NCBI GenBank assembly: GCA_964187785.1
Contig: OZ076409.1
Span: 13,022,001 to 13,086,000 of the forward strand
Origin: Amphiscolops sp. MND2022
Lineage: Eukaryota
DNA: 64,000 nucleotides
Direction of reading: 5' to 3'
Part shown: positions 1-64,000 of the stretch, in pieces
Position numbering within the stretch: the first letter of the stretch is position 1
How the letters are laid out: the number at the start of each line of letters is the position of its first letter
Notes under the pieces: model-generated
Told to the model about the DNA's origin: nothing
Database searches by the model: none
The model's input: the letters and a program-made list of their open reading frames with translations, nothing else
Program-made: the position numbers and the translations under genes

Positions 1-1330
1 TGGTCTTCATATCGACCACTCTCAATCGCCAGTCATATTGGCAAAACGCTCGAATAGAAACTTGCAACTAAAATCAAATCACATCTCGAAGTGGATGGAC
101 TGCTTGGGGACGAACAGGGTTTCAGATAAAAAACACCACTCGACCGCTCTAGAGACACTACAAACGAATTCCTCAGTAATCAAGCAATTTCAAGTTTGCA
201 GACGATAGTTCTTTCATTGTCACTGCGAAAGATCCGTCAGAGTTATCTGCCATCCTTCAAAAACTTGTTCCGACGTCGAGAAAAGGTGTGTATTGGAGAA
301 TGTTATTGAACGGTAGAAAAATTGAGTTAGTCTTTTTCAACTGCGACGGAAATGATTTCGAACTCCCGTCCGTCAATGTTGATAAATGACAAATATCAAG
401 TTTAAAAAACAACAAAGTCTCTCGGAGTAATTATTGATAGCAAACTCAACTACCGGAATTGTCTACTAAAACAATCGAGAAAGCAAAGCGAAATTGGAAT
501 ATAATTAAGTCGTTTTGCAGAAGAAAATGGAGCCTTGCAGTTTCAACGCTACTGTTTTGTACAAAACCACCATCTTACCCTCACGTTTCTATGCAGAACC
601 AATATGGCGTGGGACAATTCTCTTACACGCAGTACAGAATAGATTCAAAAAGAGAGTCTTTAGATACTGATTTTTGCCGAATATCGACTCTTGTCAGGTT
701 CTGCTGGGCACGCCGCCTCTTGATCTTCTGAGTACAGCCTTGAACGTCAAATTTGTCTTGAAACTCAAACTAGAAGACGATTTACCACATTGGACCCAAT
801 ATGCATCTTCCTATTTTCCGGACAGTGTTGCTAACCTTCTCGAGAGTCATGTTACACGATTCGGAAAGTTTTTGAGAATTCAAAACTGTACGAGATGTAA
901 GCAGCAAAACGTCAGCCTTTTCAATAACCATCTGTGGAACCTTAGGTGAAAAAATAATGGCATCAAGTCATTTCTGAAGTGTTGCACCAAATTCCACCAA
1001 ATTGTAACACTCTATCGCCCCTTTTCAACCTAGAAATCTATGAAGCCATCAAAACGTTGTGAAATGCTGATTGGTAATTCTTTTGCTTTAGCTGATTACG
1101 CTTGGAAAAATTGACAGACGGTATCTCCGATTTGTCGCTGTGGCAAAAGTGAAGCGACTGAAGAACATTTCTTTTTGGCATGTAGTTTATACCATGACAT
1201 CTGACCTGAATACATTGACTCACTGAATCTCCTAGACCCTGAAGACTGCAATAGCATTGTTGGCTACATCTCACAATCCACGAAGTTACAAGGAATCATA
1301 TAGCTCTCATCATTAAAGACTAACTTAACT
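1..1330 (+). mobile_element. Degenerate non-LTR retrotransposon (LINE) RT/C-terminal fragment
   Basis: Broken frames contain YRPLSIASHIG (near 10-42), KFADD (near 192-206) and KSLGVIIDSKLNY (near 415-453). Clearly homologous to 23500-25070. Right boundary approximate. Confidence 0.8.
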
Positions 1331-1830
1331 TTATCCAACTCGCAATGCTTTCTTTGTACTATTCATACGTTAAACACCCTCCGGCAACTTCGAATCTTTA
1401 GAAATATCCTAGAAGAATATATATAATCAGCTGATTCGAGAAAACTCAAAACCGAGTTCGCAAAAGTTGTAACACTAGGTTCTGAACAAAACAGAACTCA
1501 ATAATTTGTGATGGGCTTGTTGAATTAGCTTCGAAGATTGCAGTGATTTCAGACCACACAGGCGAGTGGAATAACACCTCAGAAAAGTAAGTTAGATCAG
1601 CTACTGCGCTTAATTCGCAGAAAGCGTCCTCATACTTACCGTCAATTCAAGACGAGGTTGACATTCGGGCCGAAATTACAATGGCGGTCAAGGTGACAAG
1701 ATTGCTGATTTCACTGTCAACAGCTACAATCTGAAAACTGAAACATCATATGCACAAAGCTCTATTTTCTTTCCCCAACACCGGTTGTGCACGATTGGAT
1801 GGCCTTTCGCCTAACTTTTTTAAAGACCTG

Positions 1831-2745
1831 TGTTAGCACCAGTCATCAGAAGGCAGAGAAACTTGATTTGGATCATGCTAGTTGAGAAACAATAACTTAA
1901 ACACTTTATAACTTTGATTGAAATTTTGATGAAAATTCAAGGCGACCAAATCGAAAAAACCACCCAGTCGGGATTTTCTCGACAACTATTAGTAGTAGAG
2001 CCACGAAACTTGGCACAAAGATGCAACGACATAACACGGACAAACCGGCTAAGTTTCAAGGTCATTCTTTCATTATAACTACTTTTACCCCTCATATGTG
2101 TAGTATTAAAGGTCATTGAGACAAAAACGTAAACATTGCTATTTACCATTTAATCATATTAGAATGTAACTCTGTTGAAATTATTGATATTTACATTGTG
2201 TAAACAGGCTTCTAGTCCACCTAACCAACATGCCAAAACTACCACAAAATTTGTTTACTTAGCCAATAACTTCATATTATGCTTTAAATGTCATTTATTT
2301 TTACAACATACTTCAACTTATTTTAGCTTATATTTACTGTAGAATTGTGAACGATGTGTATACCATTATTAGATAAAGATTTTCTCCACTGAATAGCTAT
2401 AGTCAAGTTGGGTCTCAGGACCGCGAGACTAATTAACTTTCCACAACTTTACAACTTTTCGCTAGAGTCAGAGCGAATAAGTAGCTACTCTCACAGTTGG
2501 AGAGCCGGAGCGCGTAAAGATACAGAGCGGGAAGTTTGTGCTGGATCACATCGGATCCACCCTAGTGCAAAGAGGATCACCAGGAGATCCTATGGGTCAC
2601 ATCGGACCCACCAGTCAAAGATACAGTCCTTTAAAACACGAAAACCAGGATTTGTTTAGTAAAGGTCCACAGTACTAAGCAACGGACAAGAGCGGCGTAA
2701 AGCTTGTCAAGCCTCAGCGCAGGATAAAGGCAGGCAGCCGTTACA
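1831..2745 (+). repeat. 5' LTR of BEL/Pao element
   Basis: Starts TGTTAG, ends GTTACA; direct repeat of 7555-8469; followed by the PBS. Confidence 0.92.
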
Positions 2746-2747
2746 TT

Positions 2748-2764
2748 TGGTCCACCGACCTGGA
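2748..2764 (+). promoter_or_regulatory. Primer-binding site (tRNA-Tyr-like, tentative)
   Basis: TGGTCCACCGACCTGGA begins 2 nt after the LTR end. TGG is the complement of tRNA CCA, and TGGTCC is typical of BEL elements. Confidence 0.7.
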
Positions 2765-2869
2765 CCCCTCGTTGGTGGACGAGCCGGACTAGAAGAAGAC
2801 GACACGTTGGCGGACAACTGAGAAGATTGCCCAAGAAGAACAAGTGTCTGATTCTTGGAGTCTCTGACT

Positions 2870-3027
2870 TTGTGGCTTTGGGAGATTGGGCTGCTATATC
2901 ACTGGGCGAGTGGGCTTTTGTGTCTCTGGGAGATTGGACTACTGTGTCTCTGGGAGATTGGGCTATTGTGTCTCTGGGAGTTTGGGCTATTGTGTCTCTG
3001 GGAGTTTGGGCTATTGTGACTTTGGGA
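2870..3027. repeat. 24-bp tandem repeat in the BEL 5' leader
   Basis: About 6-7 units resembling GTGTCTCTGGGAGATTGGGCTATT. Confidence 0.85.
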
Positions 3028-3415
3028 ACTGAGTTCAAACAAGAAGAGAAGAGATCGCTCAACCAAAATGGTTTGATATCAACAAGGTTGAAAACTTTCT
3101 GAAGAACTCCGCAGACAAGTCCCAAACGTTGCGTAATTGGAATGCAGCTGTCGAGCAGGGCAAGACGATCAGAGGAATTGATGAATATCTGGCTAGCAAT
3201 GATGACAACAAACAGATAGCAGAGCTACTGTTACGACGAACAGATTCCAAAAACAGACAAGAGCGACTCATTAAGGCAGTCGAAAATGCTGTCGAAGTCA
3301 AGTACCAACCACAGAGACCCAAAATGTTCTCAACAGTGATCAAAGCGATTGCAGAGCCGATTTGTTGAGTTGCAGCGACAAAACTCTAGCATTTATCTTT
3401 AAGGGTAAAAGTACT

Positions 3416-6300
3416 GATGGCAGCTTTGCAAGACGAAAATCAGATACTAAACTATTTGGATCTTGAAGAAAAGAAACGTGCTATTGATCAATAAAAGGAT
3501 TAGAAATGAGAAGTTGCTTGAAGATTCAATCGCAGAGGGCAAAAACGTCGACGAAGAAGATTATGCTGCAGCATGTCTTGAAATGCTACAGAAAAGGTCT
3601 GACATCAAAACGCAAATGGAAGCTCTGCTGAAGTCAGGAGACGAGGGAGCCATTTTGCGAAGTCTTGAAGACGCCGAACAAAGACTAGCAGACGTTCGTG
3701 CAAGCGTAGCAGCAGACAAATCCAGTAAAGATGGTACATCACCACAAAAGGAACCACAATCAGACAATGAACGAAAGGAAAACAATAATCACAATGTAAA
3801 TGGCAGCCAAAAGCCAACGAACGAAACTAGATCACAGCCAATAGAAGAAATGAGCGAGCTTGCAGTTCTTCTTGCTCCTTCAAAGTTTTTATCTTCCAAT
3901 CAGGGATTCGTCTTACACTTGACGTTTTCGAGAACACAGCACAAAGATGGTACATCACCACAAAAGGAACCACAATCAGACAATGAACGAAAGGAAAACA
4001 ATGATCACGATGTAAATGGCAGCCAAAAGCCAACGAACGAAACTAGATCACAGCCAATAGAAGAAATGAGCGAGCTTGCAGTTCTTCTTGCTCCTTCAAA
4101 GTTTTTATCTTCAAATCAGGGATTCGTCTTACACTTGACGTTTTCGAGAACACAGAGGTTTTGTTGCTTTTGGGTTTGTCACCAAACTTTGGCTTCGCAA
4201 GGTGACAAACCCAAAAGCAACAAAACCTCTGTGTTCTCGAAAACGTCAAGTGTAAGACGAATCCCTGATTTGAAGATAAAAACTTTGAAGGAGCAAGAAG
4301 AACTGCAAGCTCGCTTGACGGAACTGAATCAATAGGAAATAGCTGACCTGCAAGAAGAGTTGGCTCGCGAGGCTAGAATAGCCGAAAAGGAAACAGAAAG
4401 AGCGAAAGTGTCGAGCAGTCGTGGTTCTAGCTTGAGAAGCATCTCACCAGTCGGGACTCCAGATGACAATCTGACGAAAGTCTCAGGATGGATGGACAAG
4501 ACAGAAGAAGCTGAAAACGTGGCATCGTCTATTAACGTGACACCAGTATACCAGCAAACGTCCGTCTCCGCTCAAGTGATTACAGTACGAACAACACATG
4601 GAGCATAATGCTCTGCGCTAGTGAAGGACTTGAAACCCCCGGTGAAACCGACCATATCCACAGAAGCCGCAATGCGAGGTATTGGATAGGACAGAACAAA
4701 GACTGTCATAGATGTTGGCAGTCAAAGAGCAACAGGACCACCAGAAGTGAAATTCGCCTCATCGAAGCCTTCGATGACTCTCAGTGCAGACCAGAATCGG
4801 TTAACGCCTACGTTTAGAGGCATCCCGAGTGGTGCATTTCAAGTACCACAGTTTGTGAACAGACAGAAGCAGTATATGCCAAGTCAAGGGCCATACATAG
4901 CGTCAAGTACAAAAGACGACTATTTCATCAGATCTAGCTTGCCAAAACAGAAGTTGGCAGAATTGTCAGGTGACCCATTGGAGTGGCCAGAGTGGTCACA
5001 ACTATTTCAAGCGACCGTCCACGCAGCGAACGTGGACGACAGTGTAAAGATGAATCACTTGAAAACAAGGGTAACGGGCAAAGCCAAAGAGGCGATAGCT
5101 GGCCTTGGGTACACCGCTGAGATGTACAATGTGGCGTGGAACGTTCTAGTTCGAAACTTTGGAAAACCGCAGATGGTTGTGAACGCTCAACTGAAGCGAA
5201 TATACTCCGTTCTGGGCAGTGCCACAAAAAAGTTAACACAGGACATGAAAAGGAAGTGGCTCACTTATGTGAAGCAAATGAACCTGTATCAACCTGGACT
5301 CGCTGTATTCAGTGAGTGGCTCAATGATAAAGCAGATGTTCAAGATGAATTGCTATTGTATTTGAACCCAAATGCTGATCGCGCAAAGTCGAGCTACAAG
5401 GAAAAGACCGAAGGCTCTACGTTTGCAACCTCTGCAAGAAGCTCAGTAAATGACAATTCGAAAACTCAACGAGAGTGTGTGTTGAAAGATGGTCAACATC
5501 AAAGATGGAAATGCGAAAATTTCAAAAAAATGAACGTTGAAGAAAAAGGACAAAAAGCGAAGGATCTGTAGCTGTGCTTCAAATGTTTTTCAGAAGCACA
5601 TCAGATGAGAAACTGTTCTGGCAGACTCTGCGACGTCAATGGTTGCGGAAAACCTCATCACCGATTACTACACCGACCTTACAAGAACGAGGAACAGAAG
5701 CAAAATCTTGAAAATGTCGAGAAGGTCTCTAACATGTACTCAATGAGAAGCAGTGGTGTGCTTCCAGCCGTTCCAGTAACGATCAGAAGTGGGAGCAAAA
5801 CTCTGAAAACGTTTGCTTTGTGCGACTCGGGAGCTAGTTTGTCGTTCGTGGACGAGAGCCTGATGAAATCGCTAAATCTGATGGGACTTCCAGTGGATCT
5901 GAATGCTGCAGGGATTCATGGAACGTCAGATATTAGTTGAAAACGACTTCGAGTCAGGATTGGAGATCAAGACGGAAAGGTCAATGAAGAAATCATGGCC
6001 TATAGTCATCCCAAAGTGAATGCAGGAAATCGAACGTACAACTTCGAGAAATTGAAAGAAACATATCATCACTTGTCAGATTTGAAAGATTCTACCATTA
6101 ACTTGGGAGATGTAAAACTCATCTTGGGACAAGATTGTTATCACTTGCATAGAGGAACTGACTATAGAAAGTGTGGAAACGCAAAACCCTGGGCAGTGCG
6201 AACGAAGCTCGGATGGATGCTCAGTGGACCCTTGCCACAACAAAAAAGTGCGAAACTCGCAAATGAAAATTTGTTCCCAGCAGAACTGGACCCTTCAGCA
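3416..6300 (+). pseudogene. BEL/Pao gag-protease, disrupted by stops, frameshifts and internal rearrangements
   Basis: ORF fragments 3463-4335, 4360-4608, 4747-5571, 5605-5940 and 5995 onward. Motifs CFKC..H, CDVNGCGKPHHRLLH, DSGAS and AVRTKLGWMLSGP. Confidence 0.85.
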
Positions 6301-7554
6301 GGTCAATTGAAATTTCGGTGGAGCATGGGATTGTATGCATCCCGCTGCAGCGTATCCGAAATGTCCAAGGAAAACACGGAGAACTCACAAGACATATTCG
6401 TTGCAGAAAGAAACTGGCAGGAAGTCAGTACTAAATCCCTCCTCTTGGAAATCGAGCAAATTTGGCAAGACGAAATGCACCTAGCTGTGGGTGACCATGC
6501 GGTAGTCAAATAAGACAAAAATATGGGTTTCTCATTTACAGAAGAAAAGAACGGACATGAAAGTTTTGCAATTAAATCAAACATCCGAACCTTGGAAGAA
6601 CTTAATGTGAAGCTTGATTTGCTGAAAGAGAATATAGATGTCGCCTCTGTACGACAGCATGTCGAAGAAAAGCAACCAACTCAAATGCAAGCCGTGAACT
6701 TCGCTAACAAGACCTTTACACTTGAAGAGGGAAAAAAGTGTTCTCAAATGAACAAAGTGGTTGAATTTGTAAAAGAGTGTCAAGTCGAACTTCATGAATG
6801 TTCAAGAGGAGAAGCGATGTATCGAAGACACTCCAGTGATTTGTTGGAACGCAACCAACCGTCTAAAGACAGCGCAAGTGATGGAACAAAAGCCGTAAAG
6901 ATGTCATTTTGGAGAAAATAGGACGTTGGGTTGAACAAAAACTGCTTGACAAAACTATTCCAAACGACCTTGAAAATTGTAAAAACTGGTTAGGTAATGG
7001 AAACTCGGGAATGGCAGATGCTATCCCTAATGTGTACATTTAACTTAGCACTTTCTCAGCAAACACTTCTCGAAGCGAGCTTGGAAGTTTGAATCCCAAT
7101 TCGATTACATGGAGTAACGAAAGCGCTCAGTTGAATTCAAATGGCCTCCTACGTGCAAATATTGATGCAGATGAATTTGCAGACAAAATATAGCTGATGG
7201 AAACACGAATGGGTGCTTTAAAAGCCCGAACAACAACACGCTCCAAAATTAGACCTTGCATAGGTCCGGCCGCATTATGGGAAGGAGTGATGATGCAACG
7301 TGACTCTTTTGGAAAATGCTTCAAAGAAGAAGTTCGACAACTGGAAGTCAATGATTAGGTTTGGATAGTGGATGAAAATGTGAAAAGAACACACTACAAG
7401 GTAGAAGTAGAGTGTTGGAAGTCTATCATGGAAGCGATGGGTGAGTGAGATCAGCGCTGGTGAAAACTGAAGATGAAAATTTCAAACTACCAGTCGTGAA
7501 ACGGGCACCCTTGTTCTACGAAAGTGTCTTTCGGGAGAAAAACAGGGCCGGCAA

Positions 7555-8469
7555 TGTTGACGCCAATCATCAGAAGGCAGAGACACTTGATTTGGAACAT
7601 GCTAGTTGAGAAACAAGAACTTAAACACTTTATAACTTTGATTGAAATTTTGATGAAAATTCAAGGCGACCAAATCGAAAAAACCACCCAGTCGGGATTT
7701 TCTCGACAACTATTAGTAGTAGAGCCACGAAACTTGGCACAAAGATGCAACGACATAACACGGACAAACCGGCTAAGTTTCAAGGTCATTCTTTCATTAT
7801 AACTACTTTTACCCCTCATATGTGTAGTATTAAAGGTCATTGAGACAAAAACGTAAACATTGCTATTTACCATTTAATCATATTAGAATGTAACTCTGTT
7901 GAAATTATTGATATTTACATTGTGTAAACAGGCTTCTAGTCCACCTAACCAACATGCCAAAACTACCACAAAATTTGTTTACTTAGCCAATAACTTCATA
8001 TTATGCTTTAAATGTCATTTATTTTTACAACATACTTCAACTTATTTTAGCTTATATTTACTGTAGAATTGTAAACGATGTGAATACCATTATTAGATAA
8101 AAATTTTCTCCGCTGAATAGCTATAGTCAAGTTGGGTCTCAAGACCGCGAGACTAATTAACTTTCCAAAACTTCACAATTTTTTGCTAGAGTCAGAGCGA
8201 ACAAGTAGCTACTCTCACAGTTGGAGAGCCGAGGCGCGTAAAGATACAGAGTGGGAGGTTTGTGCTGGATCACATCGGACCCACCCTAGTGCAAAGAGGA
8301 TCACGAGGAGATCCTACGGGTCACATCGGACCCACCAGTCAAAGATACAGTAATTTAAAACACGAAAACCAGGATTTGTTTAGTAACGGTCCACAGTACC
8401 AAGCAACGGATCAGGGCGTGGTAAAGCTTGTCAAGCCTCAGCGCAGGATGAGGGCAAACAGCCGTTACA
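7555..8469 (+). repeat. 3' LTR of BEL/Pao element
   Basis: Preceded by purine-rich GGGAGAAAAACAGGG and by an integrase-tail remnant (VRSALVKT...PVVK); ends GTTACA. Confidence 0.92.
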
Positions 8470-11252
8470 ACCCGACTGCCAAAATGCACGGGAGAAACGT
8501 CTAAATTGTTACAAGCCTTTGGCTCAAAGTCATTCCGCTTAAATTTTCCCTTGAGTCAAATGACTTAATATTTTCCAGCCAAATGACCACAAACTTGAGC
8601 CAAGTCTATTCTAACTCAAGGAATGTCTAGAAACAATTTACACACTAAATCTGAGTTGAGGTTTTTCCGAAATGTTCACGAACAAAAAAGGTTACACAAT
8701 GTTTGGCATAATTGTTGTATGGTTTCGCTTCGCCAAGTAGTACCATTGAGGCATGGCCAACTAGCCTGTCGCTCCTGCATTTCAGCACAGGGGTATGTAA
8801 ACATATCTACGTTGAAATATTAGTTTCTACAAAGTCTGCCTCGCGTTTTCGATTTAGTGACTTCAAGCCAAATGGAATTAGGCCAATTGACCAATTACCA
8901 GGAATTATAGTAAGTTTTTAGAAAGCAAGTTTGTAGAAGTCTACAATTTTAATATGGATCTGTATGTTTCCAGAATTGTTTCCTACAGAATTTTTATACG
9001 ACGCTACAATCTTGTCCCGAAGCTATACAAACGTGGAAAAAAGATTAGTAGTTTTGTTGTATGGCTCGGTCGCTTCGCCAAGTAGTAAAATTGAGGCTTC
9101 GCACTTGCATTTAGGGCACTAGGAGTATATGTGCATAGCTGGTTACGATATCCCAAATAGTTCGCCGCTGTGCAGCACACAATTTCAACAAATTTAATTG
9201 TTTCCAATTTTCCTTTATGACATTTATGTCATTTAGGGAAAACATCCGACAACAACAAAAAATTCAGAATGCATGCCCTAAATTTCAAACTTTCAAAACA
9301 ATCGATGACCGTTTTGAAGAAGAAAACTTCTACAAACTTACTATCACTTTTTCAACAAAATACTTCTACGAATATGTTTTCTACAAAAGTACCACTACCT
9401 TTACCAGAGATGTTTGGCCTATCAAAATGAACCAAGTGGTTGAATGTTTTGAGCCAAATGCCCTAAGGTCAAGTGATTTTAAGTCAAATGGCCATTTACT
9501 GTTTACTACATGAAAAAGGTCCTGAAGACCTTCGCTTTTATTTTTTGGTTTTTGGTTGCTAAACTAATTGCACCGAGGAAGCATGACAGAGGACATCGAC
9601 CTTTAGCTACTGGGAACACTATCCGCCCACAGTTTGCGAACTGAGCTGGCTAGAATGTTCTTGATTCTCGACAAGCGAATTACGCAAGCAGTCAAGTAGT
9701 TTTTGGTATCAACAAAAACATCATATTTACCTCACGTTTATCCTACTTCGGTTAAAAGTCCCCACTACAGAGAATACTTCATCCATAATTTATAAACACA
9801 GTCAACTCTGATATAAGACAGTTGATGCTTGAGGAAAGCTTCAATGTTCATCCTGAAACCTACTATGTTTTAACAATCAGCTAAAAAACAAGCGAATTTC
9901 CTTTTGTACGGATATTCGTTGAATAGTACTTGGGAAGAGACTCACACACAGGACACTGAAAAGTTAGCTTTCTTTTATGGGGTCGTTCAAGGAATGATTT
10001 ATAAAATTGAGTCGAAAATAATCCTATGGTAACTCGAAGATGGGACCAAATTTGGAGACAGTGGCAAAAGAGCTTTGAAAAAAACTGAAGAGGGAAAAAT
10101 CTTGTGCTCAAATACAAATCCTCAAAAAGTGAACATCTTACAGGTGCTGCCAACCAATAGCAATGATCAGCAATAGTTTCTGCATTTCTCTCGCAGGCTG
10201 CCACCTGTGACGGTCGACAATAACAACAACAGCTGAAGGACAAGAGATCGCACCCGGCACGCTGCCGACCTTCTAATATTAGAAACTGACAAACATTTGG
10301 TTAGACTGAATCCTAGTCTAGTTTTATATTTTAATATACTCCTTTGTTTTACCAGCATGTTCTACTATGCTCTGTTGTTAGTCTGTTAACATTTAGATGG
10401 AAATTCCCAAGTTGAACTTTAAAATATCGCAGCAGTAATAAAACCAAAGCACGTCATGCAATGGTAAACTGTTTACAACTGATCAACAGTGAAAGAAACG
10501 CGTTCTAATGAGACAAAGTGCTACTCAGGCGACGTTCCTTGCGCACGTCGCTCGGACCAATCAGAAATCACTTTTTGCTATGTTAATTGAGTACTTCAAT
10601 GCTAATGGCCGAGTGGGGCTTTTTGACGCTGTTGTGATATACATAAAAGTATCAGTGGTCAAATGACCCATTCTGGCTATTTTCTTAAAATATGTTGCTG
10701 TATCACTAATTACTCTTGCAATTAGGTAATACCAATGATTCTAGTACTTGCCATGATAAATCTCTACTTTTGTGCAGATTAGTTGCTAATCATCGATGCT
10801 TTGCTTTAATAGATTCGTTTGTATGCCTATGTAAGATAAAACTCTCGGACGTATTCATGTGTCAAGTAGCTGGTTCAGGCTAGCTTTATGTAGTATTGAA
10901 CAACATGATAATGTAAAATCGTGTTTGTTTGAACGACCCTCTGACCATGCGTGTACGCATGTGCCTGTTGAGGAATTTCCATTTAAAGATGATTAAAGCG
11001 CATAAGTGCTTTGAAGTGTTGATGTTATTTGTAATCATATGATATTGGTATGTACACATGTTCAAAATAATCACGTCCATAACCGTATTTCGCGATATTC
11101 AAAAAATGTGAGTGTAATTCTCCTGAGGGTATTTATAGCTGTAACACTTCAGGGATGGACACAAATTCTCCGAACTTCATAGTGTTCAAAACGCTTGTTA
11201 AAAGTTTAATTTACCGATAAAATAATTCAATTGTCACTATCGGGTATTCTTG

Positions 11253-14200
11253 ATGCGTACTAAAAGAAAGCAGAAGAAAGCTAGTGAATCTAGAGAAACA
11301 GACATGTTATCTGATATCAAAAACCTTCACATAATATTGGGGGAAGTAACTTAGAGGGAAGAAAGAGCGAGTCTAGCAACTTTGGCAGAAGGCCTAATAG
11401 TCCGTGTTACGACACTTCAGTAACAGAGTATCCTACTGGACGAATCAGATCGCGAGCTACACTCAACCAACTTGCTCGTGATAACGATCTAATGGACACA
11501 GCATCAGCTGCAACTCACTATCTGCCCAGTCACTGCTAACATGATGACTTTCGTTAGCAAAAGTGAGAAATTTGAGCTGCTCGAGGACTTATTCCACACG
11601 ATAATCAAGATATAGTCAGAAATGTCTGAACAAATGAAGATCAATCATTTTTACTCACCTCTTACGAAGGGAGCATTTCAGACCTTTAGAATTATCAACA
11701 TGGTCAATAGACAGACTCTTGAAGACGTATTAGTCTTTTTCGGGCGCAAATATTTCAAACCTGAATCTCAAGCGACAGCCAAACATGAATGGCACCGTTT
11801 GGTCTTCGATCCTAACACGATGAAGCTACCAGACTTCCTCGAAGCGTTAAACCAAGGGGCAGAAAAGGCATTCGCAGACAACGCTCAAAACATGATTGAC
11901 AGCCTCGTCTACTCAAAACTGCCGCCAAAACGAAAAAGATCAGTCAATTTGGCCAAATTGGTTCTTACAACGAAATGGTTGCCCATCTTGAGAGGGAACT
12001 AGAGCTTACCGCCCTCCAGGAATCAAACGATTTGCCAATGGCCTGCTATCCGATACCGTCTGCAATTGTTCCAAAGAAAAAGGCCGTATGCTAAAAGACT
12101 GTGAAGAACATAAGAAAGAAAGAAAAACGGAAGAAATACAAGATGCCCAAAAAGGCAAACCAACTCAGAATAAAACATAACCCACATGTGGGACTCGTGG
12201 CAAGACAAACTACCATGAGGAACAACGTTGGCAATGCGCGAGTGCACATCTCAAGCCTAAACGCAATAGGCCTGAAGACTCATCGGAAAACAATCCGTAT
12301 TCAAAAGCGCAAAAATCACTGTATATCTCCACATCGTCCAATTCCCAGTCCTCATCAAAAAACGACGATCCAAAAATTTAACTTCGCCACGACTCCATCA
12401 CAACCAACCATCTAAGATCAGCCCGACAATACTTCTGGTCTGACCCTCCAACAAAACCCTTCCACGAATACCAACAACAAGTGACGGGGTAAAGCTTTGT
12501 TGTCTAGCAGCAACAGATGAGAAAGCAACTCTCATGACATATAACAACACCCATTTGTTCCAAAAACCATTTCCTGTTTGGGACCTTGTCTACACTACAA
12601 CCTTCAATACCCGATTCAATCCCATTCCCCTCATTGATGACTACAATCCAACATACATCAATCCAGACTATGGCAGAGATCCCTATTGGGACACTGCGAC
12701 TTACCATCAAGATCTGCAATTCCAACACGTCCTAGATGATATTGACATCTACCAACAAACGGTGCACGAAAATCTTCCAAAACCTCACAAAAAGAAACCC
12801 ATAGCACTTATTGTTCTTAAAAACTGGCAAATAAACGATGGGACCACCCATCCATTGTTCCTAAACCCCTTGGGGACCGAGAATACCGGAACTAATGCTG
12901 AGCCGACGCCTCAGTCGCTATTGGATGAAAAACAGTGCCAGAACGTACTTATCAACAAAGAAGGTGAGCCCGACTGTATACCACTCTCTACCAATTTCAA
13001 CCTCAAATGCAATAAACGCATGCTGAACTTCCCAGTGGACTTTGGGGAGTTGACCATTGACGGCCTAATTGACACTGGGGCATTATTCAGTGCAATTTCT
13101 GAAATGGACCTGCGGAAAATCCGAGACTCTCCACAATCCGTTATCCGGGAAGGTCCGCCTCCAAATTTTCAAATAATGGTCGCCAATGGACCACTAGAAT
13201 CTCCTAAGCGTACAATGGAACTGAAATTGTAGGTTGGTGATATTGAGTTCCTCGAAATTTTCATAATACTGAAGAACCCGAAGGCACCTATAATTGGCCT
13301 ATTGTCCGTTCAGAGAAACCATACAATTTTAAACATGAGACAAGGCACTTTGAACTTCCCATTCTTTTCGATGCAGCTTGAAACGGCTGATCAACCATAC
13401 TCTAATGTCCTTGAGCCAATATTAAATCCAAATGAAATCACATTTCCGCCGAACGATAGAGTCCTAATCAGGACAGATTCCCTACTCTATCCTGAGAATG
13501 CAGTCACAGGATCCTCCAGCCAAGTGACCTTCTACACGAAAAAGGGGACATCACATTTTGCACAACACTGGTCACATTGAGCGATGGCAACATCCAAAGA
13601 CCAGTGAATAACTTCACAGAGACCCCTATAAATTTAAGAAAGGACTGCATATTCCTACTTTTTTGTCATGAACTGATAAAATATGTCTAAGCAGTTGACC
13701 CAGTGTCAACTTGGCATGTATTACAAAAAGACCAGGAGCATGCAGCCCATTATGTCAGCAGTCTCATCAAGACAAACGAGGATCCAAAAAACTCTGAATT
13801 TTTTTGGCTTCCTACTCCAGAGACTCCTGGAAACCCAGACGAACACACGCCTATACAGAAAAGAATCGTACGGGAATTGCAGACCCTACAAGACTTGGAG
13901 ACCGTTGATCCTACAAAGGGAGCAGAATCCAAGGAAAATTCCTAGACATTTTTGATTGGATAGATTCCCTTCTCGCGCCTGATGAAATGGCGAAAATAGA
14001 AGAACAATTAGTGGATTTCCACTATTTAGCGACATCGAAATGAATGAGGAATTCAAGATGCAATTGACACCTAAAATGATTCCTCAGCTTACAGCCAAAG
14101 TCTTCCAGCAGCAATCAACCTGAAGGAAGACATACTTGTAGAAGTAGCATTGTTACACAATATGGCATCATTACTACTTTACAATTCTCGAAATATGCCA

Positions 14201-17200
14201 GTCCAATATTCGCACAAAAAATTGGAGTGGGAAACTCCGACTATTGGTTGACTTGAGACAAATCAACAACCTAATATCGGACGATTAGATAAATATTAAT
14301 CACGCTGTTAGTACCCTAATCGACGCTGTCCAACATATGGCAGGGAAAAAACTTCTCTGTAACTTGGACTGCTCCCAAAAATGTCACTGCCTACGGATGG
14401 CCGACCAACGCTCAATCGAGATGTTGGTATTCAACTTTGCTAGCCGCACATTTGCATATTAAATGAGGCAGGCTTTAAATTTACAATGCACAAATGTCAT
14501 TTTGGTGCTACAGAACTTGATTTCCTCGGACGAAGTTTTACCCCTATAGGTATAAACCCCAGAAAAAAATGTTCAGAACTTTCTCGGAAAGAGCAAATTC
14601 CCCAAGTCGAAAAAGGCTTTACAACGTTGTTTGGTATTCTTGAAATATTACAAAACTTATATCCCAAGACTCTCTGAACGCCTCGCTTCATTCTACAAGA
14701 TGCTCAAAAGCGACGAAAAGTCCCTAGTATCGAAAGAATTGGTTCAACAAATTGAGGAAACCAACAAAGTACTTGACAAATGTTGCGACCTAGCTCAACA
14801 GCAGCGTCTTCCTAACAAACAAATCGCCATAATGACAGACGCGAGGATCGCTGCTGCTGGATTTGCAGTCCTAATAGAAGACGACCCCCTAGTCAGAAAT
14901 TTACCTTACTCCGCAAGTCATACGCATCGGTTCCCTACGGTTCAAAAACCTTTACCCCAGCCCAAATCAAGATGTCCATTTATGCAATTGCGAACTTCTT
15001 GCGATATACTTCGCATTAAGAAAAATTGGGCATGTTTTCTGGGGAGCACCGATACCGCTCATTATCCTGACTGACAACAAAGCTGTGACACGATTCTTTC
15101 ATACAACGATCGTACCCGCATCCCAGTGGAACGCTTGCAACTATGTCATACAGTAGCTCACATCACAGGAGCACAAAACATATATCCCGTCTCGCAGCGG
15201 ATCCAGAAGACAAACTAGTCATGGAAGTCCGTGAAGACGTGCAACTTTTACCAATTGAAATCCATGTTCAATCAGCAGGATTGTCCCAAGAAGAACAAAT
15301 CTTCTATACAAGGGACGACGACGGAACTGAAGAACAATACAAAGTGAGAAATGAAGCAATTCGTCGAAGTCCCGCCACTGAAGAAATAACCATAACACTT
15401 CAGTCAGTTTCTACTAACTTGATAAAACAGCAACCTGAGATACAAGTCCGATTAAGGAAATCACTTCGGATAAACATCGAGCAATCTAAAGATGCAGTAT
15501 TACAGCAATTAAAGGCCAAACTCCTCCATGAAGAATTCTCAGAAAACATACTGCATCAAGATCCCCGATATCGCCACTACATTAACTACATAGAACCAAT
15601 CGTAGTAAAGCAAGATATGCTAACTCGGCAGTACTTTGATGAAACGGGGAATGTGAAATACCATCAAATACTCCTCCCGCAACACTTACTTCAGGAATTA
15701 CTTGAGACCCTTCATGGGACGGCCCATAGGCACCCTGGTATATCGAAAATGTTACATAAGATAACACAATCATTACTAGCCTAGAGGGGCAAAATATGTT
15801 TAAAAGTCTGTAGAGAGCGGCTAACAATGCGGAAATGACAAAAGACTCCTTAATGCAATAATCACACCTGAACTATTCAACTTCCCGGAATGGGACCACG
15901 GACACGAAGACGCTATGCAAATCGACCGATTACCGAATCTTCCCCCAAGTGGAGGATATAAAATTGTCTTCCCCGCAATTGATGTCTTTTCACGATATCT
16001 ATTCGCTTATCCTCTCACGGATGCATCAGCAACCAAGGTAGCAAAAGTTATTATTGACATTCATAAGTTATAACCTAACTTGCATACTTGCCAACAACGC
16101 TCAATACAGACGAAGGAACTGCGTTCACTTCCACAATTATTGCGAAAATTGCACAAATTTAGGGAATTACACTGAAATGTGCAACGACCATGCATCCACA
16201 GACGATCAGGAAGCTGGTGCGAGCACATGCATCACTCAAGACGAACTTCAAGATGGCATTTGGGGATTATCGCGGACAAGGGCATGAATATTTGCAACTT
16301 GCAGTTCTGAATCACAGTACACTTATCATGCAAGTTTTGGCTCTGAACCAACAAGAGTATTCCACGGACGAGTCCCATACAAAATCTTGAATAAAAAATT
16401 TGAAAGTAATCCAAACCAGCAGATTACTCTTAGTAGACAAAACATAGCAAAATATCATGCACTCTTATCTCAAGTACAATGAGTATTACGAGTGAAATGC
16501 AAAAGCAGCTCCACCCAAAACGAATGATTATTGTTAGTCGGCGTTTTCGAAGAAAATCCTGACTCTTACAGTGGCTAGTTTTTTTTGTCAGTTCAACGCG
16601 TACGTCCACTTTTTGTGCAATAATCCAATTAATACACATTTACCAACTTTTACCATATGTACTTAGTACTTCATTTTCGACGCATCCAAAGCGTCAAACA
16701 TGAGATAAAAAGCGTCCCCCTTTTACATTTTTCGGCACTATGCGACTTACCGGAAACTTCGAAAAAGAAATTCAAAAAATTTTTTCTTCTCATTTTTCAG
16801 TTTTTTGAGAGCTTTTGTTGTTTTTTCTTAAAAGGGTCCCCAATTCACCAATACTTTGACATTTTGAAGTCCTTCTGCTATTTTTGAGCCTTAGATATGG
16901 CGCCGACTTGGGCCGTTCCCGGCTTGTTTTGTATTACCACCCGAAGCTGATCACCAAGGGTCGAAAATCTCGTATTGGGATTACCGTTGAGTTAGTCCCT
17001 CTACAGTGTAAAAGGTTTTACCTAATGAAACCTGATTAGTACGCCGGCTCAATATAAATAAAACTCAAACATTGCACCGTATTCGACTCAAAAAAATTGT
17101 TCCCAGTCAACCGCTTCAAGAAAGCTATAGAGGAAAAAGTTTACAGCCGGATGAGGAAATCGTCATTCCGCAAGATGATCTTTATACAATACCGTGGGAA

Positions 17201-17667
17201 ACAAACTTTGGTGACCAGTTAGAAACAAGACGCAATGAGCCTATTCCGACTAACTTGCCGAACGGCGAATAGCTAGTTACGTCAAGCGACGATCCAAGTG
17301 ACGCAGACGAGAATGGAGGTGATTTTGTAACAACACGAGATGTAGTGTAAGAATATTTGATGACGTCAACAAAAGAAATGGAGGTAGTGAATGCGTGAGA
17401 AATGAAACTTCTGATTGGCCGGATTCGGCCGTTTACCCCAAAAAATCTTTGCCTGATTGGTCCAAAGAACAGAAAAACGAGGCAAACTTTACGGAAGAAA
17501 ATTCTCCTTATCAAAACGATGCACAAGATTCTCCAAACAAGCGGATGATATTATCGTTCCCGAAAATCTCGAGTTGACGACAGAAATGAAGGTTTAAACC
17601 CTAGAGGTGGGAAAAAAACCTCGGACCTTATCCCAACCCAAACTATTCAGAAGACTTCAGATACTGA
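11253..17667 (+). mobile_element. Degenerate Ty3/Gypsy LTR retrotransposon gag-pol
   Basis: Fragments in Gypsy order: gag (~11600-12200), protease LIDTGA (~13070), RT remnants (KLRLLVDLR, LDCSQ, ~14230-14400), RNase H (MTDA, LTDNK), integrase (LHG.AH.HPGI, IDVFSRY). Ends PNPNYSEDFRY*. LTRs not found. Confidence 0.85.
16536..16928 (+). mobile_element. Non-autonomous Helentron/DINE-1-like element inserted in the Gypsy integrase
   Basis: 5' AGTCGGCG with adjacent partial inverted copy; 3' CGCCGACT + GCCG..CGGC hairpin + CTTGTT. Removal restores NDYCFVL (tattgtt|ttgtatta); TT target with no TSD. Confidence 0.75.
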
Positions 17668-17937
17668 AAAAAATTGAATTGCGCCCAGAAATGAGCGTTA
17701 TCTTTTCTCTAATCTTTTTAGTTTTGTTTTTTGTTCCCATGGCAACATTTTCTGAATATATATTGGGACGTTCGAACAAGGGTCCGTTTCAGACAAATAA
17801 ATACAGGGATCAATATCAACAACCGAGGGCATAAATACGATAAACAAAATGGGGATACAATTAAGAAAGAATGTACAAAGTTTGAAAAAGATTAACAACG
17901 TTTTCAATCTGAATGTACATAATTACGTTTAGAATCC

Positions 17938-18855
17938 TCAAGATTTAGAAGGGCTTGACGTAGAATCTCCGACCACAGAAGAAGTGGCCGACCGGGATGC
18001 ACTCTTCTCCATCTTTCTCCGCTTGCTACTACTAGGAGGCTTTATAGCAGACTCGTCAACGACAGAACCTGAATCTCCTGCCTCGACACGAACTGGAGCC
18101 TTCTTTGGGCCAGATAGAGCGACTCGGTACGAAGTCAATAGAGACTTATAGATTTTGGAACGGCCAAAAGTATCAACATAGGTCCAGGGGTCGTAATCTG
18201 GAGAGAAGGCGGACAGACCAAAAGAGGTAGATAGAAGAGAGAGTTTGTCCAGACTGACGTTGTCACAGCAGAAGGCCACAGAGTCACATACGTTAGCCAT
18301 GTAACTCATACCAGGCAGTGTCCGGCAGTGGTGTCCGACAGTGGTGATACTCCCGAAGGTAACATCGGGGTGGGCAGTACTGATATTGGTGATGCACAAC
18401 AACACAGCTGGAAGAGATAAAGAAGGTGCGCACAACCCTGAAGGAACTCGAGCCCTATTAGGAACTCAATCAAATCGCTGAAGATAATCCCTTTACCATG
18501 GTTGTAGTCAGTCCAGTTCGTTGGACAACTTCGCCAAGAAAGTAGTGAAAGTGATGCTGGCTGTCATGAATATATGCGGTCCTGACAGTCTCTGTAGTTG
18601 CCTGGATGGCTACCCGCTTGGATTTGTTTTACCAAAGTGCAGTCCCTCGGCCTTTGTTTACTTGCTGCTGCTACCTTGCTGGTCATTTTGAATAGAATGA
18701 GGTACTCGTCCCCGGTATAAACGTACACTCAATTGTTCGGAAACGGAGAAACAGATACCAGGCGTTCTCCACCGGGGCTGTGTCGGGGGAATATCAGCGA
18801 GAACAGAGCTGGTACACAAACCAGCTGACCCCACCGCAGAGATAGAACGAGGCAT
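17938..18855 (-). pseudogene. Frameshifted antisense ORF (~300 codons) of unknown function downstream of Gypsy pol
   Basis: ORF pieces 18658-18858 and 17938-18435 on the same strand, within a GC-richer block; Ser/Lys-rich C-terminus (SKRRK). Confidence 0.4.
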
Positions 18856-19624
18856 CACGCCTGTGCTGCAGAATCACAGCGAAGCTGGTCACGTCTAGAA
18901 ACACAAACCCATGTCCGAATAGAGACAGTGTCGAAATGCCTATACCCTGGTGGAATATACTTACTTATATTTTGCCTCATATCCAAGCTACATTAAATCC
19001 GGACGGCGACAGATGCCCGAAAGAAGGTGGAAGTTTCCGGTTAGAGGACAGGGGTAGACATCTGAAGAAGCCTTAAAACATAGATTTAGAAGCAATCCTA
19101 GAGATGAGATTCTTAGGTTTTCCAAACAGGAACGAAGACCTAGAGATAACTCGCAAAAAGTTCCAAAATGTTTTCCTTTTGATTAAATTTACGTACGATT
19201 TAATCCGCGTTCACTGCAAGGCTCCTTACAGATTATGCATTTCTACGAAGTCCCATATTAGATAGTGTTTCTCGAGAAACGTTACAAAACTGTGAAACAC
19301 GAGTTTCAAAAGTGCTCAATGACAACATTTCGGAAGTTCCGCTGGTTTTGTCGGGTGAATTGATTTCTCTAGTGATGTCATCAGCATCATTGTTAGCACT
19401 TCTAGTTCTTTCACTTCGGCCTACGGCGCGAGTAAATTTCTAAAAAAAATTTCACGGAAGTTTTTTGTTTTCCAATATTCCTCGCTCACAAGATCGCTTC
19501 AGATTTGGTTGGCCGAGAGAAATGGACCCAACTGTTGTTCTTCTATATTGCTCAAACTTGTAATGCTAGATGGATGAAAAACTATCAAGAACTATCAAAC
19601 CACAAAATACGATTGCCAGTAATT

Positions 19625-20200
19625 TTCTGGGCCTGAAGCTTGATGATCAGCAGCAAAGGGTTTCAATTGGTGTGGCGCTCGTCAAGGTAACGTTAGTTCG
19701 CAGTTCTTGAAGGTCGTTCCTTGTAAAAACTTGAGCCTGAAGCTTGATGATCAACAGCTAAGGATTTCTTTTGGTCTATGCCTTGGAGCAAACATTTCTG
19801 TAACCCACACATTCCACAGTCCACAGTTGTCAAAAGTCGAAAGGAACAGTTTACACGGTCTTTCTTGCAACACAATTGCGAGTCGCTTCACACGTCATGC
19901 TAATTTTGAGTCACTCATAGGGCAGAGGTTATGATCTCTGGACTTGCCTTCAATGCTGGAACACCGTAGTCTGTGGTGAACTGACAACATCGCCCAGACG
20001 GTTTTCCCATGGCTACTTGGGAAATGGATAAACTGTTGCTACGGAATTTAATGGTTTTTGATGCCCTTGCACCCAGTCTCCTGAATTAAGCCCTCTGGGG
20101 TAACCGTGGAACAACCGCCACTGATGCAGAATCACGGAAAGCTGAGAAGGATAAAGAATTGATTGGCATTGGATGCCTCTTTCAGCTGGTGGCATTGAAG
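19625..20200 (+). mobile_element. Remnant of CRE-like non-LTR retrotransposon (C-terminal Zn-knuckle/restriction-like endonuclease region)
   Basis: LKLDDQQLRISFGLCLGA...LHGLSC...RFTRHA followed by RPDG (cgcccagacggt, 19992-20003). Confidence 0.6.
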
Positions 20201-21253
20201 AACAGGGTTCCTCAGTTTAAAATATTGTTTAGTTGAACGTATTGAAAGTATTGAAAAGTCATGAAGGAGCGCGTTGTTGCTGGCACGCGTCTGTGAATTG
20301 CCTGGTTATTGGCTGGAAGATTAGCGAGCCAGTATCTTCTCAAAACAAAGTACCGTAACAAAACAAAGTAACTATAATAGTTTTGTTTGTTTTGACTGGA
20401 TTGCGTCTTTGCTCTTCAACGATCAGCATGGGTAATGTTTTTTTGTTGCTTCTGTTCTGTCGGTTTACATTTGACGTTTGTTTTGTTTCCTTTTATTTGC
20501 AGACCACGGGTGTGTGCCATTCCCCCTACATGATGACCTACATGGCAGGAGATTTTTGTTGACAGTCTATGGCATCATAAAGACACCAAAAGTTTTCGAT
20601 GTTCTAACAAATAAACGGAATCAAACAATACATTTACCTTCATGCAATCGACTTTAGTATTATCCACGTAAACGTGTTCAGTCTAAAATCTCAATTACCA
20701 AAAATGTCCACTAGTAAAGCTTTCAATTCCAGACTGATTCATGAAAAACTTCAATATTTTTACTTAGCAGAAAAGCCGCAAAACTGATAACTCCAGGCTT
20801 TGGCAGTTGAATAAAAGAACAAATCTATGCTTTTGTGGCAAGAACCAAACTTTTTTGTCAACTAGCTCCTCCACAGTAGGACCGAAGGCGATCAATATGT
20901 ATGAATACCGTCTTTGAATACAGTACTCAGCTTGAAAGTTTTTTCCGTAATGAATTCGCAGTCTGTTTTCCCGGCGGTTTATACTCGGGGGCGCCTTGTT
21001 TTTTTTGAAAAAAGCGAAGCGACAGCCAATCAATGCAACACCAATGATTCGATTTTAGATACCATGCAAGGTGAAGCTTCTCAAGCTAGTAGTGGTATTT
21101 TAGCTGTGTTGCCTTTGATCGACGACTTCATAACTTTTCCCGCGCTAACAGTTTATTGAGTAGGCGGAGGAAAGTCACCATCTATGTAGCGTTTTTTTTC
21201 CAAATTATGACAAATTGCCACTTCATTACTCCATTCAACATGTGGATAATTCA

Positions 21254-21316
21254 GTCACCGTTGCACAGTTGGTAGTGTGTCCGCCTCGCAGACGAGCTTA
21301 TCGCGGGTTCTAATCG
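21254..21316 (+). other. tRNA-derived sequence (SINE head or tRNA pseudogene)
   Basis: A-box-like TTGCACAGTTGG and B-box-like GGTTCTAATC at tRNA spacing; no 3' acceptor stem. Confidence 0.4.
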
Positions 21317-21459
21317 GGGGCGGCCTTTATTCGGGAGCGACTTCTATTCGAAGAACTACGGTATAGTACGTTTGTTGAAAGCATCTTCGTAGAATTTAAC
21401 ATTACTTTAGATAGAAAAAATGATATCGGTAACTTTTTCCGATACTTTCAAAAACTCTA

Positions 21460-22290
21460 TAGGTGTCACAGAAGGTAGCGTCATCTCGCCTTTCCTCTTC
21501 ATCTTAAAAATAAAGGGTTTTTCTCTTCAAACTCGATGTGTTTCGAGTTCGCTGATGACAGCATAACTTTGGTATCTGGTATTCATGAAGATCTCGAAGC
21601 GGGGGTAAACACCATTTACTGTGACGTTGAAACCTGGTGTAGCTACAAGCGAATGGTTGTTGATGGCTAAAATTCAAATTAGTTCTCTTCAGTTGCAAAC
21701 AGAGCGTTGTTGTTTCCCCGAAGGGAAACTGTTACCCGCAGACTTTTGACCAGCTCCAACCGGGTTGATAGTTTTATCATGTCATAATTCTGATAACCGA
21801 TCCATATTGAAATACAACTGATGGACAACTTGCGAACATCACAAAAAGGTTTCTTGAACGTTCTATAGGTAGATACGCCAGACACTTTGCCGAAACACGA
21901 AGTGAAATTAGACATGTTATCAAAAGCAACATATCAAAAGTCACAGACATATCATCACAGCAATTTTTTCAATTTTTTGTTGATTCAAAGGTGGAATGAA
22001 CCTTTGAATTCATGCTTTTTGAAAAGTTTCCATATCGAATCGTCCAACAATTACATTGGCTTCTTGGATAAGGGTGACCAACTTAAGCTAATGAAATCTG
22101 TAAAATTTATTTGGAAACTACCTCAGATATTACGGAACTATGTGCAAATTGAGTAAAGATCTTTACTTTGGTGAATGCGGCAATGCCGAAGTTTTTCAAC
22201 TATCGAACCTAGTGCATTATCAGACACAAAACGTTTCAGACATTAAACTTGACGAGGTTTGAAGACTGCCATACCTCGTCAAAAACGTAC
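21460..22290 (+). mobile_element. Highly degenerate LINE RT fragment
   Basis: GSVISPFLFI (~21474-21503) and FEFADD (~21542-21560) motifs. Confidence 0.55.
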
Positions 22291-22348
22291 AAAACAAAAT
22301 TTGACAAAACAGCATTTGGATTCCTAGACTCTGGAGAAAGGATTAAAT

Positions 22349-22549
22349 TTGAACTTATATCTTCAACTAACAGTCAACTTGCTCAACCAACACAATTCCT
22401 TTGCGCCGGAATTCAGTAGATCGACTCTCAGAACACTACTACAGATTGTGGCCACAGACGTCGTGCTCTACATTCACCGGGGTCCTTTCAAACAGGTGGA
22501 CAGTGTCGCAATGAGGAGTCCCGTTGGTTCTTCACTATCTAGTTGTTAG
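22349..22549 (+). mobile_element. Penelope-like element RT fragment
   Basis: FKQVDSVAMRSPVG resembles the Penelope-type Y.Q.DGVAMGSP.G motif. Confidence 0.55.
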
Positions 22550-22559
22550 ATGAGGAACT

Positions 22560-25074
22560 AGTTCAGTTAACTTGACAGCAAATAACTGCAGCGTCATTGA
22601 ACTTTGCATCTGTTATGGGCCTCTTTTTGATAGATGTAACCGCACTCTGTCTACGGATGAATATGCAGAGCTGCCCAGCGGTGCTCCATTGAGGGGTCAT
22701 GTTCCTGTTATTATGAGATTGGATTGTGGAACCAACACTGAGAAAACCTAGAAATTCTGGATTGAAAAAGATGATTGGGCAAATTGAATTTCTTTTATTG
22801 AGGGCCGAATAGATGATCTCATGGTTGGTGATGACGGCCCTGTTTTCCGATGGAACGAGTTCAAGAGTCTGCTTCTTGAAGCTTCAAAAGTTCACATCCC
22901 CAAAAGTGTTTCTAAGTCATGACAAACCATTTTGGAACACAGACTTGACAGACGCAAGCAAGGAGCTTGGATTATTACGAATAAAAGTGAAGTACAAATC
23001 AAATGTTGAGAACGGACAAAAGCTGAAGGCAGCAAAGGAACGATTCTAAATTCTACTCAACAAAAGCGAGCGTATCTCAATGGATGGAAAATTTTCTTCC
23101 ATCGCTTGGGCATAAAAGAGGAAGATAGTTTAGAGCTTTTTACAACACATTACTCAACACTAAACATGAAGAAGTTGGGCTAAAACGCAGTAAGGAGTGA
23201 TGGCTCTTCTATGCTCAAGAGAAAAATAGCAAAGAGTTTGAAACCATGTTCTTCGATGATTCAGAACATGAAAATGAAAACTTTCAAGAAGAAGGTACTA
23301 TCGATGAATTGAAAAACGCAGCTTTGAAATCAAGCAACACTACATTGTTCGATGTGACAATGATCAAGGTTTTGGACGACAAAGCATTGTTTTCTGCTGA
23401 CTAATTTCATTGCTTGCTGGGATTATCACATGTTGCCATGGACGGATTTACAGGCCGTCATTCGCAAACCAAACAAAGAGAGTTATGATGATTGCTCTTC
23501 ATATCGACCACTATCAATCTCCAGCCATTTCGGTAAAAGATTTTGGGAAGAACTTGCAATTAGAATCATATTACTTGTCGATGTGAATCGACTAGTTGGG
23601 TTGGGGACGACAAGGAGGGCTTCAGGTCAAAAAGAAACACCACTAGACCTTTTCAGTGGCTACACCTTACAGTAAAAAAGACAAACGTTCACGTTTGCCA
23701 ACAGCGCTGCTAGAAATTGACCTCGAAAGGGCTTTTGATAGCGAGTGGGTGGACGGTCTTCTCTTTAAACTGATAGAACACAAACTTTCAGAAAAAAATA
23801 TATCGGATAATTAAATCGTTTCTAAAAAGCCAATTTGCATCATCCAAATGATTGGATACCAAATTCCGAAGTTCCAGGTTCCTATCGGCGTTTTACTAGG
23901 AAATGTGTTTTCGTCATTGCTCTTCATCATCTTCCTAAACGACTTTCTCAGTGAAAAAGCAAAAATTTCAAGTTTGCTGACTGAGATTCTGACCTTGTAA
24001 CCGGCAAAAACTCGTCAAATTTATCAGCCATCATTCTTAAAACTCGAGAAGTGGTGTGTAAGAAAGAAGAAAGAAATAAAACCGAGTTCATCATGTTCAA
24101 TTGCAAAGAAAAAGACTTCGAGCTCCCGTCCCTCAACGGTGATAGTCAAGTTACAAAAAAACAACAAAACATCTGGAGTATTTATCGACAATAAGCTCAA
24201 CTACCGGGGTCATTCTTTTAAAACAATTGAGAAAGCAAAACGAAATTGTTCAATACTGAAGTCGTTATGCAGTAAAAAAAGGGGCTTTATTGTTTCAACA
24301 CTAGTTCTGCTGCACAAAACCACGATCTTTCCTTCGCACATTTATGCAAGACCGATATGACATGAGAAAAACATCGACGACCTCACAGCAGTACAGACTA
24401 ATTCCCTAAGGACAGCCTTTAGACACGGATTTTCGCCGAATATCGACTCTTGTCAGGTTGTGCTGTGAACGCCGCCTCTAGATCTTCTGAGTATAGCCAT
24501 CACTGTCAAAACTTTTTCGAAGCTCAAACTAGGGTTTATTGGACAATTATTTGATCTTCATCATTTTCGGACAGTGTTGCAAATCTCCTAAATCTCCTTG
24601 AGAGTCCTGTTACGCGATTCGAAATATTCTCGAGAAATCACAGTTGTACGAGATACAAACAACAGCAAATCAGACATTCCATCAATCGTTTGTGTAACCT
24701 TGGTTGGAAAGATAATGACAACATGACATTTTTGAAGTGCTGTACCACAACTCCATCAACTTAAAACACTTTATCGTCCCTTTTCAACCACCAAAAAGGT
24801 TTGAAGCTTTCAAAATTTGTGAAGTGCCTATTGACAATTTTTTCGCACTAGCCACATACGTTTGAAAAAACTGGCGGACTGGGCTTCTAATTGTCATGGA
24901 AAAAGTGAGGAGACAGCTGAACATTTTTCTCTGGCTTGTGATCTAAACAACGACATCGGACCTGAAGACATAGAATCATCAAGTCTTCTAGACCTCGGAG
25001 ACTGCGACACTTTTGTTGACTATATCTCACGTGTATATAGAACCTGCACAACTCCTAAATTGCGATTAAAGTAA
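22560..25074 (+). mobile_element. Degenerate LINE ORF2 (same family as 1-1330)
   Basis: KPNKESYDDCSSYRPLSISSHFGK, DLERAFDS, KFAD*D and C-terminal ETAEHFSLAC. Confidence 0.85.
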
Positions 25075-25339
25075 CTCATATGTTTTAGGCAGGTGGTATC
25101 AGTTCGGTGTAAATAAAACAAAAGTTGAATGTCGGTTAGTCATTGCCTCGGAGATTCTGCGTCTTTAGTTGTAGAGAACTGTCCTAAAAATGACGTCATT
25201 TGAGCTCTACTTTCGAAACGTCCTAAATCTGTGATGAAACCTACTAGGCTCGTGGTCGAGACAAGTGACTAGACACTTTCTTTGGCCTGTTCGGGCGCAC
25301 GAAACTGCTCGTAAAGGGGGCGAAAAAAAATGAGTAGTG

Positions 25340-26690
25340 CAGGGCTGAGTGTGTATCTGCTCTACAAGGGCAGAGAGGAATCTCCGCTCGCCAAATTTTC
25401 TATTCGTATTCTGCCAGTTCCAACTTGCTTTTCAGAAGGAGCTTGTTGATTGCTCTTTCTAGGTGTTGCTAGTCATTTCTCGATAGGCAATCCTTTCAAA
25501 CTCAAATTGGGTGATTGACTAATCCAGTGGGGTAGTAGTGAGAGCGGTCTTGAACTTTTTGTTCTACCTATTTTTCAAATACTTATGGCGTATTTACCCG
25601 TGTAACCTTTTGTTGCACCTATTATTTTGTAAACGTAGTTAGGGAGGTTTCTATCGTTTTTTGATTCTGGCAATTTACATTTACGAAAAAGTTCCCACAA
25701 TATGTCCTGGTGTTGAGAAAACTTGATTCCAAATTTAATAGTAGTAATGTCGATTTGTGTTTCCATAGGCGGAAAACCGCACGGTATTTTTGCTGCCAAC
25801 TGGTTGATTTTCGTCAACATATGCATGAATGTGTTTCCTGGCCCACACAGGGCCGCGTTCCGAAGTCAGCGAGCACTTAATATTTGTAAAGCTTCACGAG
25901 CGTTGCTTGCGCGAGACCGCAATTACAGATGCAGAACATATTACTTGTAATCAGCTGTTTAGCAACATTCCGTTCTACCTGGTGTAGATGTTCGTTGAAA
26001 ATCAGTTTGTTGTCCACAATCAACCCAGGAGTTTTGGGTTTCTGGTGACCTTACAGGCCTCTCCGAAATACTCTGGGGCATGCGTATTCTCAGAATTCCG
26101 GTAGATGATCGACGTCTTCTCACCATTGACTGCGATCCTCCTACTTTTGCAAGATTGTTCCAGTTCTTTGAGAATAATTTCACAGTTCCGATAAACTTGA
26201 ATTTCGGTGTCTCATGTCAATAGGAGGTTCTTATCGTCAGCGAACGTGAATCTATTGCAGTTGAGGTTTTTGGACATGTCGGAAACAAAAAAAGTGCAGA
26301 ATTGGTGATAACACTCTACTTTGTGGCAGTCCATCTTCGACTCCAATGTTTTGGCTTCTCTGATTACCAATGTCTATGCAGAGTTGTCGGCTTTTCATAA
26401 TACTTTCAATCAGTTTATTGCATTTACCTCTAACTCTCTATTGAAAAACTTCTTGGAGCAGTCCATTGATTCATACGGAATCACAGTCAATGGAAATCAA
26501 GGCGCCACATTCTCTTAGTACTTTTTGACATTCCATTTTCAACCTAAAGAACGACTTTACTGTGAACTGAAACCTTCTTGTTCTTCACCTATCAGCTTCA
26601 ATTTTTTTATGAAGCCGCTAGGCCTGGCCTCTAGTAATCTCCACATTTTTTCCAATATAGCTGGGGATTGTTATCAGCCAATACGCTGAT
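25340..26690 (-). mobile_element. Degenerate LINE ORF2 on the minus strand
   Basis: Reverse complement gives GLPQSRVLSPI (~26327-26295) and KILGLIVDNKLIF (~26035-25995). Boundaries approximate. Confidence 0.65.
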
Positions 26691-28742
26691 GGTGTGGTGT
26701 ATCGGCTCTACCCTGCTTCCTCAGAAATGACACTTGAATAGTTCCGCGGCCAGTGATTGTCATTTAGACCCCTGTTTGTAATGTGAAGAAGGACTTCTTT
26801 ATTTCGGAGTCCTGCGTACTCGATCATTTCGGGATGGATGTTGTCGTTTCCCGAGAGTCGCGATTTCGAAGGTGACGTCGCAGTTAAACCACCTGTCAGT
26901 TTCTGTCTCGGGTCTTTCGGAATGTAGGGATTGTTGTAAAGTATTTTCTACGTGTAGCTTGACTACCTTTCCTTTTAGTCAAGCGGAACCTAGGACTCCA
27001 AAGTTGAACGGAATTGTATGACATTCTTAAAGCCTATTATAACTTTATCCGAGTATCGATGCTTTCTTTGACTAGTTATACGTAAAAACAGTATAGAAAG
27101 AAGAAATAAGTATACAACTGGAAAGTATTATGGTGGAAAACATGGATAGCATGATAACGGAAGCACATACGAATGCTCTCCTAACATTTATGGGCCTAGT
27201 GAGAGGAGTCTGTGAAAATTCGATTCCACGGAAAACAATTTGTAAATATTCCAAATCATACTGGAGCAATAAATTGACTGACTTATTTAAAAAAACTGAA
27301 AGAAGCACGCAAAAATATAGACTGCAATGTAACGCGAAAAACAACAACATTGTTGAAATGGCTAAAATCGAATTCAAAAAGGAAATGAAAAAAATAATAC
27401 CCGTTGGACGCAAAATGGCATCATACAAATGAATGAGGGAAACTCAAAAGTATTTTTCGATAATATCCGCAAATTCAATGGTTCAATGGATTTAAATAAC
27501 ATAGGAGTACTTCGTCACAAGGGTAAGACACTGGAAAAGGATTGCCATAAAGCTGCGCTCTTTCAACGTATTTTTTTTGATGGCGCACACCTTACTGGTG
27601 AACTGTTTGACGACGCTTTTAATAAAAAAACCAAAGTAGAGGTGAAATAGAAGTTGGCTCACACCGTTGGGAATTACTACAAGGAGGAGGCCAAGAATGA
27701 TCTAAACATGCGTCATACAATGAATGAACTTAAAAAAGCCATAAAGAAAATGAAGACAAACAACAAGGGATACTTATGGCCTTTACCCTAAACTAATAAA
27801 GAAATTCAAATTAACCACCATTAGCATATGTTTGCATTTGATAAACAGTGCATTCTTCATGGCGATTTGGCCATTTGATAAAACCATAGTCAATTTCTTC
27901 AAAAATCTGGCAAAACTGATTATTCCAATCCATCTTCATGGAGACCTATTTCACTTACGTCCCATTTAGGAAAAGTAGTTGAACGAGTGATAGATAGAAG
28001 ACTAAGATCATCAGATATCCTCGACATTGATGAACAACAATTTGGATTTCAGCCAGGCAAGTCAACATTACACTACTTACAAAAATTATATCAAGATATC
28101 TTAGCAAGGAAAAACTTACCAATAGCGGCAGTATATGATATAGAGAAAACTTTCGATTCCGTAGATCAAACTTTATTGCTAAGCAAGCTAATAAACAGTG
28201 GTTTAAATGGTCCGATGTTAGCTACTATAATATCTTTTTTATCGAATCGGAAAGTCAGTATTTAAGTCAATGAAAACATCGACATGTCATTTGTCCCTCT
28301 TAATGGTTTACCTCAGGGGGCTCTACTGTCACCACTTTTGTTTTTATTCGATATGAAGGGATTCCTCCAAGATGTGGACTTAACATATAAGTCTACAGAT
28401 GACAGTATTTCTCTTTCAAGCAAAGAAAACCTAAGCACATCTTTAGAAAAGGCGGAACACTATACATACGAAGGGAGGCATGTGCTGAATAAAGAGAAAA
28501 CTGAACAAACAAATTTCTGAAAAGAAGTATTTCGGTCCGACTATAAATTTGTTGAGAGAAGTAAAATACTTGGCCCATGGTTTGAACGAGATTTGGGTTT
28601 CAAAACACATGCTGCAATTATCTCTGCCTCAATGGTTAATTTCTGGAAAGAAACTAGTATACTTATAACGCAAGGAAGATATCCATTTTACACTGGACGT
28701 ATACTTGATTCATATGTGAAATCACGTATCACGTACTGTATG

Positions 28743-29369
28743 GACTGTCATAATAGGTCCTAAAGAATAGGTCCGAATTTTTTAGTCCGACCATAAGTCC
28801 GAAAGAATAAGTCCGAATCGATTAAGACCGAAAACTGACCAACTGATTAAGTTCGAACGTGCGATTTTTTGGAAATAGTTCGAATTTGTCAAATGGCAGA
28901 GACTTTTAGTTTATATAATGTGGGGCATATGCGATGTATGCACGCTCGCCCTCACCGTCGCAAAGACCAGCTCCCACTACGATCGCTTCGCGATCTCCGT
29001 TCCCGCTAGGTCTTTGCTCCTGTTCGACCTCGCTTAGCAAGATGGGAATATAAGCGGCCCCAAGGGGCCGCGGGGCACTAGAGGAAATGGGGAAAGATCA
29101 GAGGCACGTTTTGTACTTAAAAAAACCGCGTTAAATTTCGTCCATTCTGCAAAAAATTGCATTAAATTTCGTTTGTTTTTCATAACAATTGACTATTTTT
29201 TCATAAAAAACCGATTCGGACTTCGTTAGGTTTAAGTCATTCGTATTTCTTCCATTTTGCATCCCAGTCGAACTTATTCTTTCTGACTTATAGCCTTGTT
29301 GAAAAAGTCGGACTTCTTACTTCTTTCTTGCAATTTGGTCATCGGCATTCGGACCTATTCGCCGCACCC
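28743..29369. mobile_element. MULE-like MITE 1
   Basis: 9-bp TSD TACTGTATG (28734-28742 and 29370-29378); subterminal AATA(G/A)GTCCGAA repeats inverted at the two ends; left terminus degenerate. Confidence 0.7.
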
Positions 29370-29714
29370 TACTGTATGACTATTTGGTTTCATCAAAATA
29401 TGACATCTCCGGACAAGATTTGGTGGAATGTTCATAAATCTATCTTTGGGATAAGAAACTACCAAGTATCGAAAAACGTTTTTAGTGTTTTGAGTAATGT
29501 TTAGCCTCTTTCTGTACTCTACAAAAATCAAGTATTAATGTTTCTACATTCAACTGCTAGAAGTGCAGATATTCTAAACCCAGGTAATTTAGCCATCATA
29601 CACCAACATAATATTATGGTGAGATTATTTTTGGTACACAAACTTTCAATTGTAAATCGTGATCCTGACGAAATTAAGGCAATATACATACAATATGCTA
29701 GACATCCTCAGTCA

Positions 29715-30768
29715 GGGTGGCTGTAAATAGGTGGAATTTTTCTGGTCAAAAGAACAGAGGTCGAACCTTTTGATCGAATTGCAGGGATCGAATGGAATGC
29801 GGTCGAATTTGATCGAAGACTTCGGGTCGGAAACGTTCTTTGTTTGCCTCAAGTCGATTTACTATCATAATGTGGGGGGTAAATGGTCACTTGGCTTAAT
29901 GCCATTTGGCTTAAAGTCATTTGGCTTAATACAATTCGTCACTTGGCTTAATTTTTTTAAGCTAAGTGTCTCGGGTATTGGACACTTGGCTTAAAGTCAT
30001 TTGACTTAAAACCAATTAGTTGAAAACACGTGGCAGATTTTGTCGAATTTATCTTTATAACGTATTCAGCGTATTATTATAACATGTCATATCAAGTACC
30101 CCTCAGATATGTCCCCATTTCCTCTAGTGCCCATTTCCTTATATTCCCATCTTGCTAAGCGAGGTCGAACAGGAGCAAAGACCTAGCGGGAACGAAGATC
30201 GCGAAGCGATCGTAGTGGGAGCTGGTCTTTGCGACGGTGAGGGCGAGCGTGCATAAACCGCATATGCCCCACATTACGATTTTTCCGGGAGTTGACATAT
30301 TTATTCCTTGAGTTGGAATGGAGTTGGCCTAATTTTGTGGTCACTTGGCTTAAAATTTTTAAGCCAAATGACTCGACGAAAAAATTAAGCCAAATGGTAT
30401 TAAGCCAAGTGACTGGTAACCATGTGGGGCATATGCTGTGTATGCACGCTCGCCCTCACTGTCGCAAAGACCAGCTCCCACTACGATCGCTTCGCGATCT
30501 CCGTTCCCGCTAGGTCTTTGCTCCTGATCGGCCTCGCTTAGCAAGATGGGAACATAAGCGGCCCCAAGGGGCCGCGGGGCACTAGAGGAAATGGGGATGT
30601 ATCCGAGACACGTTTTATACTTTTCTAGAAAATTCTATCTGCGGCAATTCGATTTGTTTCCCAAAAATCAAAATTTCGATCCGAGTTGTTTCGATCCCGT
30701 TCAAAAATTTGGATTTCGATCTAACTCTGATTTTCGATCCCGTTCCTCCGACCTATTTCCGCCCACCC
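29715..30768. mobile_element. MULE-like MITE 2 (contains MITE 3)
   Basis: 9-bp TSD CCTCAGTCA (29706-29714 and 30769-30777); TIR GGGTGG...AAATAGGT / ACCTATTT...CCACCC. Confidence 0.8.
29878..30421. mobile_element. MITE 3 nested inside MITE 2
   Basis: 8-bp TSD ATGTGGGG (29870-29877 and 30422-30429); TIR GGT....GTCACTTGGCTTAA / TTAAGCCAAGTGAC....ACC; TTGGCTTAA subterminal repeats. Confidence 0.8.
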
Positions 30769-31497
30769 CCTCAGTCAGTACTCCAAGGAAGTAGGTGGAT
30801 GAGTATTGCAAGCACCTATGGCAACGAGAAATAAAGCAATGTCTTACGTACTCAAATTACTCAGTGCTTAAAGTAAGAAACAGCATCATGAAAATGCCAG
30901 CACCATATCCTACGAAAATTTCTGTCAAATCGCTACGTGTTCTTTTGAATGATTTTGAAGTACGCGAAGTATTATTCAAAAGTAGTAAGAGCAAAACCGA
31001 TATTTGTCCCTATTGTAGAGTTGTCGATGATACTGCACATTTCTTATTTTCCTGTGTCTCATACTAAGAACACCGAAGGAGTTTCATTAAGGAGCTTAAA
31101 AATCAAAAAATTGATGAAACGCTAGTTAGTTTGCTAAATTGCGAAAACAAGCATGTTATAAGCGCGTTGGCTGTCTTTATAGCAAGCATCGATTAATTCT
31201 TATAATCCTATATAATCCTTATAATCCGATAATATATACAGTATCATTTCGATGGAACTCCCGTACTATTCAAGTCATATTGAATTATTTTTCATAACTC
31301 ATTCTCTTTTTGAGCCTTAAGTATAGCGCCGACTTTGAACGTGCGCTTCTTGAAATTTTAGATGTTGTTTCCCGGTGGACCTTAAGACCTTGATCCCTAG
31401 ACGTTTTGTCATATCTTTTTCTAACTGATTCTGGTAACTTTCTTGGCAACTTATTAATGACGAATGTCACCTTGTGCCTAACAAAAACGTGTTCCAG

Positions 31498-31801
31498 ATG
31501 ATAATGGCCATGAAGTCAATTTCCAAATTGTCCAGAGTTTGTCACTTGTGTTCTATTAGAACGCTCTCTAAACTTACAGCCAGTGAACAGGCGATGAGCA
31601 GTTCTCAGCCTACATCAGTGAAGAATAACATTGCTCACTATGATCATGTGTCCAAATTTCCTATGCCTTTGCCTGATTTTGAGAAAATGGACTACGACGT
31701 TAGCCAAGAAGATTTCACATTCGTACTAGATTATCTACCGAAGGCTCTCAAACCTATTTCTCCCAGTACTGTTACCGAACATCCTAGTGGTTGGGTTCCA
31801 G
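31498..31801 (+). CDS. MRPL49: Mitochondrial ribosomal protein L49 (mL49), first coding exon, copy A
   Basis: Presequence-like N-terminus, then SQEDFTFVLDYLP...HPSGWVP resembling the mL49 S.DEY.FVERLLP...TPSGW.PP segment. Canonical G|GTAAGT donor, phase 1, in frame with the exon at 59850. Confidence 0.85.
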
Positions 31802-32569
31802 GTAAGTTGTTTTTATTCCCAAAAGGTTAACTTTTTATCCATTTTGGAAAATGTCTGGTGTCTTTTCCACTATCAAGCTGGTAACACCGAGTTAGCAAAC
31901 TGCAAGACAGCTGGCAACTGAATTTTATCACGTGTTTCATGTGTACAATTTATTGTTGTTTACATCCAGAACATGTTTCTGACATGCGTACGCCTACAAT
32001 TTGTGGGCGTTGCATTGTACAGTCGAACTCGGATCAAAGAAGGCAAAAGAAACATTTGAATGTAAGAAACGTTTTCACCCCTTCGCTTTTATGCAAGACA
32101 AACTTTCTACGCTTTCCTATGCTAGATAGGACAACTGATAAAAGAAACTCTTCTTGCCACCATCCGAGTTCGATTGTAATTGATTGTTCGGCTTTTTTGA
32201 AAGAATTTAAATACTGTAATCATGAGATTTTCATTAGAAAACACTTTCGAAAAGAGGCCCAGCTATAAGTTTTGATAATCCTGAAAAAGTAATACTTTGT
32301 CTACAACAAATTTTGATTGGAATAATGCATTTCTCAAGAAAATATTTCTACAGCCTCGTTTCAATTATTCTATAGCCTCGTGAAAAATTTGCAAAAAAAT
32401 TGAAATCAGACAGAGGATCTTTTTATTGAAACTAGTTGCATTATGAAATGGTATTTTCCAATTGAAAATTCACGTTGTTAACGTTTAAATGAGTTATTTC
32501 AACTCATAAAAGTTAGGTAAATCAACATTGTACAAATACACGAACTTCATATTGGATTCAAATTCACTT

Positions 32570-32991
32570 TTTGGCCAGAAGGGTACCGTGAAGGTAAAGA
32601 CTGTCGATTTACCTAACGACCATTTTCCAGTAGTTTTTTTTAAACTTGATTCGAACACAAATTTTTATCAAACTCTCAACAGATTTCCAAGAGCTCATTT
32701 TTCTTAATGTGCCTCCGAGCCACTAAAGCCTCTAAGGAGTCACCCTATAGAGTAGATTCTTTCTGCGCTCTTTGTCTTTAGAACTTGGATAACATGTCCG
32801 CCATGTTTGACCAATACATTCGTACCATCCACTGTCCCGGGACCTTTCCATTCGTCAATACCTTGTTGCTTGTTAAACACGTTATTCCCAGTCTATAAAC
32901 TGTTCGTTACACCTTCATTCGATCGCAAAGCTTGTCTGATTCTATCTGAATTTTCAACCTGACTGTAGGCTTCTCGCGTTTTATACAAGGC
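32570..32991 (-). mobile_element. Old GalEa-like Copia remnant, 3' part (integrase tail), left of the Polinton
   Basis: Reverse complement reads EWKGPGTVDGTNVLVKHGGHV, matching KWFGPARVLGQDGKIIIVRHGGQV in the intact element at 53732-58138. Confidence 0.65.
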
Positions 32992-33340
32992 AGTAGTATG
33001 CGAATTCCCGATTCGGACCAGCCAAATCATCAAATTTAGCCATTTTTTCAAAAAAAAATCGATAAAATTGGTGTTTTTTCACTACTAAAAAATAAAAAAA
33101 ATTAAGCTCGTAAAATCATTAAAATTTAGCATTTTTTCAAGGCAAATCATCAAAAACTAGCCTTTTTTCACAACTAAAAAATTAACAAAATAAAAATTAA
33201 TGAACAAGTTTTTCCAATGGAAAATTCATTGACCAAGATATAATCATGGAAAAATAACTATTAAATAAATTATTTATCATTCAAAGAATTTGTTGATAAA
33301 TATAGATTAAAAAATGAAGCAACTTCCAATATAAAATAAA
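32992..33340. repeat. Polinton left TIR
   Basis: Reverse complement of ~45920-46351 and ~48447-48878, lacking one ~84-bp subrepeat. Confidence 0.93.
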
Positions 33341-33415
33341 AGAATTTTTCACTAATTTTGAAAAATTATAATTGAAAAATTTTTAATTAAACTATTTTTT
33401 CTTTAATAAATAGTA

Positions 33416-33692
33416 ATGGAGAATTGTAGTATTTGTAATTTAAATTATAAAAAAGTTTTCAAGTCTGATCATTTAAAATCAGTAAAACATCTTGAAAAAT
33501 TAAATCAATATTATTGTAAAAAATGTAATTTATATATGCCTATCTCATAAAATTTCTCATTTAAGTTCAAATGAACATAAAAATAAAACCGAACAACGAC
33601 GTGTTTGGTGTGAAGATTGTAGTAAATATATATCTGATACAACAAGACATTTCCAAAGTGAAATTCATTTACAAAACCGTCAACGGGAAAAC
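33416..33692 (+). pseudogene. Frameshifted N-terminal triple C2H2 zinc-finger extension of pPolB
   Basis: MENCSIC...HLKSVKH...YCKKC then TAA at 33548. The shifted frame continues ISHLSSNEH...WCEDC...HFQSEIH directly into the 33693 ORF. Confidence 0.75.
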
Positions 33693-36600
33693 ATGCAAAA
33701 TTTCGGTAATGGAGTAGAAATAATTATGAATGAAAATACATACATTAAACTTAAAATAAATCCAACTAGTAATTTCGAAGATCATATAAATGAATTACTT
33801 AGTAAAAATTATTTTCCCCGATATAAATATCAATTGAGTTATCTAGCTAAATTTTCAAAAATAGTCAATGGAGAAGAAGTATTTAAAAGATGGATAAAAT
33901 CAGATCTAACGTATAACAACACACAACAAGATACTCATAACACATTAATGCAGAAATTAGATGATGAACAATTAGAAGGATCAGGTTTTGTGTTTCAAGA
34001 AATAGAAGAAGTTATATTAGAAATATATAAAGTTAATGATATTCAAGCATCTTCATATATTGAGTTACCAGGAAAATATAAGGATAGTAAATCGAATATA
34101 AATATAAAGAATAATGATCAATATTGTTTTTTATGGTGTATCCTAGCATATTTATATCCTGTCGAGGATCATAAAGATAGAATATCAAAATATGATATGT
34201 ATAAGCATACTTTGAATATCAAAGGTTTAGAATTCCCAATGAAAGTAAAAGATATGCCCAAATTTGAAAGACTTAATACGCAAAACCCCTTCGGTAAATC
34301 GAATATCAGAGGTCATGGTATAAATGTGTTTGAACTCACTGGAAATGTTTTAACACCAATTTATATTAACGAAAATTACAAACAACCACAAATAGATTTG
34401 TTATTGTATGAAAATCACTATTGTCTAATAACAAAGTTGCATTGTTTAATAAATAAAGATTCACACATGAAACACATCTGCAGGAGATGTTTTACTGCAT
34501 TTCATTCAACCGATGTTCTAAACAACCACATAGAAAGATGTATAAATCAACAACCAACCAATATCACATTAAGTTGGAAGGATCAGTTAAAGTTCGAAGA
34601 TTATTATATGAAAATTCCTGTACCAATAAGAGTATATGCAGATTTTGAATGTATTAATCAACCTCAAAAAGACCCCAAAGTATTATTTAAACAAATTCCA
34701 ATTGCAGTAGGATTTTATGTAATTTCACCATTTGAAAGCAAGTATTATTCATATTTTGGAACAGATTGTACCAAGTGGTTTGTAAAGGAAATGTTAAAAT
34801 TAGAACAAGAAGCAAATAAATATTTTAAAACAAACTTAGAATTACAAATAACTCCTGAAGAAGAAGAATCATTCAAACTTGCAGAAGAGTGTTGGCTTTG
34901 TGAAAATCCACTCGATATGCAAAGCACCTCCGGTGATACTAAGGTTAGAGATCATGATCATCTTACAGGAAAATACAGAGGAGCAGCTCATAAAATATGT
35001 AACATAAATTGTAAACAAAGGTCATCAAGTTTTGTTCCTATATTTTTCCATAACTTTTCTGGGTATGATTGTCATCTTATATTTCAAGAACTCTTAATAC
35101 AAGCTTTCGAAAAGGGGTATGAACCAAAAATAATCCCAAAGTCAATGGAAAATTATGTATCAATTCAAGTAGGTTGCTTAAGATTCTTAGATTCATATCG
35201 TTTTCTAAGTAGTAGTTTAGATAAATTAGTTAAGAGTTTAGACAGTTTCCCAATAATGGATGAAAATGGATTAAAAGACAAATTATTTAAAAAGAAATTA
35301 GCTTATCCATATGAATACTTAAATCTTGATAACTTTCAGGAACCATTAAATTTAACCAAAGAAGATTATTGGTCAACATTAACACAATCTTATCCATCAG
35401 ATGATGATATAAAAAGAACCCAAGAATTAATTTATAAAATTAAAATTAAAAATGGAAGAGAATTAACAATGTTATACTTAAAAATGGATGTTCTTCAATT
35501 AGCTGATGTATTTGAAAACTTTGTGGAAAGTTCTACACGAGAATATAAAATTAATCCTTTGTACTCTTATAGTCTACCTGGTTATACATGGAAAGCAGGA
35601 TTGAAGTTGACTAATATAAAGTTAGACTTTATAAAAGATACAGCGAAGCTGCCCTCCGGTAAAGAATTATTACTACTACTTGAAAATAATATCCATGGAG
35701 GAATTTCAAGTGTAATGGGAGATCGTCACGTGCAATCTAATGAAAATAAAAAAATCTTATATATCGATGGAAATAATCTATATGGATGGGCAATGAGTCA
35801 ATATCTTCCTACTGGCGAATTCGAAATATTACCTCTTAATCGGTGTAATTACACAGATAATTACAATCTAAAACAATTAGTAGAAGATTTATTACAAATA
35901 CCTGATGATAATGAATATGGATTCTTTATAGAATGTGATTTAGAATATCCTGTTGAAATTAAAGAAAAAACAAAAAACTTTCCTTTTTGTCCGTATCAAA
36001 CAAAAGCAGATCCAAACTTATTCTCAGGTTATATGAATAATGTGAATCAACCTAATTACAAACCAACATCAAAACTTATGTGTGATGTAACCAATAAATC
36101 GAAATATATGATACATTATAGGATGTTTAAGTTTTATCTTAACCAAGGGATGAAAGTAACGAAGATACATACTATCTATAAGTTTAAACAAAGTCCATGG
36201 TTAGGTAAATATATCGATCATAATACTCAGAAACGCACAGTAGCGAAAACAAACTTTGAAAAGGATCTTTTTAAATTAATGAATAATGCTTTCTTTGGGA
36301 AGACTATGGAAAATGTAAGAGATAGAACCAATCTAGAATTCATTGATCATTCTCAAATAGATCAAATAATAAAAAGACAATCCAAGTTAAGTTTCAAAGG
36401 AATCGTGGATCATTATTCTAAGTTTAGTGTGTACAAGTTTGATAAAGAAAAAACAGTCTTTGATAAACCAATTTATTTAGGTTTTACAGTTTTAGAACTA
36501 TCAAAACTATTAATGTATGAATTTTATTATAACAAATTACAACCATATTGGAAACAATCCTTACAACTACACTACATGGACACTGATTCTTTCATACTTA

Positions 36601-37232
36601 GTTTTGATAGAAACCACCAAGAACTAATAAACTTTTTACAACAAAATAAAGATGAATTTGATTTCAGTGAATTGGATAAATCGCATGAATTATATAATCC
36701 TATTAACAAGAAAGTTATAGGAAAAATGAAAATTGAAACAAGTCCAGTTTTGGTGTTAGATACCTTCACAGCATTGCGATCAAAGTCATATTCTTTTAGT
36801 TATAATAATCCGAATGGTATCATTCAAAAAGCGAAACAAAAAGGAATACAAAAAGCTCCCAAATGTGAAGAATATCAAAATTCATTGTTTAATTCAGAAA
36901 CATCAAGTTCTACAAATATATCAATTAGATCTAATTTACACAACCTCACAGTTGAACAACAACCTAAGTTGTGTTTGAATCCTTTTGACGATAAACGTTT
37001 GTATATAAATCCAATACAAAGTTTACCATGGGATAAACACACACAAAAAGGTGATTGCCCTTGTATCTATTGTTTGAAATTAATTGGTTTGTATTATAAA
37101 GATTTAACTATAAATGATGACAGTAGCAAGAAAACAGATGAAGAAATATATTGGAGTGTTTGGTATTGGAAACAAGCACTCACCCATCAACAACTTGTGA
37201 AGTTGATAAGTGATCGAGCACATGTTTTATAA
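33693..37232 (+). CDS. Protein-primed family B DNA polymerase with terminal-protein/OTU-like N-terminus and inserted HNH/EndoVII-like domain
   Basis: Exo I YADFE, Exo II HNFSGYD, Exo III YLKMD; polymerase motifs DGNNLYG, KLMNNAFFGK, YMDTDS; CWLC...DHDHLTGKYRGAAH..CN; NNDQYCFLW...ENHY. Confidence 0.95.
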   Translation: MQNFGNGVEIIMNENTYIKLKINPTSNFEDHINELLSKNYFPRYKYQLSYLAKFSKIVNGEEVFKRWIKSDLTYNNTQQDTHNTLMQKLDDEQLEGSGFVFQEIEEVILEIYKVNDIQASSYIELPGKYKDSKSNINIKNNDQYCFLWCILAYLYPVEDHKDRISKYDMYKHTLNIKGLEFPMKVKDMPKFERLNTQNPFGKSNIRGHGINVFELTGNVLTPIYINENYKQPQIDLLLYENHYCLITKLHCLINKDSHMKHICRRCFTAFHSTDVLNNHIERCINQQPTNITLSWKDQLKFEDYYMKIPVPIRVYADFECINQPQKDPKVLFKQIPIAVGFYVISPFESKYYSYFGTDCTKWFVKEMLKLEQEANKYFKTNLELQITPEEEESFKLAEECWLCENPLDMQSTSGDTKVRDHDHLTGKYRGAAHKICNINCKQRSSSFVPIFFHNFSGYDCHLIFQELLIQAFEKGYEPKIIPKSMENYVSIQVGCLRFLDSYRFLSSSLDKLVKSLDSFPIMDENGLKDKLFKKKLAYPYEYLNLDNFQEPLNLTKEDYWSTLTQSYPSDDDIKRTQELIYKIKIKNGRELTMLYLKMDVLQLADVFENFVESSTREYKINPLYSYSLPGYTWKAGLKLTNIKLDFIKDTAKLPSGKELLLLLENNIHGGISSVMGDRHVQSNENKKILYIDGNNLYGWAMSQYLPTGEFEILPLNRCNYTDNYNLKQLVEDLLQIPDDNEYGFFIECDLEYPVEIKEKTKNFPFCPYQTKADPNLFSGYMNNVNQPNYKPTSKLMCDVTNKSKYMIHYRMFKFYLNQGMKVTKIHTIYKFKQSPWLGKYIDHNTQKRTVAKTNFEKDLFKLMNNAFFGKTMENVRDRTNLEFIDHSQIDQIIKRQSKLSFKGIVDHYSKFSVYKFDKEKTVFDKPIYLGFTVLELSKLLMYEFYYNKLQPYWKQSLQLHYMDTDSFILSFDRNHQELINFLQQNKDEFDFSELDKSHELYNPINKKVIGKMKIETSPVLVLDTFTALRSKSYSFSYNNPNGIIQKAKQKGIQKAPKCEEYQNSLFNSETSSSTNISIRSNLHNLTVEQQPKLCLNPFDDKRLYINPIQSLPWDKHTQKGDCPCIYCLKLIGLYYKDLTINDDSSKKTDEEIYWSVWYWKQALTHQQLVKLISDRAHVL

Positions 37233-37330
37233 AAATAAATATATTGTTTTATAATTATTATTATTTATAAAAATAAATTTATTTATCATATCAGCAAAGC
37301 TGTATTAATATATATTTAAATTATATTTAT

Positions 37331-38557
37331 TCATAATAAATCAAAATGCCTTTGTCCATCACTACTGATACTTATCAGTTTAGGTGTTAGGACTTGGGCA
37401 TAAGCTATATAATCTGCTACATCAATGGCAGCATTAAATTTAATTTCTAACCTAATAGGTTGACTCGCAATATTATCTTTTTGTTTGGATAAATCAAATA
37501 CATAGAAATTATAATTTGTCCTGAATGTATGCAAATCAATAAACGGATTGAGTAGATTAGTTTCACTTTTTAACAAATAGAAGTTTTCAATTTCACTGTA
37601 TGCTTGATCATATTTGTCTCTATCATAATCACATTCTATTCCATCATCGGGATATTTCTCTGATCCTATTTTACAAACAGCATTTGAAACAGGTAAACGA
37701 TCAAATATTGCATTATCATGTGTTTGTGAATCAATTTTATTTCTAGCTTGAAATCCAACAATTACAAAAATTGGTGTTGATTCTCCACTATTACCTAATT
37801 CAAATGTCCAATTGTTATTCGTGTTAACATCTTTTCTAAAAACAACTCGTTCAATATAATACAGTTCAGTTGGATCTTTGTCTAATATTTGATCCATCAC
37901 AAGTTGTTGGTTTTCCATTGATGGTGTGTAGTGTGGAATATACCAGATGTCTTTTATATTTATTTTTGCAGCATCTACACCGTTGTCCCTTATAATGGGG
38001 TCGTTATTATTATTTCGTTTTAAAGTAAGAGTATAACCCAATTCATAAGTTATTTTTTCTTGATCAGCAAATCCAAATATATCACTCAACCTAATTCTAA
38101 CAAAAAAGGTTCCTTTTTCTGTTTTGTTTGTTGTTAGTTCTTGTCTTCTAGTTGCTTGTGATTCTTCAAACCCATACATCAATTGACTTGTTTGTTGATT
38201 AGATGTTAAAAGTTTATACATCAATGAAATTGGGTGTAGATTATCAACTTTTTCTAAATGTTTACCTGAACTAGTAGTTAACTTAGCTTCACTAAATAAA
38301 GCAACGGGTCCAAAATTAACTAAACTTATTTGATCACCATCTGCATATCTTGTATCATCATTTTTAAGAACTTCAAATTCTAATGATACGTATGAGTTTT
38401 GTAAACAAATATATGCATCTTCTCTTGGGAAGATGATGGAAATATTTGAATTATTATTGTTGATTGTAGCTAAACTACTAGGTGAGTATTTAATAAAATC
38501 AATTTTATGAATAGGTTTATCCATAGCATATTTATTTTTCAATGAAAATATTTCCAT
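37331..38557 (-). CDS. Major capsid protein (double jelly-roll type)
   Basis: 408 aa, beta-rich; NSYVSLEFEV...LVNFGPVALFSEAKL and FYVFDLSKQ...IRLEIKF patterns typical of Polinton MCPs; ORF open. Confidence 0.85.
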   Translation of the reverse strand: MEIFSLKNKYAMDKPIHKIDFIKYSPSSLATINNNNSNISIIFPREDAYICLQNSYVSLEFEVLKNDDTRYADGDQISLVNFGPVALFSEAKLTTSSGKHLEKVDNLHPISLMYKLLTSNQQTSQLMYGFEESQATRRQELTTNKTEKGTFFVRIRLSDIFGFADQEKITYELGYTLTLKRNNNNDPIIRDNGVDAAKINIKDIWYIPHYTPSMENQQLVMDQILDKDPTELYYIERVVFRKDVNTNNNWTFELGNSGESTPIFVIVGFQARNKIDSQTHDNAIFDRLPVSNAVCKIGSEKYPDDGIECDYDRDKYDQAYSEIENFYLLKSETNLLNPFIDLHTFRTNYNFYVFDLSKQKDNIASQPIRLEIKFNAAIDVADYIAYAQVLTPKLISISSDGQRHFDLL

Positions 38558-38618
38558 TTAAATAGGAATAAAAATTAGGATTAAAATTTTATACTGATTT
38601 TATTTTTACTTAAAATAT

Positions 38619-39140
38619 TTATCCTAAAAAAGTAAACTCAGAATTTAGTTTAGTTTTATTGTTTTTATACACATCGTATGTTTGTTTTAATTTGTTGTAT
38701 TCATTCAGATCTATTTTATTGTCTTCTAAACATTTCGAATGTAGTTTTTGGTAGTCGTGTAGTGTTCTACCAGCAAGAGTATATTTTTTAATTTTGTGTT
38801 GTTCTTTTCTTTTCAGGTACTCACCAAGAAGTTTACTGATTATACATAAACCTGCACCTATACCACTTGCTATAGGTACAACAAAAAATCCAACTCCTGT
38901 GACACTTAACGTGACACATGTTGATGATACACCCAACACCGACACTCCATCAATAGATTGAATTAAACAATTTATAAGCTTGTATTGTTTACTTTTCTTT
39001 TTATATTTTTTAGCTTCATGATTATAAAAATTTTGAATATCTTTTATATTTTGAATTGAATTATTGAAACTATTTATTTCTTTCAATCGCATATCAAGAT
39101 TATCTGATTCACGTGAACAAGGATACAATTTTTCACTCAT
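38619..39140 (-). CDS. Putative membrane-active protein (adintovirus 'GasderminX'-type)
   Basis: LYP N-terminus, KKY helix, Gly-rich hydrophobic hairpin (TLSVTGVGFFVVPIASGIGAG) and SKCLEDNKI..EY tail. Confidence 0.65.
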   Translation of the reverse strand: MSEKLYPCSRESDNLDMRLKEINSFNNSIQNIKDIQNFYNHEAKKYKKKSKQYKLINCLIQSIDGVSVLGVSSTCVTLSVTGVGFFVVPIASGIGAGLCIISKLLGEYLKRKEQHKIKKYTLAGRTLHDYQKLHSKCLEDNKIDLNEYNKLKQTYDVYKNNKTKLNSEFTFLG

Positions 39141-39164
39141 TTAATTTTAAATAAAAACCTAATT

Positions 39165-39883
39165 TTAGTTTTCAAAAAGTATGAAATTTATCTCGGTATC
39201 GGTTAGTTTCATTCTATATTTAAGGTCAACAATATCTTTGTATTCATCTTTCTTTAAGCACTTCACGATATCTTCTCGCGTTGAATAGTCTAAATCAGAT
39301 AAATAATACTCACCATCTGATGTCTTTATTTCTGTTCCGCATTTTTCCAACAAGTATTCATCACTAAAATATAAGTACTCATTAAAGATTTGGTCTTTAT
39401 TTTCAAATGAGTCAAACAATCCTTTGTTGTATAGCAATTGAATAGTATCTTTGACTGCTTGATTTTTACATTTTTCCAATTCCAAAATAAGGTTTCTCTC
39501 AAAATGATTACGTAAAATGGTTTGTTGTTCTTCCACTAACTTGGCAGCATCCAAAATTATTTTTTTCTTTTCTAAAAATTTATTTTTAACATCTTGTTCT
39601 AAGTATTTCAGGTTGATTTTCAAGTCTTCTATTTGCGTAGCCAGCTTTGCTGTATCTTTATTTATGTCTAAGAATAACTTGCATTGACTACTACCTTGGT
39701 TTCACCATCATCAAAATTAATTTCTTGTACACTTTGTAGGTTTTCAAAGTTTTCTAATTTGTCAGAAATATTAATAAGTTTTATATTAAATAATTTGGTT
39801 TGTGATTCGAATTCTTTTTCTAATTTCTCAATCTTATCTTTTTGTAAGCTTTCGGCACTATAACCAAATTTATGAATTGACAT
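39165..39883 (-). pseudogene. Hypothetical coiled-coil Polinton protein, probably one gene split by a frameshift near 39680
   Basis: 71-aa ORF (MSIHKFG) and 152-aa ORF that lacks an ATG. The downstream frame is open upstream (LFLDINKDTAKLATQIEDLKINL) and overlaps the first ORF's end. Confidence 0.45.
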
Positions 39884-39900
39884 TATTTATTTAAATATAA

Positions 39901-40753
39901 TTACTCATATTGGTGGAAAATATTCATACTTTCTAACGTTTTGTTGTTAGATTTAAAATTGAATACACTTCTTAAAAGTTCTTGTTCATAATAATTTCCT
40001 TCTATTTGTTCGTTATTTTCATCTAAACCATACGTAACTGGGTTAGTATTGTTATTTTTATGTATTTTAAAAAGTTCTCTGTTCCAATTTGTTGTATGAC
40101 CTTTTGAATAAATGTTCCTTTTGTCAGGAACTCTTACATAGTCTCCCACTTGAAATTTGGGTATTTTTCATTTTTATTAATTTTAATATTGATAATTTTA
40201 TTAGTATTGGTAACCATTTCAAATGGTGTCATTTTTGTTGTACCATGAACACGATTATTATATTTTTCCATAGCAGCATCAAGGTGATTCAACCAACAAG
40301 CTTTACCTTCAATGTACATGGGTTCTTTAATTAAGTCTAAAAGTGTTCTATTGAATCGTTCAACAAAAACGGCTTTTAAATCTGAATTAGTTGAATAAAT
40401 ATGAATGTTTTGTTCCTTCAGGAAATCCAAAAATGTTTTATTATAAAACTCTTTACCTCTATCTGACCAAATTTTATGAGGTTTCTATTACTAGTTTCTA
40501 TTAGTTTTTTGAATGCAGTTGTTGTACTTTTTCCTGATTTATCTTTGAGAGGAATTGCCCATGCATACTTAGTATGATTGTCAATTATTGTGAAAATGAA
40601 TTTGTAGTTTTTATTATATTTTGATAAGCTAGACCTGTCTATCAGATCAATACTCCAACACTCATCTTTATAGTGAGTTTGTATTTGAATTCTTTGAAAC
40701 TTCTTGATTACAGGAGAGAATATTTCTTTAACAATTTCTTTCTTTTCATTCAT
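39901..40753 (-). pseudogene. Retroviral-like (rve) DDE integrase, two frameshifts
   Basis: WSIDLID, IDNHTKYAWAIPLK, SDRGKEF (shifted frame), VERFNRTL, YNNRVH, VGDYVRV and YYEQEL spread over three ORF pieces. Confidence 0.92.
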
Positions 40754-40767
40754 TTATTTCCTAATAA

Positions 40768-41802
40768 ATGAATAAAAAATTATATATAGGTTTATTATGT
40801 TTAATTTTTATTATAATTTTGTGGGTGTATTGGTATTATATTAAACCTAATTATTATAAAAAATTATACCAAAAACTAGAACAATTCAAGGGATTTAAAT
40901 ATTCTCATTTAACTAACAAAGAAGAAGAACAAGAACTTACTCCACCAAATACAAATACTAATTGTCATTTTTTGGTGTATGGTACTAGTGGATCAGGTAA
41001 GACTAGTTTCCTTAAGTATTATTTAGATCAAACTAAAACAAATTTTATAGTATTCGGTAGAGATGAGACTGAGTTTAAAGATAATCATATACCTTTGTTA
41101 CAGTTAGAAAATATTGAAATAGAGAAACTTGCTAATAGAACTATAATTTTATATGATGCAGGAGCATTCAAACAACTCAGAACTAAAGTAGAAGACTTAT
41201 TTCGGTTTGGTAGAGACAATAATATACAAGTTATATACCTTGCTCACTATGCAAAGTATGTTCTCCCAATAGTGAGAGAGAATTGTTTTAAATTATATAT
41301 CACAATAAATAATCCAGATAGTTTCTTTGAAACCATAATACAAACTTATTCAATCAAAGAAGATCTCAAATGGAAACAATATCGTAGTCAGTTAGAATTT
41401 GGTGTAATTGAATTTGATACTAGATCACAAAAGTATAAAATACTCAAAAGTATAATCAAAAGTACCAACTAATCTACGATACAACTAAACATAAATGGAG
41501 TCCTGAAGATTATGTAAAATATGAAAGTTATTTCTTTACAGGTGAAGAATATAATAAACTTAAAATATTCCTAGAAGATATGTCAGATCAAACAATTGAA
41601 ATAACACCTTTTAATGTAGCTTATTATTATGTATATTATTGTAAACAAAATAAAAGTGAATGAATCTAAAATAGACAACTACGTTGAACGCATGCAACAA
41701 CCACTAATTTCAGATCAACTTAAAGAGGAATTTAAGAAAATTATAATTGATCAAGCAATCAGGTTTAGTAAAAGTAATTTAAAAATGGGTCTGATTTCTT
41801 AG
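40768..41802 (+). pseudogene. A32/FtsK-like ATPase 1 with N-terminal transmembrane segment; degenerate, frameshifted C-terminus
   Basis: Walker A GTSGSGKT, Walker B-like IILYD, FRFGRDNNI (GRH-like). Coding-like sequence continues in shifted frames to TAG at 41802. Confidence 0.75.
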
Positions 41803-41806
41803 TAAA

Positions 41807-41904
41807 AAATCACTAAGCAAATTCACTAAGAGCATATATTTTTCACTAAGCAAATAAGGTTACACTTAAAACATCATGCTCTTAGTGAATTTGCTTAGTG
41901 ATTT
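41807..41904. repeat. 29-bp perfect inverted repeat built of CACTAAG units
   Basis: AAATCACTAAGCAAATTCACTAAGAGCAT (41807-41835) and its reverse complement (41876-41904). Confidence 0.85.
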
Positions 41905-41925
41905 AGTGATTTTTTTACTAAATAA

Positions 41926-42888
41926 ATGAAGTGTATAATTTGTGGAAAAAGTAATGAAAAATCTGTCTGCTCCGATTGTGAGAATAAAAAAAGATGTAAA
42001 GAATGTAATATACTGAAAACTACAAATGGTACAAATATAAATTGGTATAAATATAGAAATGGTAAATTGTATAGTACATGTATAGAATGTTTCAATAAAA
42101 AAGTAAAATGTGAATTCTGTAATAAAGAATTAAATAAAACTTATTTATCAAAACATTTAAAAAGATGTAATATCAATCATGATAATACAAATAATGAAAT
42201 TATAAATCATAGTGAAAATCATGATAGTAATATTATTACAAATGATGATACTGATAATAATGATAATATTATGTTCACCGGAGGCCAGCAAAGCTGTAAT
42301 CGAACATTGATAGTTGGTCCATCATTTTGTGGTAAGACCCATTTGTTATTAAACAAATTACAATTAATTCGTTTAGATAATCCTGAACAAAAGATATGTA
42401 TCATTACGAGGAGTCCGGAACAATACAATAAAATTGAAATAGAAGATGTTTCAGTGGAAGAAGATTTAGGTGATAAAAGTATTTAGATAAAAGATTTTCA
42501 AAATTGTTGTGTTGTATTTGATGATATGTTAGACTCCAATCAGAAATTAATAGATCCATTTTTTACTAGGGGAAGACATAATGATCTGGATGTTTATTAT
42601 TTATCACAGTCATATTTTGATTTACCTAAAAGAACAATTAGAAACAATAGTAATATTATAATTTTATTTCAACAAACATTGAAAGATGTAGAACACATTT
42701 ATAGAGACATAGCAGGTTTTGATATGTCTAATGATGAATTCAAAAGTTTATGCAGAGAAGCATGGCGGGATAATTATAATTATTTATTAATAAATAGGTT
42801 AGAAGATAAAAATGGGAGTAAGTATATGATATGTAATGAATCCAATATGCAATACCAGATATTTAATCCACAAACTGATCATTTTTAG
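41926..42888 (+). pseudogene. A32-like packaging ATPase 2 with Cys-rich N-terminus; in-frame premature TAG at 42484
   Basis: CxxC pairs, Walker A GPSFCGKT, Walker B VVFDD and TRGRHNDLDVYYLSQSYFDLPKRTIRNN, all in one frame across the stop. Confidence 0.9.
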
Positions 42889-43837
42889 TAAAAGTGCTTA
42901 CTAGGTTTTGATGTTGATTTGTTGTAATACATTGGTATTGTAAAAGTTTATCTGCAATTGCTATGATTTGTTCACTAAGCATAGGATTATCATTTCCTCC
43001 TACTTTTTCAAAATAGAGTAGTTTTAATTGATCTACAAGCTCACCAGGATCCGATGGAAGGAAGACATACTGATTAAATCCACTTCCTAATTGGGATAGT
43101 TGATAAGGAATATGTTGATATATGTATTGATTAATTAAATCTTTAATGAAATAATATCTCTTTGATTTTTTATCTCCATAATTTATATTATATTTCATAT
43201 CATTCAAAAAAGAATAAATTAGATTCACATTTTGTGGTTGCGTGTCTAGCTGTGCATTAGTTATAAAATATTGAAGATCGGGATCATTTAAATTGTATTT
43301 GTTATCACTACTCAAGAAGGTTAGTGTATTATTTTTAATTAGTACTTGTTGAGGATTGATAGGGTTAATTATGAATAAATTTGGATTACCTTCACCGCTT
43401 TGCGTAACAGGTTCTAAACTAAATTGACTTTTGTTTTTGTCATTAAGTAAATTAGAAACTGTCTTGATTATAGTAGAATCAAGTTGGTTGGAATTCACAA
43501 GATCTGTAACAAGTTGATTATTACGGTTAGTAATTTCATCATATTCTTTAATCGATTTTTGTAAATTTTTATTCAAAGCGTTACTCGATTCTCGTATTGC
43601 TTGTGTTGTAGTTTGAGTAGAATCACGTAACGCCTGTAATTGTTTTTCAGATTCTAGCTTGGTTTGGTTTTGACTTTTTTTCTGATTTTCCGTAATAGGT
43701 TCAAAAACTTCTTCCATATCGTAATGAAAGTCTTGCTTCCCTAATTTCTCTTTTAATCTTTCAGCTTTTATTAAAGATTTTGATTCTTGCATTTTTTTAA
43801 ATTTTTCTAAATCATCTCGATTATGAATTGAATACAT
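42863..43837 (-). CDS. Conserved-looking hypothetical Polinton protein
   Basis: 324 aa; C-terminal GSG...LPSDPGELVDQLKLL...GGNDN...IIAIADKL of a type seen in Polinton ORFs. Confidence 0.65.
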   Translation of the reverse strand: MYSIHNRDDLEKFKKMQESKSLIKAERLKEKLGKQDFHYDMEEVFEPITENQKKSQNQTKLESEKQLQALRDSTQTTTQAIRESSNALNKNLQKSIKEYDEITNRNNQLVTDLVNSNQLDSTIIKTVSNLLNDKNKSQFSLEPVTQSGEGNPNLFIINPINPQQVLIKNNTLTFLSSDNKYNLNDPDLQYFITNAQLDTQPQNVNLIYSFLNDMKYNINYGDKKSKRYYFIKDLINQYIYQHIPYQLSQLGSGFNQYVFLPSDPGELVDQLKLLYFEKVGGNDNPMLSEQIIAIADKLLQYQCITTNQHQNLVSTFTKNDQFVD

Positions 43838-43886
43838 AATTTATTATTCATAAAAAATAATATTTAATTTACAGCTCGGCTGTAAA

Positions 43887-44288
43887 TCAATGAATTTTAC
43901 CCAAGTACAGACCTTTTCCTTGATGAACAAATTTTATAATATCAGGAGCAGTTGCGGCTATCATTCGAGGATTTTTACTTGCTGCTGCAGTACCGATATT
44001 AGCTGCGAGTTCTAATGCTCTTCCAGGATTGTTCAAAATTTTCTTTCCGACATTCTTGGCGGCTTTTCCTATACCTCGGAAAAAGTCACCTAATCCTTCT
44101 GCTTGTATAGTTTGATCAGATACTATAAGTGATTTATTTCTTTTACAAGTTGAACAAGTACCTCTTAATAATTTAACAGCTGCTCCAGTTTTTTTATTTT
44201 GAGTAATATCTCCACGAATATTTGTGGTAGCGGAATAATGTTTTCCACCAACACAATATGAATTATTTTTAAATTTACTAAAGCTCAT
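43887..44288 (-). CDS. Small basic virion core/membrane-lytic-like protein
   Basis: YC...GTCSTC N-terminus, amphipathic GLGDFFRGIGKAAK helix and GKGLYL tail. Confidence 0.65.
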   Translation of the reverse strand: MSFSKFKNNSYCVGGKHYSATTNIRGDITQNKKTGAAVKLLRGTCSTCKRNKSLIVSDQTIQAEGLGDFFRGIGKAAKNVGKKILNNPGRALELAANIGTAAASKNPRMIAATAPDIIKFVHQGKGLYLGKIH

Positions 44289-44297
44289 TTAATAGAA

Positions 44298-45393
44298 TTA
44301 AATCTTGATGATTTGAATTGTAAAGGTTAATGTTTCGGAGTTGAAATCAACTGGGTTATGATTGTTATCCTCAAGGAAAAATTGAATACTATCTAACCTT
44401 GTTTTGTTTATTTTTTTATACAAAATAATATTGGGTTCTTTTATAATTTTATTTCCGGGAGGAGCACTAAGATTAAATGAAAATAAAATTTGTTCTCGTA
44501 TACCATTAACAATTGAACCATCTACACAATCACATTTAAGATGAACTTTGTCTGTAGTTGTTATCATAACTGGTTTTTCTGATATATGAGTTCCTTCTAT
44601 ATAGTTTGTATCTGTGAATCCTAGAAGTTCATTTAATTTTGAATTAAAATAAATGGGGTTAGAAGTTGTTAAAACTGATTTCATTGATATTGTATCTGCT
44701 TCAATGTTAATATGCAAAGCACCTTCGGTATTTAAACCATTTATTTTAAATTCTCCATTTGCTTGGTTGTAATATCGTAATTTTTGTTCTATTGCTGTGT
44801 TCAGATCAGTTAGTTCATATATTCCAGGTTGGTTTTATTTCTATTTTCTCATTCATAATGGGGAGATCAATAGTTTCGAAAGATGGGATTTGTATTGTAT
44901 TCACAAGGGATTTGGCATTCTCGTCAATGTTCAGCCATTCTTCATTTTTATATTGACTAATTTTATACTTGATTTTATCAAGATCATTTTTTAGAAGCTT
45001 CTTTTTATTTTTAAATGAGGTATCCATTAAATTATAAACTGTTTTAACAGAATTTGATCGTTTGGTTCTATGAAGGTATTCAATATTCATTACAAGTTTT
45101 GTATCAATCCCATTAAGTTGTTCGTCTGTTAGTTGTATCTGGAATGAATTATTTTTGTTGGTAATATTATATACACTGTTATATACTTCTAAACTTGTTA
45201 CTCCCATCATCCATTGTTCTGGCAGCTCCAAGGGAACATCAAATGAAAAAGATTCTTTTTGTTTATTCATTTTAAATTCTAAAGTTTCTTGTGGTTTGGA
45301 TAAGGTATTTTCAACAATATCCAAATTAGATTTTGCAATACTCAATAAAAGAGATTCTTTTTTATCATAGGTTACAAAATTTGATAGATCCAT
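44298..45393 (-). pseudogene. Minor capsid (penton) protein, one frameshift near 44830
   Basis: GVTSLEVYNSVYNIT N-half. Correcting the shift gives PGIYELTDLN, which runs into HLKCDCVDGSIVNG...PPG...VDFNSET. Confidence 0.85.
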
Positions 45394-45396
45394 TTA

Positions 45397-45591
45397 TTAA
45401 GAGAAAAATTGTTTAAATCCACTTGCGGATATCTTATTTATAAATTCTTGGTTTTGTTTTGATAATTGTTTGTTTTGATTATTTTTTGGAGTATTTTTTT
45501 CTATTATTTTCTCATCAAATTGATTCTCATTGGTATTCATTGGTTTTTGAATAATTTTAAATTGAGCTGAATAATTATCAATTTTCTTCAT
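45397..45591 (-). CDS. Small hypothetical Polinton protein
   Basis: 64-aa ORF tightly packed between the protease and penton genes; TAAATG start. Confidence 0.5.
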   Translation of the reverse strand: MKKIDNYSAQFKIIQKPMNTNENQFDEKIIEKNTPKNNQNKQLSKQNQEFINKISASGFKQFFS

Positions 45592-45598
45592 TTAATAT

Positions 45599-45994
45599 TC
45601 ATAAACTTTGGTAGTATAAATTTAAAACTGCATTTTTGAAGCCTATAATTTTTGTGAGATATAAAACATATAAACAATACGCTGCACAATAACTGTCGTC
45701 TTTCTGGATTTGATATTCTGAATAGATACCATTATTAATTTGTTTTGTTATATTTAGTGGTGGTGGACAGCCATATGAATCAAAATAAAACTCGTTAACA
45801 AACATAACCCAATGTGTTCCTTTAGTTGGATGTAAGTTAACTATACCACTGGTGGTTATAAAGTTATCATCTCTCATATATATTCCACAAGATGCGTTCA
45901 TGAGTTTTAAGATTTCTTTTATTTCTACATTGGAAGTTGCTTCATTTTTTAATCTATATTTATCAACAAATTCTTTGAATGATAAATAATTCAT
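45599..45994 (-). CDS. Adenain-like cysteine protease
   Basis: GTHWV, YFDSYG and QIQ...SYCAAYC (His-Asp-Gln-Cys catalytic set). Confidence 0.92.
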   Translation of the reverse strand: MNYLSFKEFVDKYRLKNEATSNVEIKEILKLMNASCGIYMRDDNFITTSGIVNLHPTKGTHWVMFVNEFYFDSYGCPPPLNITKQINNGIYSEYQIQKDDSYCAAYCLYVLYLTKIIGFKNAVLNLYYQSL

Positions 45995-46351
45995 TTAATA
46001 GTTATATTTCCATGATTATATCTTGGTCAATGAATTTTCCATTGGAAAAACTTGTTCATTAATTTTTATTTTGTTAATTTTTTAGTTGTGAAAAAAGGCT
46101 AGTTTTTGATGATTTGCCTTGAAAAAATGCTAAATTTTAATGATTTTACGAGCTTAAATTTTTTTATTTTTTAATAGTGAAAAAACACCAATTTTATCGA
46201 TTTTTTTTGAAAAAATGCTTAAATTTGATGGTTTGATTAACCTATCAAATTTTTTTAGTAGTGAAAAAACACCAATTTTATCGATTTTTTTTTGAAAAAA
46301 TGGCTAAATTTGATGATTTGGCTGGTCCGAATCGGGAATTTGCATACTACT
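45920..46351. repeat. Polinton right TIR (first copy)
   Basis: Inverted match to 32992-33340; overlaps the protease 5' end; followed by CAAGGC. Confidence 0.93.
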
Positions 46352-46825
46352 CAAGGCTATCAAATTTCCAGGTCCTTTTCCAGATTGTGATGTTACATTT
46401 AGGTAATTTAGGGTTTATGCCTCTCACAATCTGAGAAAACCCGTCTTTATTCGAAAGACAATTTCTCACAAATGACCGATATTTGATTAGCGTTGTATCG
46501 AACAGGTCCCATGAACGATCAGATTTCAGCTTCAGGAACATCTCGGCCAGTACTGCGTTGTGTCGCAGATTCAGTTTCACCACGGGCTTTCAGCAGTGTT
46601 TTTCATTCCAATTCCGTAATTTTCTGCTATGGATTGAAAATGTTCATAGTCAAACTCGCCCCTATTATCCGTTATTATTTTCAAGGGCACTCCAGAATTC
46701 CAAATCCATTGTGATATAAAAGTTAATAAAAGTGTTTGGCGTTTTATTTATAATAACCGCACGGCCATATTTCCACCAAAACAATATGAATTATTTTTAA
46801 ATTTACTAAAGCTCATTTAATAGAA

Positions 46826-47921
46826 TTAAATCTTGATGATTTGAATTGTAAAGGTTAATGTTTCGGAGTTGAAATCAACTGGGTTATGATTGTTATCCTC
46901 AAGGAAAAATTGAATACTATCTAACCTTGTTTTGTTTATTTTTTTATACAAAATAATATTGGGTTCTTTTATAATTTTATTTCCGGGAGGAGCACTAAGA
47001 TTAAATGAAAATAAAATTTGTTCTCGTATACCATTAACAATTGAACCATCTACACAATCACATTTAAGATGAACTTTGTCTGTAGTTGTTATCATAACTG
47101 GTTTTTCTGATATATGAGTTCCTTCTATATAGTTTGTATCTGTGAATCCTAGAAGTTCATTTAATTTTGAATTAAAATAAATGGGGTTAGAAGTTGTTAA
47201 AACTGATTTCATTGATATTGTATCTGCTTCAATGTTAATATGCAAAGCACCTTCGGTATTTAAACCATTTATTTTAAATTCTCCATTTGCTTGGTTGTAA
47301 TATCGTAATTTTTGTTCTATTGCTGTGTTCAGATCAGTTAGTTCATATATTCCAGGTTGGTTTTATTTCTATTTTCTCATTCATAATGGGGAGATCAATA
47401 GTTTCGAAAGATGGGATTTGTATTGTATTCACAAGGGATTTGGCATTCTCGTCAATGTTCAGCCATTCTTCATTTTTATATTGACTAATTTTATACTTGA
47501 TTTTATCAAGATCATTTTTTAGAAGCTTCTTTTTATTTTTAAATGAGGTATCCATTAAATTATAAACTGTTTTAACAGAATTTGATCGTTTGGTTCTATG
47601 AAGGTATTCAATATTCATTACAAGTTTTGTATCAATCCCATTAAGTTGTTCGTCTGTTAGTTGTATCTGGAATGAATTATTTTTGTTGGTAATATTATAT
47701 ACACTGTTATATACTTCTAAACTTGTTACTCCCATCATCCATTGTTCTGGCAGCTCCAAGGGAACATCAAATGAAAAAGATTCTTTTTGTTTATTCATTT
47801 TAAATTCTAAAGTTTCTTGTGGTTTGGATAAGGTATTTTCAACAATATCCAAATTAGATTTTGCAATACTCAATAAAAGAGATTCTTTTTTATCATAGGT
47901 TACAAAATTTGATAGATCCAT
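46826..47921 (-). pseudogene. Duplicate minor capsid gene with the same frameshift
   Basis: Translations identical to 44298-44717 and 44815-45393. Confidence 0.85.
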
Positions 47922-48126
47922 TTATTAAGAGAAAAATTGTTTAAATCCACTTGCGGATATCTTATTTATAAATTCTTGGTTTTGTTTTGATAATTGTTTG
48001 TTTTGATTATTTTTTGGAGTATTTTTTTCTATTATTTTCTCATCAAATTGATTCTCATTGGTATTCATTGGTTTTTGAATAATTTTAAATTGAGCTGAAT
48101 AATTATTAATTTTCTTCATTTAATAT

Positions 48127-48522
48127 TCATAAACTTTGGTAGTATAAATTTAAAACTGCATTTTTGAAGCCTATAATTTTTGTGAGATATAAAACATATA
48201 AACAATACGCTGCACAATAACTGTCGTCTTTCTGGATTTGATATTCTGAATAGATACCATTATTAATTTGTTTTGTTATATTTAGTGGTGGTGGACAGCA
48301 ATATGAATCAAAATAAAACTCGTTAACAAACATAACCCAATGTGTTCCTTTAGTTGGATGTAAGTTAACTATACCACTGGTGGTTATAAATTTATCATCT
48401 CTCATATATATTCCACAAGATGCGTTCATGAGTTTTAAGATTTCTTTTATTTCTACATTGGAAGTTGCTTCATTTTTTAATCTATATTTATCAACAAATT
48501 CTTTGAATGATAAATAATTCAT
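48127..48522 (-). CDS. Duplicate adenain-like protease (DSYG changed to DSYC)
   Basis: Differs from the first copy at two residues (N/K and G/C). Confidence 0.85.
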   Translation of the reverse strand: MNYLSFKEFVDKYRLKNEATSNVEIKEILKLMNASCGIYMRDDKFITTSGIVNLHPTKGTHWVMFVNEFYFDSYCCPPPLNITKQINNGIYSEYQIQKDDSYCAAYCLYVLYLTKIIGFKNAVLNLYYQSL

Positions 48523-48878
48523 TTAATAGTTATTTTTCCATGATTATATCTTGGTCAATGAATTTTCCATTGGAAAAACTTGTTCATTAATTTTTATTTT
48601 GTTAATTTTTTAGTTGTGAAAAAAGGCTAGTTTTTGATGATTTGCCTTGAAAAAATGCTAAATTTTAATGATTTTACGAGCTTAAATTTTTTTATTTTTT
48701 AATAGTGAAAAAACACCAATTTTATCGATTTTTTTTGAAAAAATGCTTAAATTTGATGGTTTGATTAACCTATCAAATTTTTTTAGTAGTGAAAAAACAC
48801 CAATTTTATCGATTTTTTTTGAAAAAATGGCTAAATTTGATGATTTGGCTGGTCCGAATCGGGAATTCGCATACTACT

Positions 48879-49870
48879 CAAGGCTATCAAATTTCCAGGT
48901 CCTTTTCCAGATTGTGATGTTACATTTAGGTAATTTAGGGTTTATGCCTCTCACAATCTGAGAAAACCCGTCTTTATTCGAAAGACAATTTCTCACAAAT
49001 GACCGATATTTGATTAGCGTTGTATCGAACAGGTCCCATGAACGATCAGATTTCAGCTTCAGGAACATCTCGGCCAGTACTGCGTTGTGTCGCAGATTCA
49101 GTTTCACCACGGGCTTTCAGCAGTGTTTTTCATTCCAATTCCGTAATTTTCTGCTATGGATTGAAAATGTTCATAGTCAAACTCGCCCCTATTATCCGTT
49201 ATTATTTTCAAGGGCACTCCAGAATTCCAAATCCATTGTGATATAAAAGTTAATAAAAGTGTTTGGCGTTTTATTTATAATAACCGCACGGCCATATTTT
49301 GAAAATAGATCAGTGAAATGTATGTAGTATACATTTGGATCTAGTTGATCAAGGTCCATAGCTACAACTTCATTGAAGTCATATTTTCCTGCTACCTTGA
49401 AAACAATAGGTAACAATTTGTTTAAAAAAAAAACAAAAAATGACGTGAAAACTAAAGTGAATGGCCATTTTTTCAGCATTGAGATAAACTCAGGTCTGGT
49501 ATCAAAATCCAAAAAAAGCTTTTCCTGACATTAACTCGGAACATTCGAACTTTTCAGTTGGATACAATAAAGATCAAAAGAACTTTTTGCTCTGTCCAAT
49601 TTTGGGAAGTGTTTACAAACAGCTTTCAGTGGTTAACTTGTCACACGAGTTCGCAATGAAACAGCCTTAGATTCTGGCAAGATCCCGCAGCTTCCGGGTC
49701 ATCCCCGACGAGAATGCGACAATTCCCGTTCCCTACTTACAGTTGGAAGCGAAAAACAGCCGTCACCCGAAAACCCAGTTACGCGCACATGAACGGTGCG
49801 GTTATCCATCAGCCGAATCCCCATAATGTCTTTTAAAATTTCTTTCTCGGCTTTCTTCGTCGCAAGTTTG
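48879..49870 (-). mobile_element. Old GalEa-like Copia remnant (integrase core and gag fragment), right of the Polinton
   Basis: DFNEVVAMDL...YYIHFTDLFSKY, TDNRGEF and RHNAVLAEMFLKL align by eye with the intact element's integrase. Confidence 0.75.
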
Positions 49871-51236
49871 TTTTTCCTACATGTTTTTCCACATCAATTG
49901 ATCCATTGCGGTCACCAACAGCCACTGCGACCCAGTACCGCACAGCGTGAGGTCTTGTTTTCGTAGAAACCGGTACCACCTTGAGTACGAAAACCTCCAA
50001 ATTTTCTTGATTTGAATCGTTGATCGTGTAACCCTGCGACCCATTCTCAAACCTATGACCTCGAGATTTATCATTTGGGGTTATGATGTAGGCGACAACC
50101 AAGATGAATCACTTGAAGATGATTTGGAAAAACTCGAAGAGAAGCTAGAGCTACTACTTGGAAATGAGAAAGTTACCGTCGAGATGACTGATATGGCTAT
50201 TAGAACAAAAAATCTGCAAGACAAATCGATCCTAATCTGTTTCGAAAAATGAAAATCATTTCAGCCGTTGGCTCTTCCCGTCTCGAAAAATTTGAATGAA
50301 TAAAACATGGAAGAAAAGTTATTTTAATTTTCAATGCAGTTGAATGCAAAACACGTCAACGAGGCAATTCTTAAGGAAAGGAAACTTGCTATTCATCTGA
50401 GGTAATACAGCAAGGTCTGATGACAGTACAGGGAAAGATGTCTTTGGTTGACTTGATAGGACTTGATAAGGACAGCTAATGTATTGAAGAAGTTGAAGTT
50501 TTCATTTATTGAGAAAATATTTAGAAACTTGAAGAGAATAAAGCAAACTAATGAAGGTTAATTTATTCTGATGAAATACATTGATTCATAATATGAACGT
50601 ACTAGAGGAAGCTCAAATATACATACCAGAGGCAAGATTGAAAGATGGGCAGATGGATAATTTTCGGAGACAAAACTGAAATAGAGTTGAATCCTATCCA
50701 CTAAAATAATATTACTTCACAAGTAAGAAAACGCACCTGTGCTTACACACGCCTTTAAGGTGAAGAGGTTGGTGCTATTGACTGCAGAGAACAATGATCT
50801 CGTTCCAATTGCTTAATCGGCGTCCACCCGGCGGAATTAGGAAATAATTTTTCGTCATCTAACTAGCGTTGATCTTTCTAACTTGATCTTTGCTGAAATG
50901 AATTTTTGGTTATGACGTTTTTAGGTTATAACTTTTGATCTTTGGTGATATAGTAGTAGTAGTAGATTCAAGTCATATTGGGTTATTTTTCATCTGTTTC
51001 CAAGTCAAATGCAGTTCCTGCCTTGCATGTTTTTAAAACTTTCAGTTTTTGAGCCTTAAGTATAGCGCCGACTTTGAACGTGCTCTTCTTGAAATTTTAG
51101 ATGTTATTTCCCGGTGGACCTTAAGACCTTGATCCCTAGACGTTTTGCCGCATCTATTTCTAATTGATTCTGGTAACTTTCATGGCAACTTATCAATGAC
51201 GAATGTCACCTTGTGCCTAACAAAAACGTGTTCGAG

Positions 51237-51540
51237 ATGATAATGGCCATGAAGTCAATTTCCAAATTGTCCAGAGTTTGTCACTTGTGTTCTATTAGAA
51301 CGCTCTCTAAACTTACAGCCAGTGAACAGGCGATGAGCAGTTCTCAGCCTACATCAGTGAAGAATAACATTGCTCACTATGATCATGTGTCCAAACTTCC
51401 TATGCCTTTGCCTGATTTTGAGAAAATGGACTACGACGTTAGCCAAGAAGATTTCACATTCGTACTAGATTATCTACCGAAGGCTCTCAAACCTATTTCT
51501 CCCAGTACTGTTACCGAACATCCTAGTTGTTGGGGTCCAG
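51237..51540 (+). pseudogene. MRPL49: Duplicate MRPL49 exon 1 (copy B), open but with SGWVP changed to SCWGP and donor GTAAGC
   Basis: Near-identical to 31498-31801. Whether it is functional cannot be decided from sequence. Confidence 0.6.
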
Positions 51541-53362
51541 GTAAGCTGTTTTTATTCCCAAAAGGTTAACTTTTTATCCATTTTGGAAAATGTCTGGTGT
51601 CTTTTCCACTATCAAGCTGGTAACACCGAGTTAGCAAACTGCAAGACAGCTGGCAACTGAATTTTATCACGTGTTTCATGTGTATAATTTTTTATTGTTT
51701 ACATCCAGGACATGTTTCTGACATGCGTACGCCTACAATTTGTTGGCGTTGCATTGTACAGTCGAACTCGGATCAAAGAAGGCAAAAGAAACATTTGAAT
51801 ATAAGAAACGTTTTCACCCCTTCGCTTTTATGCAAGACAAACTTTCTATGCTTTCCTATGCTAGATAGGACAACTGATAAAAGAAACTCTTCTTACCACC
51901 CTCTGAGTTTCTTTTATCCGAGTTCGATTGTAATTGATTGTGCGTCTTTAAGTAAAGAGGCCCAGCTATAAGTTTTGATAATCCTGAAAAAGTAATACTT
52001 TGTCTACAACAAATTTTGATTAAAATAATGCATTATTCAAAAAATTATCTCTACAGCTTTGTTTCAATTATGTGTGAAAAATTTGAAAAAAAAATGAAAT
52101 CAGACAGAGGATCTTTTTATTGAAACTAGTTGCATTATATGCATTATAAAATGGTCTTTTCCAATTGAAAATTCACGTTGTTAACGTTTAAATGAGTTAT
52201 TTCAACTCATAAAAGTTAGGTAAATCAACATTATACAAATACACGAACTTCATATTGGATTCAAATTCATTTTTTGGCCAGAAGCATCAGAAGGGTACCG
52301 TGAAGGTAAAGACTCGATTTGCCTAACGACCATTTTCCAGTAGTTTTTTAAAATTTGATTCGAACTTTTGATTTTTATCAAACTCTCAACAGATTTCCAA
52401 GAGCTCATTTTTCTCACTAAAGCCTCTAAGGAGTCACCCTATAGAGTAGATTCTCATTTTTCTCACTAAAGCCTCTAAGGAGTCACCCTATAGAGTAGAT
52501 TCTTTCTGCGCTCTTTGTCCTTAGAACTTGGATAACATGTCCGCCTTGTTTGACCAATACATTTGTACCATCCACTGTCCCGGGACCTTTCCATTCATCA
52601 ATACCTTGTTGCTTGTTAAACACGTTATTCCCAGTCTATAAACTGTCTGATTCTATCTGAATTTTCAACCTGGCTGTAGGCGTCTCGCATTTTATGCAAG
52701 GCTATCAAATTTCCAGGTCTTTTTCCAGATCGTGATGTTGCATTCAGGTAATTTAGGGTTTATGCCTCTCACAATCTGTGAAAACCCGCCCTTATTCGAA
52801 AGACAATTTCTCACATATAACCGATATTTCATTAGCGTTGTATCGAGCAGGTCCCATGAACGATCGGATTTCAGCTTCAGAAATATCTCGGTCAGTACTG
52901 CGTTGTGTCGCAGATTCAGTTTCACCACGGGCTTTCAGCAGTGTTTTTTATTCCAATTCCGTAATTTTCTGCCATGGATTGAAATGTTCATAGTCAAACT
53001 CGCCCCTATTATCCGTTAGTGTGTTCAAGGGCACTCCAGAATCACAAATCCATTGTGATATAAAAGTTGATAATAGTGTTTGGCGTTTTATCATTGATAA
53101 TAACCGCACGGTCATATTTTGAAAATAGATCAGTGAAATGTATGTAGTATACGTATACATTTGGATCTAGTTGACGAATGTCCATATCTACAACTTCATT
53201 GAAGTCATTTTTCTGCTACCATGAAAACAATAGGTAACAATTTGTTCGAAAAAAAAACGAAATTTGACGTGAAAACTAAAGTAAATGACCATTTTTTCAG
53301 CATTGAGATAAACTCAGGTCTGGTATCAAAATCCAAAAAAGCTTTTCTTGACATTAACTCGA

Positions 53363-53449
53363 TGAAAAACTGTAATACTTCAACAGACTATATTAAAAAC
53401 CCCACCGGACATTACATCTAGAAACACATAAACATTATATATTGTCACA
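53363..53449 (-). repeat. Copia 3' LTR (87 bp)
   Basis: Identical to 58150-58236. Confidence 0.95.
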
Positions 53450-53731
53450 ATCACACTCTAATTCATTTGTTTAGCTATAGATGAATCTATGGCGTCAGAC
53501 AGCACATGTATAATGAACAAACAAATTGGCAGTAGATAGTTCACCTATATTGGCGCGAGTTGCAGAGGTAGTGATTGAGAGCAATTGAATTGCAGGCGTA
53601 CATGTAAGGACATGTAGTACCTGTCACGTGATACGCCAATCATCTACGTGGTCGTAGGTGTGAAATATGAATGAATTACGTCATCCCACAATAATTCAAG
53701 CAAATGATAGACACTTCTAATTGTTGAAATA

Positions 53732-56700
53732 CTATACAGAGGCACCAAATACATCTCGCAGAATACCAGGAAAATGACTATTGAATGCGCAGGTCTGCAG
53801 GACGACTTCTAGGTAATTTGACACTTTTGTGGCCCGTTTTGTCAAACAATCCGCCAACTGGTAATCAGTTGGAACCCACCTCAGCGATAAAATACCAGAC
53901 GTAATCAAGGACTTCAAATAACTTATTTCCACCCGCAGCGTTTTTTCACTGATTTTGCTGTTAGAGACAGCAGCGGCCACTAATGATTTCGAGTCAGATA
54001 AACAAATAATGGATAATTTCCTCTGTAAAATAGATTCAGTCGTCTTCTGAATAGAAAGTGCGGCATCAATTGCTTCAGTTGCCGCAAGGGTTTCGGCACA
54101 TAGAGTGCTTCTTGCGACACGCTTTAATTTGTGGGATCGCCAAGATATTAGTGTTGCCGGAAAAGAGTCTCTCGATGAAAAATCCACAAGAAACACTAAA
54201 TATCCAGCCTGCGTTGTTCCATCCGCATTATTGCCCAGTGACGCATCCGCAAAGCATACAAGCTTCCAATTTGCAAAATCGCCAGTCAAATTCCCAGATC
54301 GTAGCCTACATCCTGACTGACTTCTGAGCTGTCGTACCACTTTGTTCAGAATCAGAATCTCAGATACCGTAAGGGAGGATAGTTTTGACGATACTTCTGC
54401 CACACTGTAAGCAATGAGCGGACTTGTTTGAACAGCTACCCACAGTAGCTGTCCTATGAGAGCCCTAGCATAACCAATGTACTCAAACGGCACCAGTTCG
54501 TCTTTGGGGCGCGATAATAGGTCAGCGACGGGTATTTCTGATAAGCAGTCCAAGTAATCCGTCAATTCGAATCCCGCCCAGTTTTCCTTGAGGGTTCCCA
54601 TCGTTACTCCAAGGTATTTGCAAGGAAGATTAGCGGTTTCCTTGACCAAAAACACATTATGTATGTGCTTTATAACAGATTCCTTGAATTTCTGACTACC
54701 AGCCCACCAAATATCGTCAACGTGAATAGTCAAAAAACCGCTTACAACTTGATCTTCATGATGTACAAAAACACATTCGTCGCCATCGGTTTGAGTACAT
54801 CCTGACTTGATCAGTTCGGATTTGATTCTCTCAAACCATTTCCGTGGAGCATCTGATAGACCATATACGGCCTTCTTCAATTTCCATATACAGTCGGTTC
54901 CGGATTCTTTTGGAGGCTTCAGAAAGACATCGCGGTTGAGAAAATCTCCTTGTAAAAATGCAGTTTTGATATCCAAAACTCCAGTGAACCAGGTCTTGTT
55001 GGCATTGAGAATTGGCATCAGCGCTCGTACTGAGTCTCTAGAACATGTTGGTGAATCCTTTACCAGTGTTTCGATATCAGCATCCTGGTATCCTTTAGCC
55101 ACCAGTCTGGCCTTTTTCAAGCCATCTTTTGATGTACATACCCAGCGCGTCGTTATAACCTTCTGGCCGGTATTTTCGACAACTTCATACACATCAAAAC
55201 GCAGCCAATTCTGCAACTCACTCAGCTTCTCAGCAATAAATTCATCCGATTCATTTGTGACAAAGGTGTTATCCGTGATCAACGCAATCTCTGATTCACT
55301 CACAATTTCAACGCCTTTCGATACATCAATCGATCCCCTCGTGCCCAATAAATCCCCCGGTTTCAAGTACTCAATATTGAACCAATGACAGTGTTTTCCA
55401 TTTGCTTTTCCAGCACGACTCAAGACCCGAGCTTCAGCTGTCTCTTCAGCATCTTCGTGATAAAAACGAATCACCTTACCAGGTTTGATATCACTTGCAT
55501 TTGGCGTACTCACTGTAGTCACAACTTCTTCTAGTACAGTCTGTGTCGCAGATTTGTCTCGGGAATCAGACTCGGCGCCATCCTCAAGACACGCTTGATT
55601 GTTTTGGCAGACCAACGAATCCACGTTCGTACTCCCATTGGTAATCTCGCTAGAACTCTCATCTGGATTAGAGGTTTCGGGTGCATCAAGGAAATTTTCA
55701 CCCGAATCAATTGGCACTCCGGGACGGTCTCTGGAAGGTTTTTCACTGCGATCGTCATGCTCCAATCGTAAGAAAGGATCTTCTGCTGGTGATCGGCGAA
55801 CATGAATAGAATGTGCTCTGTAAACTTGCCCTCCATGTCTGACAATGATTATTTTCCCATCTTGACCAAGTACACGAGCTGGACCAAACCACTTGTCTTT
55901 ATTTTGTCGCTTGTAATAAACTGTCTGCCCTGGATGAAAAGGACCCTCATCCGAGATAACCCGGGTTGACAACGCCTTTTTGATCCTTGTGGAAAATTCC
56001 AATTCGGCATATCTCGATCTAGCCTTTGACAACATTGTCAAATGGTTTGCCACGTATTTCGAAACAGTGACATTCTCCAGGGCTGCCGGTGATGCATTCA
56101 TGACTGACGGCAAAGATGGACTTTTACCATACACGAGTTGGTAAGGCGAGAACCCTTCGTTATTGTGTAACACGTTCTTCGCGAATACTGCCTGTTGGAG
56201 GAGAATCTGGGAATCGATGTCAGAACTATCTTCTGACAACTTTTTGAACATTTCCGTTATAATGCCGTTATGTCTCTCGCAAATTCCATTGGAGAACGGT
56301 GACTCGGCGGCGGTTGTAATATGCAAAATCCCGAAAATATCACAACAAGATTGCATAGAGTTATTGACGAATTCACCTCCGTTGTCCGTCAGAAGCTGTT
56401 CGGGCACCCCAAAAACGAAGATCCAATACTCTAACAGAAATCTAATGATGGTTTCGGGTTTCTTGTCATATATTATACGACAGACACTAAAACGCGTGAA
56501 TGAGTCAATAATGTGGATATACCACGATGGTGCAGTCGCTTTGGACAATTGGTGTAAATCGATACATACTGTTTGATTGAAGTCACTGCTCATTGGGGCC
56601 GACACCTTGGGTTTACACTTCACACGCCCGTAACGAATACATACTTCACACGAATCTGTAACTTTCTCTACGCATTTTCGCAGACTTCTCTCATCATGAC

Positions 56701-58138
56701 CTGCAGTTTTAAGAAGACCAATCATTTTTTCAGTCTTGCAATGCCCAAACTGCTTGTGTAACTTGGCTATATTTTCAGTAGTCAGACTGGACATTGCGTA
56801 CTGGATTTGATTGTTTGGAACGGCATCAGGAATAATTTGACATGCCAGGTGACCAGTACTCAAAACAGTCAGTTCATGCCAATTTTCTCGTGTTCCCAAA
56901 ACAAATGATTTCTGGTCAAAATCCACACACATTTTTGCTCTTGCCATGCTTTTAACGCTCAATAAAAGAGGGAGACATCCGTCCACAATTTCGCACTCCA
57001 AATAGCAATCTAGATCTCCTAATTGCACAGGCAGTGACACTGTAAACAGGCACTTGGTCACCTTTCCATCGCCAAAGATGATAGTTGCGCTACTAACTCT
57101 CTTCTGCACGTTTTTCCGTCTCGCAACGGGCATCATTTTTAGATATTCATAAAACCACTGACTTCCAGCGACTGTACGTGTGCATGCGCAGTCGAATATG
57201 CACATTCCTCTGGATTCAGCAGACAATCCAGCACATGTACTTGCAAACGTCAGATAGATGCTGTCTGTTGCAGGTCCTGATGGATCTGTACATGAATACT
57301 CACAGAACTCCGCAGTCTCGCTAGGTGCGCTTTTTTTTTGATATTTTCTTCCAGGTTCAGAATTCCCATCGGGGCAATCTCGAGCATAATGGAACCTGGA
57401 ACCGCAATTCCGACACGTTGACACTCTGCCATGTCTATCGGTTGGATTCGTTCCTCTAACATCACTTCCTCGTCGATTTCCGCGACCACTTCGAGGTACC
57501 CATGTTCCTCGATACCTGGATGCCAAAAAAGCAGCATCTGCACCTTCATGGTTCTGATCAAGAGCTGTGAATGCTGGCTCGCATTTCACTTCGCTTGTCC
57601 CAGCTTGCTCTGTGCGATCCTCTCCTTTTGCAGAATAGATTCGTCGTAGCGCTGTTTTCATTTCGGAATATGCCATCTTGGTTGACGTTGCAAGCACCAG
57701 CTGCTGTTCCTTTGTTTCCAAATCTGCACAGTAAAGAAGTTTGCAGGCCAAGATATTATCTGGCATTTTCAATCCACATTTCTCCAGGTTTGCTGCCCGT
57801 GTCTCGAATTCGATTGTGTAATCGACCATACTTAAGGTTCCTCTTCGTATTTTCTCGAACCTCTCATATGCTTCGTACATCTGGTCACTTTTATCTCGGC
57901 CAAACACCGACTCGAGCTTCTGTAAAACTTTTGTAAAGCCGTCTGCACCTTTGACTTCAGCTTGGTCCAACTTCATAACAACAGAACGTCTATATCCAGA
58001 TAAGGACAATGCAACCGCAGGTCCAATCTGCTCAGGTTTCAAATCCGTCAAACTCGTCCACAGTTCCATTTCAGCCTTCCAGGACTCGAAACTTTGATCA
58101 TCCTCCCATCGCGGTGGGGCTTTATACGATGCTGTCAT
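53732..58138 (-). CDS. Copia gag-pol polyprotein (1468 aa)
   Basis: CRNCGSRFHYARDC, protease FDCACT, LHKQFGH...CEVC, integrase D/TDNGGEF/ERHN, RT KARLVAKG, DIKTAFLQG, HVDD, RNase H FADAS...AETLA...QLADCLTK. Order PR-INT-RT-RH. Confidence 0.97.
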   Translation of the reverse strand: MTASYKAPPRWEDDQSFESWKAEMELWTSLTDLKPEQIGPAVALSLSGYRRSVVMKLDQAEVKGADGFTKVLQKLESVFGRDKSDQMYEAYERFEKIRRGTLSMVDYTIEFETRAANLEKCGLKMPDNILACKLLYCADLETKEQQLVLATSTKMAYSEMKTALRRIYSAKGEDRTEQAGTSEVKCEPAFTALDQNHEGADAAFLASRYRGTWVPRSGRGNRRGSDVRGTNPTDRHGRVSTCRNCGSRFHYARDCPDGNSEPGRKYQKKSAPSETAEFCEYSCTDPSGPATDSIYLTFASTCAGLSAESRGMCIFDCACTRTVAGSQWFYEYLKMMPVARRKNVQKRVSSATIIFGDGKVTKCLFTVSLPVQLGDLDCYLECEIVDGCLPLLLSVKSMARAKMCVDFDQKSFVLGTRENWHELTVLSTGHLACQIIPDAVPNNQIQYAMSSLTTENIAKLHKQFGHCKTEKMIGLLKTAGHDERSLRKCVEKVTDSCEVCIRYGRVKCKPKVSAPMSSDFNQTVCIDLHQLSKATAPSWYIHIIDSFTRFSVCRIIYDKKPETIIRFLLEYWIFVFGVPEQLLTDNGGEFVNNSMQSCCDIFGILHITTAAESPFSNGICERHNGIITEMFKKLSEDSSDIDSQILLQQAVFAKNVLHNNEGFSPYQLVYGKSPSLPSVMNASPAALENVTVSKYVANHLTMLSKARSRYAELEFSTRIKKALSTRVISDEGPFHPGQTVYYKRQNKDKWFGPARVLGQDGKIIIVRHGGQVYRAHSIHVRRSPAEDPFLRLEHDDRSEKPSRDRPGVPIDSGENFLDAPETSNPDESSSEITNGSTNVDSLVCQNNQACLEDGAESDSRDKSATQTVLEEVVTTVSTPNASDIKPGKVIRFYHEDAEETAEARVLSRAGKANGKHCHWFNIEYLKPGDLLGTRGSIDVSKGVEIVSESEIALITDNTFVTNESDEFIAEKLSELQNWLRFDVYEVVENTGQKVITTRWVCTSKDGLKKARLVAKGYQDADIETLVKDSPTCSRDSVRALMPILNANKTWFTGVLDIKTAFLQGDFLNRDVFLKPPKESGTDCIWKLKKAVYGLSDAPRKWFERIKSELIKSGCTQTDGDECVFVHHEDQVVSGFLTIHVDDIWWAGSQKFKESVIKHIHNVFLVKETANLPCKYLGVTMGTLKENWAGFELTDYLDCLSEIPVADLLSRPKDELVPFEYIGYARALIGQLLWVAVQTSPLIAYSVAEVSSKLSSLTVSEILILNKVVRQLRSQSGCRLRSGNLTGDFANWKLVCFADASLGNNADGTTQAGYLVFLVDFSSRDSFPATLISWRSHKLKRVARSTLCAETLAATEAIDAALSIQKTTESILQRKLSIICLSDSKSLVAAAVSNSKISEKTLRVEISYLKSLITSGILSLRWVPTDYQLADCLTKRATKVSNYLEVVLQTCAFNSHFPGILRDVFGASV

Positions 58139-58148
58139 CCTGCTACCA
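58136..58148 (-). promoter_or_regulatory. PBS complementary to initiator tRNA-Met, overlapping the gag ATG
   Basis: TGGTAGCAGGATG, compared with the tRNA-iMet 3' complement TGGTAGCAGAGGATG. Confidence 0.8.
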
Positions 58149-58149
58149 A

Positions 58150-58236
58150 TGAAAAACTGTAATACTTCAACAGACTATATTAAAAACCCCACCGGACATT
58201 ACATCTAGAAACACATAAACATTATATATTGTCACA
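58150..58236 (-). repeat. Copia 5' LTR (87 bp)
   Basis: Identical to 53363-53449; adjacent to the PBS. Confidence 0.95.
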
Positions 58237-59849
58237 CTCGAAACCTTCGAAATTTTAAGTTGGATACAATAAAGGTCAAAAGAACGGTTAGCTCTGTCCA
58301 ATTTCGGGAAGTATTTACAAACAGCTTACAGTTGTTAACTTGTCACACGAGCTCGCAATAAAACAGCCTTAGGTTCTGGCAAGATCCCACAGCTTCCGGG
58401 TCATCCCCGACGAGAATGCGACAATGCCTATTCCCTACGTGCAGTTGGACGCGAAAAACAATCGTCGCCCGAAAACCCAGTTACGCGCACATGAACGGTG
58501 CGGTGATCCATCAGCCGGATCCCCATAATGTCTTTTAAATTTTTTTCTCGGCTTTCTTCGTCGCAAGTTTGTTCTTCCTACATGTTTTTCCACACCAATT
58601 GATCCATTGTGGTCACCAACAGCCACTGCGACCCAGTACCGCACAGCGTGAGGTCTTGTTTTCGTAGAAACCGGTACCACCTTAAGTGCGAAAACCTCCA
58701 AATTTTCTTGATTTGAATCGTTGATCGTGTCACCCTGCGACCCATTCTCAAACCTATGACCTCGAGATTTATCATTTGGGGTTATGATGTAGGCGACAAC
58801 CAAGATGAATCACTTGAAGATGATTTGGAAAAACTCGAAGAGAAGCTAGAGCTACTACTTGGAAATGAGAAAGTTACCGTCGAGATGACTGATATGGCTA
58901 TTAGAACAAAAAATCTGCAAGACAAATCGATCCTAATCTGTTTCGAAAAATGAAAATCATTTCAGCCGTTGGCTCTTCCCGTCTCGAAAAATTTGTATGA
59001 ATAAAACATGGAAGAAAAGTTATTTTAATTTTCAATGCAGTTGAATGCAAAACACGTCAACGAGGCAATTCGTAAGGAAAGGAAACTTGCTATTCATCTG
59101 AGGTAATACAGCAAGGTCTGATGACAGTACAGGGAAAGATGTCTTTGGTTGACTTGATAGGACTTGATAAGGACAGCTAATGTATTGAAGAAGTTGAAGT
59201 TTTCATTTATTGAGAAAATATTTAGAAACTTGAAGAGAATAAAGCAAACTGATGAATGTTAATTTATTCCGATGAAATACATTGATTCATAATATGAACG
59301 TACTAGAGGAAACTCAAATATACCAGAGGCAAGATTGAAAGATGGTCAGATTCATAATTTTCGGAGACAAAACTGAAATCGAGTTGGATCCTATCCACTA
59401 GAATAATATTACTTCACAAGTAAGAAAACGCACCTGTGATTTACACGCGCCTTTAAGGTGAAGAGTTGCTGCTAACGACTGCAGAGAACAATGATCTCGT
59501 TCCAATTGCTTATTCGGCGTCCACCCCGCGGAATTGGGGAAATGATTTTTCGTCATCTAAATAGCTTGGATCTTTCTAACTTGATCTTTGCTGAAAGGCA
59601 TTTTTGGTTATGACGTTTTTAGGTTATAACTTTTGATTTTTGGTGACATAGAAGGGTTACGGAGTACATCGTTTCACGTCAAGACGATGTCCTAAACGTT
59701 TCAGACACAGCAAAATTTCCAAAAACGTTGCACTAAACAATCCTGTTGGATTTTTGCTCCTGCCGAATTTTCTGGAAAACCCAATTATCACATTTGAAAG
59801 AATTTTAATTGCATTTTTGTTCACCTTAATATGCGATTAATCTTTTCAG

Positions 59850-60190
59850 TTTCCCCCGACGCCTTTAAAGAAAACTCAAACGCTGAGCACATCGCCAAGC
59901 CTTACAACGTCAGACGGAACACCAATCAAAATGTTCCCGTGTATGAAAGTCAGCGGAGCTACTGGCTGGATAGACGCACGCCCGATATATACAACTTGTA
60001 CAACATCACCTGTGTCGACAACATCTCTGGAGACATATGGACACTGCGGGAAGAACTGATTCAAGTTATCCAAGAACATCATAGCCTAGAAACTGTCGAA
60101 TCGCAAGTCTTGGAACTTTGTGGAAAAATCAACTTCTTGGGACATTTCAGATATTGTATCCGTGATTATTTAGTAGGAAATGGTTTCTGA
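59850..60190 (+). CDS. MRPL49: Mitochondrial ribosomal protein L49, last coding exon
   Basis: TCTTTTCAG| acceptor, phase 1. PYNVRRNTNQNVPVY...ISGDIWTL...GKINFLGHF...YLVGNGF* follows the mL49/Img2 pattern PY.VRR....N.PVY...GDIW.L...G...GF. Confidence 0.9.
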
Positions 60191-60547
60191 CCTACAGTGG
60201 AATTGCCCTTTTGGACAGAATTCAATATATTTTTTGTAAATGCAGTTGATAGTTCATGTTAAACTCACTTTCTCAATTATCAAGGACTTGAATTGTGCTT
60301 AAAGAATTGTTGAGTATCAAAATGGCTTGTTTGAATGTAATGGAGCTGATTTGTGAAGTGCCGTGTGTATATTTTCAGATAGTTATGCGATATTAGAATC
60401 AGACTTTGACGAGGCTGTTGTTCTTGCAAAAATGAAACAAATTTGAATGAACTTTTTATGAAGGTCTTATGAATTTCCAGTCTTGATCACAGGGTTGGTT
60501 GAAAAATAACGTGTTTTTAATCAGTTGTTTTCTTGCAATGTTTTTTT

Positions 60548-61229
60548 AGTCGGCGCTTCATGAAGTGAAACGCGACTATTATAGTGACTTTTTTTTTCTA
60601 TCCACACGAACTGACCAAAATAGTTCTACAAAAGTTCTACAAAATATTATTGCACCAAAATGCACTATTTGGTCTAGCGAACTGAACCAAAAAGGTTTTA
60701 CCTGTTTTTCCGCGTAACATACCAAACCGGGCGAGACCAAAGAGTCCCCCCTTTCAATTTTTTTCGGCACTGCGAGACATTTTTTTCGGAATTTTTTTTT
60801 CGAAATTTTTTTCCCCAAAGGGTCCCCCCTGCATTTTTTTGATGTTTTGCGACAGAATGGATGTTGAAAAACCTCAAAGGGTCCCCCTTTCAGTTTTTTC
60901 GGCATTGTGAGATTTTTTTCCCGAAAATGAAAAAAAAATTTTTTCTTCAATTTTTTCATGTTTTGCGACAGAATGGATGTTGAAAAACCTCAAAGGGTCC
61001 CCCTTTTCAGTTTTTCGGCATTGTGAGACTTTAGCGCGCCAGGGGCTCGCGCTAGCGAGCCCCGGCGCGCCACTCGGTCCATTTTTTTAGTATGTAATTT
61101 TTTCAAAAAAAAAAATTTCGAAAAATTTTCGATTTTCGAGTACTGTAAAAGAATACTTGACACTTGGAAGTCTTTTTGCTATTTTTGAGCCTTGGATATG
61201 GCGCCGACTTGGGCCGGTCCCGGCTTGTT
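60548..61229 (+). mobile_element. Non-autonomous Helentron/DINE-1-like element
   Basis: 5' (T)nAGTCGGCGCTTC with partial inverted copy; internal tandem repeats (AAAGGGTCCCCC); 3' GCGCCGACT + GCCGG..CCGGC hairpin + CTTGTT. Same 3' end as 16536-16928. Confidence 0.8.
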
Positions 61230-61621
61230 TCAATGATCAAAGCAATCCGAAAATCTGGATTTCGATTGGCAAGTTTTTTTAGCTAGTAACATTGCTTTCA
61301 ACGTCAAATGTAAAGATCGTCAATTTCATCAAATCCCAGAATATTTTGGGAGCATATCCTACACTTCTCATGGAGTTCGCGCTAGGTCCACTGGCCATAG
61401 TGCCCAGTGGCGGGGATCTAGAGCGAGTAATTTCAACCATGGGGTTTGTTCATTCTGATCTTAGTAACAGACTCGGGATAGAAAAAACCGAAATTTGTTT
61501 TTGTCCCCGTGCTTTGAACGAATGAAGCTTTTGAAAAAAAACTTTTCATTTGGTTTCAAACGTATAAAATTCAATGAAACTTTTCCAACTATTTTCCAAC
61601 CCTGCTTGGTCACCAGCCGAT

Positions 61622-61861
61622 ATGATCCAAGGGAAGAAAATTACTGGCGCCCCGTCCAAAGGCCAGCAAAACGTAGTGGCCAGTCTGACTTCCATGAGTT
61701 CCGTGGCATCCGGATCTAAATCGATAGACATGAAAGAGAAGAAAGAGAAACAAGACGTCGTCATTGCAGCTCTATCTGTTTTATCCAATGCAACCAACAA
61801 ACATCTTCTACAACAGCAAGACACCCAAAATGCTGCTAGAGCACTCGCTGTCAACTTGGAG
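61622..61861 (+). CDS. Possible exon of an unidentified host gene
   Basis: GC-richer open frame ending GAG|GTTGGT (phase 0); start codon uncertain. Confidence 0.4.
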
Positions 61862-62345
61862 GTTGGTTATTTGCAAGTTGGGCTCTGTCCGTTTCATCTG
61901 TACAGTTTGAGAGATCGTGTTTCCATCAGTTTTGACATCGCTAATCTTTTTCGCTAAACCGCTAATTTCAAAATCGCTATTTAGCTGAAAAACTACTGTT
62001 TTTCCAACTATTGAATGTTTGAATTCAAGTACGTTTGAAAATTCAATTTCAACTTTATTCAATTTTTGAAGAAAAATGACTAGAATTTTTCATTGTGTGT
62101 GAGTTTTACAAGTGTAAGAGTTTGAATTTTTCGAAATTCAGTTCAAAACTGCGTTTGTACTCAGAGAAGATTTTGAATTTGGACAACCTATTCATTGCCG
62201 CTTATTTGAATCGCTGAAAAAATTCTGCGCATGTCGCTAAATCTCTTATCAGCTGTGTCAAAACTCTGGTTTTCGTAGCGGCTTTTCTCTAGTTCCAATG
62301 AAAGTTTTGCCCTTTTCCGTGGTGACCGTAGTAGTGCTGTTGTAG

Positions 62346-62541
62346 GATCCGGTGGTGGTTGAGAAAATCTGGGAGAAGAAAGGCCTGGTGACGTTGGTGA
62401 CTAGTCTGCAGAGGACCCTGCAGTACTTGCGAGACGCCAGGTCCTCCTCCTCCTCTCCTCAGCTCCAGTCTCTCAACAACCTCAGTGGCCACCTGCACAG
62501 ATGTCTCTGGTCGCTCACCACCCACGCACACTTTGCTAAAA
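62346..62541 (+). CDS. Possible next exon of the same gene (helical, ARM-repeat-like text)
   Basis: TGTAG| acceptor, phase 0 compatible; reads DPVVVEKIWEKKGLVTLV...HRCLWSLT; followed by GTTGGT. Confidence 0.4.
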
Positions 62542-62634
62542 GTTGGTCTGTTAGATTCAATGCTGAAGTTGTTCGGAAAAGAAACTGAAGTATCAGGAAC
62601 TTGTCCATTTGAGGCTTTTGAAGTGCGATGCGAC

Positions 62635-63186
62635 CAGGGTTGGCCATTCTATGTTTTATACTAATTTTAAACAAAACAAACGTTTTAAAACATGTCTAAA
62701 ATTCCCTCAAACAAAGATAGAAAAACAAGCTTGAAAGTATGAATTTATTCAATAACATTCAAATATCGGATCACAAAACTAAGTTTTCCAACTTTCTGAA
62801 CTCCAAGCTAGTTGCAAAGACCAGAATGGATGGACTAGGCATACCATTTCGAGTGCCAATTTCAACCATTATTACTCATTTTGACGCTTACTTGTCTGTC
62901 TACATCGATTACATGTACAGTTTAACTTCAGTATCACACACGTGCACTATAGTGTAACCTTCAGAATAACGCACATATTTTGTGCCCCCGTGTTTGGTTT
63001 TCATCATTTGGTCTTTTTCGCTTATAACACACACTTCAGAATAACATACTTGAGCGTTTTCTCCCAACGAGGTGTGTAATACTGAAGTTAAACTGTACAT
63101 GAAATAAAAAACCTTTGATCGGACTGTATTTTATTCAATATAAAACAGTGTTTTAAAACACCCATGTTTTATATTGGCCAACCCTG
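62635..63186. mobile_element. hAT-like MITE
   Basis: TIR CAGGGTTGGCCA / TGGCCAACCCTG; degenerate 8-bp TSD GATGCGAC / GGCGCGAC. Confidence 0.7.
62918..63095. mobile_element. Tc1/mariner-like MITE nested in the hAT-like MITE
   Basis: TIR CAGTTTAACTTCAGTAT(C/T)ACAC flanked by TA on both sides. Confidence 0.75.
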
Positions 63187-64000
63187 GGCGCGACTTGGAC
63201 ATTTCCGTTTTCATTAGTCCGCGCGTTCTGAAATGAAAGACGACTATTATATAGACTTTTTGTGTTTTTCCAATACTGTCAAAGTGACCATTGTGATGCC
63301 GAAAATTCTACAAATTAGTAAATTTGTTGTTGTCTCCCGAATCCTATTTTCACATGCTTGTTCAGATTAAAAGCTTTTTTCGAAATCTTATTATTTTCGG
63401 AACGGTGAGACTTTTTTTCAAAGGGTGACCTCGTTGATTATTTTTTGGTCCTGTGGCACGGATGAAAGTTTTCTCAGTAATTGCCAAAATGACCAACGTT
63501 GTTTCTCGGCACTGTCCAACTTTTTCTCACAAAATATTCATTTGGTCAAAAAGCGTTTTGCGAGCTTAGAGCTCCCTTTTGGGCGATTTATTCCCGAGAA
63601 AAAATGATCATAATTTCTGCGATGGCAGGAATAATATAGAAACTGGAAGAAGTTTTTCAGCCGCGTTCGTTGAGTACCTGCGAGCTTCTTCAACTGCTCG
63701 TGATAGCTGTACGAGTCTTTCAAACTTTTCAGGCAATTTTTTGCCGCCAGCGGATTAAAAGCTGACATCGGAATAGGTATCACTGAAGCGCGCTCCCCAA
63801 GGACCATAATAATTGAGAGGTTTTTCATGCCGGTAGAATGAATTAACCAAAAAAACTTCAGCTGATTTTTGAAATCCTCGAATTCAAAAAATCTACGATC
63901 TTGCTCTTGACTTTTCGGTTTCTGATATTGCGTTTTTGCGTTACCTTCGCCAAAGCAAGTTTTAGTATGCCAGTACCAGAGTTTTGAAGACCGCAAATTT

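What the first reader, a model, noticed from the sequence alone, without database searches (positions are those of the whole stretch)
31498..60190. Essential gene MRPL49 likely splices across a 28-kb intron holding a whole endogenous virus, a Copia and a decoy exon 1
Seen: two exon-1 copies but one exon 2, both phase-compatible. Copy A keeps SGWVP, a GTAAGT donor and CAG before the ATG. Copy B has SCWGP, GTAAGC and GAG. Inference: copy A is functional, giving intron 31802-59849 (28,048 bp); otherwise copy B with an 8,309-bp intron yields an altered protein.
Basis: partly seen in the sequence, partly recalled or inferred. Interest (0 to 1): 0.7.

Follow-up and report, generated by a model that had tools for sequence, protein, structure and literature searches.

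The report
Virus-stuffed intron in mitoribosome gene
In what is likely an acoel worm, the front half of the only mitoribosomal mL49 gene is duplicated in tandem, one copy followed by a decayed Maverick virus-like element and the other by a young retrotransposon, and the working message likely comes from the first copy across 28 kb, although no RNA data were available to show it.

Summary
The genome holds one mL49 exon 2 (Img2, 52 bits) and two exon-1 copies; both splice in frame to 214 aa. A distant relative has the same phase-1 intron, 69 nt long.

The layout is a tandem duplication of about 3.8 kb (5' flank, exon 1, most of the intron). Copy A carries a Maverick/Polinton, copy B a recent Copia, and each site is empty in the other copy.

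Copy A keeps the ancestral residues. All five differences around exon 1 weaken B, including the Gly of PSGW. This favours A-to-exon-2 splicing (about 0.55), but it is inferred.

Corrections:
- The 'virus' is end-to-end but decayed, and one of at least 102 capsid-gene matches in the genome.
- GTAAGC is still a usable donor.
- A second public contig appears to carry one A-type exon 1, so the layout may be a single allele.

The host has spliced-leader genes, so CAG|ATG may be a trans-splice acceptor whose loss silences B. Polinton-filled introns are known (C. elegans eri-6/7).

The parts
31268..31497 (+). 5' flank of copy A inside the duplicated unit: a very common repeat motif near 31309, acceptor-like TTTTAG at 31361, CTAAC about 20 nt before CAG|ATG
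   Evidence: a role as trans-splice acceptor is inferred
31498..31801 (+). mL49 exon 1, copy A (F54, G98, V100; donor GTAAGT)
   Evidence: BLASTP 37% to two homologues
31802..59849 (+). predicted 28,048-nt intron if copy A splices to exon 2
   Evidence: phase and position conserved in L045; splicing not observed
32992..46351 (.). Maverick/Polinton element, 13.4 kb, 27% GC, AGTAGT...ACTACT ends, TIR about 350 bp, TSD CAAGGC; decayed
33693..37232 (+). family-B polymerase-like ORF, 1179 aa (recalled motifs present; no polB Pfam hit); sense to mL49
37331..38557 (-). double-jelly-roll major capsid-like ORF, 408 aa
   Evidence: PF21738 65 bits; 102 scored matches in G000
39904..40753 (-). rve integrase, in three pieces in different frames
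40768..42888 (+). two P-loop ATPase-like genes, both interrupted by stops
44242..49296 (.). 2.5-kb tandem duplication of the Maverick's right end plus about 420 bp of host flank; 7 differences; outer element end at 48878
50951..50966 (.). junction between duplicated units A and B, with a short TAG repeat and no gap
50967..59654 (+). duplicated unit B (5' flank, exon 1B, intron copy, Copia)
   Evidence: 163 mismatches in 3,643 aligned bases against unit A
51237..51540 (+). mL49 exon 1, copy B (L54, C98, G100; GAG before ATG; donor GTAAGC)
53363..58236 (-). Copia LTR retrotransposon: identical 87-bp LTRs, TSD CTCGA, tRNA-Met-type primer site, one 1468-aa ORF
59850..60190 (+). mL49 exon 2 (Img2 domain), single copy in G000

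Best explanation
The 5' half of the single mL49 gene is tandemly duplicated, with a decayed Maverick in the first copy and a young Copia in the second, and the working mRNA from this chromosome likely joins exon 1A to exon 2 across 28 kb while skipping a decaying exon 1B. Shown: the layout, the reading frames, the conserved junction, and the ancestral state of A. Inferred: transcription from the native upstream region, read-through of the AT-rich element, and skipping of B. Skipping is needed because including B between A and exon 2 gives a stop at codon 122. It is likely helped by loss of the YAG in front of B's ATG, which in this trans-splicing host would be the spliced-leader acceptor. The locus is likely one allele of a polymorphic site, and output may be reduced.
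For: One exon 2 in G000. Same phase-1 intron after PSGW in relative L045, 69 nt. A shares F54, G98 and V100 with a third version on another contig, P0022. G98 is Gly in 5 of 5 library homologues that cover it, in L045 and in 3 of 3 solved chains shown, where it is human G71 next to core residue W72. No amino-acid change is assignable to A or exon 2 since the duplication, against 3 on B (p 0.033). All 5 differences in the 450-nt tract 31459-31908 weaken B (about 0.05 by a post-hoc count). A+B+exon 2 stops at codon 122. G000 has 1,948 leader cores, 1,217 followed by GTAA and 28 joined directly to ATG. Precedent for cis-splicing over Polinton remnants: PMC11414722.
Against: No RNA evidence for any junction. 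GTAAGC is a usable donor and lies 8.3 kb from exon 2. Other acceptor-like sites remain before B (TTTTAG at 51100, shared with A; TTTCAG at 51045, only in B), so the GAG change may not silence it. The Maverick adds 48 sense AATAAA and a sense polymerase gene. 0 of 41 exon gaps in 16 housekeeping genes reached 11 kb (median 575, largest 10,545), so 28 kb is unusual here while 8.3 kb is within range. The statistics rest on 3 to 5 changes. If the other homologue is simple, this allele need not work.
Confidence: 0.55

Rival explanations
1. This is a weak or dead allele. Transcripts from A end or mis-splice inside the Maverick, B is defective, and the animal relies on a simpler second allele with one exon 1.
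For: A 343,556-bp contig holds an A-type exon 1 (P0022) and a 126/127 version of the downstream flank ORF, and no B-like member. 48 sense AATAAA in the element. About 5 kb of Polinton remnant lowers downstream exon expression in C. elegans (PMC11414722).
Against: Exon 1A and exon 2 show no decay while B shows 3 changes. The Maverick has sat there long enough to gather several breaks and 4 TIR differences in 353 bp.
Confidence: 0.2
2. Copy B supplies most of the mRNA, from a promoter inside its roughly 270-nt duplicated flank or by leader trans-splicing at a remaining acceptor, giving an mL49 with L54, C98 and G100 over an 8.3-kb intron.
For: B is open, in phase and has a GT donor with +1 to +5 intact. 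8.3 kb is within the observed range (2 of 41 gaps were 8 kb or more). Acceptor-like sites remain upstream.
Against: B breaks the Gly kept in every homologue examined, and every derived change falls on B, none on A.
Confidence: 0.17
3. A and B are two alleles placed in tandem by the assembly; each real chromosome has one exon 1 and one insertion.
For: Reciprocal empty insertion sites and patchy divergence (dispersion 2.8; 0 of 5,000 shuffles reached it) look like allelic mosaics. The 449,390-bp public contig with the same content may derive from the same data.
Against: No N gap. No shared repeat seen at the junction, which has its own TAG filler. A third exon-1 version lies on a separate contig. 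B looks released from selection, which is unlikely for a free-standing allele.
Confidence: 0.08

Closest known systems
Polinton insertions in C. elegans eri-6/7 (PMC11414722; passages read)
   Same: Polinton DNA between exons of a host gene in a trans-splicing worm; polymorphic; accompanied by local duplications; single-gene strains splice exon to exon at over 90%, with lower downstream expression in the remnant-bearing ones.
   Different: There no strain keeps a full element (about 5 kb in CB4856) and the gene is an RNAi helicase, with RNA proof. Here the element is end to end, the gene is a single-copy mitoribosomal protein, a second exon 1 intervenes, and there is no RNA proof.
Maverick/Polinton elements of animals (PMC8097293, PMC6431247; passages read)
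   Same: (AGT)2...(ACT)2 ends, TIRs, 6-bp TSD, size, capsid, integrase, ATPase, polymerase-like genes; most copies are degraded fossils.
   Different: This copy fails the paper's 'intact' test, has two ATPase-like genes and a duplicated right end.
GalEa-like Copia elements (PMC3587641, PMC11889832; passages read)
   Same: TG...CA ends, primer site starting TGGTAGCAG, CCHC knuckle, Copia domain order, about 4.9 kb, marine host.
   Different: LTRs of 87 bp (133 and 217 bp in the elements described); one ORF whose ATG follows the primer site directly; clade not tested by a tree.
mL49/Img2 (MRPL49; PMC12081275, passages read)
   Same: Img2 domain, Arg matching human R88, PSGW matching G71-W72.
   Different: 214 aa against 166; an insert of about 11 residues in the domain; Gln in place of human His92.

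Membership tests
mL49/Img2 | PF05046 above the curated cut-off | tested here: met
   exon 2 alone 52.3 bits against 34.4
mL49/Img2 | Similarity to solved mL49 chains | tested here: met
   top 5 of 29 matches are mL49, E 3e-4 to 1e-3. Exon 1A alone gave 0 matches but matches full-length homologue P0006 at E 3e-19, which matches mL49 at 1e-9
mL49/Img2 | PSGW segment before the domain, copy A | tested here: met
mL49/Img2 | PSGW segment before the domain, copy B | tested here: not met
   PSCW
mL49/Img2 | Mitochondrial import, ribosome incorporation, essentiality in this animal | not testable with these tools
   lethality is only predicted for mouse in PMC12081275
Maverick/Polinton | TIRs with (AGT)2/(ACT)2 ends and a 6-bp TSD | tested here: met
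   definition
Maverick/Polinton | Double-jelly-roll major capsid protein | tested here: met
   PF21738 65.1 bits against 27
Maverick/Polinton | Retroviral-like integrase | tested here: inconclusive
   rve 22.5 bits, below the cut-off of 32.6, on one fragment; three pieces
Maverick/Polinton | Protein-primed polymerase B | tested here: inconclusive
   recalled polB motifs found in order; no polB Pfam hit, no PDB hit, no viral-contig relative
Maverick/Polinton | A32-type packaging ATPase | tested here: inconclusive
   window piece 20.6 bits, below 22.8; longer cluster member P0059 26.7 bits, above
Maverick/Polinton | Adenain-like protease and minor capsid protein | tested here: inconclusive
   labels rest on recalled motifs and position; no family hit
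Intact Maverick (PMC8097293 sense) | All core ORFs uninterrupted | tested here: not met
Ty1/Copia | gag knuckle, integrase, then RVT_2; LTRs TG...CA; 5-bp TSD | tested here: met
GalEa clade | Placement in an RT/RNaseH tree | not tested
   only the primer site was compared: first 9 letters equal the one in PMC3587641
SL trans-spliced gene | Leader joined to this gene's 5' end in RNA | not testable with these tools
   the host has leader genes; no run was listed

The most novel reading that the evidence does not exclude
In a trans-splicing animal, duplicating a first exon copies its leader acceptor and creates a poison exon. This allele was rescued by selected point changes that weakened the copy's acceptor (CAG to GAG) and donor, so a mitoribosomal gene is now spliced over a full-length Maverick, a decoy exon and a Copia in one 28-kb intron, about 400 times the size of the same intron in a relative.
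Probability: 0.2. Interest if true: 0.6.

Novelty: new member of a known kind. Interest (0 to 1): 0.35.

Why it matters
If A-to-exon-2 splicing is shown, the locus is a natural test of how a trans-splicing animal chooses between two nearly identical first exons, and of how a housekeeping gene tolerates 16 kb of AT-rich virus-like DNA. Three exon SNPs make the test simple, and a simpler allele seems to exist for comparison. Otherwise it is an ordinary structural variant in a repeat-rich genome with many Mavericks.

Tried and rejected
- Sequencing runs: none was listed for 59700-60400. This is no evidence either way; no reads were laid.
- Search for longer homologues of exon 2: 0 of 21 candidates.
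- Exon 1A against solved structures: 0. Polymerase-like ORF against PDB and viral contigs: 0. Protease-like ORF: one chance match.
- Rfam: 0 matches in the window.
- The bacterial promoter scan is not suited to this host and found nothing.
- The 29-nt motif about 190 nt before the ATG was dropped as a gene-specific promoter: 20,167 copies.
- An upstream operon partner was not seen; ORFs in 1-31400 look like decayed transposons (judged by eye).
- The idea that the second contig lacks the Maverick was dropped: exact look-ups found 8 of 9 listed Maverick ORFs on one contig only (2 more were not in the collection), but allelic changes would give the same result.
- None of 4 sense Maverick ATGs has an AG directly before it.
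- Literature: no report of this locus or of this rescue mechanism in 8 searches. Supplements were not read.

Full report
Observation. The coordinates hold. Exon 1A is 31498-31801, exon 1B 51237-51540 and exon 2 59850-60190. Either exon 1 joined to exon 2 gives 645 nt and 214 aa; the introns would be 28,048 and 8,309 nt. Exon 2 alone passes the Img2 cut-off (52.3 bits against 34.4), and its five best matches among solved chains are mL49. G000 (1.07 Gb) has one exon-2 match by DNA and by protein and two exon-1 matches. I did not run the HMM on the joined product; the exons were tested separately.

The junction is the conserved one. A 230-aa homologue, P0006, carries both parts. Contig L045 from a distant relative (50% identity) has the same two exons with a 69-nt phase-1 intron right after PSGW-x-x. 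A closer relative's exon 2, P0003 (77%), loses similarity at the same point.

Anatomy. The layout is a tandem duplication of about 3.8 kb of host DNA: about 230 nt of 5' flank, exon 1, and all but the last 195 nt of the intron. Unit A spans about 31268-50956 and unit B 50967-59654. The junction has a short TAG repeat and no gap. The units differ at 163 of 3,643 aligned bases (4.5%), but unevenly: two tracts of about 1% (31459-31908 and 50003-50602) lie among 3-9% segments, and 0 of 5,000 shuffles reached this dispersion. The second tract lies partly in a dispersed repeat, so gene conversion or an allelic mosaic is likely (inference), and the duplication cannot be dated simply.

The Maverick. 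It sits only in A, with AGTAGT...ACTACT ends, TIRs differing at 4 of 353 aligned bases and a CAAGGC duplication; B has the empty site. These are the features given in PMC8097293 (passages). The capsid gene passes PF21738; integrase and ATPase hits are below cut-off. The polymerase and protease labels rest on recalled motifs and the minor-capsid label on position alone. Against one other G000 copy (about 8% different) and six cluster members, the integrase lies in three pieces, both ATPase-like genes have stops, the putative minor capsid gene is split and the polymerase's front part is detached. The genome gave 3,016 capsid candidates, of which 102 were scored and all matched at 92% or more. 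So the element is end to end but a fossil of an abundant family. Its right 2.5 kb, with host flank, is duplicated (7 differences).

The Copia. It sits only in B, antisense, with identical 87-bp LTRs, a CTCGA duplication, one 1468-aa ORF in Copia order and a 100% identical sibling 2 Mb away. It is very recent. Its primer site begins like that of GalEa elements (PMC3587641, passages); the clade was not tested.

Which exon 1 works. A and B differ at 3 of 304 bases, all non-synonymous: F54L, G98C, V100G. A third version, P0022, on a separate contig shares F, G and V with A, so the changes arose on B. G98 is Gly in 5 of 5 library homologues covering it, in L045 and in 3 of 3 solved chains shown; it matches human G71 beside W72, a core residue in PMC12081275 (passages). 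With B holding 32% of the non-synonymous sites of A, B and exon 2, three of three changes on B has p 0.033. The only other differences in the 450-nt tract are CAG to GAG at -3 and GTAAGT to GTAAGC at +6; their direction is inferred from consensus only. This favours A, on small numbers.

Trans-splicing. The leader core reported for the acoel Symsagittifera roscoffensis (PMC9911081, passages; 30.2% of genes trans-spliced there) occurs 1,948 times in G000, 1,217 times followed by GTAA and 28 times directly by ATG. Of 20 leader-ATG loci viewed, 14 belong to one family. The host is therefore likely an acoel that trans-splices. CTAAC...CAG|ATG in A reads as a candidate leader acceptor. A duplicated acceptor would make B an internal exon, and A+B+exon 2 stops at codon 122. 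Loss of the YAG in B would remove that trap; that GAG acceptors are rare is established knowledge, recalled. Against this, TTTTAG at 31361/51100 is kept in both copies and B has an extra TTTCAG at 51045.

Is the layout real, and is it fixed? In the protein collection, exon 1A, exon 1B, the Maverick ORFs and both protease-like copies each lie on a contig of 449,390 bp, the longest also for exon 2. This may be the same data as G000. A contig of 343,556 bp holds P0022 and a 126/127 version of the flank ORF at 61574, and the exon-1 cluster has only these 3 members. Exon 2 and a 65-aa intron ORF are each on 2 contigs. I read this as a second haplotype with one A-type exon 1 (inference from contig lengths; its DNA was not seen). 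It argues against A and B being the two alleles of one animal, and it means the 28-kb allele may be covered by a simpler one.

How unusual is 28 kb? From 57 of 65 exon hits of PF00118 and PF00227 (8 single hits left out), 41 gaps in 16 genes had a median of 575 nt, a maximum of 10,545, and 2 at 8 kb or more. Missed small exons inflate some gaps. PMC9911081 gives a mean intron of 2.5 kb. The Maverick makes up 57% of the long intron and holds 48 sense AATAAA (54 antisense), a risk of early cleavage.

Comparison. In C. elegans eri-6/7, wild strains with Polinton remnants between exons show lower downstream expression, and single-gene strains splice exon to exon at over 90% (PMC11414722, passages). 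Splicing over Polinton DNA is thus known. What is particular here is a full-length element, a single-copy housekeeping gene and a second exon 1. 'Essential' is a prediction for mammals. Also seen as passages: PMC6431247 and PMC11889832; other papers were seen as search listings only, and no supplements were read. The scan had no note near this place and no match to the combined words.

Verdict. Real feature. A-to-exon-2 splicing 0.55; weak or dead allele 0.20; B dominant 0.17; assembly artefact 0.08. New member of a known kind; interest 0.35.

Noticed in passing
window 44242-46769 and 46770-49296: Tandem duplication of the Maverick's right end plus about 420 bp of host flank, 7 differences; the element has two right ends, each followed by the TSD.
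   Followed up: partly
window 50951-50966: The junction of units A and B is a run of five TAG, which resembles Maverick (AGT)n ends and is also a (CTA)n repeat on the other strand; origin unexplained.
   Followed up: no
window 50003-50602 and 58704-59300: Second low-divergence tract between A and B, partly inside a dispersed repeat; its 65-aa ORF is identical in both units and found on 2 contigs; no Pfam or Rfam hit.
   Followed up: partly
window 31309-31337, 51048-51076, near 16880 and 61180: A 29-nt motif with 20,167 matches in G000, likely part of a very abundant small repeat, lies about 190 nt before the mL49 ATG.
   Followed up: partly
L013-L023, L052-L071: Many leader copies are fused to non-leader sequence (11 of 12 loci viewed); 14 of 20 leader-ATG loci are one family whose ORF starts at the leader junction, probably retroposed trans-spliced RNAs.
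   Followed up: partly
G000:C1 about 16.23-16.42 Mb: Large tandem array of leader-RNA-type genes with a spacing of about 904 bp.
   Followed up: no
window 58128-58150 (- strand): The Copia's ATG follows its tRNA-Met-type primer site directly, about 11 nt after an LTR of only 87 bp.
   Followed up: partly
window 33265-33336: The left TIR reaches into the first 24 codons of the protease-like gene found at the right end.
   Followed up: no
window 61574-61957: 127-aa ORF, 126/127 identical to a version on another contig, no Pfam hit; possibly an exon of a neighbouring gene.
   Followed up: partly
window 59852-60187: mL49 here and in P0003, P0005 and P0006 has an insert of about 11 residues (PDIYN motif) in the Img2 domain, absent from the mammalian chains.
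   Followed up: no
window 1-31000: Decayed retroelement-like ORFs (4690-6921, 11616-15784, 23364-28265; labels judged by eye) and inverted repeats at 28916-30622.
   Followed up: no

What the first reader, a model, noticed from the sequence alone, without database searches (positions are those of the whole stretch)
32992..46351. Complete endogenous Polinton/adintovirus-like genome with a full virion module
Seen: TIRs, 6-bp TSD, pPolB, MCP, penton, protease, ATPases, integrase and membrane-active ORFs within a compact 13.4 kb. MCP, protease and the pPolB core are open, while integrase, penton, both ATPases and the pPolB N-terminus carry lesions, so this copy is a recent fossil that can be reconstructed. 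Whether the lineage is new needs a search.
Basis: partly seen in the sequence, partly recalled or inferred. Interest (0 to 1): 0.8.

Follow-up and report, generated by a model that had tools for sequence, protein, structure and literature searches.

The report
Broken Polinton provirus in acoel worm
A full-length but broken copy of a Polinton, a known kind of virus-like jumping gene, sits in what is likely an acoel worm genome among several hundred relatives whose capsid genes stayed conserved and swapped parts, so the family likely spread at least partly as virus particles.

Summary
Window 32992-46351 is a 13,360-bp Polinton/Maverick with inverted ends, a 6-bp target duplication (the empty site survives in a sister copy of the host repeat), pPolB, integrase, protease, two P-loop ATPases, a double jelly-roll capsid protein (AlphaFold pLDDT 89.5; best matches iridovirus, PBCV-1, mavirus capsids) and a weakly supported penton. 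Six genes carry eight breaks, so this copy is dead. The host is likely an acoel. The genome holds 734 matches to a capsid motif and 609 termini of this subfamily; all 10 sisters read in full are broken too. Differences shared between copies show strong purifying selection in virion genes, copies are recombinant mosaics, and the penton carries an exchangeable insert (at least 7 types). Polintons in acoels and high Polinton loads in animals are already on record, and this scan noted Polintons on other DNA of this genome. Verdict: new member of a known kind; no close named relative (best 29%). Virions are inferred, not shown.

The parts
32986..32991 (.). Left target-site duplication (CAAGGC)
   Evidence: single copy at empty site 52697-52702
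32992..33344 (+). Left terminal inverted repeat, extended: carries an inverted copy of the first ~97 nt of the protease gene region and joins the pPolB leader at a short microhomology
   Evidence: same junction in 6 of 18 copies with this terminus type
33416..37232 (+). Protein-primed DNA polymerase B: N-terminal zinc fingers, OTU-like Cys/His motifs, Exo I-III, endonuclease VII/HNH insert, Pol A/B/C motifs; frameshift near 33530
   Evidence: motif names recalled
37331..38557 (-). Major capsid protein, double jelly-roll, open (408 aa)
   Evidence: PF21738 E 8e-18; pLDDT 89.5; Foldseek E ~1e-13 to iridovirus, PBCV-1, mavirus, Sputnik capsids
38619..39140 (-). 173-aa predicted membrane protein, weak SLATT-like match, open
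   Evidence: hydropathy peak 2.2; NCBIfam SLATT_4 E 0.012, below cut-off
39165..39886 (-). Gene of about 237 aa, no family, frameshift near 39680
39901..40753 (-). Retrovirus-like (rve) integrase, two frameshifts (near 40480 and 40160)
   Evidence: sister frame PF00665 E 1e-12; D-D-E motifs in window pieces
40768..41780 (+). ATPase 1, A32/FtsK-like with N-terminal hydrophobic helix; two frameshifts (near 41440 and 41640) and substitutions in catalytic motifs
   Evidence: sister frame PF04665 E 9e-8 over cut-off
41807..41904 (.). Perfect 29-bp inverted repeat between the two ATPase genes, role unknown
41926..42888 (+). ATPase 2, zinc-finger N-terminus plus P-loop domain, 23% identical to ATPase 1; in-frame stop at 42484-42486
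   Evidence: phrog_2666 E 5e-6
42863..43837 (-). 325-aa conserved protein, likely internal virion protein (PZ-like, recalled), open
   Evidence: shared dN/dS 0.06-0.15
43887..44288 (-). 133-aa protein: zinc knuckle, glycine motif like a protease site, amphipathic helix (predicted membrane-lytic), open
   Evidence: hydrophobic moment 2.1, 1 of 300 shuffles as high; DUF5679 E 0.62
44298..45393 (-). Penton (minor capsid protein) with hypervariable insert; frameshift near 44830
   Evidence: natural sister frame folded: best Foldseek hit mavirus penton E 7.6e-3, VIA Z 6.9; variability
45397..45591 (-). 64-aa small ORF kept in sisters (61-71 aa)
45599..45994 (-). Adenain-like cysteine protease, open (131 aa), His-Asp-Gln-Cys motifs present
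   Evidence: no library hit, assignment by recalled motifs
45914..46351 (-). Right terminal inverted repeat with 84-88-bp subterminal units
46352..46357 (.). Right target-site duplication (CAAGGC)
46770..49296 (+). Tandem duplicate of 44242-46769 (penton, protease, right repeat, host flank); second right end at 48878
   Evidence: 3 of 3 other double right ends examined are also tandem duplications

Best explanation
This is an integrated, now broken copy of a Polinton (Maverick, polintovirus) in what is likely an acoel worm, left by a family that likely replicated as linear DNA with its own protein-primed polymerase, recombined freely and was likely packaged into icosahedral particles. Shown: terminal repeats, 6-bp target duplication, gene set, capsid fold, eight breaks, hundreds of sister copies, purifying selection on virion genes, mosaic copies and an exchangeable penton insert. 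Inferred: the integrase inserted the genome; pPolB copied it from the ends, where pairing of the two ends let one end be rebuilt from the other (the extended left repeat); co-replicating genomes swapped blocks; capsid, penton, ATPase, protease and the two small membrane-active candidates built and delivered particles. After insertion this copy decayed and its right end was duplicated in tandem.
For: Anatomy and empty site. Capsid fold. Target duplications match in 7 of 10 and 14 of 18 sister pairs. 609 termini against 2 in the control; 734 capsid-motif matches against 0. Codon differences shared by copies give dN/dS 0.06 for capsid, 0.06-0.11 penton core, 0.09 protease, 0.10-0.13 ATPase domains, 0.12-0.20 pPolB, while private ones give 0.2-0.8 and include stops. 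Site incompatibility rises from 0.28 within 100 bp to about 0.6 beyond 300 bp; neighbour statistic 0.352 against 0.601, 0 of 300 permutations as low; the nearest sister changes along the element. 2 of 7 copies have different terminus types inside one matched target duplication. Penton core 90% against insert 41% median identity, 7 insert groups among 53 proteins; 4 of 28 genomic copies match the window's insert DNA. Host: COX1 75% to Symsagittifera, 73% to Baltalimania, 65% or less to named non-acoels.
Against: No particle, free end or transcript was seen. All 10 sisters read in full are broken and none of 18 repeat pairs is identical, so current activity is not shown. The penton model is poor (pLDDT 58.7, no hit at E 0.001). 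pPolB and protease hit no library family for their main domains. Copies were picked as best matches to capsid or ATPase 1, which lowers dN/dS for those genes, and my counts have no correction for base bias. Purifying selection on capsid genes could reflect particles that never leave the cell.
Confidence: 0.85

Rival explanations
1. The family multiplied only inside germ-line or stem cells as a self-synthesizing transposon; the capsid module serves an intracellular role or is inherited from a viral ancestor, and no infectious particles were involved in the expansion.
For: Hundreds of chromosomal copies with target duplications need heritable insertion. No relative found among IMG/VR contigs with two peptide patterns (weak). 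PMC10748475 states that Polinton virions have not been observed.
Against: Virion genes are as constrained as the integrase and more than pPolB; the penton insert, a predicted surface domain, is the most variable coding part.
Confidence: 0.3
2. The mosaic pattern and mixed ends come from gene conversion among chromosomal copies after insertion, not from recombination among replicating genomes.
For: Hundreds of 90-95% identical targets exist; the genome shows many local duplications.
Against: Shared variants are strongly purified and breaks sit at different places in different copies; the extended repeat recurs with one junction at 7 loci with different target sites.
Confidence: 0.15
3. The breaks and the 2.5-kb duplication are assembly errors and the copy is intact.
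For: The duplicate is 99.7% identical; no reads could be laid.
Against: 7 of 8 window proteins, among them four truncated ones, occur letter for letter on a 449-kb contig of another public assembly (may share reads); break zones are not in unusually long single-base runs; one substitution separates the two right ends, one of which still matches the left end.
Confidence: 0.05

Closest known systems
Animal Polintons/Mavericks (adintoviruses of Starrett et al., PMC8502044; polintoviruses), probably with a Beta-type virion module
   Same: pPolB with OTU-like motifs, rve integrase, FtsK/A32 ATPase, adenain-like protease, double jelly-roll capsid, penton, small membrane-active candidates, terminal repeats, 6-bp duplication, 13-15 kb; SLATT genes appear on adintovirus maps.
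   Different: Two distant P-loop ATPase genes in tandem; helical exchangeable penton insert; best named capsid relative is a Hydra vulgaris protein at 29%. Alpha or Beta placement not tested by tree.
Acoel Polintons already on record (28 Xenacoelomorpha pPolB1 rows in PMC10748475 supplement; Maverick 4.5% of Praesagittifera naikaiensis, PMC6451197)
   Same: Same host group; pPolB lengths up to 1251 aa like the 1247-1261 aa here; high load.
   Different: Those records give coordinates or a repeat class only; no virion module, selection or mosaicism described in the passages seen. Sequence relation untested.
Coral polintoviruses (PMC11131425)
   Same: Hundreds to more than a thousand capsid-bearing insertions per animal genome (1,676 regions, about 7.8% of one genome).
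   Different: Expression was shown there; not testable here.
Nematode and oomycete pPolB2 with HNH insert (PMC10748475)
   Same: An HNH-type nuclease inside pPolB (here endonuclease VII-like, residues 449-501, between Exo I and II).
   Different: The paper calls the insert unique to those groups; homology to this one is untested.
Mavirus penton (PMC6048507)
   Same: Single jelly-roll with an insertion domain thought to meet the host.
   Different: Mavirus insert is a beta-sandwich; this one is predicted helical and varies within one family.

Membership tests
Polinton/Maverick | 13-25 kb with 100-1500-bp terminal inverted repeats | tested here: met
   13,360 bp; repeats 353/438 bp; definition from PMC10748475
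Polinton/Maverick | 5-8-bp target-site duplication | tested here: met
   6 bp, with empty site; 14 of 18 sisters
Polinton/Maverick | Protein-primed family B polymerase | tested here: met
   Exo I-III and Pol A/B/C motifs in order in a 1242-codon frame (motifs recalled); no Pfam or PDB hit for the core
Polinton/Maverick | rve integrase | tested here: met
   sister frame PF00665 E 1e-12 over cut-off; broken in the window
Polinton/Maverick | [quoted passage not shown] | tested here: met
Polinton/Maverick | Single jelly-roll penton | tested here: inconclusive
   low-confidence model; mavirus penton top Foldseek hit E 7.6e-3, VIA Z 6.9 among helical hits of similar Z; atlas neighbours are large-DNA-virus proteins
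Polinton/Maverick | A32/FtsK packaging ATPase | tested here: met
   ATPase 1 PF04665 over cut-off in a sister frame; a second P-loop gene beside it
Polinton/Maverick | Adenain-like protease | tested here: inconclusive
   His, Asp, Gln, Cys motifs in order, no library hit
Adintovirus Alpha class | PolB of pfam03175 type | tested here: not met
   no PF03175 match for window or sister pPolB at E up to 0.1 and 10
Adintovirus Beta class | Divergent OTU-PolB and Terrapene-class capsid clade, GasderminX and Cupiennin genes | not testable with these tools
   reference sequences not at hand; the supplement held is cut before the sequence files; OTU-like Cys/His and an amphipathic-helix gene fit
Active polintovirus | Virions or free linear genomes | not testable with these tools
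   no sequencing run could be laid

The most novel reading that the evidence does not exclude
Acoels host a freely recombining population of true polintoviruses with serotype-like, swappable penton spikes, two packaging-type ATPases and self-repairing ends, still circulating as particles; a culturable worm would then be the place to see the first virions of an animal Polinton.
Probability: 0.25. Interest if true: 0.75.

Novelty: new member of a known kind. Interest (0 to 1): 0.4.

Why it matters
The copy itself is an ordinary dead Polinton. The family matters more: whether animal Polintons make infectious particles is open (PMC10748475, passage), and here several hundred copies give population-level evidence in one genome: virion genes under purifying selection, block exchange between copies, a variable penton insert and ends rebuilt from each other. 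It marks acoels as a good host in which to look for natural particles.

Tried and rejected
Sequencing runs: none was listed, so expression, free ends and the duplication junction were not examined. IMG/VR scan with two capsid peptide patterns: 128 pattern matches, no relative. PDB sequence searches for capsid, pPolB and protease gave nothing useful. Phage collection matched only the endonuclease VII insert. Apparent positive selection in the ATPase 2 N-terminus (15 N to 1 S with about 9 copies) fell to dN/dS 0.42 (zinc finger) and 0.11 (ATPase) with about 30 copies: rejected. The idea that the protease start codon in the extended left repeat was removed by selection: rejected, it is kept in 6 of 6 sisters (first table). 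The extended repeat as a lesion of this copy: rejected, inherited. Terminal duplications as part of the element's mechanism: not supported, tandem duplications also occur inside copies and in host DNA. Literature: 'polinton'+'acoel' gave 4 papers, none on acoel elements by title and abstract; acoel names were absent from the held, cut part of the adintovirus supplement; no paper met the panhandle search; the two-ATPase search gave no listed paper with 'two ATPases' or 'second ATPase'; the penton search gave no Polinton hypervariability paper. The 2006 Polinton paper is not held, so an older report of a second ATPase cannot be excluded; Repbase and bioRxiv supplements were not seen.

Full report
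Observation. The element runs from 32992 to 46351, begins AGTAGT, ends ACTACT and is flanked by CAAGGC on both sides. It sits in a host segment whose older duplicate lies in the same window (92-97% identical); that duplicate has a single CAAGGC at the matching place, which shows the target duplication directly and makes the insertion younger than the host duplication. GC is 0.27 inside and 0.40 outside. The terminal repeats match at 348 of 353 bases, the right one having one more 84-bp unit.

Genes. The 408-aa ORF matches PF21738; its model from a 50-sequence alignment has pLDDT 89.5 and matches capsid proteins of Singapore grouper iridovirus, PBCV-1, mavirus and Sputnik (E 2e-13 to 3e-11, TM 0.52-0.60), and in BFVD a bracovirus protein, adomavirus LO7 and a MELD virus protein. 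pPolB shows OTU-like Cys and His, Exo I-III, an endonuclease VII insert and Pol A/B/C motifs (motif names recalled; for the insert); the TP-vOTU-Exo-palm layout is described in PMC11161782 (passages). Natural sister frames give rve (E 1e-12) and Pox_A32 (E 9e-8). A second P-loop gene with a zinc-finger N-terminus follows the first and is only 23% identical to it. The penton was folded from a natural sister frame: pLDDT 58.7, top Foldseek hit mavirus penton (E 7.6e-3), VIA Z 6.9-8.1 to capsid chains of EhV-201, PBCV-1 and mavirus amid helical hits of like Z: likely, not proven. The protease rests on catalytic motifs only. The 173-aa and 133-aa ORFs have a long hydrophobic stretch and a strong amphipathic helix; membrane activity is a prediction.

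Breaks. Against sister frames the window copy has eight breaks in six genes: pPolB (1), a 237-aa gene (1), integrase (2), ATPase 1 (2), ATPase 2 (1 stop), penton (1). Four of the truncated proteins recur exactly in another public assembly (7 of 8 proteins looked up), which may share reads but argues against an assembler slip.

Host and family. The mitochondrial COX1 of this assembly is closest to acoels. A capsid search gave 3016 candidates, of which 102 were scored, all 92% or more identical; ATPase 1 gave 2282 candidates, 123 scored. Exact patterns count 609 termini of this subfamily (control 2) and 734 capsid motifs (control 0): several hundred copies, about 1% of the genome if most are full length (inference). 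I read 10 sisters in full, taken from the 11 best capsid matches (one on a short contig skipped): all 10 carry broken genes, and 7 show both ends with matched duplications inside the fetched range. Of 18 further end pairs, 14 have matched duplications; none has identical repeats, median difference 5%. The window copy, at 1.4%, is among the younger ones.

How the family evolved. Codon differences found in two or more copies give dN/dS of 0.06-0.20 in 16 of 17 gene segments; the exception, the ATPase 2 N-terminus, fell to 0.42 and 0.11 with more copies. Private differences give 0.2-0.8 (1.0 in one short linker) and include stops. So all genes, the virion module included, worked while the family multiplied, and decay followed insertion. 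Copies are mosaics: the nearest sister changes from block to block, and incompatibility between sites rises with distance (0.28 to 0.6; 0 of 300 permutations); 2 of 7 copies have different terminus types within one target duplication. The penton has a conserved core and an insert (about residues 85-220) of at least 7 types; only 4 of 28 copies with the penton 3' end match the window's insert DNA. The left repeat of this copy reaches into the protease gene and replaces 450-600 bp found in the ten sisters; 6 of 18 copies with the same terminus share this junction, so it arose once in a replicating genome, as expected if one end is rebuilt from the other during strand-displacement synthesis (recalled from adenovirus work, inference). 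Limits: samples were ranked by similarity, counts are uncorrected, and selection does not prove release from cells.

Comparison with what is known. The element meets the tested Polinton criteria (PMC10748475, passages, section 8 and supplement rows). PMC8502044 (parts 1-2 of 6, passages, part of the supplement) defines Alpha by a pfam03175 PolB, which is not matched here, so a Beta-like placement is plausible but untested. Acoel Polintons are on record as 28 table rows from two accessions with identical coordinates and as 4.5% Maverick content in Praesagittifera (PMC6451197, passages). Coral genomes hold up to 1,676 such regions (PMC11131425, passages). Mosaicism at module level is reported for these viruses (bioRxiv 10.64898/2026.10.13.758929, abstract); penton insertion domains are known from mavirus (PMC6048507, passages). 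No named protein is close: of 18 capsid clusters looked up, one has an organism name, a Hydra protein at 29%. Three earlier notes of this scan concern Polintons on other pieces of this genome.

Verdict. Real, correctly described, dead copy of a large acoel Polinton family; new member of a known kind. Confidence 0.85 in the identity and history, about 0.55 that particles took part in the spread, about 0.25 that they still do. Interest 0.4.

Noticed in passing
window 53363-58236: Copia LTR retrotransposon with an open 1480-codon frame, identical 87-bp LTRs and a 5-bp target duplication: very young; it sits in the duplicate of the segment that took the Polinton.
   Followed up: partly
window 31307-50953 and 51046-59651: Older tandem segmental duplication of host DNA (92-97%); one copy gained the Polinton, the other the Copia.
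   Followed up: partly
L091:1027-1189: 163-bp mini element made of the two Polinton ends only, with a matched 6-bp duplication: a non-autonomous derivative.
   Followed up: partly
L043:410-3311 and L044:7484-9999: A sister copy is nested in a more distant Polinton (65-75% DNA identity) with another terminus type.
   Followed up: no
L069, L071, L072, L076, L041 (left arms): Longer copies carry varying small ORFs (68-135 aa) in the left arm; two tested had no Pfam match: a variable accessory slot.
   Followed up: partly
L088, L089, L090, L037: Tandem duplications of 1.4-3.9 kb at 92-99.9% identity at ends of or inside Polinton copies; kilobase tandem duplication seems common in this genome.
   Followed up: partly
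window 41807-41904: Perfect 29-bp inverted repeat with CACTAAG units between the ATPase genes; similar units lie in the terminal repeats.
   Followed up: no
window 32992-46351: CpG observed/expected 0.58 in the element against 0.90 outside.
   Followed up: no
window 3451-6513, 12444-15784, 28916-30622: Decayed Bel/Pao-like and Gypsy-like frames (by look, untested) and a MITE-like inverted repeat family.
   Followed up: no
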